In this document: in pieces, positions 1 through 64,000 of the stretch
Layout of the letters: every line of letters starts with the position of its first letter
Numbering within the stretch: the stretch's first letter is position 1
DNA from: Minisyncoccota bacterium
GTDB taxonomy: Bacteria > Patescibacteriota > Minisyncoccia > Phycocordibacterales > SBAW01
Length of the DNA stretch: 64,000 nucleotides
Assembly (NCBI GenBank): GCA_035546615.1
Contig: DASZWM010000005.1
Location: 40,959 to 104,958, forward strand
Direction: 5' to 3'
Program-made: the position numbers and the translations under genes
Notes under the pieces: generated by a model
Seen by the model: only the letters and a program-made list of their open reading frames with translations
The model's database searches: none
What the model was told of the DNA's origin: nothing

Positions 1-51
1 GCTCGAAGACGGGAGCGGGGACTATTTTTTTAAGCAGGCGTTTCATAGTAA

Positions 52-648
52 TTATTTCATTGAACCCAGATGTTTAAGCGCGGCGGCCAGGCGTTCGCGC
101 ACCGCGGCGGCCTCGGGCGCATCCTTCGCACTTTCTTTTACCGCTTTGCGGGATTCGGACGCGGAGTACCCGAGCGCCATAAGCGCTTCAATCACTTCGC
201 CGTCGCCTCCGGCACCCACGGCTTCGCCCCGCGCGGCCGCCTGGTCCGCCAGCTTATCGCGCAGTTCCACCACGATACGCTCCGCGCTCTTTTTGCCGAT
301 GCCAAACACTTTGGTGAGTATCGTGCTGTCGCCTTGCGCGATGGAGCGCTTAAGCGTTGAGGCTTCGGCGACATTGAGTATGCCGAGCGCCGATTTCGGG
401 CCGATGCCCGAGACGCTCGTGAGCTCCCGGAAGAAGGCGAGGTCGTCGCCGGTTGCAAAACCGTACAGGTCTATCGCGTCCTCGCGCACCGCCGTATGTA
501 TAAATAGAGAGATGTCGCCCGCGCGGCCGCTCATGGAAGATATAAGGAGCGCCGGTACGCGCACGCAGTAGCCTACGCCGCCTACCTCCACTATGAGCGT
601 CCCGTCTCCCGCCGTTCCCCCGTATCGTCCGGTCAGTTTGCCAATCAT
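52..648 (-). CDS. ruvA: Holliday junction DNA helicase RuvA
   Basis: 198-aa ORF; N-terminal OB-fold-like region, central helix-hairpin-helix GIGPKSA motif, C-terminal domain III; typical RuvA architecture. Confidence 0.85.
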   Translation of the reverse strand: MIGKLTGRYGGTAGDGTLIVEVGGVGYCVRVPALLISSMSGRAGDISLFIHTAVREDAIDLYGFATGDDLAFFRELTSVSGIGPKSALGILNVAEASTLKRSIAQGDSTILTKVFGIGKKSAERIVVELRDKLADQAAARGEAVGAGGDGEVIEALMALGYSASESRKAVKESAKDAPEAAAVRERLAAALKHLGSMK

Positions 649-672
649 GTAGTATTAGAGTACTATCTTCGC

Positions 673-915
673 ATGGCAATTACCAAATCCGCCAAGAAAG
701 CCCACCGCCAAAGCCTTCGCCGGAAGGTTATGAACGATGCGCGCAAGGACGCTTTGCGCGGGGCATTCAAGGGTATCCGCACGGCGGCCAAGGGTGACAC
801 CAAGGCTATCGCGGCGGCATACAAGGCTATCGATAAGGCGCTCAAGGGCGGCCTTATCAAGAAGAACACTGCCGCTCGCCGCAAATCAAAGGTTGCGCGG
901 GCGCTTAAGGCCTAA
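673..915 (+). CDS. rpsT: 30S ribosomal protein S20
   Basis: 80-aa highly basic Ala/Lys-rich ORF (AKKAHRQSLRRK..., NTAARRKSKVARALKA) matching bS20. Confidence 0.85.
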   Translation: MAITKSAKKAHRQSLRRKVMNDARKDALRGAFKGIRTAAKGDTKAIAAAYKAIDKALKGGLIKKNTAARRKSKVARALKA

Positions 916-930
916 CTCTTTAGGCCACCC

Positions 931-1002
931 CCTCTCGTCGTTCAATGGATAGGACGCCTCCCTCCGAAGGAGGCGATGCAGGTTCGATTCCTGCCGAGAG
1001 GA
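931..1002 (+). tRNA. tRNA-Arg (anticodon CCG)
   Basis: Manual cloverleaf: acceptor cctctcg/cgagagg, D-arm gttc-aatggata-ggac, anticodon stem cctcc/ggagg with loop ctCCGaa, T-arm gcagg-ttcgatt-cctgc; no encoded CCA. Confidence 0.8.
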
Positions 1003-1125
1003 CAAATTTCACGAAGTGAAATGTGCCTCTCGGAGCGCGCCAACTGCTTGGCGCGAGTAAGGAATCGAAAGGCTTTTCGTTGCTTCGTCTAATAAAGTCG
1101 AAAAGCACCCGCGACGGGAGTCGAG

Positions 1126-1147
1126 ATTCCTGCCGAGAGGACAAATT
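1126..1147 (+). repeat. Direct repeat of the tRNA-Arg 3' end (~23 nt, gattcctgccgagaggacaaatt), att-like
   Basis: Exact ~23-nt copy of tRNA-Arg T-arm 3' half, acceptor 3' strand and the following 6 nt (986-1007) recurring 140 bp downstream, immediately upstream of the first giant-protein gene. Confidence 0.7.
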
Positions 1148-1173
1148 GTGCATAAACAGCCTGGCGGAAAAAA

Positions 1174-3003
1174 ATGCGCTACTATGTATGCATGGTTCTA
1201 CACCGCTCTTTGTCCGGCCTGACGTTCATCATCAGCATATTTGTATTTCTCTTCGCGCTTGCGATATTTTTTCCGCCTTCGTTCGCCAGTGCCGGAGGAG
1301 GGGGTGGGGGAAGCGGCGGGGGAGGCGCATCCTGCCCGCCGTTCGCGACGGACCCCCCTGCGGTGGCAGCTGTGCCGGGATATAAGCCTGCAGGCCCCAC
1401 CCTCTACGAGATGCCGGGAAGCCTGGGATATTTCGACGCCGTCGTTCCCACCGTTGTAAAGCGGGCCTGGTACAACAAGATGCCGTCGGCCGGCGTATGT
1501 GGCGGGCAACAGATGGGCCTATGCATGACCGACAATTTTTCCGTTATCCAAGGAACGAAGATAGCGGCTCTCACCGCCTCTATGAATATCAAGCTCGGCA
1601 AGCCGGCGGCGTCGCAGGTGAGCATAGACGCTGTTACCAAGCCAATCAGCAATAACTGCGGACAAACTTCGACGCTCTGGTCGTACGTGCTTACCCCTTC
1701 GGCGGGGGACTTTACGATGAAGGTCCCCAAAGGCGTTTCGATAGACCTGACCTACAGCTGTCAGCCGAACCAGACCTATACCTGGGAGACGCACACCAGC
1801 TGCTTTTTGGGCATCGGCAACTGCAACGTCCGGCAGCATGCGCGCTCGTTCATGTTCGCGGACCGCGCGGTAAGCAACATTCCCTCGGGCTCTTCCGGCC
1901 TTTCAGGCACCAAGACCTTCGTGCCCCAGGAAGGCACGTCCTATTCGCTCGCCTGCGGCGGCTACCGTCCCGAGAACGGCAGCGCGACTCCTCCCACCTA
2001 CGGCTCAGCGAGCAGCGCCGGAGGCGTATGCTTCCTCGGCATCGACTGCGACAGCGGCGGCGACTTCTCCTCCTACAACGTCAAGGACTCCTCCTACCAG
2101 CAGCCCCCGCTGGCCATGTCTGTGGAGGCCTGCACCGGCGACGACGAGGTAGTCGTCAATAACGTTTGCACCCCATGCTCGCAGGTGCTCCCGGGGAGCT
2201 GGCGCATCGAGAACATATGCGTCACTTCCTTGCCCGTGGTTTCCATTGACGCGTTCGTGAACGGAAAGTCGGTGAGCACCACGACTCCCGGCATCCCGGT
2301 TACCATACGCGCCACGTACGTTTCCACCACGTCCGACCCGATAGCCGGCGCCGTCATCAATGGCGGGACCAAGGGCAAGGATACGCCGGCGTGCACCGGC
2401 TCGTGCATGCAGACTACCTATAGCCGCACCAAGGCCACCGCTACCACTACGTACACATTCACGCCGAGCGCTTCGGGCGTTTTCACCTTCTATCCCTCGG
2501 TGCAGACCAAGCTGCTTGCCGCCTGGAGCAATTATGGCGATGTGTCGAAGACGCTCATCGTGGGCAACGCGTGTCCGGCTAACGCCACGCCCTCGGGCTC
2601 GAGCTGCACGTGCAACGACAAGTACTCCGCCTATATCGGCAACGCGTGCGTGCTGACGTGCCCCGCGACCATGCATCCAAACATGAGCGGCAGCACCTGC
2701 ATCGCCAACCTTCCCACGAGCGCGATGCTGGACTTCACCGCCCTGCGCGTGCGCGAAGGCGCCAGGTCCACCCTGTCATGGACGATACGAGGCATGCAGA
2801 GCGGCATCGCCTGCGACATCGCGCCGCGCGAGCTGCTTGAGAGTCCCATGCCGGCCTACCCCGGAGGCTCCACGTGGAGCGGCGCTCTCGGGACCACCCC
2901 CATCAAGGATCCCACGCGCTATACCCTGAGCTGCACCAACGGGGAGGAGACGGTTAGCAAGACAACGACCGTGCAGCTTATCCCCGAGTACCAGGAAATC
3001 TAA
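1174..3003 (+). CDS. Secreted/membrane-anchored glycine-rich, Cys-rich surface protein (paralog 1), conserved C-terminal IPEYQEI domain
   Basis: 609-aa ORF; N-terminal hydrophobic signal/anchor, poly-Gly stretch, Cys-rich middle region homologous to the middle of the 4758-8594 protein (KVPK...SY.C.PNQ.Y.W ... CGGY.P..G ... C.PC), shared ~90-aa C-terminal domain. Confidence 0.7.
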   Translation: MRYYVCMVLHRSLSGLTFIISIFVFLFALAIFFPPSFASAGGGGGGSGGGGASCPPFATDPPAVAAVPGYKPAGPTLYEMPGSLGYFDAVVPTVVKRAWYNKMPSAGVCGGQQMGLCMTDNFSVIQGTKIAALTASMNIKLGKPAASQVSIDAVTKPISNNCGQTSTLWSYVLTPSAGDFTMKVPKGVSIDLTYSCQPNQTYTWETHTSCFLGIGNCNVRQHARSFMFADRAVSNIPSGSSGLSGTKTFVPQEGTSYSLACGGYRPENGSATPPTYGSASSAGGVCFLGIDCDSGGDFSSYNVKDSSYQQPPLAMSVEACTGDDEVVVNNVCTPCSQVLPGSWRIENICVTSLPVVSIDAFVNGKSVSTTTPGIPVTIRATYVSTTSDPIAGAVINGGTKGKDTPACTGSCMQTTYSRTKATATTTYTFTPSASGVFTFYPSVQTKLLAAWSNYGDVSKTLIVGNACPANATPSGSSCTCNDKYSAYIGNACVLTCPATMHPNMSGSTCIANLPTSAMLDFTALRVREGARSTLSWTIRGMQSGIACDIAPRELLESPMPAYPGGSTWSGALGTTPIKDPTRYTLSCTNGEETVSKTTTVQLIPEYQEI

Positions 3004-4540
3004 TGTTTTTCTTGCGCGCGTACGCGGCCAGGAAAAGCGCCGCAATGGCCGCGTAGAGCGGATAGCTTCCCGCGAGCGAGTACAGCGTCGCGCGTCGCGC
3101 TTCGGGGATCTCGAGCGTGCCCTGAAGCAGGCCCTGCTGTCTGAAGCCGAGCGACTTCACCACGGCGCCGCGTGCGTCTATGAGCGCCGACGGCCCTTCT
3201 ATAGAGGCCCGCACGGCGGGAATATTGTTCTCGGCGGCGCGGTAGCGGGCGGCCGTGAGGCTGTATGCCTCGCCGGCGTCTTCGGGCAGTATCCACTCGA
3301 ACCCCATATTAAGGAAGAAGCCGGCGCCCTTGGCGTCGCGGCGGGCAAGGCCCGCCAGGTGTATTTCCGAGCACTGGAGGCTTGCGGCGACAACGCCGCT
3401 TTCAAGCTCGACAACGCCGCTTCCGGTGCCGGCGCTCAGGGGAGCGGGCGTCGGCCCGAAGCCGAAAGAAGCGTACGCAGGCGCGTATTCTGTAAATGCG
3501 AATAAGTTGCGTTTATCGTAAGCGGCGGCCAGCGTCCCCGAATGCCAGAAGTGATATGTCTGGAAGTATTCGCCGCCCCGGTACGCGAGGTCCCAGGTAA
3601 CCACCGTGCTCGAGGCGGGCGCGTTCTCGCGCATCCAGTCATCGAGCGCCCGGCGCGGGAAGAACCGCAATTCTCCATAGCCGTCCGCGGGCGGCGCGCC
3701 CTCGTAGGCGACCTCGTTCGCCACTGCCGCCGGATAGACGACGAGTTCATTCCCTTGCGCTCCGGCTTCGCGCAGCGCCGCGGCGAGCGCCGGGAACGTG
3801 AGGCGGTCCTGGTATACGTTGGCGAACGGGAGCGCGTCGCGCGGTCCCGCCTGCACCACGGCGACGCGCATCTCCCGCGGCGCGGGAGCGCCCCCGAGGT
3901 ACCGCTCGTGCGCGAAGCACAGGAGCCATGCCGCCAGCGCGAGATATGCGGCCAGCGCGAGGGCCCGCCTGCGCTGGCCGCGCGGTGCGGCCAGCAGTTC
4001 TCCCGCGAGCGCTCCCGCGAGCGCAACCGTGAACGAGACGAGAGCCTCTCCTCCCAGCGCCGCTCCCGCGAAGGAGGCTGGCAGGAAGCCCGTCGTGTAC
4101 GCCAGCGCGCCGAGATAATAATGGCCGGTCACCCACTGGAGGGCGCTTTCAAGCGTGACATACGCTCCCGCGAACAGCGCCGCATTGAGGAGAATCGAAT
4201 CAAAGCGAAACGCGCGGTAGAGAACGATGCAGCCGCCCCCCACGCATCCGAACAGGAGCGCCCACAGGACGGGGCTGCAGTGTATGAGCTCCAGGACGAA
4301 CGGCGCGTCGGAGGGCCATGCGAAGCCCGTAAAGATAAAAGCGGAAAGCGATGCGCCGGGCAGGGCGCCGGCAATAAAACCCGCGACGAACAGGTGTTTT
4401 GCGGGGATGGGGGCCCTTCGCGCGGCGACAAAGACCACCGGCGCGAACGCCATAAGGGAGAAAAGGGGAGCGGAAAAAGGCGGCAGGGCCAGTGCAAGCA
4501 ATACTCCCGAGGCGGCCGCAAAAACAAGGCTCATGACCAT
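2978..4540 (-). CDS. lnt: Apolipoprotein N-acyltransferase (Lnt)
   Basis: Multi-TM N-terminal half plus C-terminal carbon-nitrogen hydrolase domain with Lnt motif YDKRNLFAFTEYAP and catalytic Cys (LQCSEI). The ORF as listed runs to 4846, but the likely start is MVMSLVF at ~4540. Confidence 0.75.
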   Translation of the reverse strand: MVMSLVFAAASGVLLALALPPFSAPLFSLMAFAPVVFVAARRAPIPAKHLFVAGFIAGALPGASLSAFIFTGFAWPSDAPFVLELIHCSPVLWALLFGCVGGGCIVLYRAFRFDSILLNAALFAGAYVTLESALQWVTGHYYLGALAYTTGFLPASFAGAALGGEALVSFTVALAGALAGELLAAPRGQRRRALALAAYLALAAWLLCFAHERYLGGAPAPREMRVAVVQAGPRDALPFANVYQDRLTFPALAAALREAGAQGNELVVYPAAVANEVAYEGAPPADGYGELRFFPRRALDDWMRENAPASSTVVTWDLAYRGGEYFQTYHFWHSGTLAAAYDKRNLFAFTEYAPAYASFGFGPTPAPLSAGTGSGVVELESGVVAASLQCSEIHLAGLARRDAKGAGFFLNMGFEWILPEDAGEAYSLTAARYRAAENNIPAVRASIEGPSALIDARGAVVKSLGFRQQGLLQGTLEIPEARRATLYSLAGSYPLYAAIAALFLAAYARKKNIRFPGTRG

Positions 4541-4688
4541 GACGCAAGTATACTGTCTCCGCGCTGACCCTGCTTGCGGCATCCTTGCTGCCGGCATTCG
4601 GGCAGGCGTTCGTCTATTTCTGCAAACAGTCCTCCCGCCTCGGGGGCCTGGGCCGCATCCAGCGACGGCGAGAGGAGAGCCGAAGGCG

Positions 4689-4702
4689 TTTCCTGCCGAG
4701 AG
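4689..4702 (+). repeat. Degenerate third copy of the tRNA-Arg 3'-end repeat (tttcctgccgagag ... gacaaaat)
   Basis: 13-14 nt identical to the tRNA-Arg 3' region, followed after an 8-nt insertion by gacaaaat; sits directly upstream of the second giant-protein gene. Confidence 0.45.
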
Positions 4703-4757
4703 AACGGATTTTGTGGACAAAATATTATGTAGCGAATTCTCGGGGTAGTATAGAAGA

Positions 4758-7700
4758 GTGAGCTTCAAGTGCTTGAAGAAATATTTTTTTCTCCTTCCGC
4801 TGCTTGTTTTTATAGGTCCTGCGCCCTTTGTCATGGCCGCCCCCACGTTTCAAGTGGGGCCGATTTACCTCACTACGACAAGCGCGTCAAACCAAACCTG
4901 GCCCGTGCCTTCTGACTGGAACAATGCGAGCAACATCGTGCAGGTTATTGCGGCTGGAGGAGGCGGGGGCGGAGTCGCCAGCAACACGACGGGGAGCGGC
5001 GGGGGCGGCGGGGGCGGCGGATATTCAAAATCGACAAATATTACCCTTTCCGGTTCATCGGTAACGTATCGTCTTGCGCCCGGCGGCGCCGGCGGAGGAT
5101 CGTCGGCTGCGGTTGCCGGAGGCGATGCATGGTTTAACGGCACCACATGCGCGGCTGCCTCCGTCTGCGCGAAAGGCGGAGGGGCAGGGGGCGCAGGCAC
5201 AGGCGGAGGGGGAGGCGCCGCGGGCGCAGGCGGGCCGGCTACAGGAGGAGTCGCGTCAGGCACCGGCTCAATAAAAAATAACGGCGGCGCAGGCGGGGCA
5301 GGCACAGGTGTTTCCGCCGGCGGCGGAGGGGGCGGCGCGGGCGGCCCAAACGCCGCCGGCGGGACTGGCAATCGCACCAATGGCGGGCAAGGGGACGGCA
5401 CTGCAGGCGGCGCCGGCGGGATGACAAGCCTCATCAGGGCCGCGTCTGCTGGAAGCCCAGGAACTGAATTTTCATCCTCGCCCGCGTACGGGTCCGGCGG
5501 CGGCGGCGGAGGTTCTAGATACGCAGCGGACGCGGCAGCGGGAGGCACGTACGGCGCGGGCGGCGGCGGAGCTTTTGCTGCCTCCTCCGGTACCCTCCGC
5601 CGCGGAGGAGCCGGCGCTCCCGGGCTTATTGTGATTAATTACAGCGCACCTCTTACCGTTTCCATTACCGCGCCGACCAACAGCGGCAACGCATGTATTG
5701 GCACGCCCGGTGCATTTACCATCAGCCGCAACGGGCCGGCAACTTGGCCTGCAGTGCCGGTTGATCTTATATACGGCGGAAGCGGGAGCACCGCGGCTGC
5801 GGGGATAGACTACTCCGCTGCTGCGACAACGGTCACCATACCGGCAAATACCATGTCTATAACGCTTCCCATTACCGCGCTTCAAAAAACATCGGGCGGC
5901 AGCACTACGCTCAAGGCGACCATAGCCGCATCCTCGGCCTATTCCGTCGGTACGCCAGCGAGCGCCACAATAGTTATTAACAATGGGACTCCGGCGATTG
6001 AGACAGTCGCCCCCTACACGATCGCTCCTTTTGCTGCTTACCCATTGCCCTACAATGGCTACATTTATCACCAAAATGGCGGTTCCGGCTACACTAATCC
6101 ATTTGCCACTCCCGCAAGCATTCTTAATACATGGATCAGCAATAGCCCTTCGCCCCAACTATGCGGCGCCAACGGCGGTACGGCCGGTATATCGCTTCCT
6201 AGTGACACGGCACAGGGCGTATGCATGGGTCCTAATTTCTCCGGCACTGTAGCAGGCACCCGGGTTGCGGTCCTGCAGGCGGTAGCGCAGACTGCAGGCA
6301 TTCCTCCGGTTAATGTCGGCCTCGATCTCACGAATGTCAAAAAAACAAATCCTTGCAACACTTCAACAACGCACTGGGCGTACGCTACTGCGCCGACACA
6401 AAATACGCCCGCCGCGACGCTTAAGGTCCCTAAATACACACCGGTCCAGTTCTCTTATCAATGTTTGCCGAACCAGAATTATGTTTGGTTTAACGCCGCA
6501 TGCCAAGGCGCTTACATTATTAGCTGCCTTAGCTGGACGCTTGTTACCGATGGCGACCTCAATGTCCAGACAGCGGATCGAGCGTGGTACAAGGGCACTG
6601 AAACGGCGAACCTTATCGACAGTTCTACGCAGACATTCAGCAATTCGCAGAGCGTTACGCTCCAATGCGGCGGCTATCAGCCTCAAGAAGGGATTCCCGC
6701 AAACGGCGGTTCTCCGCCAGCTGCATCCTCCGGCACTGCTCCTACTGGAGGCAGCTACACGGTATACGGTATGCAGAATCCTTCCTATCGGCAGCCGCAA
6801 ATACAAGTTGACGTACAGACATGCTCGGATCCTACCGCTATCGTACAGGGCGGTGCGTGCGTTCCGTGCAATACGGTAACTTCGGGCAGTTATCGTTCGG
6901 GTAATACCTGCGTCTTGTATCCGCCCCCGACGGCGACTATCCAAGCCAATAACGCCGGTTTTCAAGCGGCAGACAGCAGCGGCAACAAGAACGGAAAATT
7001 AGTTTCAGTTGGGGCGGGACAGCAAGTAACTGTAGCCGCCACGTATGCTGGCAGTACCAATCAAACTCAAAAAACCGTCTTTATTACTGCCGCAGGTTCT
7101 GGCGTATGGACCGTGCCAAGCGATTGGAACAGCGCCAATAACAGCATCGAGGTTATAGGCGGCGGCGGCACGGCGGCTTTTACGGGAGGCCGAGGCGGCG
7201 GGGGCGGCGGCGGCGCGTATTCAAAAAAGACTAATATTTCCCTCACGCCTGGCGCGCCTGTGACATATAGGGTGGGTCAAGGTGCGGCCCAAGGGAGTCC
7301 GGCCGCTCCGGGTGACGATACTTTTTTTAACCGGACCGCCGGTTCCTCAAATACCTGCGCCGATACGGTTTCGGTATGTGCCAAGGGCGGAAACAGCGGC
7401 AATGGCAACAATGGTGGAGCTGGAGGCGCTGCGAGTGGCGGCGTCGGCACTGTTAAATATTCGGGGGGCGCCGGCGCTTACGGCGATAATAACAATTCCG
7501 GCAACGGCGGCGGCGCAGGAGGTCCCAACGGGAATGGTCAAGCGGGAGACAGTGGCGGCGCAGGGGATGCGGGGCTTGGCGGCGCGGGCAGCGGTTGTGG
7601 CAACCCACCTGCGGCTGGGGGGAATGGTGCCGAGTGGATTGCTACCAATGTGTGGAGTGGCACTGCATACACGGGCGCAACGCCGACGGGCGGCTCCGGC

Positions 7701-8594
7701 GGGGGCGGCGGGTGCCGCTCATCCATTGCCGCTCCGGGCGGTAACGGCGGTTTGTATGGCGGCGGAGGCGGCTCCGGCGGAGGCAGCCAGAGCAATGAAG
7801 GAGTCGGGGCTCAGGGCATTATCGTAATCAAATATACCTCAACCGGCGACCCTCTTGAGGCTACCGCTATCAATTGCGACTCGGGATGCGATTCACAGGA
7901 CGGTGATACTGTTAACTGTAACCTTGTTGCTCCTCCCAATCCGCCGGCGGCTCCTGATCCAAACTGTTGGCGGAAACCCGATGCGACAAAGACGTATACC
8001 TTTACGCCGGCATCAGCAGACGCGGGAAAGACGTTTGTATTTTCCGCACAGGCAAAAACTTTTAACTACATCAACTATAACGGCTACGCTACCGTGCAGG
8101 TGCGGGTATGCCCGATCGGTCAGGGAACGGACGGCAACGGCGGATGTATTGCGGACGCATGCACCAACAATATCGTATTCCCAGGCAGCCAGACGACAGT
8201 ACCCGCAGGATGTACGGGTAATCCGGACAATACGTGCAGCGTGCCCACCGGCTATGCGTTCAACGGCGCGGCCTGCGTCCCTTCAGCTCCGTCGGTTCCG
8301 ACCCTTAGCCAAAACTCATTTACCGCCACCCGCGTACGTATGGGGGCGGCATCGACGCTTTCATGGAACATACCGGGTATGGCGAGCGGCATTACATGCG
8401 ATATCAGTCCTGCGGATAAATTGCAGAGCCCGATGCCTGCCTGGACAAGCGGCTCTACTTGGATCGGCTCGGTACAGACGACCAGCATATACGGGCCCAC
8501 CAAATATACGCTCACGTGCACTAACAGCACGACCGACCCGCCGGCCACCCGCAGCGTCATCGTCAACATCATCCCTGCGTATCAGGAGATATAG
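4758..8594 (+). CDS. Giant secreted glycine-rich surface protein (paralog 2) with two Gly-rich beta-solenoid-like modules, Cys-rich middle region and conserved C-terminal IPAYQEI domain
   Basis: 1278-aa ORF with GTG start; signal peptide MSFKCLKKYFFLLPLLVFIGPAPFVMA; Gly-rich module (TWPVPSDWN..NI.VI..GGGGG...GGGGGGYSK.TNI.L....VTYR...G...G.IVI.Y) duplicated at ~4896-5643 and ~7100-7840; middle and C-terminal regions homologous to the 1174-3003 protein. Confidence 0.75.
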   Translation: MSFKCLKKYFFLLPLLVFIGPAPFVMAAPTFQVGPIYLTTTSASNQTWPVPSDWNNASNIVQVIAAGGGGGGVASNTTGSGGGGGGGGYSKSTNITLSGSSVTYRLAPGGAGGGSSAAVAGGDAWFNGTTCAAASVCAKGGGAGGAGTGGGGGAAGAGGPATGGVASGTGSIKNNGGAGGAGTGVSAGGGGGGAGGPNAAGGTGNRTNGGQGDGTAGGAGGMTSLIRAASAGSPGTEFSSSPAYGSGGGGGGSRYAADAAAGGTYGAGGGGAFAASSGTLRRGGAGAPGLIVINYSAPLTVSITAPTNSGNACIGTPGAFTISRNGPATWPAVPVDLIYGGSGSTAAAGIDYSAAATTVTIPANTMSITLPITALQKTSGGSTTLKATIAASSAYSVGTPASATIVINNGTPAIETVAPYTIAPFAAYPLPYNGYIYHQNGGSGYTNPFATPASILNTWISNSPSPQLCGANGGTAGISLPSDTAQGVCMGPNFSGTVAGTRVAVLQAVAQTAGIPPVNVGLDLTNVKKTNPCNTSTTHWAYATAPTQNTPAATLKVPKYTPVQFSYQCLPNQNYVWFNAACQGAYIISCLSWTLVTDGDLNVQTADRAWYKGTETANLIDSSTQTFSNSQSVTLQCGGYQPQEGIPANGGSPPAASSGTAPTGGSYTVYGMQNPSYRQPQIQVDVQTCSDPTAIVQGGACVPCNTVTSGSYRSGNTCVLYPPPTATIQANNAGFQAADSSGNKNGKLVSVGAGQQVTVAATYAGSTNQTQKTVFITAAGSGVWTVPSDWNSANNSIEVIGGGGTAAFTGGRGGGGGGGAYSKKTNISLTPGAPVTYRVGQGAAQGSPAAPGDDTFFNRTAGSSNTCADTVSVCAKGGNSGNGNNGGAGGAASGGVGTVKYSGGAGAYGDNNNSGNGGGAGGPNGNGQAGDSGGAGDAGLGGAGSGCGNPPAAGGNGAEWIATNVWSGTAYTGATPTGGSGGGGGCRSSIAAPGGNGGLYGGGGGSGGGSQSNEGVGAQGIIVIKYTSTGDPLEATAINCDSGCDSQDGDTVNCNLVAPPNPPAAPDPNCWRKPDATKTYTFTPASADAGKTFVFSAQAKTFNYINYNGYATVQVRVCPIGQGTDGNGGCIADACTNNIVFPGSQTTVPAGCTGNPDNTCSVPTGYAFNGAACVPSAPSVPTLSQNSFTATRVRMGAASTLSWNIPGMASGITCDISPADKLQSPMPAWTSGSTWIGSVQTTSIYGPTKYTLTCTNSTTDPPATRSVIVNIIPAYQEI

Positions 8595-8634
8595 CGGGAG
8601 GAGGAATTTTGCTCCGCTTAGCACACAAGCGCAA

Positions 8635-8658
8635 AACCTGCCGCAGGGCAGGTTGTTG
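8635..8658. terminator. Bidirectional rho-independent terminator
   Basis: Hairpin cctgccgcagggcagg followed by ttgttg; lies between the 3' end of the giant-protein gene and the 3' end of the minus-strand tRNA-Arg. Confidence 0.55.
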
Positions 8659-8667
8659 CGTCTAGTG

Positions 8668-8739
8668 TGCTCCCGGTAGGAATCGAACCTACATCACGAA
8701 CTCCGCAAGCTCGTGTCCTATCCATTGAACGACGGGAGC
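8668..8739 (-). tRNA. tRNA-Arg (anticodon read as GCG)
   Basis: Reverse-complement cloverleaf: acceptor gctcccg/cgggagc, D-arm identical to the 931 tRNA (gttc-aatggata-ggac), anticodon stem cgagc/gttcg (one G-U) with loop ttGCGga, T-arm gtagg-ttcgatt-cctac. Confidence 0.7.
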
Positions 8740-8781
8740 GCTCAATAACTCCTTGAGCTTACAACGAAAATTAGCTTTTTT

Positions 8782-9252
8782 CTAGAGGCCGAAGATCTCG
8801 GCTACGTGCTCGCCCACGTGCGGGCCCTGCTCCTCTTCCTGCACCCGGGTTTTGAGATGCTCGCGCACGTCGGCGCCCTGCTGGGCGCTGTCGAGTATCA
8901 AAGAGAAGTGGGGAGCAAGAACTCCGCGCATTGTCATGAAAAGCCGGGGATTTTCCTGGTCATGCTCGACCCAGAACGTGTGTATGGCTGAATAGGGGTA
9001 GCGCGTGCCGTCTACCGACAGGCCGCGGTCGTCCATATGGACCGAGTGCTCGCGGGGGCCGCGCGCGGCGAGAAAGCCTATCGACAGCGCGCCTATTGCG
9101 ATAATAACGGCGAAAAGAAAGTTGCCGAAGAATACCGCAGCTACTCCGCCCGCGAGCGCGATAACGCCCAAGCCCCAGTACCAGTCGGTGCTGCGCTCGC
9201 GGTGCTCGTGCGTCGTAACGCTCCATTCCATGCGCTCCGTAGTGCCTGGCAT
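8782..9252 (-). CDS. Hypothetical small membrane protein (2 TM)
   Basis: 156-aa ORF with two adjacent hydrophobic helices (GLGVIALAGGVAAVFFGNFLFAVIIAIGALSIGFLAA); no recognisable family. Confidence 0.5.
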   Translation of the reverse strand: MPGTTERMEWSVTTHEHRERSTDWYWGLGVIALAGGVAAVFFGNFLFAVIIAIGALSIGFLAARGPREHSVHMDDRGLSVDGTRYPYSAIHTFWVEHDQENPRLFMTMRGVLAPHFSLILDSAQQGADVREHLKTRVQEEEQGPHVGEHVAEIFGL

Positions 9253-9296
9253 ATCGTCTTCAGTATACCATCACGCAACTGGTATACTTTTAAGAT

Positions 9297-10109
9297 ATGA
9301 AGACAATCAAACTAAACGAGGATGCGAATATCCCCGTGCTCGGCCTGGGCACGTGGCAGCTGACGGGGGATGCGTGCACGGAAGCCGTCCGCTACGCGCT
9401 TGAGCTCGGCTACACGCATATCGATACCGCCGATGTGTATGGTAATCATGCGGAAGTGGCGAGCGGCGCTAAAGCCTCCGGCGTCGCACGGGAGAAGTTC
9501 TTCCTTACCACCAAGGTGTGGCGCACCGACTTGGCGCACGACCCGCTTGTGGAGAGCGCGGACCGCTTTCTTGAAGAGCTCGCTACCGACTATATCGACC
9601 TCCTCCTTATTCACTGGCCTAACAGCGAGATTCCTGTCGAGGCCAGTCTTAGGGCGATGGAGGAGCTTAAGCGCGCCGGAAAGGTGCGCGCGATAGGCGT
9701 TTCTAACTTTACTGTTCATCACCTTAAGGACGCACTTGAAGCCGGGGTTGAAATAACCAACAACCAAGTAGAGATACGTCCCGCCTTCGCGCAAAAAGAA
9801 CTGCGTGATTTCTGTGCTTCCAAGGATATTTCCGTAACCGCGTACTCGAGCCTGCGCGGCGGTGCTAATGAATTGCCGCTTATCGTGGAATTGGCAGGGA
9901 AGTACGGCAAGACTGCTTCGCAGATAATCCTCAACTGGGTTGTGGCTCGCGGCATGATAGCGATACCTAAGAGCTCGCACCCGGAGCGCATTAAAGAGAA
10001 TTTCGAGTCAGTAGATTTCGAAATGGAAGAAGCGGACCTCGCGCGCATAGATGCGCTGCCGGAAGGGAAGCGGGTTAATACGCCGGCCTTCGGGGAATTC
10101 GATTATTGA
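9297..10109 (+). CDS. Aldo/keto reductase (2,5-diketo-D-gluconate reductase-like)
   Basis: 270-aa ORF; AKR signatures LGLGTWQ, IDTADVYGNH, LLLIHWP, IGVSNF. Confidence 0.85.
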   Translation: MKTIKLNEDANIPVLGLGTWQLTGDACTEAVRYALELGYTHIDTADVYGNHAEVASGAKASGVAREKFFLTTKVWRTDLAHDPLVESADRFLEELATDYIDLLLIHWPNSEIPVEASLRAMEELKRAGKVRAIGVSNFTVHHLKDALEAGVEITNNQVEIRPAFAQKELRDFCASKDISVTAYSSLRGGANELPLIVELAGKYGKTASQIILNWVVARGMIAIPKSSHPERIKENFESVDFEMEEADLARIDALPEGKRVNTPAFGEFDY

Positions 10110-10583
10110 GAAAAGTTTTTGCCGATGGCATTCCACGGCAGTTTCATGCCTGATTCCGGAAACTTGTCGAGAATCCATTGTACGTAAGTATTACTGTTGG
10201 GACCACGCAAGCCGTATTTCTCTTTAAAAGGATATTGATCTACAGAAGAAGTAATACAGTCAGCCATTCGCTCCGCAGTGGAACCATCTGCACCTTCGAC
10301 AGTATCTACTATTGCAGAATTCCAGTGGAAGTAATGAACAAAAGCGAATGTCTGTATCCCGTCGGTAGGGGAAAGTAAGTCTGCGTCGAGATGGCCCCAG
10401 CTTTTGTCGCGAATCTGTCGTCCGAATCCTATTTCCCAGCGTGATATAGCGCCTTTTTATTCACGACGAACCAAGGATGGATAGCAAAGTTAAAAGGGAT
10501 ACAGGCAGGACATGCAAAAAGAAATACCTGATATAAGTCTTTCTTTAAGAGTTTCTGGAACTCGGCTTCGGTCATATTTCCAA
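10104..10583 (-). pseudogene. Frameshifted hypothetical gene (two overlapping frames joined at an A5 run)
   Basis: Minus strand: frame a reads MTEAEFQKLLKKDLYQVFLFACPACIPFNFAIHPWFVVNKKALYHAGK* and frame b reads ...KGAISRWEIGFGRQIRDKSWGHLDADLL...NSNTYVQWILDKFPESGMKLPWNAIGKNFSQ*. The frames overlap by ~12 codons at the homopolymer aaaaa (plus ttttt 10454-10458), and a 1-nt shift there would give one ~160-aa protein. The region is AT-rich. Confidence 0.45.
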
Positions 10584-10587
10584 ACTT

Positions 10588-10675
10588 TGGCGGAGGGGGT
10601 GAGATTCGAACTCACGGTACCTTGCGGTACTCTTGTTTTCAAGACAAGTGCACTCGGCCTCTATGCGACCCCTCC
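10588..10675 (-). tRNA. tRNA-Ser (anticodon TGA), CCA encoded
   Basis: 88-nt class-II tRNA: acceptor ggagggg/cccctcc, anticodon stem cttgt/acaag with loop ctTGAaa, long variable arm taccgcaaggtacc, T-arm gtgag-ttcgaat-ctcac, 3' gCCA encoded. Confidence 0.8.
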
Positions 10676-11155
10676 CTGGCGATTTTGTATCTTACCACTG
10701 TACCAGTTATTTTCTAGGTAATGTTCCTCTGAGTGACAATTTGGACAAAGTAGTTCCAGGTTATCCAGCGTATTGTGTTGCCGGTTTCTGTCTTTGTGAT
10801 GTACGTTTAATATCTCATACCTTGCATATCCGCATCGTTCGCAAATGGGGCCTCGCAGTTTCAACAGACGAAGTTTCAAGCCTCGCTGGTATACAACTTT
10901 GTCCTTAGGCGCTCGACCTTTGTATTTTATTCCTGCACGGTTGGTATTGGCGCAGCCTCTGCTACATGTATTTTTGTTTGCACTAGAGAGAATAGGTTTA
11001 CCGCAGACAACACAAGGGTGTTCTTTTCGAGTAGCTAGTCCATAACAGGTTTGACTGCAAAATACTCGACCTTGTTTAATTTGACCCGGTCGTCTATAGA
11101 TTGGTTTGCCACAAACTGTGCATGCAGTATTGGGATTTCTTTTATACTCATCCAC
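10661..11155 (-). CDS. HNH endonuclease with Cys4 zinc-ribbon motifs
   Basis: 164-aa ORF; HNH motif NVHHKDRNRQHNTLDNLELLCPNCHSEEH plus three CxxC pairs. AT-rich; the 3' end overlaps the tRNA-Ser 5' end by ~15 nt. Confidence 0.75.
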   Translation of the reverse strand: MDEYKRNPNTACTVCGKPIYRRPGQIKQGRVFCSQTCYGLATRKEHPCVVCGKPILSSANKNTCSRGCANTNRAGIKYKGRAPKDKVVYQRGLKLRLLKLRGPICERCGYARYEILNVHHKDRNRQHNTLDNLELLCPNCHSEEHYLENNWYSGKIQNRQGGVA

Positions 11156-11214
11156 TAATCCAGTATACCAATTCTTAGTATGGCAGGCAATACACTTTTT
11201 CCTGTCCGTAGGCT

Positions 11215-11889
11215 ATGCTCGAAGGGAACATGGATATCCAGATTGAGCGGCTGAAGAAAAATATAGACAAATTACAGAAGACGCATGGCCACCCGGACTA
11301 TACAGCCTTGTACGGGACTGGCTGTATCGATCATCCGGACCTTTTTCTTATTCTTATGAATCCGACCGCACGCAATATATCCGTGCACAAGGATTGGAAG
11401 GGTCTTAAGGCTTCCTGGCTCGGGACAAAGAACTTTTGGAAGATACTCTATAAACTCGAACTGATCTCGGCCAAAACTTTTGCAGCTACCCAGGAACGCG
11501 CCCCGGCCGAATGGGACAATGATTTCTGCGTCGCGGTGTATACGGAGCTGGCGCGCAACAAGGTTTTTATCACCAACTTAGGCCGTTCAACCCAGCCTGA
11601 CGCTCGACCACTCCCTGACGCGGTATATAAAGCGTGCGTTGCGCTCACCCAGGAAGAGATAAACGCAGTGAAGCCTAAAGTGGTCGTTCTCTTCGGGAAT
11701 CAAGTAAGCTCAGCTTTGCTTGAAACACCGATCAAGGTTTCTGAAACCCGCAAGAAACGTTTTGATCTTGAGATAGGCGGTACGGTGTATCCCGTATATG
11801 CCACCTATTACCCGGTCGGCATGGGATTTATGAATGCCGATAAGACGATCGAAGATGTTCGCTGGATTCGCAAGGCGCATTCACGATAG
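11215..11889 (+). CDS. Uracil-DNA glycosylase superfamily protein (putative)
   Basis: 224-aa ORF; motif-1-like LILMNPTARN (xNP motif as in MUG/SMUG families) and C-terminal YYPVGMG at the position of the HPS-type motif 2; VVVLFGNQ core. Confidence 0.45.
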   Translation: MLEGNMDIQIERLKKNIDKLQKTHGHPDYTALYGTGCIDHPDLFLILMNPTARNISVHKDWKGLKASWLGTKNFWKILYKLELISAKTFAATQERAPAEWDNDFCVAVYTELARNKVFITNLGRSTQPDARPLPDAVYKACVALTQEEINAVKPKVVVLFGNQVSSALLETPIKVSETRKKRFDLEIGGTVYPVYATYYPVGMGFMNADKTIEDVRWIRKAHSR

Positions 11890-11900
11890 ACTTACTTAGC

Positions 11901-12323
11901 ATGAAATATCTCGGCATAGATTACGGGACCAAGCGCATCGGCGTAGCTGTCTCTGATGATGGGGGCGTGGTAGCATTTCCCCTCACGACCCTGAAGAGCG
12001 ATAGGGACGCGGCAGGGGAGGTTGCCGCGCTTGCCAAGAGCCGCGAGGTCGGAACAATCGTCATCGGCGAGTCTCGCAATTTTCAGAACGAGCCCAACCC
12101 TGTGATGGAGGATATTGAGCAGTTCAAAAAAGACATTGCCAACCTGACAGGTCTGCCTGTGGAATACGAACGGGAGTTTTTTACCAGCACGCAGGCGGCG
12201 CGGCAGTTTGCGCCCGACGGCTCGCGCAAAGACAATCCTTCGCAGGAAAAGCTGGATGCATCGGCTGCAGCCTTGATTTTACAGGGGTATTTAGACAGAA
12301 TAGGTGCTAAGAAGCCCATATAG
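11901..12323 (+). CDS. ruvX: Holliday junction resolvase-like YqgF/RuvX
   Basis: 140-aa ORF; N-terminal LGIDYGTKRIGVAVSD and IVIGES motifs typical of YqgF. Confidence 0.8.
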   Translation: MKYLGIDYGTKRIGVAVSDDGGVVAFPLTTLKSDRDAAGEVAALAKSREVGTIVIGESRNFQNEPNPVMEDIEQFKKDIANLTGLPVEYEREFFTSTQAARQFAPDGSRKDNPSQEKLDASAAALILQGYLDRIGAKKPI

Positions 12324-12325
12324 TC

Positions 12326-12375
12326 GTCGCTCGCTCGGAAATTAAAGTAAAACTTTATTTCTCTCACTCGCTAGA
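12326..12375 (+). repeat. Dispersed ~50-nt repeat copy R1 (tcggaaattaaagtaaaactttatttctctcactc core with internal hairpin)
   Basis: Near-identical to the reverse complement of 26521-26570 and related to 13302-13350; hairpin gaaattaaagt-aaa-actttatttc; lies ~15 nt upstream of the start of the 12388 ORF. Confidence 0.6.
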
Positions 12376-12387
12376 CTATTAAAAACA

Positions 12388-12717
12388 ATGGAACCAATTA
12401 GCATAGACGATTTCAAAAAGATAGAGATCCGCATCGGAGAGATAAAGAGCGCGGAGAAGATAGAAGGGAGCGACAAGCTCCTGAAGCTTAAGGTTATGTT
12501 CGGCGAAGAAGAGCGTCAGGTGCTTTCCGGCATCTCGGCGTATTTTCCCAACCCGGAGGACTTGGTGGGGAAGAAGTGCCCGTTCGTTACCAACCTGGCG
12601 CCGCGCACCATGATGGGGCTTGAGAGCCAGGCGATGATATTGGCAACCGGCGGCGACGGCGAAACGCCGTTCGCTCTGTTCGAAACCTCGGGCGCTTCCG
12701 GCGCGCGCGTCCGCTAA
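12388..12717 (+). CDS. tRNA-binding protein (CsaA/Trbp111-like; equivalent of the MetRS C-terminal domain)
   Basis: 109-aa ORF; OB-fold tRNA-binding signature (IRIGEIKSAEKIEGSDKLLKLKVMFGEEERQVLSG, CPFVTNLAPRTMMGLESQAMIL). Confidence 0.7.
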   Translation: MEPISIDDFKKIEIRIGEIKSAEKIEGSDKLLKLKVMFGEEERQVLSGISAYFPNPEDLVGKKCPFVTNLAPRTMMGLESQAMILATGGDGETPFALFETSGASGARVR

Positions 12718-12720
12718 TTC

Positions 12721-13311
12721 ATGCTTGAGCGACTGCATGAGTGGAAGGATTCTGCATGGCAGAAATTCATAGTGCTGGCGCAAGGCCCGCATGCGCTCTT
12801 CTGGCTCGGCGTATGCGCGCTGACCGATCCGATATTCTTTCCCATACCGCCGGAGGCATACCTTGCCGCGCTGATCTTGGCTCACCCCAAACGTTTTAAT
12901 CTATATTTGGGTATTGCCGCCGTCTTTTCGGTACTGGGTGCGGCACTCGGCTATTTTGTAGGAGCATTTGTATTCCACCAGTTCGGGATGCCGCTCCTCC
13001 ATTTCTATCACCTGGAGCCCGCATTCCTGCAGGCGCAGGAGCTTATAAAGGGCGGCGTGTTCGTCGGCATGATATTGGTGGCCTTCCAGCTGATTCCGGA
13101 GAAGGTATTCGTGCTCGCGGCGGGCTTCTTGGGAGCGCCGTTCTTTCCGTTTTTAGCGGGATTCCTGGTGGGCCGCGTGGCGCGTCTTGCCCTTATCGCA
13201 TATCTCACGAAACGGTTCGGCGCGGACGTAGTGCTGCTTATAAAGCGGTACTTCCTCGCCGCGACTGTTTTGTTCTTGCTCGCAATAGCGTATTATTTCC
13301 TAGTGAAGTGA
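12721..13311 (+). CDS. DedA/YqaA-family membrane protein
   Basis: 196-aa multi-TM ORF; DPIFFPIPPEAYLAALI motif of SNARE-associated/YqaA proteins. Confidence 0.6.
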   Translation: MLERLHEWKDSAWQKFIVLAQGPHALFWLGVCALTDPIFFPIPPEAYLAALILAHPKRFNLYLGIAAVFSVLGAALGYFVGAFVFHQFGMPLLHFYHLEPAFLQAQELIKGGVFVGMILVAFQLIPEKVFVLAAGFLGAPFFPFLAGFLVGRVARLALIAYLTKRFGADVVLLIKRYFLAATVLFLLAIAYYFLVK

Positions 13312-13350
13312 GTGAAGGAAAGCTCGCTTTATTTCCGAACGAAAGGACGG
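13302..13350 (+). repeat. Dispersed repeat copy R2 (agtgaagtgagtgaa...hairpin...ttccgaacgaaagga)
   Basis: Shares the 15-nt agtgaagtgagtgaa and ttccgaacgaa(a)gga blocks with 26521-26570, with a different central hairpin; overlaps the stop codon of the 12721-13311 gene. Confidence 0.55.
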
Positions 13351-13416
13351 AAATATGAATGTACTCGTTCATATGCTATTGTGCATTTCCGCCTGCTGCT
13401 TTTGTAGGGGGACAAT

Positions 13417-13488
13417 GCCTTCGTAGCTCAACGGATAGAGCCGCGCTCTTCTAAGGCGTTGATGTAGGTTCGATTCCTACCGAAGGCA
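13417..13488 (+). tRNA. tRNA-Arg (anticodon TCT)
   Basis: Acceptor gccttcg/cgaaggc, D-arm gctc-aacggata-gagc, anticodon loop ctTCTaa (stem with two G-U pairs), T-arm tagg-ttcgatt-ccta. Confidence 0.75.
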
Positions 13489-13605
13489 CAAATAGTGCGG
13501 GGCACTATTTGTGAGCCGCAGGCGCGACGGCGCCGAGGCGGGGTCGCGGAAATTTTCAGCAGAAAATTATCTGTGACCAAATAGCGGAGAATAAGATAAC
13601 AGCAC

Positions 13606-13678
13606 GGGCGATTAGCTCAGTTGGTAGAGCAACTCTTTTACACAGAGAAGGTCACAGGTTCGAGTCCTGTATCGCCCA
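13606..13678 (+). tRNA. tRNA-Val (anticodon TAC)
   Basis: Acceptor gggcgat/atcgccc, D-arm gctc-agttggta-gagc, anticodon loop ttTACac, T-arm acagg-ttcgagt-cctgt. Confidence 0.75.
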
Positions 13679-13682
13679 CACT

Positions 13683-14354
13683 ATGGAAGGTCCTGCCAAA
13701 CCCAGTAACAACACTAAGGAAAGCTCTCCTAAGCCTTCTGTTGAAGTTGAATCAGAGTTTGCCGAATTCGTGCCACAGGACTTCCTTAATGACCCTGTAG
13801 GATATTTTGAACGTGGAGGAAAGAATATAAAAACAGGAGAAGTTAAATATGATGAGGCTGGTGCGCTTCGTGAGGATCCAACTGCTGTAAAAGATTTACC
13901 AGTCTGGACGAATAGCAATGGAATAGAAATTCTTACGGTAGGAAGAAGGGTAAATACGATTAAGGGCGCTGTAGGAGAATCAGGAGATCCTTTCTACGAG
14001 TACAAAATCCTTGAGAAGCTTATGGAAATCGGGTTACCCGCTGCGAGGCCTATTGCGAAAGCAGAACAGGGCGGTACTCATATCATTGTCATGGAGCGTA
14101 TTCCGGGGGTTAGGTGGTCTGAAAGAGAAAGTCTGAATCTCAAAGAAAAAGGATACTCTGACGAAGACATTGCAACTCTAATAAGTGAAGCAGAACAGAA
14201 AATGGATGGCCTGAAAACTCGCTTTGACGAAGCGGGAGTTATTCGCAGTTGGAAACTGAAGGATATGGTATTTGAGATAGACATTGAGAATAAGAAAGTT
14301 ATTTCTATAGTCCCCACAGATTGGGAAAGGACGAAGATTATTGAAAAGCAATAG
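13683..14354 (+). CDS. Hypothetical protein, possible small atypical protein-kinase-like fold
   Basis: 223-aa ORF in an AT-rich stretch; motifs in kinase order (EYKILEKLMEIGLPAARPI, hinge-like HIIVMERIPG, then DMVFEIDIENKKVISIVPTDWE) resemble RIO/Kdo-type kinases; weak. Confidence 0.3.
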   Translation: MEGPAKPSNNTKESSPKPSVEVESEFAEFVPQDFLNDPVGYFERGGKNIKTGEVKYDEAGALREDPTAVKDLPVWTNSNGIEILTVGRRVNTIKGAVGESGDPFYEYKILEKLMEIGLPAARPIAKAEQGGTHIIVMERIPGVRWSERESLNLKEKGYSDEDIATLISEAEQKMDGLKTRFDEAGVIRSWKLKDMVFEIDIENKKVISIVPTDWERTKIIEKQ

Positions 14355-14405
14355 AGGTTCTAATATCGTGTACTTCTGACCACAGAAGACGTCTTTATTC
14401 AAGTC

Positions 14406-15140
14406 TTGTGCTATAACACTTCCATGGAGCCGACAGTTATATATGAAGACGATTCCGTTATCGTCGTTAACAAGCCATCGGGCCTGCCTGTGCATGCGGA
14501 CGGACGGCATGACCGCGCCACGCTTGTGGACTGGCTCGCCGTGCACTATCCGGAACTCAAAGGAGTGGGGGAGGAGCAGCGGCTCGCCGACGGCACGATA
14601 ATAGACCGGCCCGGCATCGTGCACCGCATCGACCGCGAGACGTCCGGCGTGCTTGTCGTGGCGCGCACGCAGGCGTCTTTTGAGCATTTAAAGGAGCAGT
14701 TCCAGAACAGGGAAGTGAGAAAGGTGTACCGCGCCTTCGTGTACGGCGCCCTTAAAGACGAGCGCGGCACGATAGACAGGCCGATAGGCTCCTCGCGCGG
14801 AGGCCACGGTCCGCGTTCGGCGACGCGCCCGCACGGTGTCATGCGCGAAGCGCAGACGCTCTACCGCGTCATACATAACGGCAAGGACGCCGCATATGTG
14901 GAGGCGTTTCCGAAAACCGGCCGCACGCACCAGATCCGCGTGCATTTCTCCGCCATTCAGCATCCGATAGTAAATGACACTTTGTATGCGCCCAGCCGCA
15001 AGCCGATACTGGGCTTCACCCGGCTCGCGCTCCACGCGTATTCCATCTCCTTTATCCATCCCGACGGGCGGGAGGTCCTTTTTGAGGCTCCGCTGCCGGC
15101 CGATTTTGCCGAAGCCGAGCGGCAATTGCGGGCTAATTAA
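14406..15140 (+). CDS. RluA-family pseudouridine synthase
   Basis: 244-aa ORF; catalytic motif HRIDRETSGVLVVART, PSGLPVH substrate-binding motif; no N-terminal S4 domain; the start may be the downstream Met (MEPTV). Confidence 0.8.
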   Translation: MCYNTSMEPTVIYEDDSVIVVNKPSGLPVHADGRHDRATLVDWLAVHYPELKGVGEEQRLADGTIIDRPGIVHRIDRETSGVLVVARTQASFEHLKEQFQNREVRKVYRAFVYGALKDERGTIDRPIGSSRGGHGPRSATRPHGVMREAQTLYRVIHNGKDAAYVEAFPKTGRTHQIRVHFSAIQHPIVNDTLYAPSRKPILGFTRLALHAYSISFIHPDGREVLFEAPLPADFAEAERQLRAN

Positions 15141-15172
15141 AGCCGTGTTAGAGTGTTCAGGCATTAAATCAT

Positions 15173-15676
15173 ATGAAATCCGCAGTTAAAATCTCTCCGG
15201 TCGACATGGAAGCCCGCGTAGCCCTTGGGGTGCGTCCGGGCGATACTGTCCGTGTCTGGCAGAAGATAGTCGAGCTCAAGAAGGGCAAGGCAGCCAATAA
15301 GAAGGAGGTGACGACGAAAAATGTCCGCCGCCAGGCCTTTGAGGGCCTCGTGCTCGCGGTTAAGCACGGCTCCGAGGCGGGAGGCATGTTCACGGTCCGC
15401 CGGGTCGCTTCCGGCGTAGGTGTCGAGAAGATTTTCCCGCTCTATTCTCCCAATATCGAATCTATCGAGGTACTGCGCCGCACCCGCACCCGCCGCGCAA
15501 AGCTCTACTTCATCCGCGACAAGGCCGCCCGCGACCAGAAGCGCGCGATGCGCAAGGCCCGCGAGTATGTCGCCCCCGCGGCAGCGGCAGCCGACGCCGA
15601 AGTTCCCGCGGAAGAGCCTGTTGTTGAGGCTCCGGCTGCAGAGGAGGCTGCCGCTCCGGAAGTCGCAGCGGAATAA
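15173..15676 (+). CDS. rplS: 50S ribosomal protein L19
   Basis: 167-aa ORF; bL19 core ([12 protein letters not shown]...[12 protein letters not shown]...FTVRRV...[18 protein letters not shown]) with Ala/Glu-rich C-terminal extension. Confidence 0.85.
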
Positions 15677-15734
15677 GAAAACGAGCTCACGCTCGTTTTT
15701 CGTTTTGGCGTTTTCGTTGTAGGTTTATAGACAT

Positions 15735-15818
15735 GCCCAGGTGGCGAAATTGGTAGACGCACTACCTTGAGGTGGTAGCTCCCGCAAGGGATTGGAGGTT
15801 CGAGTCCTCTCCTGGGCA
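15735..15818 (+). tRNA. tRNA-Leu (anticodon GAG)
   Basis: 84-nt class-II tRNA: acceptor gcccagg/cctgggc, anticodon stem ctacc/ggtag with loop ttGAGgt, long variable arm, T-arm ggagg-ttcgagt-cctct. Confidence 0.8.
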
Positions 15819-15827
15819 CAAAAAAGA

Positions 15828-15866
15828 CAGAATAATCTGCCCTGCGGCAGATTATCTGCTTTTTGT
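15828..15866 (+). terminator. Rho-independent terminator after tRNA-Leu
   Basis: 13-bp hairpin cagaataatctgcc-ctgc-ggcagattatctg followed by cttttt. Confidence 0.7.
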
Positions 15867-16020
15867 GAGCCGGAGCGATGTTTCGCGAGTACGCGAAACC
15901 GCGAGGCAGGGTCGTGCGGCCGCATTCGCGACGGCGAATGCGGAACGCCTGACCAAAAGGATTTGTAGATGTGACGCAGACCCTAGATTAAGGGTATTTC
16001 CGACGGTTCCCACGGAGGTC

Positions 16021-16049
16021 TTGACAAAGTACCCGAAAGGGTATACACT
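16021..16049 (+). promoter_or_regulatory. Sigma70-like promoter (TTGACA-17-TACACT)
   Basis: Consensus -35 TTGACA, 17-nt spacer and -10 tacact (a tatact follows); ~330 nt upstream of the TerC-family gene. Confidence 0.5.
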
Positions 16050-16382
16050 ATACTTAGTTGTGAGGGAGCCAGCCTACGGTGTGTCATCGTGCACCGAAGG
16101 TGGGACCGGAAAGTGGCAACCTCGCGCCGGGACGATCGCAAAAGTCCCTTCTGTTCTTTCAGCGCGGAACGCGCAACGTGGTCTACTGTTTAGATGGTCT
16201 TGGGTCGCGAGGAGGTCAAAAATAACCCGCGACACTGCAAAAGTGATTGGCAATCTCAATCATGAAGGACCGTCACACGTAAGAATGGAAAAACCAAGGT
16301 CCTCGGACCAGTGGCCCCCCAGCACAACTGCATTGACAGTTGAGTGGGGGCCTTTTTACATTCAATGTAGTATTCTGTAACA

Positions 16383-17384
16383 ATGAAACTTTTCATCGCC
16401 CCCATCGTCATTTCGTTCATAGCGCTTATCGCCGTATTCCTGTGGGGCGGTACGGCAGCCCTGCTTCTTGCCGCAACGCTGGCGGTGCTCGAAGTGACGC
16501 TTTCTTTCGACAACGCGGTCGTCAACGCGAAGGTGCTCGAGGAAATGGACGCGCGCTGGCAGCGCAGGTTCCTTACCTGGGGCATCATCCTTTCGGTATT
16601 CGGCACGCGCCTGGTGCTGCCGATACTTATCGTCAGCGCCGTGGCATTTACTTCGCCGTTCACCATTACGACGCTGGCCCTCTACGAGCCCGACCAGTAT
16701 TCTGCGCTTCTTACTTCGGCCGAGGCGGCTATCAAGGCGTTCGGCGGCGCATTCCTGCTCATGGTGTCGCTCAAGTATTTCTTCGACGTCGGCAAGAGCG
16801 TGCACTGGTTCGCGCCGCTTGAGCGCCGCTTGTCGCGGTGGGGAAGGGTGGAGGCGATTGAGATCGCTTTGGCGCTCGCCATGCTGCTCGGCATCTCCTA
16901 CGTGTCGCACGACTCGGTTGAGACGATACTCCATGCCGGCATTATCGGCATCATCCTCTTTACGCTGACGGAAGGCATCGCGCACGGCCTCGGGGTGGAA
17001 ACCAAAGGCGCGGTCCGCTCGGGCCTCATGCTCTTCGTCTATCTCAATATCCTCGACTCGGCCTTTTCTCTGGACGGCGTCATCGGCGCGTTCGCGCTCA
17101 CGACCTCGCTCCCGATAATCGTGGCGGGCCTTGGCATCGGCGCGTATTTCGTCCGCTCGCTCACGGTCTACCTGGTACGACAGAAGACGCTTGCGGCGTT
17201 GAAGTACCTGGAGCACGGCGCGCACTGGGCGATATTCGGCCTGGCGCTCTCGATGTTCGCCGGCCTGATAATCCGCGTGCCGGAAGTGGTGATAGCGGGC
17301 ATTGGGCTCGGCTTCATCACGCTTGCGTACATTTCGTCCCGCCGCGCCCTGCGCGCGGACGAAGTGGCCGAGTCGCTCGGCTAG
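16383..17384 (+). CDS. TerC/DUF475-family integral membrane protein
   Basis: 333-aa multi-TM ORF; LSFDNAVVNA motif (TerC-family LSxDNA), repeated internal halves. Confidence 0.7.
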   Translation: MKLFIAPIVISFIALIAVFLWGGTAALLLAATLAVLEVTLSFDNAVVNAKVLEEMDARWQRRFLTWGIILSVFGTRLVLPILIVSAVAFTSPFTITTLALYEPDQYSALLTSAEAAIKAFGGAFLLMVSLKYFFDVGKSVHWFAPLERRLSRWGRVEAIEIALALAMLLGISYVSHDSVETILHAGIIGIILFTLTEGIAHGLGVETKGAVRSGLMLFVYLNILDSAFSLDGVIGAFALTTSLPIIVAGLGIGAYFVRSLTVYLVRQKTLAALKYLEHGAHWAIFGLALSMFAGLIIRVPEVVIAGIGLGFITLAYISSRRALRADEVAESLG

Positions 17385-17428
17385 CCTCATCGCTTCTCCT
17401 TTGGTATATTGACTTCGTTGTTCGATAT

Positions 17429-17502
17429 GGTGGTCGTAGCTCAATCGGTAGAGCCCTGGTTTGTGGTACCAGTTGTTGTGGGTTCGAGTCCCATCGACCA
17501 CC
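17429..17502 (+). tRNA. tRNA-His (anticodon GTG) with genomically encoded G-1
   Basis: Acceptor gtggtcg/cgaccac, extra 5' G (17429) opposite discriminator C, anticodon stem ctggt/accag with loop ttGTGgt, T-arm gtggg-ttcgagt-cccat. Confidence 0.8.
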
Positions 17503-17506
17503 CAAG

Positions 17507-18040
17507 ATGGAGGAATTTAAAAAATCTAAGGAAGCCGCGACAAGGAGCCTCAACCTTGCCGGCACTTTGCAGAAGCTTTTTCGCCCTGTCCTGATTAAAG
17601 GCATGGAGGGCGAAAAAACAGAGGATCCGATAGCTCGAGTAATAGCGGAAGCAGGCCCTAAAAACCTAAGCGATATAGAATCGTATCTTACAGCGCAGAG
17701 CATTGATGCCCTTGCTCCTCTTGAGCACGGCTATGGCTTTAGTGCCGTAGTGCTTGACGCAGGCGATCGGGTGGTGCGCTTAAGCAGACTGAAGCCTACG
17801 CATAAACCCGGTATTCCCCTTGTCCTCCAGCCTCTTGCGGAGGAAATAGTGGGAAAAATTTCTGTGCAGATCTTCAAAAAGCTTCAGACGGCGGGAATTA
17901 CGGACGCCGATGTACAGAATGTTAAGGACCAATTGGGGATGGAAGGGTATAGGTGGGATGACGCCGGTACCGACAACCTTGGGCGGGACGAGAACGGCCA
18001 ACTTTTTATACTCGACGGTTCGGTGCATACACTCGCATGA
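17507..18040 (+). CDS. Hypothetical protein, possible small kinase-like fold
   Basis: 177-aa ORF starting 4 nt after tRNA-His; YGFSAVVLDAGDRVVRLSRL (Gly-loop and Lys-like) ... DAGTDNLGRDENGQLFILDGS (D..N catalytic-loop-like and DFG-like) in kinase order; weak. Confidence 0.3.
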   Translation: MEEFKKSKEAATRSLNLAGTLQKLFRPVLIKGMEGEKTEDPIARVIAEAGPKNLSDIESYLTAQSIDALAPLEHGYGFSAVVLDAGDRVVRLSRLKPTHKPGIPLVLQPLAEEIVGKISVQIFKKLQTAGITDADVQNVKDQLGMEGYRWDDAGTDNLGRDENGQLFILDGSVHTLA

Positions 18041-19236
18041 GCAATGCTCCCATAACCTTCGTTATCTTCGGCGCCACGGGCGATCTGGCTCAGCGCAAGA
18101 TAGTGCCCGCGCTCTGCGCGCTGTACGCAAGCGGGGCGCTTCCTGAAGGCTCAGATATAGTCGCTTTTTCGCGCCGGCCGTGGGGCGACGCGGAGTATCG
18201 CTCCTTCATACAGCCCTCCCTCAAGGCTTTTCCGGAAGAAAAGGCGGTTAAATTCCTGGAGCGTATCCGCTATGTGCAAGGTACGTTCGGCGATCCCGCA
18301 TCGTTCGCTGCATTGAAAGATGCATTACGCACGCAGAATATCTTCTTCCACCTCGCAGTCCAGCCTGAGTTTTACGAATCCATCGTGCATGGGCTGGGGG
18401 ATGCGGGCTTGCAGGGCTCGCTCCTTATCGAGAAGCCGTTCGGCCACAACTACGCCTCCGCCGCATCGCTTGAGCGAGGTCTTGAGAAGTACTTTTCGCC
18501 CGAGCATATTTTCCGCGTCGATCATTACTTGGGGAAGGAAGGACTCGAGGTGCTTCTGAATCGCCGCCGCACGGATGCCGATTTTGAAAAGTCACTAAGC
18601 AGCGAGCGCATCGCGTCCGTCGCGGTCCGCCTGCTTGAGACGTTCGACGTAGAGGGTAGGGGAGAGTTCTACGACGCGGCGGGCGCGCTTAAGGACGTGG
18701 GCCAAAATCATCTGCTTGAGATGCTCGCGACACTTCTTATGAATATTCCGGAAGATGCTCGCGGCATTCCGCAGGCGCGCGCTGAAGCGATAGCGGGACT
18801 GGCCCCGAAGATGTCCGTTCAGGGGGCGGTGGCTGCCGTGCGCGGCCAATACGAGGGGTACCATGCCGATCCGGAAATTCCGGACGGCTCGCAAACGGAA
18901 ACGTATTTTAAAGTCGAATTGCGCAGCGCAATTCCGCGCTGGCAGGATGTCCCGCTCGTGCTTGAAGCGGGGAAAGCCCTGCGCGAAAAGAAAAGCGATA
19001 TCGAGATCTCATATAAGGACGGCTCGAAGCAGGTATTCGACATGGATATCCCCGGCGCGCGCGACGCATACGAGCACATGATAGAAGCGGCACTGCGCGG
19101 CGACGCGACGCGCTTTGCCGGAAGCGAAGAAGTGTTCGCCGCGTGGAAGCTTATCGACCCGCTGCGGGAGCAGCTCCTGAAATTGCCGCTTCACAGGTAC
19201 GACCGCGGCGGCGACGGCGCGGGGCGGTTTTTGTAA
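18037..19236 (+). CDS. zwf: Glucose-6-phosphate 1-dehydrogenase (short form)
   Basis: 399-aa ORF; NADP-binding FVIFGATGDLAQRKIVPAL, substrate motifs EKPFGHNYASA and RVDHYLGKE. Confidence 0.8.
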   Translation: MSNAPITFVIFGATGDLAQRKIVPALCALYASGALPEGSDIVAFSRRPWGDAEYRSFIQPSLKAFPEEKAVKFLERIRYVQGTFGDPASFAALKDALRTQNIFFHLAVQPEFYESIVHGLGDAGLQGSLLIEKPFGHNYASAASLERGLEKYFSPEHIFRVDHYLGKEGLEVLLNRRRTDADFEKSLSSERIASVAVRLLETFDVEGRGEFYDAAGALKDVGQNHLLEMLATLLMNIPEDARGIPQARAEAIAGLAPKMSVQGAVAAVRGQYEGYHADPEIPDGSQTETYFKVELRSAIPRWQDVPLVLEAGKALREKKSDIEISYKDGSKQVFDMDIPGARDAYEHMIEAALRGDATRFAGSEEVFAAWKLIDPLREQLLKLPLHRYDRGGDGAGRFL

Positions 19237-19253
19237 AGTGATACAATTGCCGC

Positions 19254-19661
19254 ATGCCTATGCTGCCGAAGCCCAAAACCAAGCTTGAAGAGATAGCGCT
19301 CGGCTTTACCAGCTGGGTAGGGTCCATCCAGTCGGTCGCGGTGCATACCGTCGCCTTCGTCGCGAGCTTCCTGGCGGTGGCGTTCGACCTCATTACCTTC
19401 GACCGGATGCTCCTCGTGCTCACCACCGTAGTGTCGCTTGAAGCAATTTATCTCGCCATATTCATACAGATGAGCCTCAACCTGACGCGCGAAAGCCTGG
19501 CGGAGGTTGAGCAGGACATAGACGAGATCCAGGAGGACGTGGGCGAAATTCAGGAGGATGTCGACGAGATACAGCAGGACGTCGATGAGATCCAGGAAGA
19601 CGTTGACGAGATACAGGAGGAAATAGTAGAAGAGGAGGATGGAGAATCGGCGCATGCTTAA
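19254..19661 (+). CDS. Membrane protein (DUF1003-like) with acidic heptad-repeat tail
   Basis: 135-aa ORF; two TM helices, then five tandem 7-aa repeats D[IV][DG]EIQ[EQ]. Confidence 0.5.
   Translation: MPMLPKPKTKLEEIALGFTSWVGSIQSVAVHTVAFVASFLAVAFDLITFDRMLLVLTTVVSLEAIYLAIFIQMSLNLTRESLAEVEQDIDEIQEDVGEIQEDVDEIQQDVDEIQEDVDEIQEEIVEEEDGESAHA
19515..19619 (+). repeat. 5 x 21-nt tandem repeat (coding DIDEIQE heptads)
   Basis: gacatagacgagatccaggag / gacgtgggcgaaattcaggag / gatgtcgacgagatacagcag / gacgtcgatgagatccaggaa / gacgttgacgagatacaggag. Confidence 0.7.
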
Positions 19662-20079
19662 GGAAAAGGTCGGCGGCTTTTTTTCGGAGTTCAGGAACTT
19701 CGCCGTCAAAGGCAACGCCTTCGACCTCGCGGTCGCGGTCGTCATCGGCAACGCCTTTACCGCCATCGTGAACTCGCTCGTGGGCGACATCATCACCCCC
19801 TTCCTCGGGCTCGTGACCGGGAATGTTGACTTCAAGAGCCTCTCGTATGCGGTCCGGCCCGACCTCGTCATAAAATACGGCGCGTTCATCCAGGCGATAT
19901 TCAATTTCCTGCTCATTTCGCTGTCGATATTCGTCGTTTTCAAGCTGCTCTCGGTCGCGCGCAGAAAGGTCTTCCGCGAAGGGGAGAAGGCGGTGCCGGA
20001 GCACGAAAAGCCCGCTCAGGAGCGCCTCCTTGAGGAGATCCGCGACCTTTTGAAGGAAAAGAAGGAGGAAGTGGTATAG
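19639..20079 (+). CDS. mscL: Large-conductance mechanosensitive channel MscL
   Basis: 146-aa ORF; FREFAVKGNAFDLAVAVVIGNAF signature; the start is probably the downstream Met (MLKEK). Confidence 0.85.
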   Translation: MENRRMLKEKVGGFFSEFRNFAVKGNAFDLAVAVVIGNAFTAIVNSLVGDIITPFLGLVTGNVDFKSLSYAVRPDLVIKYGAFIQAIFNFLLISLSIFVVFKLLSVARRKVFREGEKAVPEHEKPAQERLLEEIRDLLKEKKEEVV

Positions 20080-20086
20080 TTAGCGC

Positions 20087-20776
20087 ATGCCTGACATAAA
20101 AAAGTTCGAGCTTTCTCCCTCGATAGCCATACTCGTGTGCGGCGTGCTCATCGCCGGCTCGATTATTTTCGTGAATCTCCATCCCGGCCAGCCCGCGGTT
20201 GCCGCAGACCCGAATCAGCTTCCGGCGAATGCCAACGTGCCGGCGCCGAACGCCAACGACCACATCCGCGGCTCATTGAGCGCGCCCATTGTGCTGGTCG
20301 AGTATTCGGACTTCCAATGTCCGTATTGCCAGATGGTGCATCCGACGCTCAAGCGCCTTGTGGACGAATCCAACGGCAAGATAGCGTGGGTATACCGCGA
20401 GTATCCGCTCACGAGTCTCCACCCGCAGGCCCGCCCCGCAGCGCTCGCCGCCGAATGCATCGAGGAGCAGCTCGGCAATGACGGGTTCTGGAAGTTCGCC
20501 GACACCATATTCGCCGACCAGACCAAAATGAGCCCCGAGTACTATGCCCAGCTTGCCGCGCAGTTCGGCGCGGACCCGGCGCAGTTCGCCTCGTGCGTCT
20601 CGAGCGAGAAATATGCGGGGAAGATAGCGTCGCAGTCGCTTGAGGCGCAAAGCAACGGCGGCAACGGCACGCCGTTCACGGTCATCGTGGGTGCAGGCGT
20701 GCAGGTGCCGGTGTCGGGCGCGCAGCCGTACGAGAACTTCAAGGCTGTAATAGACGCGATGCTCGCGCGTCAGTAA
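20087..20776 (+). CDS. DsbA-family thiol:disulfide oxidoreductase (membrane-anchored)
   Basis: 229-aa ORF; N-terminal TM; thioredoxin-fold CPYC active site in VEYSDFQCPYCQ. Confidence 0.8.
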   Translation: MPDIKKFELSPSIAILVCGVLIAGSIIFVNLHPGQPAVAADPNQLPANANVPAPNANDHIRGSLSAPIVLVEYSDFQCPYCQMVHPTLKRLVDESNGKIAWVYREYPLTSLHPQARPAALAAECIEEQLGNDGFWKFADTIFADQTKMSPEYYAQLAAQFGADPAQFASCVSSEKYAGKIASQSLEAQSNGGNGTPFTVIVGAGVQVPVSGAQPYENFKAVIDAMLARQ

Positions 20777-20819
20777 CAGGATAGCTATTAGTTATTAATG
20801 TTTTTTATAATCACTACGT

Positions 20820-21662
20820 ATGAACGGCTTGTTTGAGGGTTCTCAGGGCGTGTGGCTTAGGCGCGCCATTATCGCGTCGGTAGCATTGCTTGCTTTGTTC
20901 CTGGCGGTCCAGGTCATCGCCGGCGTTAAGGAATGGCGCTACATAGGCGCTGGGCTTTCCGCCACCAACACCATTACCGTATCCGGCCACGGCGAGGCGC
21001 TCGCGGTGCCCGACATTGCAACGTTCTCGTTCTCGGTCGTCTCCGACAAGGCGACGGTCGCCGCCGCGCAGGAAGACGCGACTGCAAAGATCAACGCAAT
21101 AACCGCGTATCTTAAGGATGCGGGCATCGACGAGAAGGATATCCAGACCAGCGACTACTCGGTCTATCCGCAGTACGAATACCAGAACGCGGTATGTCCC
21201 ACCGTCGCGCCGACCTATTCGGGAGCTTCGGCAAGCGCTATCTACTGCCCGTCCGGCAAGCAGGTGCTCAAGGGCTACGAGGTGCGCCAGACCACCGCTA
21301 TCAAGGTGCGCGATACCGAGAAGGCGGGCGATCTCCTCTCCGGCGTAGGAACCAAGGGCGCCACCGAGGTTTCGGGCCTGACATTCACGTTCGACAAGCC
21401 CGATATGGTTCAGGATGAGGCCCGCGATAAGGCTATCCAGAACGCGAAGGAGAAGGCGGATACGCTCGCGAAGTCCCTCGGCGTCCACCTGGTGCGCGTC
21501 GTCTCCTACAACGAGAACGGCAACTACTCGCCGATGTACGCCCGCGACGTGGCGTACGGCAGCGCAGGCCTCGCCAACGAAACCAAGGCTGCCGCTCCGG
21601 AGATCTCCATAGGCCAGAACAAGGTCACCTCGGATGTCGCGGTAACCTACGAGATTAGGTAA
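20820..21662 (+). CDS. SIMPL-domain protein (DUF541/BP26-like)
   Basis: 280-aa ORF; N-terminal TM; the rest fits the SIMPL/BP26 family (assignment from recall, not a motif match). Confidence 0.65.
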   Translation: MNGLFEGSQGVWLRRAIIASVALLALFLAVQVIAGVKEWRYIGAGLSATNTITVSGHGEALAVPDIATFSFSVVSDKATVAAAQEDATAKINAITAYLKDAGIDEKDIQTSDYSVYPQYEYQNAVCPTVAPTYSGASASAIYCPSGKQVLKGYEVRQTTAIKVRDTEKAGDLLSGVGTKGATEVSGLTFTFDKPDMVQDEARDKAIQNAKEKADTLAKSLGVHLVRVVSYNENGNYSPMYARDVAYGSAGLANETKAAAPEISIGQNKVTSDVAVTYEIR

Positions 21663-21807
21663 GCCTATGCAGAGCTAGGTAAGCCTAGGGTTGACTCCAG
21701 CCTTAAATAGGGTAGTATAAGAAAAAGCCCCGGGAGGGGTTTTTTCTTAGGCAACCGTCTTGCCTGTCGGCAGACAGGGAAGACGGAAAGTTAAATAGAA
21801 CTAAATT

Positions 21808-21978
21808 ATGCCCCAATACTTTAAAGACGTCCGCAGCGAGCTGAACCATGTAAGCTGGCCCACGCGCAGTCAGATAATCGCGTATACCGTCGTGGTCATT
21901 CTCGTGTCGCTCGGCACGTCCGTGTACCTCGGGCTTCTGGACTACGTCTTCTCCGCGATTATCCGCAGCGTTGTTTAG
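21808..21978 (+). CDS. secE: Preprotein translocase subunit SecE
   Basis: 56-aa ORF below the ORF-track cutoff: MPQYFKDVRSELNHVSWPTRSQIIAYTVVVILVSLGTSVYLGLLDYVFSAIIRSVV, single TM; immediately upstream of nusG in the conserved secE-nusG-rplK order. Confidence 0.8.
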   Translation: MPQYFKDVRSELNHVSWPTRSQIIAYTVVVILVSLGTSVYLGLLDYVFSAIIRSVV

Positions 21979-22039
21979 TAATTAGCTACTTGGGTGTAGC
22001 CACTAGTCGCTATACCCCAAACCCTAACACCTAACTAAT

Positions 22040-22591
22040 ATGGCAAAACAAGATGCAAGCGTCGGAAGGGCATGGTACGCGATACACACGTACGCGGGCT
22101 ACGAGAACGCGGTCGCGCGCAACCTGCGCCAGCGCATCGAGAGCCTCGGCCTCACCGATAAGATATTCCAGGTGGTCGTGCCGACCGAGCGCACGGTAAA
22201 GATAAAGGGCGGCAAGCGCGTGGAGGAAGAGGAGAAGGTGTATCCGGGCTACGTGCTCGTCGAGATGACCGTGGACGACCAGTCATGGTACGTGGTGCGC
22301 AATACGCCCCGCGTGACCGGCTTCGTGGGCTCCGGCGTCAATCCGGTCCCGCTCCAGCAGAAGGAAGTGGACGAGCTCTTGGGCCGCATGCAGGCGACCG
22401 AAGGCTCCATCAAGCACGCCATCGACCTTTCGGTGGGCGACTCGGTCGTCATCGTGGACGGTCCGTTCAAAGAGCTCGACGGCAAGGTGGGCGAGGTGGA
22501 CGAGGCCCGCGGCAAGGTGAAGGTTCTCGTGCCGATGTTCGGCCGCGAGACGCCGGTGGAACTCGACTTCCTTCAAATTAAGCGTATATAG
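22040..22591 (+). CDS. nusG: Transcription antitermination factor NusG
   Basis: 183-aa ORF; NGN domain (WYAIHTYAGYENAV) and C-terminal KOW (GDSVVIVDGPFKELDGKVGEVD). Confidence 0.9.
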   Translation: MAKQDASVGRAWYAIHTYAGYENAVARNLRQRIESLGLTDKIFQVVVPTERTVKIKGGKRVEEEEKVYPGYVLVEMTVDDQSWYVVRNTPRVTGFVGSGVNPVPLQQKEVDELLGRMQATEGSIKHAIDLSVGDSVVIVDGPFKELDGKVGEVDEARGKVKVLVPMFGRETPVELDFLQIKRI

Positions 22592-22631
22592 CCAAAAACA
22601 ATAAACTAAGGTATTCTCTTAATCTCGATAT

Positions 22632-23054
22632 ATGGCAAAGAAAATCGTTAAAAAGATAAAGATCATCGCGAACGGCGGCGCCGCGGCGATGACCCCTGCC
22701 ATGGGCCAGGTGCTCGGCCCGGCCGGCATCAACATCGGCGAATTCATCAAGAAGTTCAACGACGCATCCAAGGAGATGCGCGGCGACATGGTACCGGCAG
22801 AGATCTCCGTCTACGAGGACCGCTCATACGATTTCATCCTCAAAACCCCGCCGGTATCGAGCCTCATCCTTAAGGCCCTCGGCAAGGAGAAGGGGAGCGG
22901 CAAGCCCAATACCCAGAAGGTAGGCGCGCTCACGAAGGCCCAGGTAAAGGAAATCGCAGAGAAGAAGATGCCCGACCTCAATGCCCACGACCTCGACCAG
23001 GCAATGAAGACCGTCGCCGGCTCCGCCCGGAGCATGGGCGTTGATATGAAGTAA
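22632..23054 (+). CDS. rplK: 50S ribosomal protein L11
   Basis: 140-aa ORF; uL11 signatures PAMGQVLGPAGINIGEF, ISVYEDRSYDFILKTPP. Confidence 0.9.
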   Translation: MAKKIVKKIKIIANGGAAAMTPAMGQVLGPAGINIGEFIKKFNDASKEMRGDMVPAEISVYEDRSYDFILKTPPVSSLILKALGKEKGSGKPNTQKVGALTKAQVKEIAEKKMPDLNAHDLDQAMKTVAGSARSMGVDMK

Positions 23055-23081
23055 GATAATTGGTAACTTTCAACCCACCTT

Positions 23082-23111
23082 GCCTGTTTTCTTTAGGGAA
23101 CAGGCATTTTT
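23082..23111 (+). terminator. Rho-independent terminator directly after rplK
   Basis: Hairpin gcctgtt-ttctttagggaa-caggc followed by attttt; sits where rplA normally follows. Confidence 0.6.
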
Positions 23112-23135
23112 GGTTCTTCGACAAGGAGGCATATC

Positions 23136-23549
23136 ATGCTGGAAGAAGGGAAGACTTTTGTTACTTTTGCGCAGATCCATTTTTCTACTCAAGGAGGCGG
23201 TCAGCTCAATCTTGCGGAGATTGAGGAAAAATTCCGTGCCATCCTCGCAGAAGAACCCTCTCGTTGGGAAGTGGAGTGGTTAAGGGCAGAAGACGCTACC
23301 GCAGGCGGCCTGCGCATGTCTTTCGCGCTTACAGATGCGGCGATCCTCTACTTCGGTTGTCGTTCCGGTAGCGAGCGCGATATTTCCATCCAGGAAATAT
23401 CATGTCTCATGGATTGGGTTGGGAGTATAACTAAGAAATTCTCCGAAGCCGAGTTCAAGTTTGGACTGCCGGTATTCGTGAGCGGTGGAGTCCAACTCAA
23501 CAGCAGCACAGGCGCTTACGCAACTAAAGCTTTTTCTGCCACCATATAG
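23136..23549 (+). CDS. Hypothetical protein
   Basis: 137-aa ORF with an aaggagg RBS 7 nt upstream; no recognisable motifs; followed by a terminator hairpin at 23564-23596. Confidence 0.45.
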   Translation: MLEEGKTFVTFAQIHFSTQGGGQLNLAEIEEKFRAILAEEPSRWEVEWLRAEDATAGGLRMSFALTDAAILYFGCRSGSERDISIQEISCLMDWVGSITKKFSEAEFKFGLPVFVSGGVQLNSSTGAYATKAFSATI

Positions 23550-23658
23550 GGATCTAAGAAAAAGCCCGGCGCCAAAGGTGCCGGGTACTGCTTTTCATTT
23601 GGAACGGCAAGGAGTACTCTGGGCGTCAGAGATCCTTTCGGCTAGCACAGGAGTTCCC

Positions 23659-24363
23659 ATGAAGCCCAACGTCTCTCTTCCTACCTGGATTCAGGACTTG
23701 ATGGTGACGTGGGTCCGGCCCCAAGTCACTCTCCGCAAAGTGGTGCGGTGGAGCAAATACCGCAAGCGCGGCACGCGCCGCCAAGACACGCTCCAGCACA
23801 CGCTCTCGCTTCTCTTGTTCGCAACGTGGGCGTTCCCGCTTTTCAGGCCCCATGTGCGGTTCGACGAATCGCTGCTCTTCCGTACCCTTTTGCTCCACGA
23901 CTTCGGGGAGGGGGAAACGCAGAAGGGCGACACCCTTTACATCGACAAGACGCGCGGCGGCGACCTGGCGGAAACCGCGGCGTTCATGGAACGGTTCGGC
24001 ATCGTTATCGGCCAGGAAGGCACTAAGGCCTTTCTTCTCCAGTTCGCGAAAAACGCGAACCAGATGGGCGAATTCAGAAGCATTCTGCAGGGGATTAAGA
24101 AGAAATACCCCGTCGAATGCCTGCTGTTCGACGCCCTGGAGCGCTTCGACTACTTTCTCTACGCTCTCGAGCAGTATCGGGAACTTGGGAAGGCGAAGAT
24201 CCTGGTGCAGGTGTTGCGCCATCAGATACCGCACTTCGAGCGTCTGTCACGCGAGCTGCCCGGCTTCAAACAGGTGCTCTGGCGGCCCGACTTGGCCGGC
24301 TGGTGCTCGCTGTTCCTCAGCCGCTACGACGGTCAGTGGATCGAGCAGAAGGGCGAAAAGTGA
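23659..24363 (+). CDS. HD-domain phosphohydrolase (YfbR-like) (putative)
   Basis: The ORF track gives 23485-24363, but that start overlaps the upstream ORF and the terminator; the likely start is MKPNVSL at 23659 with an aggag RBS; HD motif in LLLHDFGEGETQKGD. Confidence 0.45.
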   Translation: MKPNVSLPTWIQDLMVTWVRPQVTLRKVVRWSKYRKRGTRRQDTLQHTLSLLLFATWAFPLFRPHVRFDESLLFRTLLLHDFGEGETQKGDTLYIDKTRGGDLAETAAFMERFGIVIGQEGTKAFLLQFAKNANQMGEFRSILQGIKKKYPVECLLFDALERFDYFLYALEQYRELGKAKILVQVLRHQIPHFERLSRELPGFKQVLWRPDLAGWCSLFLSRYDGQWIEQKGEK

Positions 24364-24366
24364 ACC

Positions 24367-24408
24367 AATATCGCCCGTCCCGGAACCCGGGACGGGCGAT
24401 ATTTTTTA
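24367..24408. terminator. Bidirectional terminator between convergent genes
   Basis: 16-bp perfect hairpin atatcgcccgtcccgg-aac-ccgggacgggcgatat followed by tttttt. Confidence 0.75.
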
Positions 24409-26520
24409 GACGGCTGCAACAGGATTTCTTTCGACGATATCCTGGGTGCCGCGCTTGTAGTTGAAGCGGTCTTCGCTTGAGTCTATGTGGAGTATTAATC
24501 CTTCGCTCTTCAATTCCCGAAGCATAAGCGCGCCGATGTTCTGGGAAATAACGCGGAGCGTTGGATGTACGGAAATGCCCGAACGCAGCTCGACGACAAA
24601 GGCTAGCGCGGGCAGGTCGCCGGTAATGCGGCAGGCAACCTGGTATCCCATCGGGACATAATACTGGGCTAGGGTAGGGGACAGATTCAGCCTCTCGAGG
24701 CCTGCAACGTAGCGGGCGAGAAAAGCTTTCGCCTCGTCCGCGAGCTGTTGCGGTACCTGGCTGAAGTACCATTCGCCGAACCCGTGCTTCGTCGTCAGAA
24801 GCGGCATCCGCTGGGTGATGGAACGATGCCGGTGCAGGTCGCGGAACGAGCCGAAGTCGAGCGGAAACGAGAACTGCATCCCTCCGGCTTCCGCAAGGAA
24901 TTTCGGCAGCTCCGCTTTTGCGGGGCGGCTGTCCAGGATATGGCGATGCTTCTGGAGCAGTCGCGGTTCCACGGTATTCCGCAGCAGAAGAACATTTCCG
25001 TATCCGGCCTTCGAGCCATTAAGGGTCGGTTCTGCTTCAGCGGAATAGTAGTACGCATTCTGCATCCACTCTTCGACGTATTCTTCCTGTGCAGAGTAGC
25101 GCTTAGCGAAGCCGGAATTCGGATACTTCTCCATTAGCGCTTCGCCCACCGCATTTGCGATATCGCGCACTTCTGCAAGCGGATGATGGCGCAGGCGCAG
25201 GAGATGGTCGGAAGCGTGCCGCAGCTCGGTATGCCACGCGAGGTTCGTTGCGGCGCCGGCAGGCAGGAATCCCCGCATGATATCGAACGCGCGGGCATTG
25301 ATGGCCTTCTGCCAAACCTTCTCGTCCTCATCAGTTTGGCGCGGATGGCGCTTGGCGAGCTCTTCCTTCATGGTTTCGAGCCCATTCAGATGGAATGCGC
25401 GCAGCGATTCAAGGAGCTCTGCGCCCTCTGGGGAGTTGTGCGGATTGCCGAACGCCTGTTTGGAGAAGTCGATGTAACGAGTCGAGGATTCCTGCCCATT
25501 GTAGAGCTGGGAGTCTTGTACCGCTTTCGCCGCGAGCATCGACACTCCTTCTATAAAGATGGTCGCCGTGCCGTCATCGCCGATGGATTTGTCGCCGTAA
25601 CCGACATAGTAGGTCTGCATGAAATCTTGGGCGCCCCGCTTGGCAAGCCTGATCAGGTGCGCATCTATGCCGCCCAGGGAGCGCGAATGAAGTGCTTGAA
25701 GCATTGCATCTTCCTCAGCATTGATGATAGCGCCGGTGTCGAGTACGACTACCTGCCCGTTTCCTGGGAGCGGCTTGCGTACGTGTTTCAGGTCTTCGTA
25801 TTTTGTAGCAGTTCCTTTTTGTACTTGTTCCTGCGCGGGTGCGGCGCGTTGTCCGATGTCGCGATCAAGGTAGAGGCGGGGGAGCATCTGCTCAGGGGTC
25901 CAGCTGCTTTTTACCTCTTCAAGGTTCGTGCTGACCTGATATTTGCCGCTCTTGGTGTAATCGGACTGTAGAATAGGCCCGGTCTCGAAGAAGATGATCT
26001 GCGCGATGCGGCGGCCGACCACAAGCGGAATGATGTAATTCTTGGAGTTGTTGGTTATCTCCATCGTCCAGCGGTTGACGTATCCGACGTCGCCCCAGCC
26101 GGCACATTTGCACACTTCTATGAAGTTGCGGCCCATGCTTGAGCGCGCCTTCATCATCGTCGTGATATGGTCGCGCCCGCCGATGAACTCGTTCGTATGC
26201 GCGAGGATGGTTTCGCCGGGCCGCAGGATGATGACCTTGTCCTCCGGGCTGATGCCGTCCCACTCAAAGTTATATTTTTCGAACGCTTCCTTCGCGGGTA
26301 CCGCCCGCTCCACCTTAGAGGCGCCCCACACATGCTCCATGTGCGCGCGGCTCCAGATGTTGTAGAGGCTGTGATTGTACTTGGTCGGCTGCTCGCGGAA
26401 GAAATGCTCCCCGAGCGTCACGTCGTAGGAAGAAGTGGCAAGATTTTCCCGCTTGAACGGCTCTATAATGACGGAGCCTTCCTGCATCGCTTCGAGGATT
26501 TTCTTGTCCGATAGTGCCAT
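24406..26520 (-). CDS. Fusion protein: dCTP deaminase-like domain + two tandem ThyX (flavin-dependent thymidylate synthase) domains
   Basis: 704-aa ORF. Residues 1-190 are Dcd/dUTPase-fold (LSDKKILEAMQEGSVIIEP; KARSSMGRNFIEV...GWGDVGYVNRWTMEITNNS). Residues ~230-480 are ThyX-like and keep the S.RY motif (ESSTRYIDF) but have QDSQ in place of RHR. Residues ~480-704 are ThyX-like with the RHR motif (FRDLHRHRSITQ) but no S.RY. Both halves keep the ThyX C-terminal helix pattern (AR..LP....T..W..N.R.L.HFL.LR). Confidence 0.6.
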   Translation of the reverse strand: MALSDKKILEAMQEGSVIIEPFKRENLATSSYDVTLGEHFFREQPTKYNHSLYNIWSRAHMEHVWGASKVERAVPAKEAFEKYNFEWDGISPEDKVIILRPGETILAHTNEFIGGRDHITTMMKARSSMGRNFIEVCKCAGWGDVGYVNRWTMEITNNSKNYIIPLVVGRRIAQIIFFETGPILQSDYTKSGKYQVSTNLEEVKSSWTPEQMLPRLYLDRDIGQRAAPAQEQVQKGTATKYEDLKHVRKPLPGNGQVVVLDTGAIINAEEDAMLQALHSRSLGGIDAHLIRLAKRGAQDFMQTYYVGYGDKSIGDDGTATIFIEGVSMLAAKAVQDSQLYNGQESSTRYIDFSKQAFGNPHNSPEGAELLESLRAFHLNGLETMKEELAKRHPRQTDEDEKVWQKAINARAFDIMRGFLPAGAATNLAWHTELRHASDHLLRLRHHPLAEVRDIANAVGEALMEKYPNSGFAKRYSAQEEYVEEWMQNAYYYSAEAEPTLNGSKAGYGNVLLLRNTVEPRLLQKHRHILDSRPAKAELPKFLAEAGGMQFSFPLDFGSFRDLHRHRSITQRMPLLTTKHGFGEWYFSQVPQQLADEAKAFLARYVAGLERLNLSPTLAQYYVPMGYQVACRITGDLPALAFVVELRSGISVHPTLRVISQNIGALMLRELKSEGLILHIDSSEDRFNYKRGTQDIVERNPVAAV

Positions 26521-26570
26521 AATCGAGTGAAGTGAGTGAAATAAAGTTTACTTTAATTCCGAACGAAGGA
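26521..26570 (-). repeat. Dispersed repeat copy R3 in the leader between the divergent dcd-thyX and tmk genes
   Basis: aatcgagtgaagtgagtgaaataaagtttactttaattccgaacgaagga. Its reverse complement matches 12326-12375 over ~35 nt, in the same orientation relative to the downstream start codon. Confidence 0.6.
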
Positions 26571-26650
26571 TGATTATATAATTGCGAAGCAATTCTATAC
26601 GGTATAGTGTGTTTCGGGAGTACTATACCACTGTGGAGAGGGGAACAAGT

Positions 26651-27289
26651 ATGGACAAACGCGGAAAATTTATCGTAATTGACGGCATGGACGGCTCCGG
26701 CAAGGGGACGCAGATAAAACTGCTCCAGGAGCGGCTTGCGGACAAGGGCGTGCTCTTCACTCGGGAGCCGGGCGGCTCGCCGCTTGGAGAGGAGATCCGG
26801 GAGATATTATTGAGGACCGAAGGAAATTCGCGCGGCCCGTTAGCGGACCTCTTTCTCTTCTTCGCGTCGCGGGCGTCGCATGTGGAGGATACCGTTACGC
26901 CGGCGCGCGAGCGCGGTACGCACGTCATAAGCGACCGGTACGCTTCCTCTACCTACGCCTTCCAGGCCTACGGGGAAGAGAAGCGCGAATTGCTGCCGCT
27001 TTTTGATGCGGTCATGCATTCGCTCGACCGGGCGAAGTACTGGCCGGACCTCTATCTCATCCTCGACCTTCCCGGCGAAATGGCCTACGAGCGCAGAAGG
27101 AAGGATGCCGCGCAGGCGAAAAGCGGTTTTGATCTCAAGCCGCTCGCATACCATGAGCGCACGCGAGAAGGCTTTAAGGCGTTCGCCAAAAGCTACGGTC
27201 CGGTCGAATTTGTCGACGCGAGCCGTAGCCCTCAGGAAATCCATGCCGATATCTGGAACATTGTCGCTCCCATGGTAGGATTTAAATAA
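26651..27289 (+). CDS. tmk: Thymidylate kinase
   Basis: P-loop FIVIDGMDGSGKGTQ, DRY-like SDRYASSTYAFQ; the start is chosen at MDKRGKF inside the longer listed ORF. Confidence 0.85.
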   Translation: MDKRGKFIVIDGMDGSGKGTQIKLLQERLADKGVLFTREPGGSPLGEEIREILLRTEGNSRGPLADLFLFFASRASHVEDTVTPARERGTHVISDRYASSTYAFQAYGEEKRELLPLFDAVMHSLDRAKYWPDLYLILDLPGEMAYERRRKDAAQAKSGFDLKPLAYHERTREGFKAFAKSYGPVEFVDASRSPQEIHADIWNIVAPMVGFK

Positions 27290-27339
27290 TATGATCTAGC
27301 GCGCTCAGAGACCGACTTACTTAGCTAACCGATATACCA

Positions 27340-28608
27340 ATGGATCTCTACGACGCTATACAAAAACAGGATAAGGACGTCTTCGCCACGCTTGAGGGCG
27401 AGGAAACGCGCGAGCGGGAAGGGCTTGAGCTCATTCCTTCCGAGAATTACGTTTCAAAAGCGGTGCGCCAGGCGCAGGGCTCGATATTCACCAACAAATA
27501 TTCCGAAGGATATCCCGGAAAGCGCTACTACGGCGGACAGACGTACACCGACCAGGTTGAGACGATAGCTATCGAGCGCGCCAAGCAATTGTTCGGCGCC
27601 AAATTCGCCAACGTGCAGACGCACTCGGGCGCCAACGCCAACATCGCGATGTACATGGCCTTGCTGCAGCCGGGGGACACGGTACTGGGTATGGATCTCA
27701 GCCACGGCGGGCATCTGACCCATGGCCACCCGGTTACCTATATCACCAAGTTCTTCAACTTTGTGCGCTATAAGATGAAGGACCCGGAAACCGGTGAGAT
27801 AGATTACGACGACATGCGGCGGGTGGCGCTTGAGGCCAAACCCAAGATAGTGCTGGCCGGATACTCGGCGTACTCCCGCGAGCTCGACTACGAAAAGATT
27901 TCTGCAATAGCAAAAGAGGTCGGCGCGTACGCGGTCATGGATGCGGCGCATATCGCGGGCCTTATTGCCGGCGGCGTTGCGAAAAATCCGTTCGACTACG
28001 GCTTCGATATCATTACTTCAACTACGCATAAGACTTTGCGCGGCCCTCGCGGCGGGCTCATCCTGACGCGCGAGTCCGAAGACATTGCCAAAAAAGTGGA
28101 CAAGGCGGTGTTTCCGGGTCTCCAAGGCGGCCCCTTGATGCACGTGATAGCGGGAAAGGCGGTCGCCTTCGGCGAGGCGCTTTCTCCGAAGTTCAAAGTG
28201 TATGCGGCGCAGATACTCAAGAACGCCAAAGCGATGGAAGAAGTATTTCGTGCTGCCAATGTGCGCATGCTCGGCGGCGGCACATCTAACCACCTTATTC
28301 TCGCCGATGTGTTCGGCAGCCTCGGCATCCCCGGGAAAGAAGCGGAAGTTTTGCTCGACCGCGTGGGCATCACGCTTAACAAGAATGTCATCGCAGATGA
28401 CACGAGGAACCCCATGGACCCGTCCGGCATTCGCTTCGGCACACCGGCCATAACGACGCGCGGGTTCAAGGAAGGGGAGTCCGCCCGCGTAGCCGAGCTT
28501 ATGCTTGAGGCTATGAAGAATCGCACTGATGAAGCGAAGCTCGACGCTATCCGCGAGGAGATAAAGGACCTCTGCGCGAAATTCCCGATTCCGGACTCGT
28601 TCGTATAA
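27340..28608 (+). CDS. glyA: Serine hydroxymethyltransferase
   Basis: 422-aa ORF; SHMT motifs LELIPSENY, YSEGYPGKRYYGG, PLP-Lys region TTHKTLRGPRGG. Confidence 0.9.
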   Translation: MDLYDAIQKQDKDVFATLEGEETREREGLELIPSENYVSKAVRQAQGSIFTNKYSEGYPGKRYYGGQTYTDQVETIAIERAKQLFGAKFANVQTHSGANANIAMYMALLQPGDTVLGMDLSHGGHLTHGHPVTYITKFFNFVRYKMKDPETGEIDYDDMRRVALEAKPKIVLAGYSAYSRELDYEKISAIAKEVGAYAVMDAAHIAGLIAGGVAKNPFDYGFDIITSTTHKTLRGPRGGLILTRESEDIAKKVDKAVFPGLQGGPLMHVIAGKAVAFGEALSPKFKVYAAQILKNAKAMEEVFRAANVRMLGGGTSNHLILADVFGSLGIPGKEAEVLLDRVGITLNKNVIADDTRNPMDPSGIRFGTPAITTRGFKEGESARVAELMLEAMKNRTDEAKLDAIREEIKDLCAKFPIPDSFV

Positions 28609-28880
28609 AATCGTGCTACAGTAGCAATCGGACGCTCTTCGAGTCACTTCTTCCAGACTAGCCTTAGGCCATCTTGGCCTCATCGATATGGCTTGGGAGC
28701 GTCCGCTTTCCGCAACAGCAAGGGAGTATGTGACATGAAAGGTCACGTCCGTCACCTCGTGATCTAGGCGGCGCTTAGCGCACTCTGCGGCCTTGGGCCG
28801 CGATCACACCCGCCGTCGGTTTATGTCTGAACCGGCAAAACCCTTCTAGACTAAGAAAGGTCTCCGCTTCAGTCGTTATC

Positions 28881-28916
28881 GGCCCGCTCCTCCCCGGAGC
28901 GGGCCGGCGTTTTTTA
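28881..28916 (+). terminator. Strong rho-independent terminator ~270 nt downstream of glyA
   Basis: Hairpin ggcccgctcc-tcccc-ggagcgggcc followed by ggcgtttttt. Confidence 0.7.
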
Positions 28917-28932
28917 TCTGTACAATAGAGGA

Positions 28933-30054
28933 ATGGTCATCCGCTCCGGATTTCATCGCCTCATCGAACTATGGGAGCGCTATGAGCGGCCGCTCGCGGC
29001 CGGTTCGCTCATCATTGGCTTCATATTCGACCTGTTCATCGCGCGCAGGCCGGACAACGTGTTCAACAACATCCTCCTGCTCACGTACCTCTTCATTGCG
29101 GCGGCGCTCATACTCATCCTCAATATCCGCACGTACCGCCGCAAGAGCGAGGAGCCTGAAGCAACGCCGCTCTTCCTCCTGCTTGTGCTCCAGTTCTGCT
29201 TCGGAGGCCTGGCCTCCAACATGCTGGTGCTGTACGGCAAAAGCGGCACCTTCGCGGGCTCCGCGCTTTTTCTCCTGCTCCTGCTCGGCATGCTCATAGG
29301 CAACGAGTTTTTGAAGTCCCGCTACGCGCAGCTGCGCTTCAATATCGTCATCTACTACACCCTGCTCCTGACCTACTGCATCATCGCGGTGCCGACGTTC
29401 CTGCTGCACTCGGTCGGCACGCTCGTGTTCCTCGCAAGCGGCGTCCTAAGTCTCATTCTCATTGCGGGCTTCCTGTCGCTTGTGTACGTCATTATCTTCC
29501 GCGGCCGCGACCGCATCGCGCACCTGTACGAAGTGTCGATCCTGGTCGGGCTCGTGTTCCTTTTCTACAACCTCCTCTACTTTATGAACATCATCCCGCC
29601 CGTGCCGCTCTCGCTTCGCGACATCGGCGTGTACCACTCCATTACTCGCCTGCCCACTTCCGCGGGCAGCGAGCAGGGGATATATTCCGCCACGTACGAA
29701 AAGGCGCCGTGGTACGAGTTCTGGCGCAGCACAAGCCCGACCTACACCGTATTCTCCTCCGGAGAGGCCGCATGCTTCTCGTCCGTCTTCGCGCCCACCA
29801 ACCTGTCCGCTCCCATTTACCACCGCTGGGAAAAGCATAACGACGAGAAGAACACCTGGGCCACGGCGGCGCGCATCTCGTTCGACATAAGCGGCGGACG
29901 CGACGCCGGGTATCGCGGATTCACGACAAGCGCCGTCAGCCCCGGCCGCTGGCGCTGCGACGTGGAAACCGAAGGCGGCGCGCTCATCGGCAGGACCTCC
30001 TTCACCGTCGAGTCGGCCTCGACGACCCCCGCGCTTTCGACAAAAACCCTCTAG
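28933..30054 (+). CDS. Membrane protein with C-terminal soluble domain (DUF2914-like)
   Basis: 373-aa ORF; 5-6 TM helices, then a C-terminal ~130-aa domain (YHRWEKHNDEKNTWATAARISFDISGG...RWRCDVETEGG). Confidence 0.5.
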   Translation: MVIRSGFHRLIELWERYERPLAAGSLIIGFIFDLFIARRPDNVFNNILLLTYLFIAAALILILNIRTYRRKSEEPEATPLFLLLVLQFCFGGLASNMLVLYGKSGTFAGSALFLLLLLGMLIGNEFLKSRYAQLRFNIVIYYTLLLTYCIIAVPTFLLHSVGTLVFLASGVLSLILIAGFLSLVYVIIFRGRDRIAHLYEVSILVGLVFLFYNLLYFMNIIPPVPLSLRDIGVYHSITRLPTSAGSEQGIYSATYEKAPWYEFWRSTSPTYTVFSSGEAACFSSVFAPTNLSAPIYHRWEKHNDEKNTWATAARISFDISGGRDAGYRGFTTSAVSPGRWRCDVETEGGALIGRTSFTVESASTTPALSTKTL

Positions 30055-30073
30055 ACGCGGCTTCTGTAGTCTA

Positions 30074-30102
30074 TTGACTTTTAATATATTTGGGTGTATA
30101 AT
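30074..30102 (+). promoter_or_regulatory. Consensus sigma70 promoter (TTGACT-17-TATAAT)
   Basis: -35 ttgact 30074-30079, 17-nt AT-rich spacer, perfect -10 tataat 30097-30102; ~50 nt upstream of the 30155 ORF. Confidence 0.6.
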
Positions 30103-30154
30103 AATAGAGGTACTAAATCGCCCAGTTTTTTGGGCTTGAACAGGGAACCTTCTC

Positions 30155-30736
30155 ATGCAGACAAACGTAATACACACGTCCCGGGGTCCCAAGACTCCGG
30201 GCGAAGCGCGGCTGCTCTTCGTGGGGGGTGCGCTGAACAACGGCGACTTGCTGGGGATCATCAGCGGTCTTGCTGCCATCAAGAACACGGGCGGCGAAGC
30301 GTACGAGGTCGCCCGGTACGTTCTTACGCGCAAGGACCAGTACCGCGACAACATCGTCGCCAAGGCTCGCGAGATTCTCGGTCTGTCCGAAGCCGCGCCG
30401 GCGGCCAAGACTGGGCCACAGCGCGTCGAGGGCCAGAAGCACCTGGAGCAACTGGTCCAGGACGTCAAGCCGGGCATGCAGTTGCGTATGCGCTTCAAGC
30501 AGAACGGCTTCGCCGGCCTCACCTACCTCAGCGGCATGGAGATGGGGGGTGTCATTGAAATCTCCAACGACAAACGGATTCTGATGCAGGTAGCCAATCA
30601 AACCCGCGACTGGGGCAACTCTGATCAGAACCGTACCCTGACGGTCAGGGTCGCTCACAGTTTCAAGCCGACCTGGTTCAGCCAGCGCCTCTACCGTGAG
30701 ATCGAGACCATCGAAATCCTGCCGGCGGTCGGCTAG
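30155..30736 (+). CDS. Hypothetical protein (orphan, own promoter and terminator)
   Basis: 193-aa soluble ORF; no recognisable motifs; flanked by the consensus promoter and the 30758-30792 terminator. Confidence 0.5.
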   Translation: MQTNVIHTSRGPKTPGEARLLFVGGALNNGDLLGIISGLAAIKNTGGEAYEVARYVLTRKDQYRDNIVAKAREILGLSEAAPAAKTGPQRVEGQKHLEQLVQDVKPGMQLRMRFKQNGFAGLTYLSGMEMGGVIEISNDKRILMQVANQTRDWGNSDQNRTLTVRVAHSFKPTWFSQRLYREIETIEILPAVG

Positions 30737-30757
30737 GTTCGTTCGCGCAGTTCGACT

Positions 30758-30792
30758 CAACTGGCTCCAGCAATGGAGCCAGTCTTCTTTTT
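30758..30792 (+). terminator. Rho-independent terminator
   Basis: Hairpin ctggctcca-gcaa-tggagccag followed by tcttcttttt. Confidence 0.7.
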
Positions 30793-30816
30793 ATATATAC
30801 GGTATTCTGCTACTCT

Positions 30817-32463
30817 TTGTGCATGATCCGTGAGGCATTAGAGAAGGCTATCGCCGCGGCGCTGGGAGAACTCGGCGCCGGCAGTGTTTCGTTTACCGTA
30901 GAGCGCCCGGGCTCCATGGACCATGGCGACTACGCCACCAACGCGGCGCTTGCCGCGGCAAAAGCGCTCAAGAAGAACCCGAAAGAAGTGGCGCAGATGC
31001 TGCTGACCATGCTCAGCAGCATCGAGGGCATAAAAAAAACAGAAATCGCGGGCGCGGGATTCATAAACTTTTTTATTTCGCGCGAAGCGGTTGCAAAAGA
31101 AATCTCGCGCGCCGCGCAGGACGCGGAGTGGGGAAGCAACAGTTTGTATAAAGGAAAGACGGTGATGGTGGAATATACCGACCCGAATCCGTTCAAGGAG
31201 TTCCATATTGGGCATCTGATGAGCAACGCGATAGGCGAGAGCGTTGCGCGAGTACTTGAAATCTCCGGCGCAAAAGTTATCCGCGCTAACTACCAGGGCG
31301 ATGTAGGGCCGCATGTGGCAAAGGCTATCTGGGGAAAGATGCAGAAGCCGGAATTAAGCTGGGGCGAAACGTATGTGCTCGGCAACGCCGAATATGAAGC
31401 GCATAAGGCGGATATCGATATGATCAACAAGCAGGTCTACGAGAAAAGCGACGACAAGGTCGCTGAGCTATATGCCGCGGGACGCAAGCTTTCGCTGGAG
31501 CACTTTGAAGAGCTGTATACAGCGCTCGGCACGAAATTCGACCGTTACTTTTTTGAAAGCGAGACGACGCCCCTAGGCACGGCTCTTGTAAAAAAGCATC
31601 CCGAGCTGTTCGTGGAAAGCGAGGGGGCAAGGGTATTTCGCGGCGAGGAAGAGGGGTTGCATACCCGCGTTTTTATCACTTCGCAGGGCTTGCCGACGTA
31701 TGAAGCGAAGGACCTCGGACTTCTGGACGTAAAGAGCAAAGAGAAGCTCGACGTGTCCATCACCGTTACCGCGAACGAGCAGAACGAGTACTTTAAGGTA
31801 GTTCTTGCGGCTGCCGCGCATATCGCGGAACTTGCGGAGATAGCCGGAAAGACGAAGCACGTCTCGCACGGCATGATGCGCTTCGCCGAGGGCAAAATGT
31901 CCTCGCGCAAGGGGAACGTGATCACCGGCGAGTCGCTCTTGGAAGACCTTAAGGACGCCGCGAAAGAAAAGATGGAGGGCAGGGAACTGGCGGATGCCGA
32001 AAAGACTGCCGAGGCGGTTGCGGTGGGAGCGATAAAGTATTCGGTGCTCAAGCAGGGAAGCGGTCGCGACATTATATTCGACCCGGAGAAGTCGCTGAGC
32101 CTCGAAGGCGACTCGGGACCGTATATACAGTACGCGCACACCCGCGCGCTGTCGCTGCTTAAGAACGCCGGCCGCGAAGGCGTTGAACCAGGAACGGATG
32201 ACAAGCCTGCTGCAGCAAATGCGCTCGAGCGGCTTATTCTGCATTTTCCAGACGTGCTTTCCCGCGCAGCGCAAGAGTTGGAGCCGCATCACATAACGAC
32301 GTACGTTACGGAACTCGCTTCAACGTTCAACAGCTGGTACGCGAGCGAGCGGATTATCGGCGGCACCAATCCGCAGTACGGAATTCTCATCGCGCAGGCG
32401 GTGGAAGCGACGCTCAAAAAAGGCCTGCATGCGCTTGGCATCCCAGCGCCCGAGGAGATGTAA
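30817..32463 (+). CDS. argS: Arginyl-tRNA synthetase
   Basis: 548-aa ORF; class I HIGH (FHIGHLMSNAIGES), KMSK-like GKMSSRKG, ArgRS N-terminal add-1 domain pattern. Confidence 0.9.
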   Translation: MCMIREALEKAIAAALGELGAGSVSFTVERPGSMDHGDYATNAALAAAKALKKNPKEVAQMLLTMLSSIEGIKKTEIAGAGFINFFISREAVAKEISRAAQDAEWGSNSLYKGKTVMVEYTDPNPFKEFHIGHLMSNAIGESVARVLEISGAKVIRANYQGDVGPHVAKAIWGKMQKPELSWGETYVLGNAEYEAHKADIDMINKQVYEKSDDKVAELYAAGRKLSLEHFEELYTALGTKFDRYFFESETTPLGTALVKKHPELFVESEGARVFRGEEEGLHTRVFITSQGLPTYEAKDLGLLDVKSKEKLDVSITVTANEQNEYFKVVLAAAAHIAELAEIAGKTKHVSHGMMRFAEGKMSSRKGNVITGESLLEDLKDAAKEKMEGRELADAEKTAEAVAVGAIKYSVLKQGSGRDIIFDPEKSLSLEGDSGPYIQYAHTRALSLLKNAGREGVEPGTDDKPAAANALERLILHFPDVLSRAAQELEPHHITTYVTELASTFNSWYASERIIGGTNPQYGILIAQAVEATLKKGLHALGIPAPEEM

Positions 32464-32465
32464 CT

Positions 32466-33068
32466 ATGAAAATACTTGGCCGAGGCTGGCAATATACTAC
32501 CTACGATATAGGAAATGGTCGCGTGCTTAAAAAGTATAATTCGTTCCTAGTAGCTTATGCGGTAATGCTCAATGCCTGTGTCAAATCAGATAGGCTTTCG
32601 ATTTTTAAAATTCCGCAATACCACAGAGGCTGTAAAGAATTTGCACGAAGCTCTCTAAAGAAAGCGACCAGTGGCCTGCTTGATAGTTGGATGGTTGGCA
32701 ATCCAAAGCCGCTAAATGAATTGGATTACGAACAAGACAAGCTCATTCCGCTCCATGAACGCATCAACGGAATTAGTTTAGAAAAGGCAAAAGGGTATAT
32801 TGACCGTTTTGTTGATTTCAATAAAACTCTTTTGGAGAGAGGTCTCATCGACAAAAGTTTTAATATTACTAAGAACTTCGGCATAGATTCCGAAGGAAGG
32901 ATTGTTTTGATGGATCTTGGTGAATTGCACTCAGAAAAGCTAGCTATAGAAAAACAACGACGTAAACGGATGTGGACGTACCCATATGTAGTAAATTGCA
33001 TCTTAGATGAGGAAGTACGTGCCTACTATGTTCAGCGGATGGACGAAAGCTTTGGATTAGCCGCATAG
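32466..33068 (+). CDS. Hypothetical protein, small atypical protein-kinase-like (AT-rich islet)
   Basis: 200-aa ORF, markedly AT-richer than neighbours; Gly-loop-like LGRGWQYTTYDIGNGRVLKK, catalytic-loop-like LIDKSFNITKNFGID, DFG-like RIVLMDLGE. Confidence 0.35.
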   Translation: MKILGRGWQYTTYDIGNGRVLKKYNSFLVAYAVMLNACVKSDRLSIFKIPQYHRGCKEFARSSLKKATSGLLDSWMVGNPKPLNELDYEQDKLIPLHERINGISLEKAKGYIDRFVDFNKTLLERGLIDKSFNITKNFGIDSEGRIVLMDLGELHSEKLAIEKQRRKRMWTYPYVVNCILDEEVRAYYVQRMDESFGLAA

Positions 33069-33100
33069 CCTTTGTTTTTAAGGCTTAAGTGCTATAGTTT

Positions 33101-36100
33101 TTGGATATGTCCGAAGTGGGGAAGTCAGAAGTGGCCAAGCGCGAGGAGAAAGTACTCGCTTTTTGGAAAGAACAGCAGATATTCGAGCGCAGCGTTGGGA
33201 AGCGCGCGCCGCGCGGCGAATTCACCTTTTATGACGGCCCGCCGTTCGCAACCGGCCTGCCGCACCACGGCAGCCTCCTGTCCTCGATAATTAAGGACGT
33301 CGTTCCGCGCTATAAGACCATGCGCGGCTACCGCGTCCCGCGCCGCTGGGGCTGGGACTGCCACGGGCTTCCCATCGAGAACCTGGTCGAAAAGAAGCTC
33401 GGCCTCAAGACAAAGAAAGACATTCTTTCCATCGGCATCGATACGTTTAACGAGGAGGCGCGCTCGACCGTGCTCCAATACGTGCACGACTGGGAGCAGT
33501 ACGTGGACCGCGTGGGCCGCTGGGTGGATTTCAGGAACTCGTACAAGACGATGGACAACTCGTATATCGAGACCGTCTGGTGGGCGCTCAAGGAAATGCA
33601 GGACAAGAAGCTTTTGTACGAGGGCCGGAAGGTGCTCATGTACTGCCCGCACTGCGAAACGCCGCTTGCCAAGGCCGAAATTGCCGCCGACAATACCTAC
33701 AAGGATATTACCGAGGAGGCCGTTACCATCAAGTTCAAGCTTAAGTATCCGCAGAAGTTCGGCCTTCCCGAAAATACGTATCTGCTTGCGTGGACGACGA
33801 CCCCGTGGACGCTTCCGGGCAACGTGGGGCTCGCGGTCGGGCCTGACATCCCATACGTGCTTGTGGAGCAAAACGGCGAGTACCTCGTGCTTGCGCGCGA
33901 CCTGAAAGGGCAGGCGTCCGGCACGGTCGCGGGAGAACTGCTCGGCCGGCAGATGGTCGGCGCGGACTACGAGCCGCTCTATCGCATCAATGCGGTAGAG
34001 GCGCACAAAGGAAGGAAGCATCAGGTGCTTGCGGCGGACTTCGTCACTACGACCGAAGGCACGGGCATCGTGCACACCGCCGTCATGTACGGCGAGGACG
34101 ACTTCGCGCTCGGGCAAAAAGAGGGCTTGCCGATGGTGCAGCTCCTCAGCCAGAACGGCACGTACAACGACAACGCGCCGGAGTTCGTGCGCGGCGAGTA
34201 TATAAAGAAGGCGGAGAAGCTCATCAAGGAAGACCTCGAGGAAAAGGGCCTGCTCTTTTCCCGCGCGAACCACACGCACTCCTACCCGCACTGCTGGCGC
34301 TGCGGCACCGCGCTCATCTACAACGCCGTCGCGTCCTGGTTCATCAATATTCAGAAGGTGAAGGCGAAGATGCTTTCGGAGAACCAGAAGATAAACTGGG
34401 TGCCCGCGTACCTGCGCGACGGGCGGTTCAGGAACATCCTTGAGAACGCGCCGGATTGGACGATATCGCGCAACCGCTTCTGGGCCTCTCCCTTGCCGAT
34501 ATGGAAGGAGAAGGGCGGCAAGAACCTGATGGTCGTGGGTTCTGTCGAGGAATTGCTGAAAAAGACGAAGCGCTCCGGCAACAAGTACTTCGTGATGCGC
34601 CACGGAGAGGCGCGTCACAATGTGGAAGATGCCATGGACGGCGCCGGAAGGCCGGACAACCACCTGACCGACGCGGGGAGAGAATATGTGCGCGCGGCGG
34701 CGCAGGAGTTTAAAAAAAGGCAGGAGATAGACCTTATCGTTATGTCTCCGTTCGTGCGCACCCGCGAAACTGCCGCTATCGTCCAGGAAGTATTCGGTCT
34801 TCCCGATTCTGCCGTGGCCGTCGATAACCGCCTCCATGAAATAGGGTTCGGCGAGTTCGAAGGCAGGCCGCTCAGGGAGTGGGCGGAATTCTTCGGTTCG
34901 CTTGAGAACAGGTTCTTAAAGACTCCCGAAGGGGGAGAGCCGTTTAGCGACGTGCGCCGGCGCGTGGGGGATTTCCTGTTCGAGATAGAGCGCCGGTATG
35001 TGGGCAAGAATATCCTCATCGTGACCCACAAGGGGCCGGGCTGGCTGCTTAATGCGGTGGCAAAGCGCTACTCCGCCGCGCAGATAGCCAATGAAGAGGA
35101 ATATTCGCCCTTCATGCGCAACGACAAGGCTCAGCGCATATACGAGCTTCCGTTCACGCCCTTCCCGCACAATAAGGACTACGAGATGGACCTGCACCGC
35201 CCGTATATCGACGCGATAACGCTTGTGGACGCTCAAGGCCGCGGCTACGAGCGCATTCCGGAGGTCATCGACTGCTGGGTCGAGTCCGGCGCCATGCCGT
35301 ACGCGAGCAATCACTACCCCTTTAAGAACAAGAACCGCTTCAATCCGGCGCGCTTCTTCGGCTTGTGGCCGAAAGGTTTCCCGGCGCAGTTCATCGCCGA
35401 GTACATCGGGCAGACGCGCACCTGGTTCTACTACATGCTTGCGGTCAGCACCGTTCTCTCGGGACGGGCCTCATTCCAGAACGTGGTATCCACCGGCAAC
35501 CTGCTTGCGGCGGACGGCGCGAAACTTTCCAAATCCAAGGGCAACTACACCGACCCGCTCAACATCATGAACCAGTTCGGCGCCGACGCGTACCGCTTCT
35601 ACCTCATGGGCTCGGTCGTGATGAACAGCGAGGACCTCCAGTTCCGCGACGAGGACGTGCGCGAGGCCAACAACCGCGTGCTCGGCATACTTTGGAACTG
35701 CTACAAGTTCTTCGAGCTCTACAAAGACGAGCGCGACCCCGCGATACGCGCTCAGGATAGCTCGCACCCGCTTGATCGCTGGGTACTGTCGCTTCTTAAC
35801 AAAACCACTGCCGCAGTAACGGCAGCGATGGAAGCGTACGACACGCCGGGGGCATGCAAGGCCCTGCGCGCGTTCGTCGACGACTACTCCACCTGGTATG
35901 TGCGCCGCTCGCGCGACCGCGTGAAGGGCGAGGATGAGGCTGACAAGCAGTTCGCGCTCGCGACCCAGTACGAGGTGCTTTTAACGCTTTCGCAATTGTT
36001 CGCGCCCATCACGCCGTATATTTCCGAAAGCATCTACCGCTCAGCCGGCGGCGAAGAAGACAGTGTGCACCTGAGCGAGTGGCCGGAAGCCGGAGCCGTG

Positions 36101-36532
36101 GACGAGAAATTGCTTGCCGACATGGAGGTCGTGCGCAAGACCGCGTCGATGGCGCTGGAGGCGCGCGAGCGCGCCGGCATCAAGATACGCCAGCCGCTCG
36201 GGAAGCTCTCCGCAAAGTCCCTGCCCGCCGACTTGGGGCTTCGCCAGCTTATCGCCGAAGAAGTGAATGTGAAGGAGATCATTGAAGATGTCGTGATGGA
36301 AGATGACATATCGCTCGACACCACGATGACGCCGGAGTTGCGCGATGAGGGCATTATGCGCACGCTCATGCGCCGCGTGCAGGAATGGCGCAAGGACGAG
36401 CAGCTCACCATTGCCGACAGGCCGGACTACACGCTCGTCGTTACCGCCGAAGAAAATCCCGTGGCGCAGAAGTACCGCGAAGAGATACGGAAAGCGACCG
36501 GCCTCAATAGCCTCGAAATAACGGTAGAATAG
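33101..36532 (+). CDS. ileS: Isoleucyl-tRNA synthetase (type 2) with an inserted histidine-phosphatase (PGM-family) domain
   Basis: 1143-aa ORF; IleS type-2 motifs FYDGPPFATGLPHHG, WDCHGLPIE, WTISRNRFWASPLPIW, KMSKS as KLSKSKGN. An internal ~200-aa segment (nt ~34580-35170) carries the exact PGM signature VMRHGEARHN and a second catalytic His in IVTHKGPG. Confidence 0.8.
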   Translation: MDMSEVGKSEVAKREEKVLAFWKEQQIFERSVGKRAPRGEFTFYDGPPFATGLPHHGSLLSSIIKDVVPRYKTMRGYRVPRRWGWDCHGLPIENLVEKKLGLKTKKDILSIGIDTFNEEARSTVLQYVHDWEQYVDRVGRWVDFRNSYKTMDNSYIETVWWALKEMQDKKLLYEGRKVLMYCPHCETPLAKAEIAADNTYKDITEEAVTIKFKLKYPQKFGLPENTYLLAWTTTPWTLPGNVGLAVGPDIPYVLVEQNGEYLVLARDLKGQASGTVAGELLGRQMVGADYEPLYRINAVEAHKGRKHQVLAADFVTTTEGTGIVHTAVMYGEDDFALGQKEGLPMVQLLSQNGTYNDNAPEFVRGEYIKKAEKLIKEDLEEKGLLFSRANHTHSYPHCWRCGTALIYNAVASWFINIQKVKAKMLSENQKINWVPAYLRDGRFRNILENAPDWTISRNRFWASPLPIWKEKGGKNLMVVGSVEELLKKTKRSGNKYFVMRHGEARHNVEDAMDGAGRPDNHLTDAGREYVRAAAQEFKKRQEIDLIVMSPFVRTRETAAIVQEVFGLPDSAVAVDNRLHEIGFGEFEGRPLREWAEFFGSLENRFLKTPEGGEPFSDVRRRVGDFLFEIERRYVGKNILIVTHKGPGWLLNAVAKRYSAAQIANEEEYSPFMRNDKAQRIYELPFTPFPHNKDYEMDLHRPYIDAITLVDAQGRGYERIPEVIDCWVESGAMPYASNHYPFKNKNRFNPARFFGLWPKGFPAQFIAEYIGQTRTWFYYMLAVSTVLSGRASFQNVVSTGNLLAADGAKLSKSKGNYTDPLNIMNQFGADAYRFYLMGSVVMNSEDLQFRDEDVREANNRVLGILWNCYKFFELYKDERDPAIRAQDSSHPLDRWVLSLLNKTTAAVTAAMEAYDTPGACKALRAFVDDYSTWYVRRSRDRVKGEDEADKQFALATQYEVLLTLSQLFAPITPYISESIYRSAGGEEDSVHLSEWPEAGAVDEKLLADMEVVRKTASMALEARERAGIKIRQPLGKLSAKSLPADLGLRQLIAEEVNVKEIIEDVVMEDDISLDTTMTPELRDEGIMRTLMRRVQEWRKDEQLTIADRPDYTLVVTAEENPVAQKYREEIRKATGLNSLEITVE

Positions 36533-36536
36533 GAGG

Positions 36537-37130
36537 ATGCATAAGCTGTTCGTAAGCGAAGGACTGGTGCTCGGCAAGCGCGGAGTGGGGGAGGCGAATA
36601 CGCTTCTGGCTATTTTGACCCGCGACATGGGGCTTGTGAAGGCGGTCGCGCGTTCCGCCCGCCGCGAGAACTCGAAGCTGCGCTACGGGCTTGAACCGCT
36701 GACCCTCGCCACGTACTCGTTCATCCGCGGCAAGCACGAGTGGAAGCTTGTCGGCGCCGAGCGCGCATCAAAAGAATTGCAGGACCCGGCGCTGCCGCTG
36801 CCTGCGCGCCAAGCCATGGGCCGCTCCATCCGGCTGCTGCTCAGGCTCATACACGGCGAGGAACACAGCGAAGCACTCTATACGACCGTGATGGAAGGAT
36901 TCAAGGCGCTTGCTTCTTCTGCTCGGCAAACGCCGCAGGAGATGCAGCATGTAGAGACCGTGCTCGTCCTGCGTATCCTCTCGCACCTGGGCTACTTGCC
37001 GCAGACTCCGGAGCTCAAGCCTTTCATTGAGGCCGATTTCTTCGCGATAGAGCTGGCCGCCGAGGTCGCGGCCTCCAAAGCCCTGCTCACGAAAGCCATA
37101 AATGAATCTCTCAACGCTACCGGCTTGTAG
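36537..37130 (+). CDS. recO: DNA repair protein RecO (short form)
   Basis: 197-aa ORF; N-terminal OB-fold pattern (SEGLVLGKRGVGEANTLLAILTRDMGLVKAVARSARR...LEPLTL) typical of RecO. Confidence 0.55.
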   Translation: MHKLFVSEGLVLGKRGVGEANTLLAILTRDMGLVKAVARSARRENSKLRYGLEPLTLATYSFIRGKHEWKLVGAERASKELQDPALPLPARQAMGRSIRLLLRLIHGEEHSEALYTTVMEGFKALASSARQTPQEMQHVETVLVLRILSHLGYLPQTPELKPFIEADFFAIELAAEVAASKALLTKAINESLNATGL

Positions 37131-37153
37131 CGGAGTGATATACTTCTCCCTAT

Positions 37154-39130
37154 ATGGCACGGGAGGAAAAGGGAGGGGTCGAGGGTCTTAAGCGGCGCCT
37201 TTACACGCGCAAGCCCGCTCCGAAAACCGGCGACGCACGAACGCCGCTGTCGCCCTCGGAAACGCACATTCCGACCTCGTGGAGCGAGATACATGCGCCG
37301 GGAGAGGGAGCGGAACCCGCAATGCCCGAGGAGCCCGCGGCTCCGGCCGCGCCCATTACGTCCATAGCCCCGGCGGGCCTTGAAATGTCCAGAAAACGCA
37401 TGACATTCGCCACAAAGTTCTTTTTAGGCTCCATCGCCTTTTTTGTGGTGGCCGCGGGCATTGCGGCCGCGCTCTTCCTCGGAGGCGTCAACACTACTTC
37501 GCCGCAGAATATTTCCATATCGATAGACGCGCCGTCCTTAATAGACGGCGGCAAGGAGGCGCAGTTCAACATCACCATTACCAACCGCAACACCACGTCG
37601 CTCAACGAAGCGGACCTGGTCATCGATTACCCGGACGGCGCGCGCGCGGTGAACGACCCGACGCAGGCACTGACCCACGAGCGCATTTCGATAGGCACTA
37701 TCAAATCAGGCGAGCAGATAAAGCGCACGGCTTCGGCGCTCTTGTACGGGCAGGAAGGCGCGCAGCAGAAATTAGTCGCGCGGCTCGAATATAATCTTTC
37801 GGGCTCCAACGCCGTGTTCGAGAAATCCGCGGAGACGTCGTTCACCATCGGCTCGGCACCGGTATCGCTCACCGTGGACGCTCCGGAGCGGGTTATCGCG
37901 GGCGACCAGTTCGCGATGGACATAACCGTGCGCTCAAACGCAGCCGCTCCCGTCAACAATGTCACCGTGGAGGCGCAGTACCCGTTCGGATATTCCGTCG
38001 CGGCAGCAACGCCCTCAGCCGCAGCAGGCGGTTCGCTCTGGCGCCTGGGCACGTTGGCGCCCGGCGCTTCAAAAAAGATACACATCACCGGCGCCATAAC
38101 CGCCTCCGACGGAGACGACCGCGTATTCAAGTTCCTGATAGGCTCCAACGCCGACCAGACCGACGTGCATGTGCGCGTGCCGTTCCTAACGCTGCCGCAG
38201 ACCATAAGCGTCGAGCGGCCGTTCATTAGCGGCTCGGTTTCCGTGGAAGGCAAAACGGGCCAGAGCATTTCCGTCGCGGCGGGAAAGACATTGCGCGGCA
38301 CGGTGGAGTGGGAGAACAATCTCGACGACTCCATCTCCGACCTTGAGCTCAGTCTTTCCTTCAGCGGCCCCGCGCTCGATAAAAGCTCCGTGAACGCGCA
38401 GAACGGCTTCTACCAGTCGGGGAACTCCACCATAATCTGGACGAAGGACCGCAGCGGGGAGCTCGAGTCGGTAGCGCCCGGCGCCACGGGCTCCTACCAA
38501 TTCTCCTTCGGTACGCTTCCGCCGGGCTCGTCCGGCACGCTCATCACTAATCCGACCGTAACGCTCAACCTCACTGTGCGCGCGGTGCGCCAGGGCTCAA
38601 GCGGCTCGCCTGAGACAATCACTTCAGCGGCGACCGCCAAGGTAACGCTCGCATCCCAGCTTTCAATAGGCGCGGAATCGTCGCACTCGGGCGGGCCGTT
38701 CCAGAACGGCGGGCCGGTGCCGCCGCGCGCCGAAACGCCGACCTCCTACACGATTACCTGGACGGTAAAGAACTCCGCCAATGCAGTTGCCAATGCTGTG
38801 GCTTCCGCCGTGCTGCCGCCGTACGTCACCTTCGTCACCGCGCAGTCGGGAAGCGGCATCACGTACGACTCCGGCAGCCGCACCGTGCGCTGGAACCTGG
38901 GCGACGTGAAGGCGGGCGTGGGCTATACCACCGCCGCGCGCCAGGCCGCTTTCCAGGTGACGCTCACGCCAAGCGCCTCGCAGGTAGACTCCGTGCCTGC
39001 CCTTACGGGCCCGGCCAGCATTACCGGCCAGGACCGCTTCGCGCAGGTTACGGTGGAGGGCCAGGCGGAGTCTGTCAGTACCCATACCAGCGACGGCGGC
39101 AGCGGCAATGACGTTGTACAGCCGAAGTAA
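37154..39130 (+). CDS. Large membrane-anchored surface protein with repeated beta-sandwich (DUF11/CARDB-like) modules
   Basis: 658-aa ORF; Pro/Ala-rich N-terminus, single TM (FFLGSIAFFVVAAGIAAALFL), then repeated ~100-aa Ser/Thr/Val-rich modules (NITITNRNTTSL..., VTVEAQYPFGY..., NLTVRAV...). Confidence 0.5.
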   Translation: MAREEKGGVEGLKRRLYTRKPAPKTGDARTPLSPSETHIPTSWSEIHAPGEGAEPAMPEEPAAPAAPITSIAPAGLEMSRKRMTFATKFFLGSIAFFVVAAGIAAALFLGGVNTTSPQNISISIDAPSLIDGGKEAQFNITITNRNTTSLNEADLVIDYPDGARAVNDPTQALTHERISIGTIKSGEQIKRTASALLYGQEGAQQKLVARLEYNLSGSNAVFEKSAETSFTIGSAPVSLTVDAPERVIAGDQFAMDITVRSNAAAPVNNVTVEAQYPFGYSVAAATPSAAAGGSLWRLGTLAPGASKKIHITGAITASDGDDRVFKFLIGSNADQTDVHVRVPFLTLPQTISVERPFISGSVSVEGKTGQSISVAAGKTLRGTVEWENNLDDSISDLELSLSFSGPALDKSSVNAQNGFYQSGNSTIIWTKDRSGELESVAPGATGSYQFSFGTLPPGSSGTLITNPTVTLNLTVRAVRQGSSGSPETITSAATAKVTLASQLSIGAESSHSGGPFQNGGPVPPRAETPTSYTITWTVKNSANAVANAVASAVLPPYVTFVTAQSGSGITYDSGSRTVRWNLGDVKAGVGYTTAARQAAFQVTLTPSASQVDSVPALTGPASITGQDRFAQVTVEGQAESVSTHTSDGGSGNDVVQPK

Positions 39131-39168
39131 TTGTTTCGTTTTCCGGACTATAGTACAAACATAAGGAT

Positions 39169-40560
39169 ATGGCTGAAATGGACTTGATGGAGAAGATAGT
39201 GTCGCTGTGCAAGCGGCGCGGCTTCGTATTCCAGGGCTCCGAAATATACGGGGGGCTCGCCGGCACCTGGGACTACGGGCCTCTGGGCGCTGAGCTCAAT
39301 AACAACATCAAGCAGTACTGGTGGAAGACGTTCGTATATGACCGCGACGACGTGTACGGCGTGAACGCCTCTATCCTGATGCATCCGCGCGTATGGGAGG
39401 CTTCCGGCCATACGGAAGGATTTACCGATCCGCTGGTGGAAGACAAAGTGACGCACAAGCGCTACCGCGCGGACCATATCCTTGAAGACGCGGGCGTGGA
39501 CGTGAAGAACCTCTCCGTCGCCCAGATGGGGGAGAAGCTCGCCGAATTGAAACTCAAGAGCCCGGATGGCAACGCGCTTACCGAGCCGAAAGTGTTCAAC
39601 CTGCTCGTAGAGGCCGGCATCGGCGCCGTCGAGGGCGCGAAGGAAAAGGTATTCCTGCGCGGGGAGATAACGCAGGGCGTGCACGTGAACTTCAAGAACG
39701 TGCTCGACGCGATGCACCCGAAGATCCCGTTCGGCATCGCCCAGATAGGGAAGGCATTCCGCAACGAGATAGTGCCCGGCAACTTCCTCTTCCGTGTCCG
39801 CGAGTTCGAGCAGATGGAGCTCCAGTATTACGTGAAGCCGGAGGATGAGGAAAGCAAGAAGCAATACGAGGCTTGGAAGGAGCGCAGCATGGAATGGTAC
39901 AAGGGCCTCGGCATCAAGCCCGAGAACCTGCGCTTCCGCCAGCACGAAACGGACGAGCGAGCGCACTACGCGCGCGATGCGTGGGACATAGAGTACCAGA
40001 CGCCGTTCGGCTGGAAGGAAGCGTGGGGCATACACCACCGCGGCGACTGGGACCTCAGGCGCCATCAGGAGTATTCAGGCCAGTCGATGGAATACGTCGA
40101 TGACGAAGGAAAAAAGTTCTTGCCGTGGATAATCGAAACTTCGGGAGGCGTCGGCCGCGCCTTTCTTTTTACGCTTCTCGATGCCTACCGCGAAGACGAA
40201 GTCGGGGGAGAGAAGCGGGTTTACCTTGCGCTGTCTCCGCGCGTAGCGCCGGTCAAGGCCGCCGTGTTCCCTTTGCTCAAGAACAAGCCGGAGCTTGTGG
40301 CCAAAGCGCGCGAGATATACGCCGCGCTCAAGAAAGAGATTCCGCAGGTCGTGTTCGACGACAACGGCAACGTCGGCAAGCGGTACCGCCGGCAGGACGA
40401 GATAGGCACGCCGTGGTGCATCACGATAGATTTCGACACGCTCGGCGAGAATCCGGAGCTTACAGATACTGTCACGCTGCGCGACCGCGACACGGGCGAG
40501 CAAAAGCGCGTCGCAGTGAGCGAATTGGCTTCGCTTCTGCTTCCGCTGGCGAAGGTGTAG
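39169..40560 (+). CDS. glyS: Glycyl-tRNA synthetase (alpha2, eukaryote/archaeal type)
   Basis: 463-aa ORF; FQGSEIYGGLAGTWDYGPLG, class II motifs, C-terminal anticodon-binding domain. Confidence 0.9.
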   Translation: MAEMDLMEKIVSLCKRRGFVFQGSEIYGGLAGTWDYGPLGAELNNNIKQYWWKTFVYDRDDVYGVNASILMHPRVWEASGHTEGFTDPLVEDKVTHKRYRADHILEDAGVDVKNLSVAQMGEKLAELKLKSPDGNALTEPKVFNLLVEAGIGAVEGAKEKVFLRGEITQGVHVNFKNVLDAMHPKIPFGIAQIGKAFRNEIVPGNFLFRVREFEQMELQYYVKPEDEESKKQYEAWKERSMEWYKGLGIKPENLRFRQHETDERAHYARDAWDIEYQTPFGWKEAWGIHHRGDWDLRRHQEYSGQSMEYVDDEGKKFLPWIIETSGGVGRAFLFTLLDAYREDEVGGEKRVYLALSPRVAPVKAAVFPLLKNKPELVAKAREIYAALKKEIPQVVFDDNGNVGKRYRRQDEIGTPWCITIDFDTLGENPELTDTVTLRDRDTGEQKRVAVSELASLLLPLAKV

Positions 40561-40570
40561 TATAGGGGAG

Positions 40571-41641
40571 ATGCCGAAGAATCTCTCCGTCACCATCAGC
40601 CCGTCGACCATATTCACCACCATCCTCATCCTCGCGGGGGCGGCGCTTTTGTACTACCTGCGCGACCTGGCGCTCATGGTGCTTACCGCCGTGATTATCG
40701 CGTCGGCCATGGAGCCGGGCGTTCACGCCTTCGTGCGCCGCGGCGTGCCGCGGGTGCTCGGCGTCATTATCATGTACCTTACCGTCGCCTCGGTCTTCTT
40801 CGGCGTGCTGTTCCTCTTCATCCCGCCGGTCTTGAGCGACTTGGCCACGTTTTTGGCAACGCTCCCGCAGACGCTCGTATCGCTCAACATTTCCGACGTA
40901 ACGCACGGGCTCCTTCCGTGGGGGAGCGTGGCGGATACTGTTTCCTCGGCCCAGCTTCTGCAGAATGTATCCTCGGCGCTTGGCGACTCGGCCGGAGGCG
41001 CGTTCTCCACGCTTTCCTCCATCTTCGGCGGCCTTACGTCATTCGTCCTCATTGTCGTGTTCTCTTTCTACTTCTCCGTGCAGGAAACCGGCGTGGATGA
41101 CTTCCTGCGCGTCGTGACGCCGGTCAGCGAGCAGGCGTACGTGCTCCATCTCTGGAAGCGCAGCCAGGAGAAGATAGGCAAGTGGATGCAGGGCCAGCTC
41201 ATACTCGCGCTTATCGTGGGCGTACTGCTCTATCTTGGTCTCACTATACTTGGCGTGCCGCACGCGCTTTTGCTTGCGATACTGGCGGGCATGTTCGAGC
41301 TCATACCGGTCTTCGGCCAGTTCCTGGCGGCCGTTCCGGCTATCGCCATCGGCTTCAGCGTGGGAGGCGTCACCGAGTCGCTTCTTATCGTCGGCCTCTA
41401 TATGCTGGTGCAGCAGTTCGAGGCGCATCTCATCTACCCGGTCGTGGTGAAGAAGGTCGTGGGCGTACCGCCGCTCATGGTCATCCTCGCGCTTCTCATC
41501 GGCTTCAAGCTCTTCGGGTTCCTCGGCGTGCTGTTGTCCGTACCCATCGCCGCAGCCATACAGGAGTTCCTGTCCGATGTGGACCGCGAGAAGACGCGCG
41601 CGCTCGCGCGGCAGCTTGCGGCTGAGCACGCGAAAGAGTAG
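40571..41641 (+). CDS. AI-2E family transporter (UPF0118/PerM-like)
   Basis: 356-aa ORF; 7-8 TM helices with the AI-2E arrangement (central large loop, C-terminal IPVFGQFLAAVPAIAIG block). Confidence 0.65.
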   Translation: MPKNLSVTISPSTIFTTILILAGAALLYYLRDLALMVLTAVIIASAMEPGVHAFVRRGVPRVLGVIIMYLTVASVFFGVLFLFIPPVLSDLATFLATLPQTLVSLNISDVTHGLLPWGSVADTVSSAQLLQNVSSALGDSAGGAFSTLSSIFGGLTSFVLIVVFSFYFSVQETGVDDFLRVVTPVSEQAYVLHLWKRSQEKIGKWMQGQLILALIVGVLLYLGLTILGVPHALLLAILAGMFELIPVFGQFLAAVPAIAIGFSVGGVTESLLIVGLYMLVQQFEAHLIYPVVVKKVVGVPPLMVILALLIGFKLFGFLGVLLSVPIAAAIQEFLSDVDREKTRALARQLAAEHAKE

Positions 41642-41650
41642 TTTTCTGAT

Positions 41651-43081
41651 ATGGCCGACAAGAAAACGTTTTACCTCACGACGCCGATTTTCTATCCCAA
41701 CGCGAATCTGCATTTGGGCCACGCGTACGTAACAACCTTGTGCGACGTTCTTGCCCGCTACCATCGTTTGGCGGGGGACAAGACGTACTTTTTGACCGGT
41801 TCGGACGAGAACGCGCAAACCGTATTACAGGGAGCAAAGAAGGCCGGCAAAGACCCGGAAGTATTTCTGGAGGAGATTGTCACTAATTTCAAAAAGCTGT
41901 TCGCGAGCCTGAATATTTCTCAGGACCAGTTCATCCGAACATCCGACAGGCAAGTGCACTGGCCCGGCGCCATCGCTCTCTGGAAAAAACTGGATGTCGC
42001 GGGTGACATATACAAAAAAGAGTACGAGGGCCTGTACTGCGTCGGTCATGAGGCATTCATAACCGAAAAGGAATTGGTGGATGGCAAATGCCCCGACCAC
42101 GGTACTGTGCCGGAACTAGTCAAAGAGGAAAATTACTTCTTCCGCCTTTCCAAATACACGGATGCTATAAGAAAAAAGATAGAGTCAGACGAACTCAGTA
42201 TCGTTCCTACCACCCGAAAAAAGGAAATCCTCTCTTTTCTGGAGGAAGGGCTGCAGGATGTAAGTTTTTCTCGTCCTAAGACTTCTAACGCGGTGGGCAT
42301 TCCCGTTCCCGGGGACGACTCACAGGTGATGTATGTGTGGTGTGATGCGCTTTCAAACTACATAACAGCGCTTGGGTACGGTAAGGATGATGAATCGCTC
42401 TACAAGGAGTTTTGGCCCGGTATACATGTTGTGGGAAAGGACATCCTGCGCTTCCATGCCGCAATCTGGCCGGGCATGCTCATGTCCGCCGGTATTCCGC
42501 TTCCGCAGAAAATATTCGTGCACGGAATGATAATTTCCGGCGGTAAAAAGATGTCCAAGACTCGCGGGAATGTCATTGATCCGGTTGAACTGTTGAGCGA
42601 ATACGGAACTGACGCGGTACGCTACTTCCTTTCGCGCCACGTCTCGCCTATGGAGGACAGCGAGCTTACCTTAGAAGGGCTTAAGGATATCTATAATGCC
42701 GATTTGGCGAATGGTCTTGGCAACCTAGCTGCGCGCATCATGCAGCTCGCACAAACACACCTTGCTGAGCCCGTGGTCGTAGAATTTACCGGGTATCCAG
42801 AAGAATATACGAATGCCCTTGAACGCATGGAAATCAATAAAGCCGCTGATTTCGTCTGGAGCCGCATCAAGAGCCTAGACCAGCAAATAACGGACACGAA
42901 GCCCTTTACGGTAGTGAAAGAGAATCCCGAAGAAGGAAGGAAGCTTATCGCCGCGCTGGTGCGCGAGCTTGCGGCTGTAGACCTTCTTATCGAGCCGTTT
43001 ATGCCCGAAACCAGCAAGAAGATAATCGACGCCATCATGGCGAACAAAAAGCCCGAGAATCTTTTCCCTCGCAAAGACTAA
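41651..43081 (+). CDS. metG: Methionyl-tRNA synthetase (catalytic core, no C-terminal tRNA-binding domain)
   Basis: 476-aa ORF; HLGH (PNANLHLGHAY), KMSKS (KMSKTRGNV); ends after the anticodon-binding domain. Confidence 0.9.
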   Translation: MADKKTFYLTTPIFYPNANLHLGHAYVTTLCDVLARYHRLAGDKTYFLTGSDENAQTVLQGAKKAGKDPEVFLEEIVTNFKKLFASLNISQDQFIRTSDRQVHWPGAIALWKKLDVAGDIYKKEYEGLYCVGHEAFITEKELVDGKCPDHGTVPELVKEENYFFRLSKYTDAIRKKIESDELSIVPTTRKKEILSFLEEGLQDVSFSRPKTSNAVGIPVPGDDSQVMYVWCDALSNYITALGYGKDDESLYKEFWPGIHVVGKDILRFHAAIWPGMLMSAGIPLPQKIFVHGMIISGGKKMSKTRGNVIDPVELLSEYGTDAVRYFLSRHVSPMEDSELTLEGLKDIYNADLANGLGNLAARIMQLAQTHLAEPVVVEFTGYPEEYTNALERMEINKAADFVWSRIKSLDQQITDTKPFTVVKENPEEGRKLIAALVRELAAVDLLIEPFMPETSKKIIDAIMANKKPENLFPRKD

Positions 43082-43083
43082 GT

Positions 43084-43641
43084 ATGAGAATTTGTATTTT
43101 CGGCGATAGTATCACTTGGGGAGAGGGAGATAAGGAAATCGGCGGATGGGCTGATCGTCTAAAGGTCCATTTAATGGAACGGGATTTTAGCGTTTACAAT
43201 CTTGGAATTAGAGGGGACACAAGCGCTGGCGTTTTAGATCGGTTCAAACAAGAAATTGCTGCACGCAGCCGAAAGCTGGGAGGTATCTTGTTCGCGATAG
43301 GAATTAACGATTGCCTTCAGGGAGTTTCCGTAGAAGAGTTCCAGAATAATATGCGAACCCTTATGGAGCTATCTCCGGAGTTTGCGGACACAACTATAAT
43401 GATAGGCCTAACAAGAACCACGGATACCTCGGCCAATGAAAAGATAGAGCAATTTAATAAGGAGCTGGAGGTCCTCTGCAGAGAAAGAAAAGTTTTGTTT
43501 ATTCCCATGTTCGACCTTTTCGCAACAGATGATTTAACGAAAGACGGTCTCCATCCGAGTCCGACTGGCTACAAGAAGATGTTCGAGCGTATCAAACTTG
43601 TTCTAGAACCGCTTCTGCCTGTAATGACTGTCGACCAATGA
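43084..43641 (+). CDS. SGNH/GDSL-family hydrolase
   Basis: 185-aa ORF, AT-rich; block I GDSIT, block III GINDCL, block V DGLHPS. Confidence 0.7.
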   Translation: MRICIFGDSITWGEGDKEIGGWADRLKVHLMERDFSVYNLGIRGDTSAGVLDRFKQEIAARSRKLGGILFAIGINDCLQGVSVEEFQNNMRTLMELSPEFADTTIMIGLTRTTDTSANEKIEQFNKELEVLCRERKVLFIPMFDLFATDDLTKDGLHPSPTGYKKMFERIKLVLEPLLPVMTVDQ

Positions 43642-44414
43642 AGCTATTCGACGCCCATTGCCACTTGCAGCTTTCGCAATTCGACGCGGACCAGGCGGAG
43701 GTGCTTTCGCGCATGCGCGATAAGGAGATGGGCGCCATTGTTATCGGCGTAGACCTGGCAACGAGCAGGGAAGCGGTCGCGCTGGCTGAAGCTCACGACT
43801 TCTTGTGGGCTGCGGTAGGGCTGCACCCGAACGATAATCCGAAGGAGGAGTTCGACACGACGGCTTTTGAAGAGTTGGCGAAGCATCCCAAGGTCGTCGC
43901 AGTAGGGGAATGCGGGCTCGATTATTTCCGAAGCGGCGGCACTCCTGAGGAAAAGCTGGCCCAGAAAGAGCGGTTTGAAAAGCAGATAGCGCTGGCCATT
44001 AAGGTAGGAAAGCCTCTGATAATCCATTGCCGCAACGCGCACGACGACATGCTTGAGATCTTATCCTTATATTCTGCAGAATTAGAGAGTAAGGAGTTGC
44101 GGGCGGTTATTCATTTTTGCACCGTCGATGGGGCGCTTGCCCAGAAATATATCGACCTGGCCTGCTATCTTTCGTTCCCCGGGCCCATTACCTATACCGA
44201 CATGTACGACGATTCGATCAAAGTCGCGCCGATGGATAGGATTCTTGTCGAAACCGACTCACCATTTGCCGCCCCGGTGCCGTATCGCGGCCAGCGCAAC
44301 GAGCCCGCATACGTAGAGGACGTGGTAAAGAAAATCGCAGCTCTTAAGGGCGTCTTGGTCGAAGAAATGGCGGCCCAGATAGTCAAAAACAGTCAGGAAG
44401 TCTTCAAACTGTAG
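43638..44414 (+). CDS. tatD: TatD-family metal-dependent DNase
   Basis: 258-aa ORF; DAHCHL, GLHPND, GECGLDY, IHCRNA, ETDSPF motifs. Confidence 0.85.
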   Translation: MKLFDAHCHLQLSQFDADQAEVLSRMRDKEMGAIVIGVDLATSREAVALAEAHDFLWAAVGLHPNDNPKEEFDTTAFEELAKHPKVVAVGECGLDYFRSGGTPEEKLAQKERFEKQIALAIKVGKPLIIHCRNAHDDMLEILSLYSAELESKELRAVIHFCTVDGALAQKYIDLACYLSFPGPITYTDMYDDSIKVAPMDRILVETDSPFAAPVPYRGQRNEPAYVEDVVKKIAALKGVLVEEMAAQIVKNSQEVFKL

Positions 44415-44454
44415 GGTTATTGCGGGGGCTAAACCCTTGTGCTATAGTGCCCGC

Positions 44455-44991
44455 ATGGCAGAAACGTCGCAGGTCTCGGCTGAGACCTCATCCCAAGCGA
44501 ATGCCCCTAAGGACACCCGTCTCATCTACGAGATCGGGTTTCATGTCGTGCCGACCGTTGAGGAGGCGAAAGTGGGGGATGTCGTAGAGACCATCCGTAC
44601 CGCGCTTTCCAGCATCAAGGCCGACATAATCGGCGAGCAGTTCCCGAACAAGATAACCCTCGCTTACGAGGTGGAGCGCTCGACGACCGGCAAGCGCGAA
44701 AAGTACACGCAGGCCTACTTCGGCTGGATAAAGTTCGCGGTCGAGGAGCGCGACGGCATATCGTCGGTTGAGGCGATGCTCCGCTCGTCCAAGGACATCC
44801 TGCGCTACCTCCTTGTCGCTTCTTCTCTCGTAGAGGCGATCCAGCCTCGCCGCGCGGTCTTCTCCTCCAACCGTCTCGAAGGCGAGACGATAAAGAAGCC
44901 CACCGCCGCTCCCGAGGAGGCGGGCGTCGTATCCGAGGCCGAGCTCGACAAGAGCATCGAGGCGCTCGTGAGCGACGAGAAGGCGGTATAA
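44455..44991 (+). CDS. rpsF: 30S ribosomal protein S6 (with acidic/Ala-rich C-terminal extension)
   Basis: bS6 pattern YEI.F.V.P...E ... I..LAYE ... in RLIYEIGFHVVPTVEE...KITLAYEVE; first gene of the conserved rpsF-ssb-rpsR trio; the start is chosen at MAETSQ. Confidence 0.7.
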   Translation: MAETSQVSAETSSQANAPKDTRLIYEIGFHVVPTVEEAKVGDVVETIRTALSSIKADIIGEQFPNKITLAYEVERSTTGKREKYTQAYFGWIKFAVEERDGISSVEAMLRSSKDILRYLLVASSLVEAIQPRRAVFSSNRLEGETIKKPTAAPEEAGVVSEAELDKSIEALVSDEKAV

Positions 44992-44998
44992 TCAGCGT

Positions 44999-45448
44999 AT
45001 GAACAAAGTCATCCTGTACGGCAATCTCACCCGCGACCCGGAGCTCAAGGCGCTCCCGTCAGGGGCGCAAGTAGCTTCTTTCGGCCTCGCGACCAACCGT
45101 GTGTGGCGCGACAAGGAGGGCAACAAGCAGGAGCAGGTGGAGTTCCACAACATAGTCGTGTTTGGCCGCCAGGCGGAAACCACAGCACAGTATCTTAAGA
45201 AGGGGAACTCAGCCATTATCGAGGGCCGCATCCAGACGCGCAGCTGGGACAGCCCGGAGAAGGGCAAGCAGTACCGCACCGAGATAATCGCGGACCGCGT
45301 AGAGTTCGGCTCGCGCTCCTCAGGCGGCGCAGGCTCAAACTCGGCCCCGGCAGCCATGAGCGACGCGGAGGCGCCGCAGAAGGCGGTCAAGGAGGACGCG
45401 ATAGACTACCCGCAAGAAGACATTAATCCTGACGACATCCCCTTCTAG
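44999..45448 (+). CDS. ssb: Single-stranded DNA-binding protein
   Basis: 149-aa ORF; OB fold (LTRDPEL...FHNIVVFGRQAE), Gly-rich linker, C-terminal acidic tail DDIPF. Confidence 0.9.
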   Translation: MNKVILYGNLTRDPELKALPSGAQVASFGLATNRVWRDKEGNKQEQVEFHNIVVFGRQAETTAQYLKKGNSAIIEGRIQTRSWDSPEKGKQYRTEIIADRVEFGSRSSGGAGSNSAPAAMSDAEAPQKAVKEDAIDYPQEDINPDDIPF

Positions 45449-45484
45449 AAGGGGATAGTATAAAAGACGTTCGTAATAATTTTT

Positions 45485-45694
45485 ATGGCAGCACGCACAG
45501 AAACTCAATTGCTCGGAGCCCAGATCCAGACCCTGGATTATAAGGACGTGGAAACGCTGAAGAAGTTCCTTAATCCGCACGGCAAGATAATGTCGCATCG
45601 CCGCACGGGCCTTTCCGCGGCCAACCAGCGCGCGCTCGCGCAGTCGGTCAAGCGCGCCCGCTTCATGGCGCTTCTTCCATTTATCGTAAGATAA
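45485..45694 (+). CDS. rpsR: 30S ribosomal protein S18
   Basis: 69-aa ORF; bS18 motif [48 protein letters not shown]. Confidence 0.9.
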
Positions 45695-45720
45695 ATAAAT
45701 TAAATAGATCGTCCGCTAAC

Positions 45721-45746
45721 AAAACCCCGCCTTTGGGCGGGGTTTT
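45721..45746. terminator. Bidirectional rho-independent terminator (rpsR / efp convergent)
   Basis: aaaaccccgcc-tttg-ggcggggtttt. Confidence 0.75.
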
Positions 45747-45890
45747 CAGTTGGAAGAATCAGGGTCGTGAGCCGGCCGAGAGGAGCTATACGCCTTATCT
45801 TCTGAGGCTTGCGATGTGCTATGGGAGATTAAGCTCCTTCTGCCTGTCGATTGCCCTCAGGCCGCAATCGTCCCAATAGTAGATCGAGCC

Positions 45891-46460
45891 TTATTTTTTG
45901 TCGACGCGCTCCACGTACTGGCCGAGCTCGGTGTTGACGCGGACAATATCACCCTCGTTTATAAAGAGGGGGGCCTGCACCGTGGCGCCGGTCTCAAGTG
46001 TTATCTCTTTCGTGCCGCCTTGGGAGGTGTTGCCGCGCACTGCCGGCGGGGCGTCCTTCACGACGAGTTCCACCTTGATCGGCACGCGCACCGCGATAAT
46101 ATTGTCGTCGAATACGAGGGCCTCGAGTACGGAGTTGGGCTTCAAAAACTGCCCGGCCGGTCCGATGGTTTCCTCCGGAAGCTTGAACCGGTCGGCGGGA
46201 TTCTTCACGTCGCTGAACCACCATTCGCCGCGGTTGGTATAGAGGTATTTCACATCGCGGGTGGAAAGGTCGGCTTCCTCTGCTTTTTCAGACACGTGGA
46301 AGGCCTGTTCGGTCACCTTGCCGGTGATAAGGTGGCGCAGCTTCGTCTGGTTCACCGGCTTGCGCTGCTGCTTGCGGAAGACGTGCGCATCCAGGACTTC
46401 GTACGGCTGGCCATCCATTAGGATGACCTTTTTGGGCAAAATCTCGTTATATTCAAGCAT
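45891..46460 (-). CDS. efp: Elongation factor P
   Basis: 189-aa ORF; KOW-like N-domain and two OB domains; matches EF-P throughout (e.g., GQFLKPNSVLEALVFDDNIIAVRVP). Confidence 0.9.
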   Translation of the reverse strand: MLEYNEILPKKVILMDGQPYEVLDAHVFRKQQRKPVNQTKLRHLITGKVTEQAFHVSEKAEEADLSTRDVKYLYTNRGEWWFSDVKNPADRFKLPEETIGPAGQFLKPNSVLEALVFDDNIIAVRVPIKVELVVKDAPPAVRGNTSQGGTKEITLETGATVQAPLFINEGDIVRVNTELGQYVERVDKK

Positions 46461-46505
46461 TGAAACATTTTACACAAAGATACGGTTATATCAATCGAAG
46501 CCGCC

Positions 46506-47117
46506 ATGATATATGCTGTGACCATGGGAAAGGGATATCTCTCGCTTGAAGAAGAAGCCAGGGAGCAGACCGACGAGGAAGTGCTCGCGGCTTCGGTGTC
46601 GCATCCGGCGCTGTTCGCGATTCTGGTTCGCAAGTACGAGGCCCCGTTCATGCGAAAGGCCAGAAGCATCGTGCGCGAAGAGACGGAGGCCGAGGACGTG
46701 GTGCAGGAAGCCTTCACCAAGATTTATCTCAACGCGGCGAAGTTCAAGACGGTCGAAGGCGCGACGTTCTCTTCCTGGGGCTACCGCATCCTCATCAATA
46801 CCGCGCTGACGCATTACGCGCGGCAGAAGCGCGAGCGCGGCAGGACGGCGGAACTCGACGACGAGATTTGGGCGCTCATTCCGGACAAGAATTTGAAGCA
46901 GTTCGAAAAGAAGGAATTCATGGACGAGGTCGCATCGGTGCTCTCGCGGATGCCGCCGATATTCGCACAAGCCTTGTCCGGGTTCTTTCTGGAAGGGAAG
47001 TCCCAGGAGGAGATGGCGCAGGCTGAAGGCGTGTCGGTCGGGGCGATAAAGACCCGGGTGCACCGCGCCAAGAAGGAGTTTAAAAAGGTGTTCGAGGCGA
47101 TTAGCACTAATATTTAA
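46506..47117 (+). CDS. RNA polymerase sigma factor (sigma-70 family, ECF-like)
   Basis: 203-aa ORF; region 2 (EDVVQEAFTKIYLNAAKF...FSSWGYRILINTALTHYAR) and region 4 HTH (SQEEMAQAEGVSVGAIKTRVHRAKKEF). Confidence 0.8.
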   Translation: MIYAVTMGKGYLSLEEEAREQTDEEVLAASVSHPALFAILVRKYEAPFMRKARSIVREETEAEDVVQEAFTKIYLNAAKFKTVEGATFSSWGYRILINTALTHYARQKRERGRTAELDDEIWALIPDKNLKQFEKKEFMDEVASVLSRMPPIFAQALSGFFLEGKSQEEMAQAEGVSVGAIKTRVHRAKKEFKKVFEAISTNI

Positions 47118-47120
47118 TAT

Positions 47121-47447
47121 ATGAGCAAGATAGAAACACAGGTGATGGCGAGCGTCGGCGTTATATACGCCGCCCGCGCCTTGATGAGCGCAACGGCCAT
47201 AAAGCTCTACGCGCTTGTCGCGTCTTTCGCCGGCATCGTGTTCTTCGCTTCGGTGCCGCACGTGGCTGCCAACTTCTTCTCGGTTGCCCATAGCGGTCCT
47301 ACGAGTGTTGTATTCTTCGTCGTCTACGCCGTATTAAGCACAACGGTAGTCGTGCAATTCGCGCTTGCGGTAGGAGCCGCAGCTGCCGTGTCGCTGTTTG
47401 TTTCCGGAGTCCATTCGTTTCTCTCCGGCAAAGCAGTGACAGCCTAA
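47121..47447 (+). CDS. Small 3-TM membrane protein immediately downstream of the sigma factor (possible anti-sigma partner)
   Basis: 108-aa hydrophobic ORF starting 4 nt after the sigma gene stop. Confidence 0.4.
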   Translation: MSKIETQVMASVGVIYAARALMSATAIKLYALVASFAGIVFFASVPHVAANFFSVAHSGPTSVVFFVVYAVLSTTVVVQFALAVGAAAAVSLFVSGVHSFLSGKAVTA

Positions 47448-47505
47448 ACATATTTTGGACTTCGTAAGTCCAGAATATCGGCAAAAAGCCTTATTTGCAG
47501 GCGTT

Positions 47506-48603
47506 TTATTCTTCTTCCGAGCCGTCGGAATCTTCGGAGCCGCCTTTTTTGCTCGGGACTGCCGACGCGTTCTCGGCCAAGCCCTTCCTGATAGCTTTCA
47601 GAAGGTCGCTCGACACTTTCTTATTCTCGCGCAGGTACGTGCGCGATGCGTCGTATCCGCGGCCGAGCTTTTCCTCGCCGAAGGCGTAGGAGCTGCCGCT
47701 CTTCTGTACGACGCCGAGCTTCTCGCCGAGCGCCAACAGTTCGCCTTCGGTCGAGATGCCTTCGCTGTACATAATGTCGAACTCGGTCGTGCGGAAGGGG
47801 GCCGCGACCTTGTTCTTGACCACCTTCACGCGATGGCGGCCGCCCACGACCTCTTCTCCTTTCTTGATTTGCGCGATGCGCCGGATGTCGAGGCGGATGG
47901 AAGTGTAGAACTTAAGCGCCTTGCCGCCGGTCGTGGTTTCCGGATTGCCGAACATCACGCCTATCTGCATGCGGATCTGGTTGATGAATATGATGATGGT
48001 CTTCGATTTGGAAACGATCGCGGTGAGCTTGCGCAGCGCCTGGCTCATGAGCCGGGCTTGCTTGCCGACCTGGTAGGAACCCATGTCGCCCTCGATTTCG
48101 TCTTTCGGAGTGAGCGCGGCCACGGAGTCCACCACGATGATGTCCACCTTGCCGGAGCGCACGAGACCCTCGACTATCTCAAGCGCCTGCTCGCCGTTGT
48201 CCGGCTGGGAGACAAGCAGCTCGTTTATCTTTACGCCGAGCTTCTTTGCGTACTCCGGGTCAAGCGCGTGCTCCGCGTCGATGAACGCGCACACGCCGCC
48301 TTTTTTCTGCGCCTCGGCGATGGCGTGGAGGCTGAGGGTCGTCTTGCCGGAAGATTCGGGACCGAATACTTCCAAAATGCGGCCGCGAGGATAGCCGCCG
48401 ATGCCGAGCGCCCAGTCGAGGCCTACGGAGCCGGACGGGATGACGTCGACGTCCACCTTGGGGGAGTCGCCGAGCTTCATGATAGCCTCGTCGCCGAACT
48501 TCGTTTTTATATCGCGTATGGCCGCGTCTATCGCGCTATTGTCCTTCTCTTTGCCCGAACCCATCGTCTTCTCCGGCTTCTTGTCCTTTCCTTTTAGTGC
48601 CAT
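47506..48603 (-). CDS. recA: Recombinase RecA
   Basis: 365-aa ORF; Walker [11 protein letters not shown], RecA core ([11 protein letters not shown]2 loop region), acidic C-terminus. Confidence 0.95.
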
Positions 48604-48624
48604 ATGTTTTTTAAATAGCGCCCG

Positions 48625-48972
48625 TTATACGATGCTCGTTGAGCAGTAGTTTAAGACAGTAATGTGAACTTGAGCGGAAGCGCGCCTGCCGAAGCGGTCG
48701 GTGGCCGCGACGGTGAATATAGCATACCCGGGCGGGGGAGTGAGCCGCAAGGAGAACCGTCCGGCCTCGTCAGTATAGGCCGGCGCGTCGTTGATGGTCA
48801 AAAACGAGATGTTCCGGGCCACGCCCGATACGGTAACGGCCGGACTCGAGGTGGCGCTGCCGTCCTGCGGCGCGTATATGGTTATTTCCGGACCGCCCAA
48901 AAGCCGCCGCGATTCGAACAGCCCGTAGGCGAGGATGCCGAGCGCAAGCAGCACTATAAGGGCCCGCTTCAT
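48625..48972 (-). CDS. Hypothetical secreted protein
   Basis: 115-aa ORF; N-terminal signal peptide MKRALIVLLALGILAYG; lies between ftsK and recA on the same strand. Confidence 0.45.
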   Translation of the reverse strand: MKRALIVLLALGILAYGLFESRRLLGGPEITIYAPQDGSATSSPAVTVSGVARNISFLTINDAPAYTDEAGRFSLRLTPPPGYAIFTVAATDRFGRRASAQVHITVLNYCSTSIV

Positions 48973-51200
48973 ACCTCCTCCGGCGGAGGCGGCGCTTCTG
49001 CGGGCTTCATGCCCAGTATCTCGCGCGGCTTGGCGCCGTCGCCGGGGCCTATGACGCCGCGCTCCTCAAGTATGTCGATAAGCCTGGCCGCGCGCGCGTA
49101 GCCCACGCGCAGCTTGCGCTGGAGGTACGAGGTCGAAGCCTTGCCGGCCTCAAGCACCGCGGCGCGCGCCGCCTCGTACATGTCGTCGTCTATCTCTTCG
49201 TCGTCTCCGCCGAACCCGCCGCCCGAGGAGCCTGCGCCGTCCAGGCTCAGGCTCGTCGTGCCCGGGGCGGGCGCGCCGATGTCTACCGGTATCTCCGCCT
49301 CGTTGTTCTTGGCGATGAAGTCAACGACCTTCTTCACCTCGCCTTCGCTGATGAACGCGCTCTGGAGGCGCACCGGCTTTCCCATGTCGCCCGAAAGATA
49401 CAGCATATCGCCCGCGCCCAGGAGCTTTTCCGCGCCGCCCTGGTCGAGGATGGTCCGCGAGTCTATCTGGGAGGCTACCTGGAGCGCCAGGCGGGCGGGA
49501 ATGTTGGCCTTAATAAGGCCCGTGATGACGTTAACGGAAGGCCGCTGGGTGGAAAGAAGCAGGTGGATGCCGACCGCGCGCGACATCTGTGCCAGGCGCA
49601 CGATGGCGCCTTCAAGCTCGCGCGGGTAGCTCTGCATGATGTCGGCGAGCTCGTCGATGACGATGACGATGTACGGCATGCCCTCGGGCACCTTTTCGCC
49701 CTCGTCCGGCGCGCCGCCTTTCTTGCGCAGGGCTTCAAGCGCGGGAGCGAGCACGTTCTCGTGGTACGAGTCTATGTCGCGCACGCGGTGCTCTTCGAGG
49801 ATGTTGTAGCGCCTTTCCATCTCCTTGCCCGCCCAGCGCAGGGCGGTTATGGCGCGTTTCGCGTCGGTAATGACAGGGGAGAGCAGGTGGGGAATCGGGT
49901 TATACAGCGTAAGCTCCACGCGTTTCGGGTCTATCATCAGGAATCTGAGCCGCGAGGGGCCCATACGGAAGAGAAGCGAGGCGATGATCGCGTGTATGGT
50001 GACCGACTTGCCCGAGCCGGTCGCGCCAGCAATGAGCGCGTGCGGCATTTTGGCGACATTGGCGAAGTGGGACGAGCCGGCGATGTCGCGGCCAAGCGCC
50101 ACCAGAAGCGGCTTGCGCGAGGAGGCGAACTCGGGGGACTCCAGCAGGGTGCCGAGGCCGACCGTTACCTTAGCGGAGTTGGGGACTTCGATGCCCACCA
50201 GCGACTTGCCGGGGATAGGCGCCTCGATGCGCACCGGGTGCGCCGCGAGCGCGAGCTCAAGGTTGGTCTGGAGCGACAGTATCTTCTGCAGGCGCACGCC
50301 TTCGGCGGGCTTTATCGCATAGCGCGTTACCGACGGGCCGATTGATATTTCGTCCAATTCAACTGTAATCCCGAAGTTCTGGAGCGTGCGCTTGATGATA
50401 TTGGCGTTGCCCTTTATGTCGCCGACGCCCGGCCGGCCCTTGTCGCGCTCAAGCAGGGACAGGGGAGGCGGCTGATACTCGCCTAGAAGAGTTTGGAGCG
50501 CTGCGGCGTTCGCGATGCGCGCGTCGTGGGCGGCGGCCCGGGCAGGCGCTTTGGCGATGACCGGTTCCTCGTCGTAGTCTTGCGCCGGCGGCTCTTCATG
50601 CGCCGAAGCGCGCGCCGGAGTTTCATCGCCGCCCATGTCCGCGCCGGTGATGAGGGCATCTTTTGCGGCGTCATCACTCCCCTTTTTGAACAGGCGCATA
50701 AGCAGGCTCCAAAGCGCTCGGAGAGGCGCGAGCGAGATATTCCCTTCAACCAATATAAGGAGCGAAATGAGGGAGAGGCCGCCCAGCACGCTTACCGCGG
50801 CGTAAACGTCGAACAAGCCCACCAGGGGGTCGGCGATATGGGCTCCGACGAACCCCCCTTTGCCGCTTACTATTGTGACGAAGCCCAGACCCGCCACGAA
50901 AAATATCGCGCTCGCCAGTACCTTAAGCAGGGGGACGCCGCTCCCCTCCTGTTCGCGCAAGGCCGCCGCGGCAAGGACAAAGGAAAGGAGCGGCAGCAGG
51001 AAGTAGCCGATGCCGAGCAGATATGCAAAAAGATTGTAGGCGCTTGTGCCGGCCTCTCCCGCGCCGTCGAACGCGGCAAGGGTCAGGAACACGCCCACTA
51101 TGGCAAACACGACCGCGACTATCGCGCGCAGTGTAGCCGGCGGAAGGGCGGTAAGGGGATTCAGCGAGGGCTTATTTTGCCTGTTGTGCTTGCGTGCCAT
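48969..51200 (-). CDS. ftsK: DNA translocase FtsK/SpoIIIE
   Basis: 743-aa ORF; 4-5 N-terminal TM helices, Pro/Ala-rich linker, motor domain with Walker A GATGSGKS, C-terminal gamma winged helix. Confidence 0.9.
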   Translation of the reverse strand: MARKHNRQNKPSLNPLTALPPATLRAIVAVVFAIVGVFLTLAAFDGAGEAGTSAYNLFAYLLGIGYFLLPLLSFVLAAAALREQEGSGVPLLKVLASAIFFVAGLGFVTIVSGKGGFVGAHIADPLVGLFDVYAAVSVLGGLSLISLLILVEGNISLAPLRALWSLLMRLFKKGSDDAAKDALITGADMGGDETPARASAHEEPPAQDYDEEPVIAKAPARAAAHDARIANAAALQTLLGEYQPPPLSLLERDKGRPGVGDIKGNANIIKRTLQNFGITVELDEISIGPSVTRYAIKPAEGVRLQKILSLQTNLELALAAHPVRIEAPIPGKSLVGIEVPNSAKVTVGLGTLLESPEFASSRKPLLVALGRDIAGSSHFANVAKMPHALIAGATGSGKSVTIHAIIASLLFRMGPSRLRFLMIDPKRVELTLYNPIPHLLSPVITDAKRAITALRWAGKEMERRYNILEEHRVRDIDSYHENVLAPALEALRKKGGAPDEGEKVPEGMPYIVIVIDELADIMQSYPRELEGAIVRLAQMSRAVGIHLLLSTQRPSVNVITGLIKANIPARLALQVASQIDSRTILDQGGAEKLLGAGDMLYLSGDMGKPVRLQSAFISEGEVKKVVDFIAKNNEAEIPVDIGAPAPGTTSLSLDGAGSSGGGFGGDDEEIDDDMYEAARAAVLEAGKASTSYLQRKLRVGYARAARLIDILEERGVIGPGDGAKPREILGMKPAEAPPPPEEV

Positions 51201-51362
51201 GGGGAAATAGTAGCACGCCGGAGCCTAACTTTTTTGCGCCCGGATTCGTGTGGATAGGAGCTTGCGTTTGGTTCGAAGTGCGCTACTCTAAACGACAAGG
51301 AAGTGTCCCTTTGCCGGATTGGAAATCATAAAAGACTAAAAGAGACATAATAAAAGACATAC

Positions 51363-52106
51363 ATGGATGGGGCTGGTAAAAATTTTCACGAAATAGCTTT
51401 AAAATCAATCCTTTTTAAAGGACGCGGCGACTGGTATTTCTGCTATTTGAAGTCGGAAAAGATAGCCCATGTGCTCACGCTTCTGCTCCAGGGCTCGCCT
51501 GCGAAAGACAAGGAATTATTGCAGGAACTTGTCGCTTCGGCGGGGCGGCTGCCGCATATGATAACGCATTTCGTAGCCGGCGAAGTAGAAGCGGCGCTCG
51601 TGCTTGCTGATATTTTCTCCGTCCTTTCCCTTGTCAGGCTGAGCGCGACGCAGGGCTATATCCGTCCCGAAAATACCCGCATTTTGGCAGCAGAATATGA
51701 GGATATGGTGCGCCGGATAGCGGCGGAAAACCACCCCTCGCCGTTCATCACGGCGCAGGATTTTACCGTTGAGGAGGCGGTCGGGCGTATTCAGCTGGGA
51801 GGGCCCGTGTCGCCGTTTTCTGAGCCTGCCTCTGCCACACGCCACCAAGCTCCCATAAAGGACAAATCTAAAGGACATATAAAAGGCAATGCCGGCGAAT
51901 CTAAAGGACAACAGGAACGGGCCGCTCAAATATACGATTTTGTGAAGTCTCACAAGGGGGTGTCTATTAAAGAGATAGCGGCGGTAGTGCGCGGCTGTAG
52001 CGAAAAGACTATCCAGCGCGAGCTTGCCGGCCTTATCCGCCAGGGTCTTATACAAAGGAAGGGGGAAAAGCGTTGGAGCATATACGTTCCAATCCCTTCT
52101 TTCTAG
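51363..52106 (+). CDS. Hypothetical protein with C-terminal winged-helix DNA-binding domain
   Basis: 247-aa ORF; the C-terminal ~60 aa (IYDFVKSHKGVSIKEIAAVVRGCSEKTIQRELAGLIRQGLIQRKGEKRWSIY) is DeoR/wHTH-like. Confidence 0.5.
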   Translation: MDGAGKNFHEIALKSILFKGRGDWYFCYLKSEKIAHVLTLLLQGSPAKDKELLQELVASAGRLPHMITHFVAGEVEAALVLADIFSVLSLVRLSATQGYIRPENTRILAAEYEDMVRRIAAENHPSPFITAQDFTVEEAVGRIQLGGPVSPFSEPASATRHQAPIKDKSKGHIKGNAGESKGQQERAAQIYDFVKSHKGVSIKEIAAVVRGCSEKTIQRELAGLIRQGLIQRKGEKRWSIYVPIPSF

Positions 52107-52241
52107 GGGCAAAGGCTGTTGACCTTTTACCTCCCTTGGTATACCTTCATGGGTGTGGAGCAAACAGAAAAAGAGGCCCAGACGGGGCTTTTTACCTGTT
52201 TGCGTAAGACGGGCATAAAGCCGCTTATCCACAGCATTTTT

Positions 52242-52271
52242 TTGCAGTGCTCTCGCGTATAGCCCTATAAT
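52242..52271 (+). promoter_or_regulatory. Putative promoter (TTGCAG-18-TATAAT)
   Basis: Perfect -10 tataat 52266-52271 with a ttgcag -35 at 18 nt; would give a ~330-nt leader to the 52608 gene. Confidence 0.35.
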
Positions 52272-52607
52272 GGTGTGAGCGACTGAAATCGGGATTCTTG
52301 CACTACGCAGACAGACCAGGCGCTACGCAACGTTCATTGACAACTCAATAGACGGCACAAACGTCACAGCGGCGCTGTAAGCAATATAGGCTTAGAGCGT
52401 CATTAGCAGTGTTCCCCACTGATATTCCTTGTCCCTTCATGGTTGCTTAAGGTTGCGTGTCAGACTATCCCACTTGCTACCAAGACGCGCCTTTCCGAGG
52501 TGCCCGTTTCTTTAACAGGAGCGGGAGCACGGCAAGGTAGTCGGTAGAATCGTTCGGTTCCCTTTATTCGTAGATTACAAGTAAGAAATTATTAGTTCGC
52601 ACTTATT

Positions 52608-54659
52608 ATGACTATTACCCAAACCAATCGGTTTGTCGCAATCGCAGCAGGCGTTGCAGTCGCACTTTCTCTCATGGTGGGAGCATTCGCGGCTGTTACT
52701 CCGGCTCAGGCGGCATCCCTCACTTCTTCGCAGATCAGCGCGATCATCTCGCTGCTCCAGTCGTTCGGCGCCGATGCGGCGACGATCGCAAACGTTCAGG
52801 CATCCTTGACCGGCGGCACCCCGTCCGGCTCAACTGGCGGTTCCGTTTCGTCCAGCTGCATGTTCTCACGCAGCCTTACGATCGGTTCTTCCGGCGCTGA
52901 TGTGACCTGCCTTCAGCAGGCGCTCATAGCGGCAGGCTACTCGATCCCGGCAGGCGCAACTGGCTACTTCGGTGTCCAGACGCAGACCGCGGTCGCTTCA
53001 TGGCAGGCGGCTAAGAACATCGCTCCGGCAGCCGGCTACTTCGGTCCTATCTCGATTGCCGCATGGGCATCCTCGATGGGCTCGACCGGCGGCTCCACTG
53101 GTGGCAGCACCGGCGGTTCCACTGGCGGTTCGACCGGCAGCCTTTCAGGCGGCGAGGCAGACCTCCGCAACTTCGACCTTATCTCGGGCGACGACCTCAT
53201 GGAGGGCGACTCCAACACGGAGATCGCAGTCGCTGAGTTCGATGTCGAGGGCGGCGATGTTCGCGTTCAGCGCGTGACTGTCGACTTCCAGCCGACTGTT
53301 GCAAGCACACTTGCTAACCAGCACCCTTGGGAGTACGTTGACACCCTTTCTGTCTACAACGGCAGCAAGAAGGTCGGCGAAGTAGATGCAGGCTCCAAGG
53401 ATGACTGGGACCAGAATGACTGGGACTCGGCTCACAATGCTTCCGGCAACTACGACTACTACAGCATCGACATCCCTGTTGATACCATTATCAACGAGGG
53501 CGACACCGCGGAGCTCTCTATCCGCGCCGACGCGCAGAGCTCTATCGATGAGGATGATCAGGACCAGACCTTCGAGGTCCAGGTTCCGGACGACGGCATC
53601 CGCGCAGTCGACTCTGTTGGCATTCAGCAGTACACGGGCGAGGATGGCAATACCGTCGACCTCGGCTTCAATGCCGCGGAGAACGGCGACATCACCATCC
53701 GCGAGACTTCGGACAACCCTAACGCAGGCGTCCTCGTTGCAGACGACTCCGATACCTCCGGTCCGTTCGATGTTCTCGCAGGCGAGTTCCGCAACCGCGA
53801 CAGCGCGGATGCGACCATCAACAGCCTGACCTTCCACGTTGCGACTTCTTCGCTCGTTGGCTACTACCAGCAGGCTGCTAACATCAGCACCATAATCCGC
53901 CGCGCGACCCTCACGATCGACGGCAAGGATTACCGTGGCGATGTTAACTCGAACAACACCATCGACTTCGATGATATCAATGCTGATATCAGCGGCGATG
54001 ACACGACGAACTTCGTCCTCTCGGTCGAGCTCTTCGGTTCGGACAACCACTTCTCGACCACGTCTGAGTCGCTCACCTTCTCTATTAACTCGAACACTTC
54101 GGGTGATGTAGATATCGAGGGCGCAGACACCGGCGACGCGTCGGATGTATCCGGCTCGGTCAACGGCAACAAGCAGACCATCGCGGTCAATGCGGGCGTC
54201 AACGTAGAAGGCGTCAGCATGAGCGGTTCTGCGGTGCAGGCAAATACCGCATCGGAAAGCTACGGCACCTTCACGCTCAAGTTCGACGTGACGGCTAACG
54301 GCGATGATGTGTACGTTCCGAAGACGGTACAGGCGCTTGCGTCTACTACTTCTCCGGGCGCTTCGACCGGTGTCGTGGTCATCACTGACCTCAACGCTTC
54401 AACCACTTCGAGCGGCGTCACCACCTCGATGACTACGACCGCTGATTCCGACAATGCTTCCTTCTACGTCGTTCGCGACGGAGACACGGAGACCTTTACG
54501 GTCAGCGTTCGCATCGATCCGACGGCAGCCGGCTTCTATCAGGTTGGTCTTGATAGGATCCGCTTCTCGACGACTGACAATGGCCTTGGTATCCAGACCC
54601 TCGACATTGACCAGAACGATGACGAGTTCCAGACTGACCCGGTCAGCATCAGTAACTAA
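52608..54659 (+). CDS. Secreted surface protein with peptidoglycan-binding-like domain and large beta-rich C-terminal region
   Basis: 683-aa ORF; signal peptide; conserved N-terminal motif AASLTSSQISAIISLLQSFGADAATIANVQASLTG shared with the 54823 protein; PG_binding_1-like GSSGADVTCLQQALIAAGYSIPAGATGYFGVQTQTAVASWQ; (STGG)n linker; Asp/Thr/Ser-rich beta region. Confidence 0.6.
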   Translation: MTITQTNRFVAIAAGVAVALSLMVGAFAAVTPAQAASLTSSQISAIISLLQSFGADAATIANVQASLTGGTPSGSTGGSVSSSCMFSRSLTIGSSGADVTCLQQALIAAGYSIPAGATGYFGVQTQTAVASWQAAKNIAPAAGYFGPISIAAWASSMGSTGGSTGGSTGGSTGGSTGSLSGGEADLRNFDLISGDDLMEGDSNTEIAVAEFDVEGGDVRVQRVTVDFQPTVASTLANQHPWEYVDTLSVYNGSKKVGEVDAGSKDDWDQNDWDSAHNASGNYDYYSIDIPVDTIINEGDTAELSIRADAQSSIDEDDQDQTFEVQVPDDGIRAVDSVGIQQYTGEDGNTVDLGFNAAENGDITIRETSDNPNAGVLVADDSDTSGPFDVLAGEFRNRDSADATINSLTFHVATSSLVGYYQQAANISTIIRRATLTIDGKDYRGDVNSNNTIDFDDINADISGDDTTNFVLSVELFGSDNHFSTTSESLTFSINSNTSGDVDIEGADTGDASDVSGSVNGNKQTIAVNAGVNVEGVSMSGSAVQANTASESYGTFTLKFDVTANGDDVYVPKTVQALASTTSPGASTGVVVITDLNASTTSSGVTTSMTTTADSDNASFYVVRDGDTETFTVSVRIDPTAAGFYQVGLDRIRFSTTDNGLGIQTLDIDQNDDEFQTDPVSISN

Positions 54660-54702
54660 TAGCCGAGGATTTCTCAGCTAAAGGTTCTGACGGAACGTTA
54701 GC

Positions 54703-54728
54703 AAAAACCACCCTTTCGGGTGGTTTTT
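54703..54728 (+). terminator. Rho-independent terminator
   Basis: aaaaaccaccc-tttc-gggtggttttt. Confidence 0.75.
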
Positions 54729-54750
54729 GCGTTCTCCCCATAGTTTTCAC

Positions 54751-54786
54751 AAAGGACCGTCCTCTGCATACAGAGGACGGTCCTTT
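54751..54786. promoter_or_regulatory. 16-bp perfect palindrome (aaaggaccgtcctctg-cata-cagaggacggtccttt); candidate operator or RNA hairpin
   Basis: Perfect inverted repeat between the terminator and the next gene start; the half-site aaggaccgtcct recurs at 54873-54887 inside the 5' coding region of the downstream gene. Confidence 0.5.
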
Positions 54787-54822
54787 GCTATAAGCCCTTG
54801 CCAGGCTGTTTTGGATGATAGA

Positions 54823-55518
54823 ATGTATACACCAATGAACTTTCTTAAGATATCCGCTTCAAACCGATATCAAGGACCGTCCTTTCTTGGCTTCTTTTTT
54901 GCCTGTATGCTCGTTTTTGGCGCTTTTGGAGCGGCCACTCCGGCTCACGCCGCCCTTACCTCCTCGCAAGTTAGTGCCATACTCGCACTCCTTGTATCCT
55001 TCAACGCGGACCAGGCGACAATCGCCAAAGTACAGGCCTCGCTTATGGGCCCGGTCACGCCCTCCGCCCCTGCGGGAACTCTTTCCTTTATGGCTGGTAC
55101 GCAGGCAACCAACGCCCGCATCGCCCCGGGAGCGAAGAATGTCCCTTTCACAACCTTCGCGCTTACCAACAATACCGGCGGCGCGGTAACCGTGTATGGC
55201 ATTACGGTCAATCGCATCGGTTCCGGCACGGACGCGTACCTATCGAGCGTAGCGCTCCTGGACAGCTCCGGCAATACCGTAGGCGACTCGGAGGCGCTCG
55301 ACCAAAGCCATCAGGCGACGCTTGGCGGCACGTTCACGCTTAAGGCGGGGGAGACAAAGACGCTTACCGTCGCGGGCTCCATCGCGTCAAAGAACCGTGT
55401 GCAGACCGGCAAGAATCTTTCGCTTGAGGTCGTGTCCATCAATGCTTCCGCATCGCTCCACGGCTCGCTCCCTGTTTCGGGGACGTCGTATACTGTAGAC
55501 AGGACGCTCAAGCCCTAG
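54823..55518 (+). CDS. Secreted hypothetical protein (paralogous N-terminal domain to the 52608 protein)
   Basis: Start chosen at MYTPMNF within the listed 54727 ORF; signal/TM FLGFFFACMLVFGAFGAATPAHA, then ALTSSQVSAILALLVSFNADQATIAKVQASLMG; beta-rich remainder. Confidence 0.55.
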   Translation: MYTPMNFLKISASNRYQGPSFLGFFFACMLVFGAFGAATPAHAALTSSQVSAILALLVSFNADQATIAKVQASLMGPVTPSAPAGTLSFMAGTQATNARIAPGAKNVPFTTFALTNNTGGAVTVYGITVNRIGSGTDAYLSSVALLDSSGNTVGDSEALDQSHQATLGGTFTLKAGETKTLTVAGSIASKNRVQTGKNLSLEVVSINASASLHGSLPVSGTSYTVDRTLKP

Positions 55519-55520
55519 GC

Positions 55521-55664
55521 ATGGACCAGTATTTTACAAAGACGTTCTTCCGGTTCTTCTTCAGCTTTATGGTCATCATAGGCGTAGCCTTCGGCGTGAT
55601 AGTGCTGGCTTCCTCAATAACGCCGCCCCCGGCCCAGGTAGCCTACCCGCCCGACCAGTCGTAG
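55521..55664 (+). CDS. Small hydrophobic protein (47 aa), possibly translationally coupled
   Basis: ATG 2 nt after the upstream stop; MDQYFTKTFFRFFFSFMVIIGVAFGVIVLASSITPPPAQVAYPPDQS; below the ORF-track cutoff. Confidence 0.3.
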   Translation: MDQYFTKTFFRFFFSFMVIIGVAFGVIVLASSITPPPAQVAYPPDQS

Positions 55665-55682
55665 ATTGTACTATTAAATCAA

Positions 55683-56021
55683 ATGCTGTCTTCTTTCATT
55701 TGGTTTTTAGTTCCAACTGGGATTGCTTATATTATTGCCTATTGGATTTGTCAGAAAGTCGGAATCTTCCTTTATCGTCATTTACATAAATTTTCCTTGG
55801 CAGCACTTGGTACTATATTTTTATTCCTCATCACATTTCCTATTTTAATGGTAAATGGATGGTCCGTATCGGAAGCCATTATAGAAACGCGAGAGGGTAA
55901 CGATGCAGTGATTATCAGTTTGCTTGTTGGAGGGACTCCCACCCTTCTTGTTGCATGTGTCCTATTGATAACCGGCATAATCCTTTTATTGCGGATGCTA
56001 TATAAAATCCGTATAATCTAG
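55683..56021 (+). CDS. Hypothetical small membrane protein (AT-rich islet)
   Basis: 112-aa ORF with 3-4 TM helices; AT-rich. Confidence 0.4.
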   Translation: MLSSFIWFLVPTGIAYIIAYWICQKVGIFLYRHLHKFSLAALGTIFLFLITFPILMVNGWSVSEAIIETREGNDAVIISLLVGGTPTLLVACVLLITGIILLLRMLYKIRII

Positions 56022-56079
56022 CATCGCGCTTTAAGTTTTTTGACAATCAGTAAAGATTAGCGTAAAAAGCAGTATTAAC

Positions 56080-56685
56080 ATGAAGACATTTTTAATAAAA
56101 GTGGGGAAGATAGCTGCTTGGACGTTCGGCGTCCTGGTTGTCTTATTTATCGCCCTGGTCATATATCGCATTCCAGCGGTAGGCCAGAAAGAAAAGGCAG
56201 CGGAGGCCGTAACGCGCATCCATGCGGCGGAACTCACACTCGATACGGTAATGGGGAATCGTTTGCCGCTCCCGCCCAATGAGGAGGAAAATAACGCGAC
56301 GGTCGCGGGGATAGATAACAACGGAAACGGAATCCGCGACGACGTGGAGCTCGCAATATTCGCCAAGTACCCGAACTCCGCTAAGATTCGCGCAGCGGAA
56401 CTGCAATATGCCCTAGCCCTCCAGCTAATGATTACGGAAGTTTTTGACAAAGAGACTTGGATTGCAGCTGCTGAGATGCTTTCTCGTGGAGATGCATGTA
56501 TTGGACTTACAGTTCCTAATACTGACTTAACTACATACCTAAAAAGGTCAAAAGAAGTTGAGGATACCGTGCTTAATATTAGTATTCGTAAGAATGCAGA
56601 AGATGAGGCCTATAATTTTATAACAAGCTACGGTCTTCCGAATACTGATTTGTGCGATGTTGACTTAAATACACTTTCAGGTTAA
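56080..56685 (+). CDS. Hypothetical membrane-anchored protein
   Basis: 201-aa ORF; N-terminal TM anchor; AT-rich; no family motif. Confidence 0.45.
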   Translation: MKTFLIKVGKIAAWTFGVLVVLFIALVIYRIPAVGQKEKAAEAVTRIHAAELTLDTVMGNRLPLPPNEEENNATVAGIDNNGNGIRDDVELAIFAKYPNSAKIRAAELQYALALQLMITEVFDKETWIAAAEMLSRGDACIGLTVPNTDLTTYLKRSKEVEDTVLNISIRKNAEDEAYNFITSYGLPNTDLCDVDLNTLSG

Positions 56686-56699
56686 ATTCACCCCGTTTT

Positions 56700-58508
56700 A
56701 TGAAACGGGGTATTTTTGTTTTAGGGATCCTTTTTGCACTTCTGCCCAACCTGGCCTTTGCACAGGTTTCTTCCTGCTCCCAAACTGGTTATACAGTCAT
56801 TTTTGTAAACGGTATCTTTAATACCCTCCCAGAAGCTCGAAAGAACTCCGACATTCTTCAATACAAACTTGGTCGCTCTTACAATTCTCAACCAGTAACT
56901 GTTCAGCTCGGCTACAATCAATCTCATATTGGTGGAGCGGGGGATTTGTTCGAGTCCTACTTCCCTTCTTGGGACAGCTATGATTTGAATACTATTCTTT
57001 TAGATATATATCCCAAAGTAACGACCCGCAAACTCCTCGTAGTTGGCCATTCGCAGGGAGGAATGTACGCCAACAAGCTGTATGAATATCTTATCGGACA
57101 CGGCGAGCCGAAAACGGCGCTGGGGGTGTATGCGGTCGGAACGGCGGATTCGTATGTGGCCGGAGGCGGCAAGTATCTAACCTACAATCTTGACCCGGTC
57201 ATTAACAAGGTTAGGTATCTAACAGACCTTAATCCGCTTCCCGGGAACATTGATCTCGTAGACTTATCACCGGACGTTCCGGTTGAAGGACATTCTTTTA
57301 TTGATCAGTATCTTGCCGGAGCCGGAGATAGGATAGTTTCCGACATACAGGGCGAGCTTTCGGCGCTGAAGCCGGACGCCGGGACTTCGGCCGAGGGTTG
57401 TTTTACGCCGCCCACCATAGATGGGGCATATAAAGTAGAACAGGCGATATTGGCGGTTGCCGATCCGACTGCAAGTACGATACGCGATGGTGCTGTTGCA
57501 GGCTATCAAGGTACAAAGACTGTAGCTATTGCCGTTGGCACTTCGATGCAAAAAAGCTACTCTTCCGTTGCTTCCGCTATTGGTTCTATAAAGAATCTTT
57601 TTTCCGTCAACCTCGGCACAAAGGAGCAGGATGAGGCGACGTTCCAAGTAGCAAAAGCGCTTTACGGCTCAAGCCTCGATACTGCCGACATCCAGGCGAT
57701 AATCGATGGCAAGGACTTGGGCAGCGCGGTTATGCTTGCTACCAAGCCTGTACTAAAAAAGGAAGAAAAAGCTCCTGGCCTGGTACTTGGTGCACACACC
57801 GACACCGCCTCCTCTTCTTTGCCAAGTCCCATCAAAACTAAAAAGAAGGGAACGGCCTTTCACGGCGGAACGCTTATTGCCTCTGAATCCCTTTCTGTTT
57901 CAGAGGAGCCAGCTCCCGAAGAAGAGATTCCCCCGATGCCTCAAGAGACGGCTTCTTCTACAGAAGCAACCTCGACCCCGCCTGCAGAGGAAGCAACTTC
58001 TACCGAGCCGGTCTTCTATGTGATGGCTTCTCAGTCGGACGAATCTAATCTTTGCGCTCCCAACTGGCGCGCGTGTTACACAGGTAGCGATGCTCCTGCC
58101 CAGACCAGAATAGACTTGGGCCAGGGTTCCGGTTTAGGCGGCGGGAAAATAATAAGCCTCACTATTGCTAAAGATGAGAACTCGCTCTTCAAATATCCCT
58201 GGGTCATTACTATCGAATGCTGGGTTGATATTGCACACACTCAGCCATGCCCAGACTGGACTGCTCCGAGTTCTTGGAACGGCCAGCAGACCAGCGTCTT
58301 GGCCGAATTCGCAATGCCGACACCAAGCGATAGATACTGGACCGCTTACTTTACCGACTCTGTTCACGATAGGGCTTTTGACGGTTCTTCTCCTGCGACC
58401 TTTAATCCTAATTATTACTACACGCTTCTTATAAATGACGACGGCTGGCACTTTGGCGCATACGGCTCGGCCACTGAGCCGTACTGGGTGCTGACGGGCC
58501 AGAAGTAA
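56700..58508 (+). CDS. Secreted alpha/beta-hydrolase (lipase/esterase-like, GHSQG nucleophile elbow) with C-terminal domain
   Basis: 602-aa ORF; signal peptide; VVGHSQGGMYANKLYEY nucleophile elbow; Ser/Thr/Pro/Glu-rich linker (ASSSLPSPIKTKKK...PAPEEEIPP), then a Trp-rich C-terminal domain; AT-rich. Confidence 0.6.
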   Translation: MKRGIFVLGILFALLPNLAFAQVSSCSQTGYTVIFVNGIFNTLPEARKNSDILQYKLGRSYNSQPVTVQLGYNQSHIGGAGDLFESYFPSWDSYDLNTILLDIYPKVTTRKLLVVGHSQGGMYANKLYEYLIGHGEPKTALGVYAVGTADSYVAGGGKYLTYNLDPVINKVRYLTDLNPLPGNIDLVDLSPDVPVEGHSFIDQYLAGAGDRIVSDIQGELSALKPDAGTSAEGCFTPPTIDGAYKVEQAILAVADPTASTIRDGAVAGYQGTKTVAIAVGTSMQKSYSSVASAIGSIKNLFSVNLGTKEQDEATFQVAKALYGSSLDTADIQAIIDGKDLGSAVMLATKPVLKKEEKAPGLVLGAHTDTASSSLPSPIKTKKKGTAFHGGTLIASESLSVSEEPAPEEEIPPMPQETASSTEATSTPPAEEATSTEPVFYVMASQSDESNLCAPNWRACYTGSDAPAQTRIDLGQGSGLGGGKIISLTIAKDENSLFKYPWVITIECWVDIAHTQPCPDWTAPSSWNGQQTSVLAEFAMPTPSDRYWTAYFTDSVHDRAFDGSSPATFNPNYYYTLLINDDGWHFGAYGSATEPYWVLTGQK

Positions 58509-58539
58509 TTGACAGAATTAGTTTCCTAAAGTATCTTAT

Positions 58540-58640
58540 TCCTTAAGGGCCAGAGACAGAGGGTAGGCGAAAGCCGTTAATGCCGAGAGGCGCCTTCCGA
58601 GGTCGAACTACGCCCTTACCTGGGGCTTTTTTAATGCCTC
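58540..58640 (+). promoter_or_regulatory. Putative rplJ (L10) autoregulatory leader / attenuator
   Basis: Structured GC-rich segment (gggccagagacagagggtaggcgaaagccgttaatgccgagaggcgcc...cctggggctttttt) directly upstream of rplJ, ending in a hairpin plus U-run. Confidence 0.35.
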
Positions 58641-58658
58641 AGTAAACCATCTACAAAA

Positions 58659-59147
58659 ATGGCAATTACAAAACAGAAGAAAGTGGAGATAGTCGCGAAG
58701 GTGAGCGACATCGCGAAGAAGGCGAAGACCCTGGTTTTTGCCAACTTTAAGGGTCTCACCGTGGCGGAACAGAACGAGATGCGCAAGGCGCTCCGCGCTA
58801 AGAGCGTCGGCTACACCGTAGCCAAGAAGTCGCTCCTCGCAATCGGCCTTAAGGACGGAAAGTTCGAAGGCGAAATGCCCGCGCTTGAAGGCGAGGTAGC
58901 CTTTGCCTATGGCGAAGACGAGCTCGCGCCCGCGCGCGAGATAGCGGTGTTCGTGAAGAAATTCGGCGAGCACCTGGCGTTCGCAGGCGGCATGTTTGCG
59001 GGCAAGTTCGTCGGCAAGGACGAGATTACGTCCATTGCGGCTATTCCCGGCATGGAGACGCTTCGCGCTCAGTTCGTACAGCTTATCAACTCACCTCTCC
59101 AGCGCTTTGCGGTTGTCCTCAACGCAAAAGCTGAGAAACAAGGATAA
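58659..59147 (+). CDS. rplJ: 50S ribosomal protein L10
   Basis: 162-aa ORF; uL10 pattern (KKVEIV..., LVFANFKGLTVAEQNEMRKALR, FAGGMFAGKF). Confidence 0.85.
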   Translation: MAITKQKKVEIVAKVSDIAKKAKTLVFANFKGLTVAEQNEMRKALRAKSVGYTVAKKSLLAIGLKDGKFEGEMPALEGEVAFAYGEDELAPAREIAVFVKKFGEHLAFAGGMFAGKFVGKDEITSIAAIPGMETLRAQFVQLINSPLQRFAVVLNAKAEKQG

Positions 59148-59214
59148 GCAACATCCTTACAAACTTGAGAATGTGAGAATGTTCTTAAATCTTAATTCAT
59201 AAATCTTACTTAAT

Positions 59215-59658
59215 ATGGCAGATGAAACGACAGTAGAGGCTCCGGCAGCGGCAGCTCCGGCGGCGGAAGAGAAGAAGGAAGGCGCGGCGATGCCCGCGAA
59301 GTTCAAGGACCTCGTCAGCTCGGTAGAGAAGATGTCGGTGCTTGAGCTCCACGAGCTCGTGAAGGCGCTCGAGGCCCACTGGGGCGTCTCGGCGGCGGCA
59401 GTAGCCGTGGCAGGTCCGGCTGCAGGCGTGGCAGCGGGCGAGGAGAAGACCTCGTTCAACGTGCAGCTTGCCGACGCGGGCGCACAGAAGGTGCAGGTCA
59501 TCAAGGCGGTCAAGGACGCTTTGGGCCTGGGCCTCAAGGAGGCGAAGGACCTCGTTGACGCGGCTCCGACCATGCTTAAGGAGGGCCTTAAGAAGGAGGA
59601 GGCAGACAAGCTTAAGGCGGCCGTTGAGGCAGCCGGCGGCAAGGTTGAGCTCAAATAA
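59215..59658 (+). CDS. rplL: 50S ribosomal protein L7/L12 (N-terminally extended)
   Basis: 147-aa ORF; dimerisation helix [21 protein letters not shown], flexible Ala/Gly hinge, C-terminal domain [24 protein letters not shown]...GGKVELK. Confidence 0.85.
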
Positions 59659-59676
59659 TCAAGTTTATTTTTCAAA

Positions 59677-59706
59677 CAAAAACTCCGGCTATAGCCGGAG
59701 TTTTTG
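59677..59706 (+). terminator. Rho-independent terminator after rplL
   Basis: aaaaactccggct-ata-gccggagttttt. Confidence 0.8.
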
Positions 59707-59806
59707 TTTTGTTGTATCGTGCGGCATGGACATAGTGTCCGAACGCCCAAGGGCGTATTCCTACGGGAAGGTGGAACCCAAGGGTTCCTTGAAAAGGAGA
59801 TAAGTC

Positions 59807-60439
59807 ATGAAAAAGTCCGCGATAGCGGGGGTGATGCCTCCGCGTCACGACTTAGCCGAGCAGGCGTGCCAGAGCCTCATCTTCCTCTTCGGCGCAGGCC
59901 TGGAAGAATTCCGGAGCGACGAGGAGATGCTGCAGATCCTCAATCTGATATACCAAGAGGCAGATCGGGCGGCGATGCCGCGCTCCGCAGCAGCTCCGGC
60001 ATCCGGCAAGGCGAAGAAGGATGAGGTGAGCCGGGGCGAGATCAGTCTAAGCCTATACCGCTCTGCCCGGTCCACTCGTGCCAACGGCTCGCTGTGCCGG
60101 GCAATCCCTCTAACCCTCGCCACTCTTATGGAAACAATAGTCCGGGAGTGGCGACGTACGAGTGATCTTGAGCACGAAAGAGACCTGGCAAGAGCTATCC
60201 TGGAAGTTGAAAGCTTTTTGGAGGTTCAACCCGAAGAGAGAGCCGCGCTCCAGGGTGCAGTACGAAACGGATTCGGAGGGAACACCATCCCTTTGGATCG
60301 GATTTGCCGCCTGATTCGGTGCGCCGAGGATGTAGGGTTGAAAGGGAAAAGACAGTCCCTGATCAACGCACTCCATGCCGCAGTCCGCGACATGAGCGTT
60401 GAGACCGCGGTGAAGGTCTTCGGTTCTCATACGACATGA
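59807..60439 (+). CDS. Hypothetical protein
   Basis: 210-aa soluble ORF; no recognisable motifs. Confidence 0.4.
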   Translation: MKKSAIAGVMPPRHDLAEQACQSLIFLFGAGLEEFRSDEEMLQILNLIYQEADRAAMPRSAAAPASGKAKKDEVSRGEISLSLYRSARSTRANGSLCRAIPLTLATLMETIVREWRRTSDLEHERDLARAILEVESFLEVQPEERAALQGAVRNGFGGNTIPLDRICRLIRCAEDVGLKGKRQSLINALHAAVRDMSVETAVKVFGSHTT

Positions 60440-60565
60440 CCGCCCGCCAGCTTGCCGCCGGCGCCCCCAGAAGGGCGCCGGCGTTCTGTTTTATCCACTT
60501 TTGCGCTTGACCCTCCTTTTGCGTAGAATGCTCATGTCTGACCGCGTGTTTTTCTGACAGACCGT

Positions 60566-61144
60566 ATGACCGACACACTCTCGAAACTCTTCGGCTCCGC
60601 CGCGCGCGTAAAGCTCCTGCGCCTTTTCCTGTTCAACAACGAGCAAACGTTCACGGTCGCCGAGGCCGCGGCGCGCATACGCGTCAATACCAAGGAAACG
60701 AGCCGCGAGATGCTGCTTTTGCGCAAGCTCGGCGCCATAGTCCGGGACGGTCGCGGCACGGTGCCGCGCTACCGGCTCAACGGCGACTTTTCGTACTTGC
60801 GCGCGCTCCAGGCGCTGCTCCTCAACGCTCCCGAGCGGGCGAACGATATTTATGCCCGCATTAAAAAGTCCGGTACGCTGAAGCTCGTGGTCGTGGCGGG
60901 CGTATTCGTGGGCGACTGGGAGGGCAGGGTGGACCTGCTCGTTGTGGGCGACCGCGTGGATGAGCCGACGCTTCGCCGCGCGATACGGCTCTTGGAATCC
61001 GAAGTGGGGAAGGAGATACGCTACACGCTCCTGACGACCCAGGAGTTCTATTACCGCCTCAACATGAACGACCATCTCGTGCGCGACGTGCTCGATTTCA
61101 CCCACCGGATAGTGTTCGACCGCTTGGACATCGGGCTTGAGTAG
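60566..61144 (+). CDS. Hypothetical protein with N-terminal winged-helix-like region
   Basis: 192-aa ORF; N-terminal LFGSAARVKLLRLFLFNNEQTFTVAEAAARIRVNTKETSREMLLLRKLGAI resembles a wHTH. Confidence 0.4.
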   Translation: MTDTLSKLFGSAARVKLLRLFLFNNEQTFTVAEAAARIRVNTKETSREMLLLRKLGAIVRDGRGTVPRYRLNGDFSYLRALQALLLNAPERANDIYARIKKSGTLKLVVVAGVFVGDWEGRVDLLVVGDRVDEPTLRRAIRLLESEVGKEIRYTLLTTQEFYYRLNMNDHLVRDVLDFTHRIVFDRLDIGLE

Positions 61145-61273
61145 CGGACTTTGCCCGGGCTAAAACCTCATGGTTAAGCCGTATTAGGCTATCCACAGAG
61201 GGCTGGTTGCGAAGCCTCCATATTGCTACAATTAAGGAGGAATTATTAAATTATTAGTTACTGGTTTTCGTAT

Positions 61274-61969
61274 ATGATCGTACAATCATGGGTTGATGTG
61301 CTGCAGCAGTCATTTTCGATGATGCTTGCAAACACCGTCAATTTTATTCCGTCCCTCGTGTTCGCAGTCGTTATCTTCGTGGTCGGCTGGTTCATCGGCG
61401 CGTTCCTCGGCCGCGTAGTCGCGCAGGCTGTCGGCGCCATCAAGGTTGACCAGGCGCTCCGCTCCGCAGGAGTGGGCGAGGTCGTATCGCGCGCGGGCTA
61501 CACCCTTAACTCGGGCGTATTCCTCGGCGAGCTCGTGAAGTGGTTCGTTATCATCGTGTTCCTCATGTGGGCGCTCCAGGTGCTCATGCTCACGCCGGTA
61601 ACGCTCTTCCTTCAGCAGGTGGTCCTCGGATTCCTTCCGCAGGTCATCGTCGCGGTGCTCATTGTGCTCATCGGCGCGGTTCTTGCCGAGCTGATGCAGA
61701 ACGTCGTCACCGGTTCGGCGCGCGCGGCGGGCATCCGCTCCGCGGGCTTCGCCGGCGCGCTTGCGCGCTGGTCTATCTGGATCTTCGCCATCGCTATCGC
61801 GCTCTCGCAGCTCGGTATCGGCGCGCAGTACTTCCAGACGCTCTTCATGGGCATCGTCGTCGCGCTTGCCATCGCATTCGGCCTTGCATTCGGCCTCGGC
61901 GGCCAGGACGCCGCGTCGCGCTTCATCGAGAAGACGCGCGAGCAGATGAACCATCACAATCATTCCTAA
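61274..61969 (+). CDS. Membrane protein with conserved-TM-helix repeats (MscS N-terminal-like)
   Basis: 231-aa ORF; 5-6 TM helices with repeated GxxVxxA and (A/G)-rich helices; C-terminal His-rich tail HHNHS. Confidence 0.45.
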   Translation: MIVQSWVDVLQQSFSMMLANTVNFIPSLVFAVVIFVVGWFIGAFLGRVVAQAVGAIKVDQALRSAGVGEVVSRAGYTLNSGVFLGELVKWFVIIVFLMWALQVLMLTPVTLFLQQVVLGFLPQVIVAVLIVLIGAVLAELMQNVVTGSARAAGIRSAGFAGALARWSIWIFAIAIALSQLGIGAQYFQTLFMGIVVALAIAFGLAFGLGGQDAASRFIEKTREQMNHHNHS

Positions 61970-62026
61970 AGCGGGCGCTTCTCGCTCAAGCAAAACGCCG
62001 CGCGGGAAACCGCGCGGCGTTTTGCT

Positions 62027-62425
62027 TTGTTGCAGAAAGCGGAGTCCGGGGATATGCTCGGATATAGAAATAGTCATCCGCCAGGAGTACCTCGCATGCT
62101 GTATCGCCTCACGCGCTTCGACTTCGCCGTCTTTGCGGTTCTGCTTGCCTCGGTCTGCATGGAGTGGGGTGCCGCGCCTTCATGGGTCGTCAACTTTGAC
62201 ATCTACGTCCTCGTGGCGCTGTTCTTCTCTCGCTATGTAGAGAGAGCTCTCCATCGGATGCGGTTTGACGAGCACGCGGAGATGAGCAACGACATGGACC
62301 GGTTCGTGACCTACTGCTCGTTCGTGCTTTCGCTCACGTGGCCCATACTTCTAGTACTTTCTCCCCTCATCATCCTGTTCGGCTCTCCCGTTATGCGGCG
62401 GCCCGACCCCCAGCTGAGCTGGTAA
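62027..62425 (+). CDS. Hypothetical small membrane protein
   Basis: 132-aa ORF with 3 predicted TM helices; the start is uncertain (an internal Met at MLYRL is possible). Confidence 0.35.
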   Translation: MLQKAESGDMLGYRNSHPPGVPRMLYRLTRFDFAVFAVLLASVCMEWGAAPSWVVNFDIYVLVALFFSRYVERALHRMRFDEHAEMSNDMDRFVTYCSFVLSLTWPILLVLSPLIILFGSPVMRRPDPQLSW

Positions 62426-62518
62426 CCTGACCCCGGCGCTCTACCTAGGAGCGACCGGGGCGGTTTTCTATATGGCACAAGGCTTTTTTGACCCTCTACC
62501 CCCTGGAAAGCCATATAT

Positions 62519-62547
62519 TTGACACCATATATAGAGTCGTATATACT
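62519..62547 (+). promoter_or_regulatory. Strong sigma70-like promoter (TTGACA-17-TATACT) upstream of the 23S rRNA
   Basis: ttgaca 62519-62524, 17-nt spacer, tatact 62542-62547. Confidence 0.55.
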
Positions 62548-62621
62548 CATAAGCGCAAATATGTTTACCACTAACCAATCCACAAGGCGGCGATAGCACG
62601 CAACTTTAGTGTTGCCTGTTG

Positions 62622-62644
62622 TCCCGCGAAGGCGGGATTTTTTA
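62622..62644 (+). terminator. Hairpin plus U-run ~75 nt downstream of the promoter
   Basis: tcccgc-gaag-gcggga followed by tttttt. Confidence 0.55.
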
Positions 62645-62842
62645 GTCTAAAAATTTGCACGAAGCGGCCTTTGACAAGTGAATTCCATTACGCAGCCACT
62701 TCCAATGTGGGTCTTTTTGTGGATGCGGAAATGGGCAGGTAAAAACAAAAAATTAAATTACAAACATGTATAGACATGTGTTTGTAAGCAACAACAGATT
62801 ATTGCGGTTCTCAAGCTTCTTTTCTCTGTAAAGAGAGGGGAA

Positions 62843-64000
<1,158 letters not shown>

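Follow-up and report, generated by a model that had tools for sequence, protein, structure and literature searches.

Three C-terminally truncated kinase-like genes, probably of separate descent, in a patescibacterial genome

Background

Three small hypothetical genes lie scattered along a 64-kb stretch of a Candidatus Paceibacterota MAG (the whole of the stretch analysed, referred to hereafter as the window), and their products carry what looks like the motif order of protein kinases. Are these genes (A, B, and C) genuine kinase-like genes, and are they copies of one another? The initial annotation had read them as an acquired and expanding family of minimal kinases; its coordinates for the three ORFs, all on the forward strand, are exact (Table 1). 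The explanation that we prefer, to which we give a probability of about 0.8 with its parts on expression and evolution included, is that A, B, and C are real genes and that they encode three C-terminally truncated members of the protein-kinase-like (PKL) superfamily, each derived independently. Every product would keep the ATP-binding N-lobe, hinge, catalytic loop, and metal-binding loop, and would be without an activation segment and without the helical C-lobe to which protein substrates normally bind. Having no such docking lobe, the three most likely act on small molecules or on targets offered by a partner; gene neighbours of the families are not conserved and point to no substrate.

Table 1. 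Positions of the genes, motifs, and flanking elements in the window
Feature	Position	Strand	Basis or remark
tRNA-Val(tac)	13606..13678	+	ARAGORN; Rfam RF00005, 71 bits
ORF A, 223 aa	13683..14354	+	conserved N-terminal extension (~19-60), truncated protein-kinase-like core (~62-223)
A, K94 to E106 segment	13962..14000	+	invariant columns in alignment A3; putative roles
A, hinge M137-E138-R-I-P-G142 (IVMERIPG)	14091..14108	+	M137, E138, G142 invariant
A, catalytic-loop position R188-S-W190-K-L-K-D194	14244..14264	+	alignment A3; between helix 160-183 and strand 195-200 (model)
A, D213-W-E215, DFG-equivalent metal-binding motif	14319..14327	+	after model strand 205-211
Weak terminator-like hairpin 3' of A, CTTCTG-ACCA-CAGAAG with T-rich tail	14373..14388	+	consensus scan; number found no higher than chance
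tRNA-His(gtg)	17430..17502	+	ARAGORN, Rfam, sequence
ORF B, 177 aa	17507..18040	+	N-terminal helices, then truncated kinase core
B, Gly loop G75-Y-G77-F-S through β3 V-V-R91-L	17729..17779	+	G77 in 72/72
B, catalytic loop Y148-R-W-D-D152-A-G-T-D156-N157	17948..17977	+	D152, D156, N157 each 69/72
B, D170-G-S, DFG-equivalent	18014..18022	+	D170 72/72, G171 67/72
Shine-Dalgarno-like GAGGAG	32452..32457	+	8 nt upstream of C start, within argS 3' end
ORF C, 200 aa, pI 9.2	32466..33068	+	stand-alone AceK-type kinase core without AceK regulatory domain
C, Gly loop G5-R-G7-W-Q-Y...Y13 through V20-L-K22	32478..32531	+	invariant G7, W8, Q9, Y13, V20, K22
C, catalytic loop D129-K-S-F-N-I-T-K-N137	32850..32876	+	family alignment, HMMER alignment to AceK, hhalign
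C, D150-L-G-E153, metal-binding DFG-equivalent	32913..32924	+	invariant D150, G152, E153; pairs with AceK YDYDE motif

Results and discussion

Kinase-like folds of the three products

Searches with the three window proteins themselves found no match to A, B, or C in Pfam or NCBIfam, and PHROGs and PADLOC were equally blank, as would be expected had the motif order arisen by chance in ORFs some of which are not genes or do not encode kinase folds. Against such a reading, each of the three has a large number of full-length homologs that show purifying selection, their motifs are invariant columns of the respective family alignments, high-confidence structure predictions for A and B match kinase-like folds only, and C matches AceK; these results already contradict it and leave it a negligible probability. 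The kinase-like reading of A and B is correct as far as predicted, rather than solved, structures can tell, and that of C is correct on the strength of sequence profiles. The structure matches include RIO1, RIO2, Bud32, and WaaP, in line with the comparison to RIO/Kdo/Bud32 drawn at the outset, and all three proteins are minimal PKL proteins, agreeing with the remark that they are too short for canonical kinases. As to the individual motifs, those of B and C proved conserved, while in A the fold had been called correctly and the motifs misassigned. Residues of A and B are mapped to functions by the order of secondary-structure elements in the models, not by coordinates.

Gene C, a stand-alone AceK-type core

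The 113 homologs of C are found exclusively in Patescibacteria. PF06315 (AceK_kinase) matches 27 of 47 family members, with a best E of 7.7e-7, the window protein not being among them. The best PDB match of the C profile is likewise AceK, the isocitrate dehydrogenase kinase/phosphatase (E 0.02, spanning the catalytic and Mg loops), and hhalign against residues 414-522 of the E. coli protein gives 77% probability and an E of 2e-5. The homology extends over the hinge, αE, the catalytic loop, where N137 pairs with the Asn of the AceK KNFG motif, and the metal-binding Asp with the segment after it; C also has a Gly loop and a putative ATP-anchoring Lys, K22. Q90 and N137 are invariant as well, and D129 and K130 are nearly so. 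C differs from AceK in its length (200 versus 578 aa), in lacking the regulatory domain that makes up roughly the first 310 residues, in its restriction to Patescibacteria, and in the position of its candidate catalytic Asp, D129, which stands 8 rather than 5 residues before the Asn. C has every element of the catalytic set (Gly loop, K22, D129/K130, N137, and D150) and is predicted to be an active ATP-dependent phosphotransferase. The strings quoted as examples in the initial annotation were all taken from this protein.

C forms a sharp low-GC island (40.6% GC, GC3 0.40) between neighbours of 56-60% GC and GC3 0.69-0.80. The AT-rich patch noticed after argS is therefore real, but the recent acquisition read from it did not hold up, low GC being mostly a family-wide property: GC of the C family tracks that of the host (r = 0.90, with a mean offset of -5.5 points), and the order argS-C-ileS is common to at least four genomes, so that C did not enter this site recently. 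We conclude that C is mainly vertically inherited. The stop codon of argS, whose product is assigned as ArgRS by Pfam, occupies positions 32461-32463, and C may be translationally coupled to argS via an ordinary Shine-Dalgarno sequence.

Gene B, a free-standing polyvalent-protein module

Model strands at residues 70-76, 80-84, and 88-93 of B carry the Gly loop and β3, with no αC helix between β3 and β4. Conservation was scored over 72 sequences, domains inside giant proteins included. The position of the VAIK Lys is held by Arg (R91) in 69 of the 72 and by Lys in the other 3, and hhalign pairs R91 with K22 of C. The spacing D152-x4-N157-x12-D170 is canonical, D170 following N157 by 13 residues as in eukaryotic-type kinases, and the protein ends 7 residues beyond D170. 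B is predicted to be active, although it could be inactive with Arg in place of the β3 Lys.

Many of the 501 relatives of B lie within proteins of 1-5.5 kaa, beside ArdC-N, MPTase-PolyVal, Toprim, ART-PolyVal, Zeta_toxin, SLT, and KfrB domains. The module occurs on 109 Burkholderia plasmids (94 of them conjugative), adjoining TraG, and two IMG/VR contigs hold a relative. B represents, as a gene of its own, a truncated kinase module that otherwise forms part of giant polyvalent proteins encoded by conjugative plasmids and phages, and would derive from the mobile-element gene pool. Truncated kinases inside polyvalent proteins have been described before (Iyer, Burroughs, Anand, de Souza, and Aravind 2017, PMC5512222), and these Ser/Thr/Tyr-type kinases are the closest known system to B: they, too, occur both within giant multidomain proteins encoded by conjugative elements and phages and in stand-alone versions, alongside ArdC-N, MPTase-PolyVal, ART-PolyVal, Toprim, and zeta-toxin domains, and have additional residues that separate the H/Y position from the catalytic Asp, as from Y148 to D152 in B. 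[quoted passage not shown] B is mildly low in GC (50.9%), and its stop codon overlaps the start of a G6PD gene (ATGA, 18037-18040).

Gene A, an atypical kinase-like core

The family of A is confined to Patescibacteria and has no Pfam model of its own. RIO1 Pfam matches are weak (12 of 34 members, best E 0.011, far below the Pfam threshold), and a few members match the APH model with an E of 6e-4. The turn between β1 and β2 is an invariant EDPTA in place of a Gly-rich loop. The model places R88 and R89 on a strand (85-89) and follows it with a helix (105-116); the candidate ATP-anchoring basic residue would lie after β3, and E106 would be the αC Glu. After strand 132-138 comes a hinge resembling that of RIO, Bud32, and Kdo kinases, for which hhalign against the WaaY hinge was not significant. 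The catalytic-loop position has the family consensus R-G/S-W190-K-L-K-D194, with an invariant Trp in the place of the HRD Asp and an invariant D194 close to the position of the catalytic-loop Asn; the D200..N203 pair belongs to the β7-β8 hairpin of the model, outside the catalytic loop. P211, D213, W214, E215, R216, and T217 are all invariant, and the D-W-E motif is of the DWE/DFE type that ArkI shares with aminoglycoside and choline kinases. Only 10 residues follow the Mg-binding Asp.

With neither a catalytic Asp nor a Gly-rich loop, A is not assured to function as a kinase. Most likely it still binds nucleotide, as a non-canonical transferase or a pseudokinase. That it is the latter, with a nucleotide-binding or purely structural role in regulation or scaffolding and no transferase activity, would account for the invariant Trp, the missing Gly-rich loop, and the Asp in place of the catalytic-loop Asn, and the extensive, highly conserved N-terminal extension could serve as an interaction surface. 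Yet the metal-binding Asp and the Glu after it, K94, E106, and D194 are all invariant, which is unusual in a dead site, and ArkI shows that catalysis tolerates loss of the HRD Asp; we regard a pseudokinase as the less probable option, if one to be kept in mind.

In general shape A comes closest to the RIO1/RIO2, Bud32, and Kdo/WaaP-type minimal kinases, which are likewise PKL proteins of small size that have no activation loop and share the IVMExIxG-type hinge. Unlike A, with its Trp for the catalytic Asp, they keep HxD-x4-N, and they have about 40-60 or more residues past the metal-binding Asp, as against 10 in A and 7 in B; hhalign gave no significant match of A to WaaP or WaaY of E. coli. 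With the APH aminoglycoside/choline kinases (PF01636) A has in common the D-W-E motif, which is of their "IDWE" type, as well as its acidic character and its spread by horizontal transfer as one gene, but APH enzymes have Brenner's motif HxDxxxxN, in which the Asp is essential, and a helical C-terminal subdomain for substrate binding, and A has neither.

Three families rather than one

Several observations would fit paralogues of one recently acquired, expanding minimal-kinase family: the PKL fold or motifs common to all three, GC below that of the neighbours in each case, the location of A and B directly 3' of tRNAs, and the fact that hhalign of C against B pairs the expected segments (the N..D loop at 23% and the Gly loop with β3 at 31%). 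None of these profile-profile comparisons is significant, the probability never exceeding 31% among the families and 3% for A against B or C. Pairwise alignment, one of the checks originally proposed, yielded nothing beyond noise (BLASTP E of at least 0.047 in single comparisons). The nearest relatives also differ, C being closest to AceK and B to modules of polyvalent proteins, while A has none; the three are unlike in catalytic motifs and in N-terminal architecture; C follows host GC and lies in a conserved gene order; and the HMM of each family found no further copy in the 64-kb window. Common descent as a single expanding family is contradicted by these results and very improbable; by sequence comparison, A, B, and C are three separate families and not paralogues.

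Linkage to tRNA genes

Adjacency of A and B to tRNA genes, noted from the start, is exact: the discriminator base of tRNA-Val(tac) is separated from the ATG of A by the 4-nt spacer CACT, and that of tRNA-His(gtg) from the ATG of B by CAAG. For A this is a conserved, statistically strong property of the family, with a same-strand tRNA at most 500 bp upstream at 25 of 54 loci (Fisher p ~6e-11), counts which take in related genomes so that the loci are not fully independent. Nine tRNA identities occur beside A over these loci and the window, Ser with four standard anticodons, and at one syntenic locus (L042) A is present after tRNA-His and absent after tRNA-Val. A has 42.6% GC and a GC3 of 0.37; the anomaly is limited to the gene and goes in both directions among the loci, and gene GC correlates with flank GC at r = 0.48, compared with 0.90 for C. 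This decoupling from host GC indicates horizontal transfer. There are, therefore, clear signs that A, as the initial annotation had supposed, was acquired horizontally, and that it is a mobile single-gene unit recurring just 3' of tRNA genes, where it would have landed repeatedly.

Could the linkage instead reflect function, with A and possibly B acting as RNA or tRNA kinases? The model would be ArkI, the archaeal tRNA U47 2'-kinase (COG2112; PDB 7vnx, 8yv5), a small PKL enzyme that makes tRNA 2'-phospho-U47 without an HRD Asp (it has HGQ) and with a DFE metal loop (PMC9095486), features comparable with the Trp and DWE of A, a gene strongly tied to tRNA genes. TkArkI is the best PDB match of the B-superfamily profile (E 0.04, over the N-terminal helix that in both precedes the Gly loop, and the loop itself), in the same weak range as a match of B to ABC1 (E 0.003). 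But the ArkI match to A and B is insignificant at the sequence level, the A profile retrieves no ArkI sequence from the PDB, and H130, Q132, and K137 of ArkI have no match in the R-x-W-K-L-K-D of A. ArkI, moreover, uses a basic patch and keeps subdomains IX and XI with a conserved, basic YKR helix for binding tRNA, whereas A, at pI 5.0, and B, at pI 5.3, are acidic, as are their families (medians 5.25 and 4.78), and lack everything after the metal-binding loop. Horizontal insertion beside conserved tRNA sequence explains the linkage equally well, and start codons abut 12 of 89 tRNAs in these genomes, 5 of them beside unrelated genes, so that the arrangement is general and not specific to the kinases. 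We consider an ArkI-type role improbable.

Under our preferred explanation, the gap between tRNA and ATG in A and B is too small for a promoter or a Shine-Dalgarno sequence, suggesting co-transcription with the upstream tRNA; 3' processing of the tRNA would then release an mRNA with a 4-nt leader. Downstream of other tRNAs in the window lie terminator hairpins.

Three kinase-like proteins from three separate families

The three kinase-like ORFs, here referred to as A, B and C, lie exactly where the initial annotation had placed them, two of them directly 3' of a tRNA gene as it had stated (Table), and are deposited, within a Candidatus Paceibacterota (Patescibacteria/CPR) metagenome-assembled genome, as hypothetical proteins VHD55_02420, VHD55_02450 and VHD55_02535. 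Their GC content amounts to 40.6% (C), 42.6% (A) and 50.9% (B) in a window of 56.7% GC, with a GC3 of 0.37–0.52 compared to 0.69–0.80 in the flanking housekeeping genes. Direct scans of the three window proteins with Pfam and NCBIfam models gave no match, and neither did searches with PHROGs and PADLOC.

Table. Positions of the kinase-like ORFs and associated features in the window and in homolog loci (L0xx) from other genomes
Feature	Sequence	Position	Strand	Remarks
ORF A	window	13683-14354	+	223 aa; preceded by tRNA-Val(tac)
ORF B	window	17507-18040	+	177 aa; preceded by tRNA-His(gtg)
ORF C	window	32466-33068	+	200 aa; preceded by argS
Strong hairpin	window	13487-13513		directly after tRNA-Arg(tct)
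Strong hairpin	window	15824-15866		directly after tRNA-Leu(gag)
Strong hairpin	window	1004-1026		directly after tRNA-Arg(ccg)
tRNA-abutting starts	window	13679-13685, 17503-17509		
tRNA-abutting starts	L016, L030, L042, L060, L084, L098, L110, L114, L119			
Segment syntenic with L042	window	13417-17503		tRNA-Arg, tRNA-Val, rluA-like, rplS, tRNA-Leu
Segment syntenic with window	L042	538-4669		
Stop/start overlap (ATGA)	window	18037-18040		B and glucose-6-phosphate dehydrogenase gene
IleRS-like gene	window	33101-36532	+	1143 aa; downstream of C
IleRS-like gene	L059	4623-7922		His_Phos_1 insert
B homolog surroundings	L061, L062	4001-8531		
Longer A form	L035	3986-5572		528 aa
Longer A form	L038	3986-5593		536 aa
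dCTP-deaminase-like/ThyX fusion	window	24406-26520	-	703 aa

The bilobal core characteristic of the protein-kinase-like (PKL) superfamily, in which the five-stranded sheet of the N-lobe is followed by a hinge and then by the catalytic and metal-binding loops on a beta hairpin, was recognized, and the metal-binding Asp (equivalent to that of DFG) is present in A, B and C and invariant within each family; roles of residues were assigned by the order of secondary-structure elements, not from coordinates. The suggestion that the three proteins are too short for canonical kinases also holds, as the Hanks-type activation segment and helical C-lobe (subdomains VIII–XI) are absent. A and B end only 10 and 7 residues, respectively, past the metal-binding Asp, and thus lack the activation segment and the whole of the helical C-lobe. 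Of the motifs read from the sequences initially, the Gly loop is found in B and C, while A has neither a Gly-rich loop nor a catalytic Asp. The observation was largely right and its reading as a kinase-like fold was right, and we conclude that A, B and C are new, unannotated members of a superfamily that is well known, in an extremely truncated form.

The proposal of a single acquired and expanding family, on the other hand, proved wrong. BLASTP similarity among A, B and C was at noise level, hhalign of A against B or C returned a probability of 3% or less, and C against B gave 23–31% in short segments matching the expected loops. Family-specific HMMs run across the window revealed no further copy of any of the three. 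A, B and C are three families with no significant pairwise similarity.

C as an AceK-type kinase core

Family C comprises 113 clusters, every one of them from Patescibacteria, with G7, W8, Q9, Y13, V20, K22, Q90, N137, D150, G152 and E153 invariant; the strings singled out in the initial annotation correspond to these residues. They include the Gly loop (GxGWQY), the beta3 Lys (K22) and the metal-binding motif D150-x-G-E (DLGE). In the catalytic loop N137 is present together with D129-K130, at an Asp-to-Asn spacing of 8 rather than 5.

The assignment of C to the PKL superfamily was made only through profile matches to the kinase domain of AceK, the isocitrate dehydrogenase kinase/phosphatase. 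The model of this domain (PF06315) was matched by 27 of 47 family members (best E 7.7e-7), and a family profile placed AceK on top of its PDB matches, spanning both the catalytic and the metal-binding loops. Comparison with residues 414–522 of E. coli AceK by hhalign gave a probability of 77% (E 2e-5) and included the segment past the metal-binding Asp; when the window protein alone was searched against Pfam, the AceK match was below detection. C continues for only 50 residues past that Asp, in a tail resembling that of AceK, and as it begins at the Gly loop, the N-terminal regulatory domain of AceK is absent. Judging by sequence, C is a basic (pI 9.2), stand-alone AceK-type kinase core.

The AT-rich patch at C is real, with gene GC ~5.5 points under that of the flanks across 62 loci, but is not good evidence for a recent acquisition in this genome: the GC of the gene tracks that of its host (r=0.90), and synteny is shared between genomes. 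The order argS-C-ileS was seen in the window and in three other loci (L059, L066 and L069), with C located after pth or alone in other genomes; this order, in a subset of genomes, was the only conserved neighbourhood that could serve as a functional clue. No C relatives were found in IMG/VR. The start of C has an ordinary GAGGAG 8 nt upstream.

The gene directly following C in these four loci encodes an IleRS-like class I aminoacyl-tRNA synthetase. In the window protein a histidine-phosphatase domain (His_Phos_1) is inserted at residues 497–659, between the halves of the catalytic domain; the insert was confirmed only in the window and L059.

B and the kinase domains of polyvalent proteins

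Among 72 sequences of the B superfamily, G77 of the Gly loop (GxGxS) is present in all, the beta3 Lys position is occupied by Arg in 69 and by Lys in three, and the catalytic spacing D152-x4-N157-x12-D170-G is kept in 69–72, domains embedded in giant proteins included. D170 of the metal-binding motif (DGS) is invariant. The helix between beta3 and beta4 is missing, and conserved N-terminal helices (D40-P-x-A) are located ahead of the Gly loop.

An exhaustive HMM search yielded 501 relatives, many of which are modules of ~160 residues within proteins of 1,000–5,500 aa, alongside ArdC-N, MPTase-PolyVal, Toprim, ART-PolyVal, zeta-toxin, SLT and KfrB domains. The module occurs in "zeta toxin family proteins" beside TraG on 109 plasmids of Burkholderia, of which 94 are conjugative, and relatives were seen on two contigs in an IMG/VR scan. 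Polyvalent-protein kinase domains that lack the whole C-terminal subdomain and retain the active site have been described (Iyer et al. 2017, PMC5512222); the signatures of this clade are a Glu ahead of strand 2, a Gln in the final strand of the N-lobe and inserted residues that separate the His from the catalytic Asp. B shares with them the loss of the C-terminal subdomain, the intact active site and, through its relatives, the residence in polyvalent proteins of phages and conjugative elements. As to the signatures, no conserved Glu before strand 2 was seen in the 72 sequences, position 121 at the Gln site is occupied by Glu in 56 and by Gln in 12, and three residues separate Y148 from D152. 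B fits the published description in outline and may belong to that clade; the signatures are only partly seen, and no Pfam model matched B or 51 of its relatives.

In CPR loci L061 and L062, a B homolog runs into the start of the gene for an M23 peptidase, which is followed by a gene for a >1,280-aa protein; upstream are genes for a type I restriction-modification S subunit and for a DUF2726 protein. The surroundings look like those of a mobile element. In the window, B and the glucose-6-phosphate dehydrogenase gene overlap at the stop codon of the former and the start codon of the latter, implying a putative tRNA-His-B-zwf transcription unit with translational coupling.

A as a kinase fold without the catalytic Asp

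Of the three proteins, A departs most from standard kinase anatomy and is the most unusual, with respect to its active site as well as to its genomic behavior. The place of the Gly-rich loop is taken by a turn with invariant EDPTA; candidates for the beta3 Lys are R88/R89 within the strand and an invariant K94 five residues further on; alphaC carries an invariant E106, and the hinge (IVMERIPG) is RIO-like. At the position of the catalytic loop the sequence is R-G/S-W190-K-L-K-D194, in which an invariant Trp replaces the catalytic Asp and Asp194 lies near the position of the Asn; further on comes the metal-binding motif D213-W-E with its invariant Asp.

Known minimal kinases differ from A at this point, as RIO, Bud32 and Kdo/WaaP kinases have an HxD-x4-N loop where A has Trp at the Asp position. 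The best match of family A to the RIO1 model (E 0.011) fell short of the threshold, and hhalign of A against E. coli WaaP and WaaY gave 3% or less; for A and B alike these alignments were insignificant, with the expected hinge and DFG segments nevertheless aligned. ArkI, the archaeal tRNA U47 2'-kinase (COG2112), has an HGQ catalytic loop, DFE, a C-terminal YKR helix and a basic tRNA-binding surface. The D-aromatic-E motif is the sole feature of ArkI found in A; the C-terminal helices are absent from both A and B, which have a pI of 5.0 and 5.3, respectively. Profile searches of PDB with A and B returned noise, except for TkArkI with the B superfamily (E 0.04). Like ArkI, A is a conserved kinase-fold family without the catalytic Asp.

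Longer forms of A (361–536 aa) with additional N- or C-terminal regions were also observed (proteins P0163, P0196 and P0186, and loci L035 and L038). Pfam searches of the fusion partners of A, B and C found no informative domain, P0163 giving only a sub-threshold DUF6886.

Recurrent placement of A behind tRNA genes

We collected 54 A loci from GTDB species representatives, all of them MAGs and most labelled as Patescibacteria lineages; five labelled Gammaproteobacteria are taken to be mislabels. In 25 of the 54, a tRNA gene on the same strand lies no more than 500 bp upstream of A, and in 20 of the 48 with sufficient upstream sequence the distance is within 300 bp. The tRNAs involved are Ser (four standard anticodons), Ala, Trp, Ile, Leu, Asp and His, as well as Val in the window. 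Relative to all other tRNAs and genes in these loci, the linkage has an odds ratio of ~10 (p ~6e-11), in a set of loci that are not all independent. In L042, which is syntenic with the window, rluA directly follows tRNA-Val, and A is found after tRNA-His, in the slot held by B in the window. One MAG (CAXUAR01) carries two divergent copies (L020 and L053), which are 77% and 53% identical to the protein in the window; tRNA-Ala precedes one of them and tRNA-Ser the other.

The GC anomaly of A is confined to the gene itself and goes in both directions (44% in a background of 28.5% in L005, 33% in 55% in L042, and 43% in 57% in the window), with a correlation between gene and flank GC of r=0.48, compared to 0.90 for C. 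We infer that A is exchanged horizontally as a unit of one gene. A classical tRNA-targeting island was considered and rejected, as neither a duplicated tRNA 3' end nor an att-like repeat follows A and no integrase is located nearby. Speculatively, homology-facilitated recombination anchored in conserved tRNA sequence could provide a plausible route. No conserved neighbours that might hint at function were found, and no A relatives turned up in GenBank phages (tblastn) or IMG/VR.

In an alignment of the 5' leaders of close A relatives (L005–L009, L012, L017, L021 and L055), a ~40-nt spacer between tRNA-Ser and the ATG of A is conserved despite differing tRNA-Ser genes. The spacer has no Shine-Dalgarno-like sequence and in some cases carries a hairpin (GGCATG-ACCCA-CATGCC), which was rejected as a general leader element as it is confined to a few close relatives.

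Expression of tRNA-abutting genes

The ATG of A and that of B are each located exactly 4 nt past the tRNA discriminator base, a gap that leaves them unable to have a promoter or Shine-Dalgarno sequence of their own. The other tRNAs in the window have terminator hairpins behind them, whereas no such hairpin separates tRNA-Val from A or tRNA-His from B. Near-leaderless A and B mRNAs would arise if transcription read through the tRNA and its 3' end were then processed. Promoter and terminator scans around both genes gave numbers of sites at chance level.

Such starts are not peculiar to A and B. ORFs of at least 100 aa begin a few nucleotides past 12 of the 89 tRNAs in the collected CPR loci, and five of the 12 are unrelated genes, one of which begins MIILGIETSCDETALAL…; there is no room for a Shine-Dalgarno sequence in starts of this kind. 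This suggests that tRNA-punctuated, near-leaderless mRNAs are a general feature of these Patescibacteria loci.

Predicted activities and significance

As B and C appear to retain all phosphotransfer residues, we predict ATP-dependent kinase activity for both; in the absence of a C-lobe, their substrates are probably small molecules or targets that a partner holds in place. Nucleotide binding by A is likely in view of its metal-binding Asp, Glu, Lys and hinge, which are invariant. Given that its catalytic Asp is missing, A could be a non-canonical transferase, an ATPase or a pseudokinase.

Taken together, A could be a self-contained mobile unit of Patescibacteria, captured or targeted 3' of tRNA genes and spreading among genomes of very different GC. 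It would be co-transcribed with the tRNA, whose processing would turn the co-transcript into a near-leaderless mRNA, and its Trp-for-Asp product would perform non-canonical chemistry such as ArkI-like RNA/tRNA phosphorylation, nucleotidylation or inactivation of cationic small molecules. We regard this combined reading as improbable, at roughly one chance in ten.

Patescibacteria have small genomes with many unannotated genes and are thought to be poor in regulatory machinery. Placing three hypothetical proteins in the PKL superfamily adds predicted ATP-dependent modification enzymes to their repertoire without overturning current understanding. A and B illustrate the extent to which a kinase fold can be reduced, with nothing remaining beyond the metal-binding loop. 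Through B, the genome of a free-living CPR bacterium is connected with a pool of effector modules carried on conjugative plasmids and phages. Patescibacteria are not known to have classical integrative elements, and A, with its repeated post-tRNA placement and host-uncoupled GC, offers a clean case for studying single-gene movement.

Elsewhere in the window, a gene adjoining those for thymidylate kinase and SHMT encodes a fusion protein, its dCTP-deaminase-like domain covering residues 2–178 and its ThyX (Thy1) thymidylate-synthase domain residues 300–467.

Follow-up and report, generated by a model that had tools for sequence, protein, structure and literature searches.

What fills the long spacer between a tRNA-Leu gene and a DUF475/TerC-family membrane protein gene in the genome of a Minisyncoccota bacterium? 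TerC-family genes are established riboswitch targets (yybP-ykoY), and the original prediction for this locus was that a promoter in the spacer drives a structured TerC leader, perhaps a riboswitch. Our analysis of the window (the whole stretch of 64,000 nucleotides in which the locus lies) leads to a different view: the spacer probably consists of two unrelated pieces, one after the other on the 3' side of tRNA-Leu, the first a copy of a structured element that we call the tRNA-flank element and the second an orphan insertion, and is not a TerC leader. The genes around the spacer are listed here.

14406-15140, plus strand: RluD-type pseudouridine synthase gene
15173-15676, plus strand: rplS (L19)
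15735-15819, plus strand: tRNA-Leu(gag) (ARAGORN; Rfam tRNA model, 52.8 bits), with the tRNA-flank element beginning right at its 3' end
16383-17384, plus strand: DUF475/TerC-family membrane protein gene (Pfam PF04332)
17430-17503, plus strand: tRNA-His

From tRNA-Leu to DUF475/TerC the spacer (15861-16382) is non-coding and hairpin-rich. One frame is open from 15772 to 16380, starting within tRNA-Leu, and its translation found no match amongst 1.84 billion representative proteins (phmmer) or in Pfam. Taking the genome's own bias as the yardstick, neither codon bias nor GC3 periodicity is seen in any of the six frames. A protein-coding spacer was rejected on these grounds, in agreement with the original statement that no credible ORF lies between tRNA-Leu and TerC. 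The DUF475/TerC protein itself matches Pfam PF04332 (1.5e-86) and is 100% identical to a protein from a Candidatus Paceibacterota MAG.

Comparison with eight relatives whose TerC proteins are 78-90% identical (L081, L083, L084, L085, L087, L088 and two JGI contigs) reveals that the tRNA-Leu/TerC junction is variable, the gap between L19 and TerC being about 115-380 nt or else filled by unrelated DNA. The gap is 291 nt in L083 and 187 nt and ~379 nt in the two JGI contigs (the second value assumes the TerC start codon of the other relatives), whilst in L084 and L085 the TerC ATG lies ~20 nt past tRNA-Leu. L081 has a different upstream neighbour gene, 118 nt from TerC, and L087 and L088 carry an unrelated 1.8-kb island at the junction, bounded by ~60-nt repeats. 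Alignment of L083 to the window runs from 15701 to ~15956 and resumes at ~16363, so that the window carries ~400 bp extra, including the promoter, the folded stretch and the terminator listed below.

About 15961-16362, plus strand: lineage-specific insertion of ~400 bp (L083 alignment; short spacers in L081, L084, L085 and the two JGI contigs)
16021-16049, plus strand: sigma-70-type promoter match, TTGACA-17-TACACT (promoter scan; 10 of 12 positions)
16056-16357, plus strand: predicted orphan transcript of ~300 nt, from promoter to intrinsic terminator
16313-16357, plus strand: intrinsic-terminator-like hairpin, GGCCCCC...GGGGGCC followed by UUUUU (MFE structure, inverted-repeat scan)

The insertion is absent from every related genome examined and has a GC content of ~52%, compared with ~60% in the flanking genes. 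Searches with blastn and nhmmer in sets of 80, then 88, then 208 loci found no homologue, and no match was seen in 1.48 Mb of fetched loci (mostly Patescibacteria), elsewhere in the window, or in phage and plasmid collections searched in distant mode. Three exact patterns gave no matches in viral contigs and one exact 24-mer gave none in a metagenome collection; these large collections were searched with exact 24-35-mers only, a procedure that diverged homologues would escape. The ends of the insertion display neither terminal inverted repeats nor clear target duplications, and no second copy of the tRNA-Leu 3' end is found near the spacer.

The promoter described originally at 16021-16049 was recovered by the scan at ten of twelve consensus positions. 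Its -35/-10 spacer is a palindrome, GTACCCGAAAGGGTAT, and AAGGGTAT is repeated at 15990-15997; amongst the promoter-like sites listed for window positions 1-20000 there are just two perfect TTGACA boxes, both of them in the spacer. Downstream, 16056-16358 folds on the plus strand at -115.7 kcal/mol with a z-score of -3.05 (-1.5 on the minus strand), although z-scores of around -3 and consensus boxes can also arise in non-functional DNA. The hairpin-rich folding that had been predicted for a ~330-nt leader is therefore present but a transcript starting at 16056 would not be a simple leader of that length, because a GC-rich hairpin followed by UUUUU stands 26 nt short of the TerC ATG.

On sequence grounds, the simplest reading of this strain- or species-specific insertion is that it represents a transcription unit for an orphan small RNA, or else what is left of such a unit of foreign origin. 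Its strong promoter match would give rise to a ~300-nt, well-folding non-coding RNA, with the intrinsic terminator halting transcription before TerC is reached. Like a small-RNA gene it possesses a promoter and an intrinsic terminator of its own on one strand of non-coding DNA, both of them consensus matches, and neither the sequence nor the structure of 16056-16357 is conserved in the relatives. A serious if somewhat unlikely alternative is that the insertion is inert foreign debris, a decayed mobile-element or horizontally acquired fragment whose signals are remnants or chance matches and which yields no functional RNA. That it is unique to one lineage, lower in GC than its surroundings and without demonstrable conservation would fit such an origin, as would its position at a junction that in L087 and L088 has received an island flanked by repeats. 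Debris would not, however, readily account for two perfect TTGACA boxes with well-spaced -10 boxes and a canonical terminator, all in the proper order on one strand, nor for the strand asymmetry of the folding energy.

The piece adjoining tRNA-Leu, by contrast, is conserved. The 95 nt from 15867 onwards, 5' of the promoter, align with L083 and display compensatory changes, and similar sequences are found elsewhere in L081 and L085. The stretch 15861-16055 folds with a z-score of -4.5. Comparative covariation analysis, which had been proposed for the whole spacer, thus has nothing to work on between promoter and terminator (a segment that the relatives lack) and gives a strong signal for 15864-15960. 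The suggestion that the spacer might harbour a divergent element or an independent sRNA is correct insofar as a covarying structured element is present; it lies upstream of the promoter (15864-15960, with a hairpin from 15821), however, and belongs to the tRNA rather than to TerC. Its parts, and a second copy in the window, are as follows.

15821-15864, plus strand: P0 hairpin of the element, with a CUGC loop (fold, terminator scan)
15864-15960, plus strand: core of the element (covariance model R3, 75.2 bits, E=1.5e-18; aligned to L083, L081 and L085)
15953-15959, plus strand: 3' strand of the closing helix P1, CAAAAGG (complementarity of flanks)
13490-13584, plus strand: second copy of the element, between tRNA-Arg(tct) and tRNA-Val(tac) (covariance model R3, 64.8 bits, E=1.2e-15)

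In our structural model the element opens with a long hairpin whose loop is often CUGC and continues as a three-way junction of P1, Domain A and Domain B. In P0 an A-run (15821-15826) pairs with a U-run (15859-15864) around a GC-rich stem (15833-15841/15846-15854) that is capped by the CUGC tetraloop (15842-15845). This hairpin, which had been described as the tRNA-Leu terminator, is itself a part of the conserved element. Domain A comprises two short helices (15869-15871/15905-15907 and 15875-15877/15900-15902) and a hairpin (15880-15887/15892-15899); Domain B has a base (15910-15914/15950-15954) and a hairpin (15920-15929/15934-15943) with a GACG loop. The U-run at 15859-15865 is predicted to pair either with CAAAAGG at 15953-15959, closing P1, or with the A-run at 15821-15826, two pairings that would be mutually exclusive. 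In the second copy, too, a hairpin (13491-13515) leads into the core (13510-13584), and 21 nt separate its end from tRNA-Val.

Across the family, Domain A consists of two 3-bp helices round a small conserved internal loop, followed by a variable hairpin, and Domain B of a ~20-bp hairpin whose base is conserved (GGGGUCGCG / UGUGACC) and which contains a bulged A and two fixed G.U pairs; its loop is often GACG(G). P1 is supported by the complementarity of the 5' and 3' flanks, the complementary run averaging 5.65 in 147 copies as compared with 4.73±0.10 for shuffled partners. A CUGC-tetraloop hairpin of at least 5 bp is found no more than 80 nt 5' of the core in 41 of 146 copies and 3' of the core in none of the 146; a near-identical P0 hairpin follows tRNA-Val in L085.

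Covariation in the family is strong. The copies in the window and in L083, which occupy the same tRNA-Leu/TerC site, differ by at least eight compensatory double changes, and a covariance model made from the first copies found additional copies in L001 and L011. An alignment of seven sequences has 95.7% of its cells paired and two-sided changes at 21 of the 32 pairs, a result reached by none of 500 shuffles (slid controls are ~37% paired). With 99 sequences the values are 94.7% and 30 of 32, slid partners being 36-44% paired. A degenerate core pattern matched at least 120 metagenome stretches against an estimated ~18 expected by chance, and the metagenome copies come from loci among the matches listed for that pattern. 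In all, 153 covariance-model matches were collected, 146 of them from metagenome loci of the pattern search. Most copies were thus retrieved by a pattern that fixes 22 conserved positions, so that the conservation of those columns is partly imposed; the selection did not extend to the covarying stems or to the tRNA context. The R3 model was built only from the 99 metagenome copies, with the window excluded, and it nonetheless gives 75.2 bits for the window copy at 15864-15960 and 64.8 bits for the one at 13510-13584.

The conserved core is common to divergent lineages, in loci ranging from 42 to 70% GC. Rfam 15 has no family at the positions of the element in 37 loci, a literature search found no description of it and a paper on tRNA group I introns in Patescibacteria (PMC13011429) makes no mention of it. 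The family is thus strongly covarying, widespread in Patescibacteria and absent from Rfam 15, and is apparently undescribed. The K-turn, group II domain V, T-box, hammerhead and attC box were considered by eye as readings of the motif and dropped because the consensus does not fit.

Where are the copies located? In 97 of the 153 cases there is a tRNA or tmRNA gene on the same strand within 150 nt upstream, typically at 37-70 nt; in the window the distances are 44 nt from tRNA-Leu and 20 nt from tRNA-Arg. The other 56 comprise ten that follow another copy, 16 that are cut off by contig ends and 30 located elsewhere, several of which lie 10-43 nt 5' of a tRNA-Ser. About 20% of copies have no adjacent detected tRNA, and L083 has a further copy, partial at the end of its locus, that follows rplK. 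Many isoacceptors, as well as tmRNA, are followed by the element. The ten largest neighbouring protein families are PilM, RluD-type, L19, IF-2, UppS, SmpB, RuvX, SpoU, Hsp20 and one unknown family. Viral contigs are not enriched for the element, with two matches.

The DNA following the copies displays a second regularity. Of 98 cases, 35 have the tRNA's final 15 nt repeated immediately 3' of the element, mostly as exact copies. The direct repeat usually starts in the T-loop and stops a few bases beyond the tRNA end, can amount to 18-26 nt of the tRNA 3' end, has a period of 126-217 nt and leaves the intact tRNA on the left; more than 15 tRNA species are targeted in this way, each with its own matching repeat. 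The window copies are of a 'short' type with flanking repeats of just 6-7 nt (CAAAAG, CAAATAG), and no second copies of the tRNA-Leu, Arg, Val or His 3' ends are found between window positions 13000 and 18500. Tandem arrays occur, L132 having four copies together with an internal duplicate of the tRNA-Gly 3' end, and the same tRNA sites are filled in some genomes and empty in close relatives. The ends of the element bear no terminal inverted repeats, and amongst the collected copies there are neither larger, gene-carrying versions nor a recombinase or integrase gene that recurs next to the element.

The first piece of the spacer (15821-15960) would therefore be one copy of a multi-copy Patescibacteria element whose copies always have the orientation of a tRNA or tmRNA gene and usually lie directly downstream of it. 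The reading to which we commit ourselves, on comparative sequence evidence, is that tRNA and element share a transcript, in which the element is a trailer or an inter-tRNA spacer, and that the element is gained or lost as an insertion-like unit at tRNA 3' ends. Co-transcription is proposed because several copies end just 5-21 nt before the next tRNA, leaving no room for a promoter, so that they would have to be transcribed within the precursor. The direct repeats, the tandem arrays and the patchy occupation of orthologous sites suggest that tRNA 3' ends are the target of the unit. On the other side, co-orientation, inclusion in the precursor, strand-specific G.U pairs (seen on the tRNA strand, in the basal part of Domain B, in 6/7 and 4/7 of the copies that were not pattern-selected) and the compensatory changes point to selection on the structure of the RNA strand. 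Both an insertion-like unit and a selected RNA fit these observations, and both may hold. The variable stems contain 40 G.U pairs (1.6%) and 23 A.C pairs in 2,484 cells, a low G.U content that is compatible with either.

Could the element be first and foremost an RNA module that serves the host, and not a selfish insertion? As such it might serve tRNA 3' maturation or precursor cleavage, insulate the tRNA from the downstream gene or act as a protein-binding small RNA. This would account for its being always on the tRNA strand and, in copies lying just before the next tRNA, within the precursor; for the strand-specific G.U pairs and the compensatory changes at a single site shared with L083; and for the conserved sequences of the internal and hairpin loops. 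The trailer can also pair with the 3' end of its own tRNA, the complementarity averaging 4.37 as compared with 3.75±0.08 for shuffled partners. However, among loci that were retrieved by their TerC gene and not by the motif, roughly one tRNA in five carries the element, the orthologous tRNAs of close relatives do without it, the tandem arrays and tRNA-end direct repeats look to have been made by insertion and the variable stems contain little G.U. We consider a primarily host-serving RNA possible but on balance doubtful.

Alternatively, the element may be a DNA recombination site that folds as a single strand, in the manner of attC and CTX-type attP, and integrates at the tRNA T-loop or 3' end. 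In the CTX/IMEX mechanism, strand exchange takes place within the stem of the folded attP. The layout seen here (target, spacer, complement of the target, forked two-domain fold, target) resembles by analogy the product expected from such an exchange, the direct repeat from T-loop to tRNA end would correspond to a classic identity block of the T-loop type and the stems are nearly all Watson-Crick. Against this, no recombinase gene recurs and the neighbour families are housekeeping ones, the unit between the repeats is only 126-217 nt long and without cargo, no larger autonomous versions were seen in the loci collected, and most copies, both window copies included, lack a long repeat. Taken together, these points make integration of a folded single strand distinctly unlikely.

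How does the tRNA-flank element compare with structured repeats and integrating elements that are already known? REP/BIME sequences and MITEs such as Correia, ERIC and RUP are miniature structured repeats of bacteria and, like the element, they are short, non-coding, multi-copy and intergenic, form hairpins whose structure is kept while the sequence varies, and display tandem clusters and presence/absence at orthologous sites. The element differs in being strictly co-oriented with, and adjoining, tRNA or tmRNA genes, in being a three-way junction without terminal inverted repeats rather than a simple palindrome, in having a core common to divergent lineages over so wide a range of GC content and in having a direct repeat that can be a long portion of the tRNA 3' end.

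Genetic elements that integrate in tRNA and tmRNA genes at the T-loop leave a duplicated tRNA 3' end, and here too there is a repeat from T-loop to tRNA end, an intact tRNA is left behind and tmRNA genes are used as well. In contrast to such elements, the 'island' in this case is a gene-free unit of 126-217 nt, serves more than 15 tRNA species and has no integrase recurring nearby. Integron attC sites and CTX-phage attP(+)/IMEX are folded single-stranded recombination sites that share with the element a structure conserved beyond the sequence, a strand-specific fold with fixed non-Watson-Crick positions and a forked hairpin whose stem repeats the target sequence; the element differs from them in lacking R'/R'' attC boxes and any Xer/dif or integron context, and its target, on this analogy, would be the tRNA end.

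At the RNA level the closest parallel is 3'ETS-leuZ of E. coli, a tRNA 3' external transcribed spacer RNA. Both are segments co-transcribed 3' of a tRNA and potentially freed by tRNA processing but the element forms a family of many copies, which keep a conserved fold and follow many different tRNAs, and we know of no base-pairing target or partner for it.

Tentatively, then, the element may represent an undescribed, Patescibacteria-specific class of miniature element that inserts in tRNA and tmRNA genes, either at the T-loop or at the 3' end, regenerates or duplicates the tRNA end, forms a three-way junction on the tRNA strand and acts as RNA or as single-stranded DNA, implying either a new targeting mechanism or a new function in tRNA precursors at the RNA level. 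Patescibacteria have very small genomes with little spare DNA, and yet many of their tRNA and tmRNA genes are followed by a folded element of ~140 nt. If it is mobile, it targets the most conserved hairpin in biology by an unfamiliar mechanism that leaves the gene intact; if it is a host RNA module, it would suggest that organisms with a reduced RNase set mature their tRNAs, or insulate their operons, by a step so far unrecognised. Either way it would be a new RNA or DNA family and a candidate addition to Rfam-type libraries.

Returning to TerC, the Rfam checks that had been proposed for the spacer gave no matches, either at the gathering threshold or at E<=10, whether for the yybP-ykoY covariance model (RF00080) or for the RNase P, tmRNA, 6S and SRP models. 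At E<=10, a cmscan covering 15600-16700 yielded nothing beyond the tRNA and two chance matches, which lie outside the segment. Rfam does detect RNase P RNA (L165) and tmRNA (L089) in related contigs; divergence of the lineage alone therefore does not explain its silence here, and it is unlikely that a housekeeping RNA has been overlooked in the segment. As identities for the spacer, RNase P, tmRNA, 6S and SRP were accordingly rejected. In common with loci bearing the yybP-ykoY riboswitch, a non-coding structured region and a terminator lie 5' of a TerC-family gene; unlike them, the spacer has no covariance-model match, the segment is not conserved 5' of orthologous genes and the gene, a DUF475 member (PF04332), has a conserved -10 box 6 nt from its start codon.

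Sequence comparison thus does not support a TerC riboswitch: the promoter-to-terminator segment has neither an Rfam match nor a counterpart in the related loci, the combination that the original prediction had itself named as counting against it. A promoter, a structured region and a terminator just before the ORF of a known class of riboswitch target do have the look of a transcriptional riboswitch, but that TerC is transcribed from 16021-16049, with 16313-16357 serving as a regulated attenuator under a ~260-nt upstream structured domain in a leader or novel riboswitch, is very unlikely given that the segment is missing from 8/8 related loci (one with a TerC identity of 90% or more), has no homologue in any collection searched and no Rfam match at E<=10, and that a -10-like box is conserved 6 nt from the TerC ATG, as in leaderless relatives. 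For annotation, this removes a false riboswitch candidate, and the hairpin labelled as a tRNA terminator becomes a piece of a larger conserved unit.

We propose that TerC is read instead from promoter signals of its own just 5' of the ATG, with a very short leader or none. Two candidates are present.

16333-16362, plus strand: candidate TerC promoter, TTGACA-18-TACATT (promoter scan), contributed by the insertion
16367-16376, plus strand: candidate TerC -10-like box, GTAGTATTCT, ancestral, 6 nt 5' of the ATG

The first makes use of the second TTGACA of the spacer, which the promoter scan places at 16333-16338 in the loop of the terminator-like hairpin. The second is kept 6 nt 5' of the TerC ATG in all relatives other than L081 and L083, and TerC therefore appears to be read from start-adjacent signals, almost leaderless; in L084, L085, L087 and L088 the distance of the box from the ATG equals that in the window.

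At the junction between tRNA-Leu and the gene for the TerC-family membrane protein, two of the loci fetched around related TerC proteins (L087 and L088) carry an island with two genes, one of the His_Phos_1 family and one encoding a HicB-like antitoxin. Direct repeats of ~60 nt (CCATTTGGTTAACAGAAAAACCGACAAGA...) border the island, so that the tRNA-Leu/TerC junction is an insertion hot spot. The island and the other features discussed here are as follows.

L087 1316-3000 and L088 540-1297: island of ~1.8 kb between tRNA-Leu and TerC
Window 13490-13584: second copy of the tRNA-flank element (the folded repeat found 3' of tRNA and tmRNA genes), filling the tRNA-Arg(tct)/tRNA-Val(tac) gap
L132 4532-5124, (-) strand: tandem array of four element copies after tRNA-Gly
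L083 8959-9002: element copy near rplK (L11), cut by the locus end
Window 16367-16385 region: GTAGTATTCT box, also just 5' of TerC in L084, L085, L087 and L088
Window 16108-16123 and 16238-16257: short internal repeat of the predicted orphan RNA

The second element copy in the window ends, at its 3' side, 21 nt upstream of tRNA-Val(tac). The corresponding tRNA-Arg/tRNA-Val gap is only 38-53 nt in L083 and L084, and in L085 no nucleotides separate the two genes. Genes for tmRNA are also followed by the element (L089 3108-3681, (-) strand, and L135); in L089 it begins 67 nt 3' of the tmRNA, which has smpB directly 5' of it. Within the tRNA-Gly array, copies 1 and 4 are near-identical, and a 21-nt exact duplicate of the tRNA-Gly 3' end (GATTCTCCCATCCCGCACAAA) separates copies 2 and 3. 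The truncated L083 copy starts 9 nt past the rplK stop codon, with no tRNA nearby, and a weak element-like match (E=0.21, window 61970-62033) lies directly 3' of an ORF.

In the window and in L084, L085, L087 and L088, GTAGTATTCT is kept 6 nt 5' of the TerC ATG and no Shine-Dalgarno sequence precedes that codon, which suggests that the TerC mRNA is leaderless or near-leaderless. The box lies just a few bases 3' of tRNA-Leu in L084 and L085.

The spacer of the predicted orphan RNA promoter (16021-16049) is formed by the palindrome GTACCCGAAAGGGTAT, and the half-site AAGGGTAT is present again 47 nt 5' of it, an arrangement (window 15990-16044) that looks like an operator for a putative DNA-binding protein. 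Inside the predicted transcript, AAAGUG(AUU)GGCAAYCUC and GCAAAAGU each occur twice, at the internal repeat.

The window also includes the start of a 23S rRNA gene (62835-64000). No 16S gene was detected in the 62.8 kb of the window preceding it, so the rRNA genes are possibly not linked. The fetched contigs hold other Rfam RNAs as well: a LOOT RNA (L191 339-459, (-) strand), a fluoride riboswitch (L122 795-880, (+) strand) and a class A RNase P RNA (L165 1800-2123, (-) strand).

Follow-up and report, generated by a model that had tools for sequence, protein, structure and literature searches.

The 3′ end of a secE-nusG-rplK block lacking rplA in a Parcubacteria metagenome-assembled genome

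The secE-nusG-rplK block and its boundary

The stretch of DNA analyzed here (the window, 64 kb) carries a short ribosomal block on its forward strand. A DsbA-like gene (20087-20776, forward) and a SIMPL gene (20820-21662, forward) are followed by secE (21808..21978, forward; Pfam SecE, E=2e-18), nusG (22040..22591, forward; Pfam NusG, E=2e-29, with a weak KOW match) and rplK, the gene for uL11 (22632..23054, forward; Pfam Ribosomal_L11_N and Ribosomal_L11, E=1e-20 to 1e-29). An initial annotation of this DNA had described secE-nusG-rplK as intact, which was borne out by the Pfam matches to all three products, including both L11 domains. The rplK product is 94% identical to its best relative, and a TATTCT sequence resembling a -10 box lies 14 nt 5′ of the gene, with the same box found at a related locus (L003).

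The block closes with rplK. A hairpin with an 11-pair stem (23081-23106; -18.7 kcal/mol, z=-1.9 by folding) begins 27 nt past the stop codon and runs into TTTTTGG, giving a terminator-like element at 23081..23114 on the forward strand. The rho-independent terminator proposed earlier for this position was thus recovered as a terminator-like sequence, and a GC-containing hairpin with a U-tract just past the rplK stop is what a putative intrinsic terminator would look like. Since terminator-like sites between 21600 and 24600 are not in excess (4 observed vs. 3.7 expected from shuffles), the terminator reading is drawn from the position of the element and from comparison with relatives rather than from the number of sites.

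Relatives were collected by a scan with L11 over one genome per GTDB species, which gave 80 loci; 85 related loci were obtained in all, corresponding to ∼80 species-level relatives. A hairpin plus T-run lies no more than 130 nt from the rplK stop in 64 of the 85 (49 with ΔG≤-12), as compared to 24 of 85 (2 with ΔG≤-12) for a control placed inside the rplK coding region. None of the 85 has rplA, rplJ or rplL (L10/L12) within 6 kb of rplK. Because hairpins past rplK are frequent and these three genes are missing nearby, rplK would be the terminal gene of its unit throughout the clade. Upstream, the DsbA-SIMPL-secE-nusG-rplK order is kept across relatives. On the 3′ side, genes for DHFR, ThyA or ThyX, DCD, Tmk, SHMT and a DUF2914 protein occur at variable distance and in variable order, and across the 85 loci rplK usually ends at a terminator and abuts this thymidylate/folate cluster.

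The closest L11 relatives (83-94% identity) were deposited as Parcubacteria, Paceibacterota, Adlerbacteria and Kaiserbacteria, and more distant ones as Zambryskibacteria, Taylorbacteria and Nomurabacteria. NCBI records for the proteins of the region just past rplK (VHD55_02495/02500) are MAG TPA entries under the name 'Candidatus Paceibacterota bacterium'. These relationships identify the source of the window as a Parcubacteria/Paceibacteria metagenome-assembled genome (MAG).

The remaining genes of the classical cluster found in the window, rplJ (58659-59147, forward; Pfam Ribosomal_L10) and rplL (59215-59658, forward; Pfam Ribosomal_L12_N and Ribosomal_L12), lie 35.6 kb downstream of rplK and have no rplA beside them. 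Directly 5′ of rplJ, positions 58532..58641 (forward) match the L10 leader (Rfam RF00557) over the full length of the model at 27.3 bits (E=0.012), below the Rfam gathering score of 44. The earlier claim that rplJ-rplL sit 35 kb away with a leader of their own therefore stands as to distance, while the leader is a sub-threshold match and is referred to here as L10-leader-like.

Two unrelated genes between rplK and the thymidylate cluster

As the initial annotation had listed, the terminator is followed by an open reading frame of 137 aa (ORF137) and then by an HD-domain protein (HD234). These had been taken for a pair inserted in the place of rplA. That reading did not survive the comparison with relatives, in which HD234 belongs to the thymidylate/folate cluster and ORF137 is a rare accessory gene unrelated to it.

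HD234 (23659..24363, forward; 234 aa) is a predicted YfbR/OxsA-like HD-domain phosphohydrolase with 52 homologs, for which a family profile was built. The start codon is probably the ATG at 23659, which AGGAG precedes by six bases; a mechanical GTG start at 23485 is less likely, as the frame would then overlap ORF137 and a hairpin. The HD-domain assignment falls short when the protein is searched singly (Pfam HD_3, E=5e-3, 17.2 bits against a cutoff of 22.5), but is sustained at the level of the family. Among 46 aligned homologs, His47, His80 and Glu161 do not vary, and Asp81 and Asp164 are almost invariant. The family profile matches PDB entries 1xx7 (E=3e-5), 2cqz, 3kh1 and OxsA 5tk6, with E-values ranging from 3e-5 to 1e-2, and several homologs carry precomputed PF01966 or PF13023 matches. 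The GC3 of the gene (0.81) is typical of native genes. Judged by remote homology and gene context, on which its role rests, a metal-dependent (deoxy)nucleotide phosphohydrolase of the YfbR/OxsA type is the most likely identity of HD234.

Outside the window, HD234 homologs adjoin thymidylate genes in eight of the nine distinct contexts examined. The nearest (76% identity, L082/L083) directly follows rplK and precedes ThyX, DCD, Tmk and SHMT. At 74% identity (L084/L085), a folate gamma-glutamate ligase (TIGR04132-like) stands between rplK and the HD gene, which is followed by DHFR, ThyA and DCD, and at 57% (L100) the order is rplK, HD, DHFR, CYTH, DCD, ThyA and SHMT. Two homologs of 28-31% identity (L022 and L059) lie on the opposite strand between rplK and thymidylate genes. 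One of 40% (L099) is unlinked to rplK and convergent with ThyX, and one of 41% (L098) has no thymidylate gene nearby. These contexts, L099 included, associate HD234 with thymidylate synthesis and not with the ribosomal operon. The enzyme could make dUMP out of dUTP or dUDP, or keep dNMP pools down; with DCD, ThyX, Tmk and SHMT, it would have its place in pyrimidine deoxynucleotide metabolism.

Enzymes of this cluster are encoded next to HD234 in the window. A 704-aa dCTP deaminase-ThyX fusion lies on the reverse strand (24406..26520; Pfam DCD at residues 3-179 and Thy1 at 301-468; NCBIfam dCTP_deam and thyX), DCD and ThyX being separate genes in L082. Thymidylate kinase (26582..27289, forward; Pfam Thymidylate_kin, E=2.5e-35) and SHMT (27340..28608, forward; NCBIfam SHMT, E=1e-170) follow. 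SHMT is found downstream of rplK in most relatives and serves as a conserved anchor past the variable junction. Between the convergent HD234 and DCD-ThyX genes lies a strong bidirectional terminator (24367..24403; 17-pair stem, -33.2 kcal/mol, z=-7.8).

HD234 also appears to be transcribed from a promoter-like element of its own. The region 5′ of the gene (23597..23658, forward) consists of a -10-like box, TACTCT, a leader of ∼40 nt and AGGAG. About 60 nt upstream of the HD gene can be aligned between the window, L082 and L084, with the box (TACTCT/TAGTCT) and the Shine-Dalgarno sequence retained, regardless of which gene precedes; this conservation is absent in more distant homologs. Because the stretch is conserved whatever gene lies before it, it suggests a promoter-like element belonging to HD234, with a Shine-Dalgarno-bearing leader. 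The leader was also considered as a conserved structured RNA and rejected, as it is conserved among three close relatives only and its Rfam matches are sub-threshold and attributable to chance. A second terminator-like hairpin lies just upstream, 3′ of ORF137 (23564..23596, forward; hairpin 23564-23586 with a 10-pair GC-rich stem, -22.7 kcal/mol, z=-3.1). The hairpin found directly 3′ of rplK in L082 has the same tail, GCTTTTCATTTGGA.

ORF137 (23136..23549, forward) is an orphan with a predicted ferredoxin-like fold. Its 137-aa product had no Pfam match, even at E≤10, and none in NCBIfam or PHROGs. ORF137 was its own sole match in a word-indexed homolog search, tblastn of phage genomes produced nothing beyond a match at E=1, and nothing below 1e-3 was found in BFVD. 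A HMMER search of 1.84 billion representatives recovered two relatives of 137 and 141 aa (45-48% identity, E=1e-23 to 1e-26), collinear with ORF137 over nearly the whole length, so the family comprises three cluster representatives. All members are located just after rplK and before folate/thymidylate genes, in the order rplK, ORF137 homolog, folate ligase and DHFR in one case (L003/L086/L087) and rplK, a Flp-like gene, ORF137 homolog, FolB and DHFR in the other (L088/L089). All three have an SD-like motif, and their GC3 is 0.43-0.54 as compared to 0.68-0.82 for the adjacent rplK. After rplK in nearly all other L1-less relatives, ORF137 is missing. This distribution marks ORF137 as a real, lineage-restricted accessory gene in a variable junction. 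Only ∼30 nt lie between the terminator T-run and its ATG, too few to hold a separate promoter, so that ORF137 probably depends for its expression on transcription reading through the rplK terminator.

The predicted structure offers a small lead to function. A single-sequence AF2 model was poor (pLDDT 47), while an AlphaFold model from the three-sequence alignment gave a beta-alpha-beta-beta-alpha-beta arrangement (pLDDT 68, pTM 0.66), and a Foldseek search with it placed 6zm9 and 6znb, structures of the SAM lyase Svi3-3, on top. A profile match to YdhR, a dimeric alpha-beta barrel protein (1wd6; E=0.019, residues 7-91), was marginal. Substrate binding in Svi3-3 involves Gly56, Tyr58, Glu69 and Gln104 (PMC7877911). 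The invariant G74, E87 and Q120 of ORF137 have a similar spacing, in a secondary-structure register that does not obviously match, and hhalign against the T3 SAMase returned a probability of 0.2%, indicating no sequence relationship. It is therefore doubtful, if conceivable from the modeled fold, that ORF137 is a cellular member of the phage SAM-lyase fold family. Such a protein, read through from rplK, would have SAM or some adenosyl or sulfonium compound related to it as substrate, and its action would be connected with the adjacent genes of folate, one-carbon and thymidylate metabolism. Members of the family sit between rplK and DHFR, FolB or folate gamma-glutamate ligase.

Absence of uL1 and the L1 stalk

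The absence of rplA directly after rplK, as first annotated, was upheld by three kinds of search. In tblastn, E. coli L1 against the 64-kb window gave a best E of 2.5, and thus no uL1. An L1 HMM, made from three bacterial L1 sequences, was run against the six-frame translations (segments of 30 aa or more) of the window and the 85 loci and scored 8 bits at best; an archaeal L1, the positive control, scored 89.8 bits (E=5e-26) with this HMM. Pfam Ribosomal_L1 was found in neither ORF137 nor HD234, nor in 20 window ORFs of 180-270 aa. ORF137 and HD234 were also considered as diverged forms of L1, a reading that was rejected on the HMM, on Pfam and on their distribution.

A large subgroup of Parcubacteria, OD1-L1, is reported to be without uL1 (PMC5220378), the group being that of Brown et al. 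2015 as cited there. Complete genomes have confirmed that a Parcubacteria subgroup lacks uL1 (Tsurumaki et al. 2022, PMC9297842), and loss of the anti-SD motif overlaps the uL1-lacking group; 23S helix 78 has been lost in different lineages, which are not necessarily uL1-less (PMC9297842). No explicit link of the names Adlerbacteria or Kaiserbacteria with L1 was found in the literature. With the L11 relatives, the 85 rplA-less loci and the published surveys all in agreement, the suggestion that this DNA fits the OD1-L1 Parcubacteria is well founded, and the absence of rplA here is the published, already known OD1-L1 trait.

Taken together, the secE-nusG-rplK block very likely has its native 3′ end here, in a Parcubacterium (Paceibacteria) of the uL1-losing clade. 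The ancestor of the clade would then already have lost both rplA and the rplKAJL arrangement, L1 could no longer exert its classical feedback on the L11 operon, and the ribosome would work with a protein-free L1 stalk. In a close relative, the rRNA of this stalk (H76-78) is intact.

The state of that rRNA was read from related sequences, the 23S gene in the window being present as its first 1,166 nt only (model positions 1-1112). A metagenome scan with a 26-mer of the window 23S returned eight contigs. One of them (L097, Ga0265314_10039931) holds a near-complete 23S with 94.7% identity to the window over 1,166 nt, and shares its metagenome with L085, the locus with rplK, the folate ligase and the HD234 homolog; L097 is tied to an L1-less genome by similarity and the shared sample only. 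Helices 76-78 are complete in L097, the conserved motifs GGUGGGAG and UGAAAUACCAC are present, and the L1-binding part is fully conserved (GGGAG in H77, and UGAAAUACCAC). A second contig (L096, 88%) looks the same across the H76-78 stalk region. Stalk rRNA retained without its protein would agree with the literature, and would fit both loss and relocation of rplA. A conserved L1-binding rRNA would also be compatible with a genome in which L1, or something that stands in for it, is still produced.

The foremost alternative is that a normal rplA lies elsewhere in the genome, outside the window. The intact L1-contact motifs in the 94.7%-identical 23S favor such a relocation, as does the extent of DNA inspected, which is 64 kb of the genome, on a contig of 104,958 bp; the uL1 search covered all six frames of this window, one part of the MAG. 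Against it, surveys report all OD1-L1 members to be without uL1, complete genomes included (PMC5220378, PMC9297842), every one of the ∼80 species-level relatives has the rplA-less junction, and the rplJ-rplL unit in the window has no rplA beside it either. Relocation is accordingly considered improbable.

Far less probable still is the replacement of L1 on the stalk by a non-homologous substitute, either ORF137 or another small protein encoded past rplK. ORF137 does occupy the rplA position on the same strand, is probably co-transcribed by read-through, and would find its stalk rRNA conserved. Nevertheless, 1.84 billion proteins yield just three cluster representatives of its family, nearly all L1-less relatives lack it after rplK, its codon composition is atypical for a ribosomal protein gene and it has no similarity to L1, all of which makes ORF137 a very poor candidate for a ribosomal component.

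That rplA was removed in assembly or binning, leaving a chimeric rplK/ORF137 junction, is hardly credible: the source is a metagenome-assembled genome, but the same rplK-ORF137-HD-DCD/ThyX order is found in an independent Logan assembly of SRR12170516 (3.4-kb contig), rplK is followed by the thymidylate cluster in 85 loci from many studies, and flanking synteny is unbroken on both sides.

Loss of uL1 in the clade remains the favored reading, and the missing rplA holds good as a useful marker of the lineage, one that repeats a published trait. What is added is that, in this clade, the L11 block stops at a terminator and has the thymidylate/folate cluster as its constant flank. Intact stalk rRNA in the absence of L1 bears on how an L1-less stalk would handle release of E-site tRNA, and a divergent HD phosphohydrolase family tied to thymidylate synthesis is a candidate for a missing step in CPR deoxynucleotide metabolism.

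Comparison with known systems

The canonical bacterial cluster, as in E. coli, is organized as secE-nusG followed by rplKAJL-rpoBC. The window shares with it the secE-nusG-rplK order, a promoter-like box before rplK, and an rplJL unit with an L10-leader-like element. It differs in having no rplA, in the position of rplJL 35.6 kb away with no rpoBC after it, and in what would be the loss of L1-dependent autoregulation of the L11 operon. With the OD1-L1 Parcubacteria there is no essential difference: the affiliation is the same and rplK is likewise without rplA after it, and local detail has been added in the form of the terminator, the thymidylate/folate neighbor and the intact H76-78 in a near relative.

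HD234 has the H...HD...D metal-binding residues of YfbR/OxsA-type enzymes (PF13023, PF01966) and, like them, pyrimidine deoxynucleotide metabolism as its gene context. Unlike them, the family is very divergent, with the window protein under the Pfam cutoff, and HD234 is ∼40 residues longer than its PDB relatives 1xx7, 2cqz, 3kh1 and 5tk6; family members named by source are Paceibacterota. ORF137 resembles the phage SAM lyase Svi3-3 (6zm9/6znb) and the SAM-AMP lyase (9gab) in size (137 aa, against 129) and in the ferredoxin-like alpha-beta sandwich predicted by a medium-confidence model. It differs from these phage enzymes in having no detectable sequence similarity, in that the catalytic Gly/Tyr/Glu/Gln residues do not map onto it with confidence, and in being encoded in a CPR genome, on a MAG contig, rather than in a phage.

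The junction between rplK and ORF137

ORF137 is the 137-residue orphan gene that follows rplK. At the rplK locus of one relative, L003, the interval from rplK to the ORF137 homolog (6373-6575) carries a duplicate of the final rplK codons, GTTGACGTAAAATAA, approximately 75 nt past the true stop. This duplicated end aligns with the rplK ends of two other relatives, L082 and L084, and it looks like a recombination scar left by the arrival of the ORF137 module. In the window, ORF137 is followed by a hairpin (23564-23600) whose tail, GCTTTTCATTTGGA, exactly matches that of the hairpin directly 3′ of rplK in L082 (5906-5945). As compared to L082, the window thus has an additional terminator plus ORF137, placed after rplK and ahead of the ancestral terminator and the putative promoter of the HD-domain gene. 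The difference may reflect an insertion in the window or, alternatively, loss of the terminator and ORF137 in L082.

An odd order of signals was observed between the SIMPL gene and secE (21691-21750), where a sequence resembling a sigma-70 promoter (TTGACT, 16 nt, TAGTAT) stands directly before a terminator-like element, a strong hairpin and T-run (-28.4 kcal/mol, z=-3.8).

The L1 stalk and EF-P

The 23S rRNA gene starts at 62835, and the window holds the part of it from there to 64000. No 16S gene was found upstream of it within the window, and protein-coding ORFs reach approximately 62425. As compared to the bacterial consensus, the window's 23S contains a lineage-specific insertion of ∼35 nt at about 63109-63145 and a second expansion near 63170-63190. 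The 23S of the metagenome contig L097, which is 94.7% identical to that of the window, exceeds the model length by ∼350 nt. The L1-stalk rRNA, H76-78, is complete in these relatives of the rplA-less lineage (L097, 2285-2425; a second contig, L096, 1640-1780), and the conserved GGUGGGAG and UGAAAUACCAC motifs are retained in both. A complete EF-P gene, with all three domains found, is also present in the window (45891-46460, minus strand). EF-P reportedly adjoins the L1 stalk and touches L1 in canonical ribosomes, an observation attributed to Blaha et al. 2009, and it is noteworthy that an L1-less lineage still carries EF-P.

A fused thymidylate ORF and low-GC3 genes

dCTP deaminase and ThyX are encoded as a single 704-residue ORF (24406-26520, minus strand) with a linker of ∼100 residues between them, whereas in L082 they are two adjacent genes 35 nt apart. 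The ORF is identical in sequence in an independently assembled 3.4-kb Logan contig (SRR12170516). It could encode a genuine bifunctional enzyme, or a stop codon could have been lost.

Several window genes have a GC3 of 0.36-0.50, as compared to 0.7-0.84 for most genes: 10661-11155 (minus strand), 13683-14354, 32466-33068, 43084-43641, and 55683-58508. One is a GDSL lipase, and most had no Pfam match. These genes are possible recent acquisitions.

Leaderless-mRNA signature at gene starts

Among the 62 putative gene starts across the whole window, 25 have a -10-like TANNNT hexamer ending 4-12 nt before the start codon, versus 4.95 ± 2.1 expected for the same placement at random positions, and the spacing has a sharp maximum at 6 nt (14 genes). 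Shine-Dalgarno-like motifs occur at only seven starts, two of which belong to ORF137 and the HD-domain gene. Hexamers this close to start codons are a signature that would point to leaderless mRNAs. Loss of the anti-SD sequence has been reported for uL1-lacking Parcubacteria (PMC9297842), and the signature in this window, which holds no 16S, is consistent with that loss.
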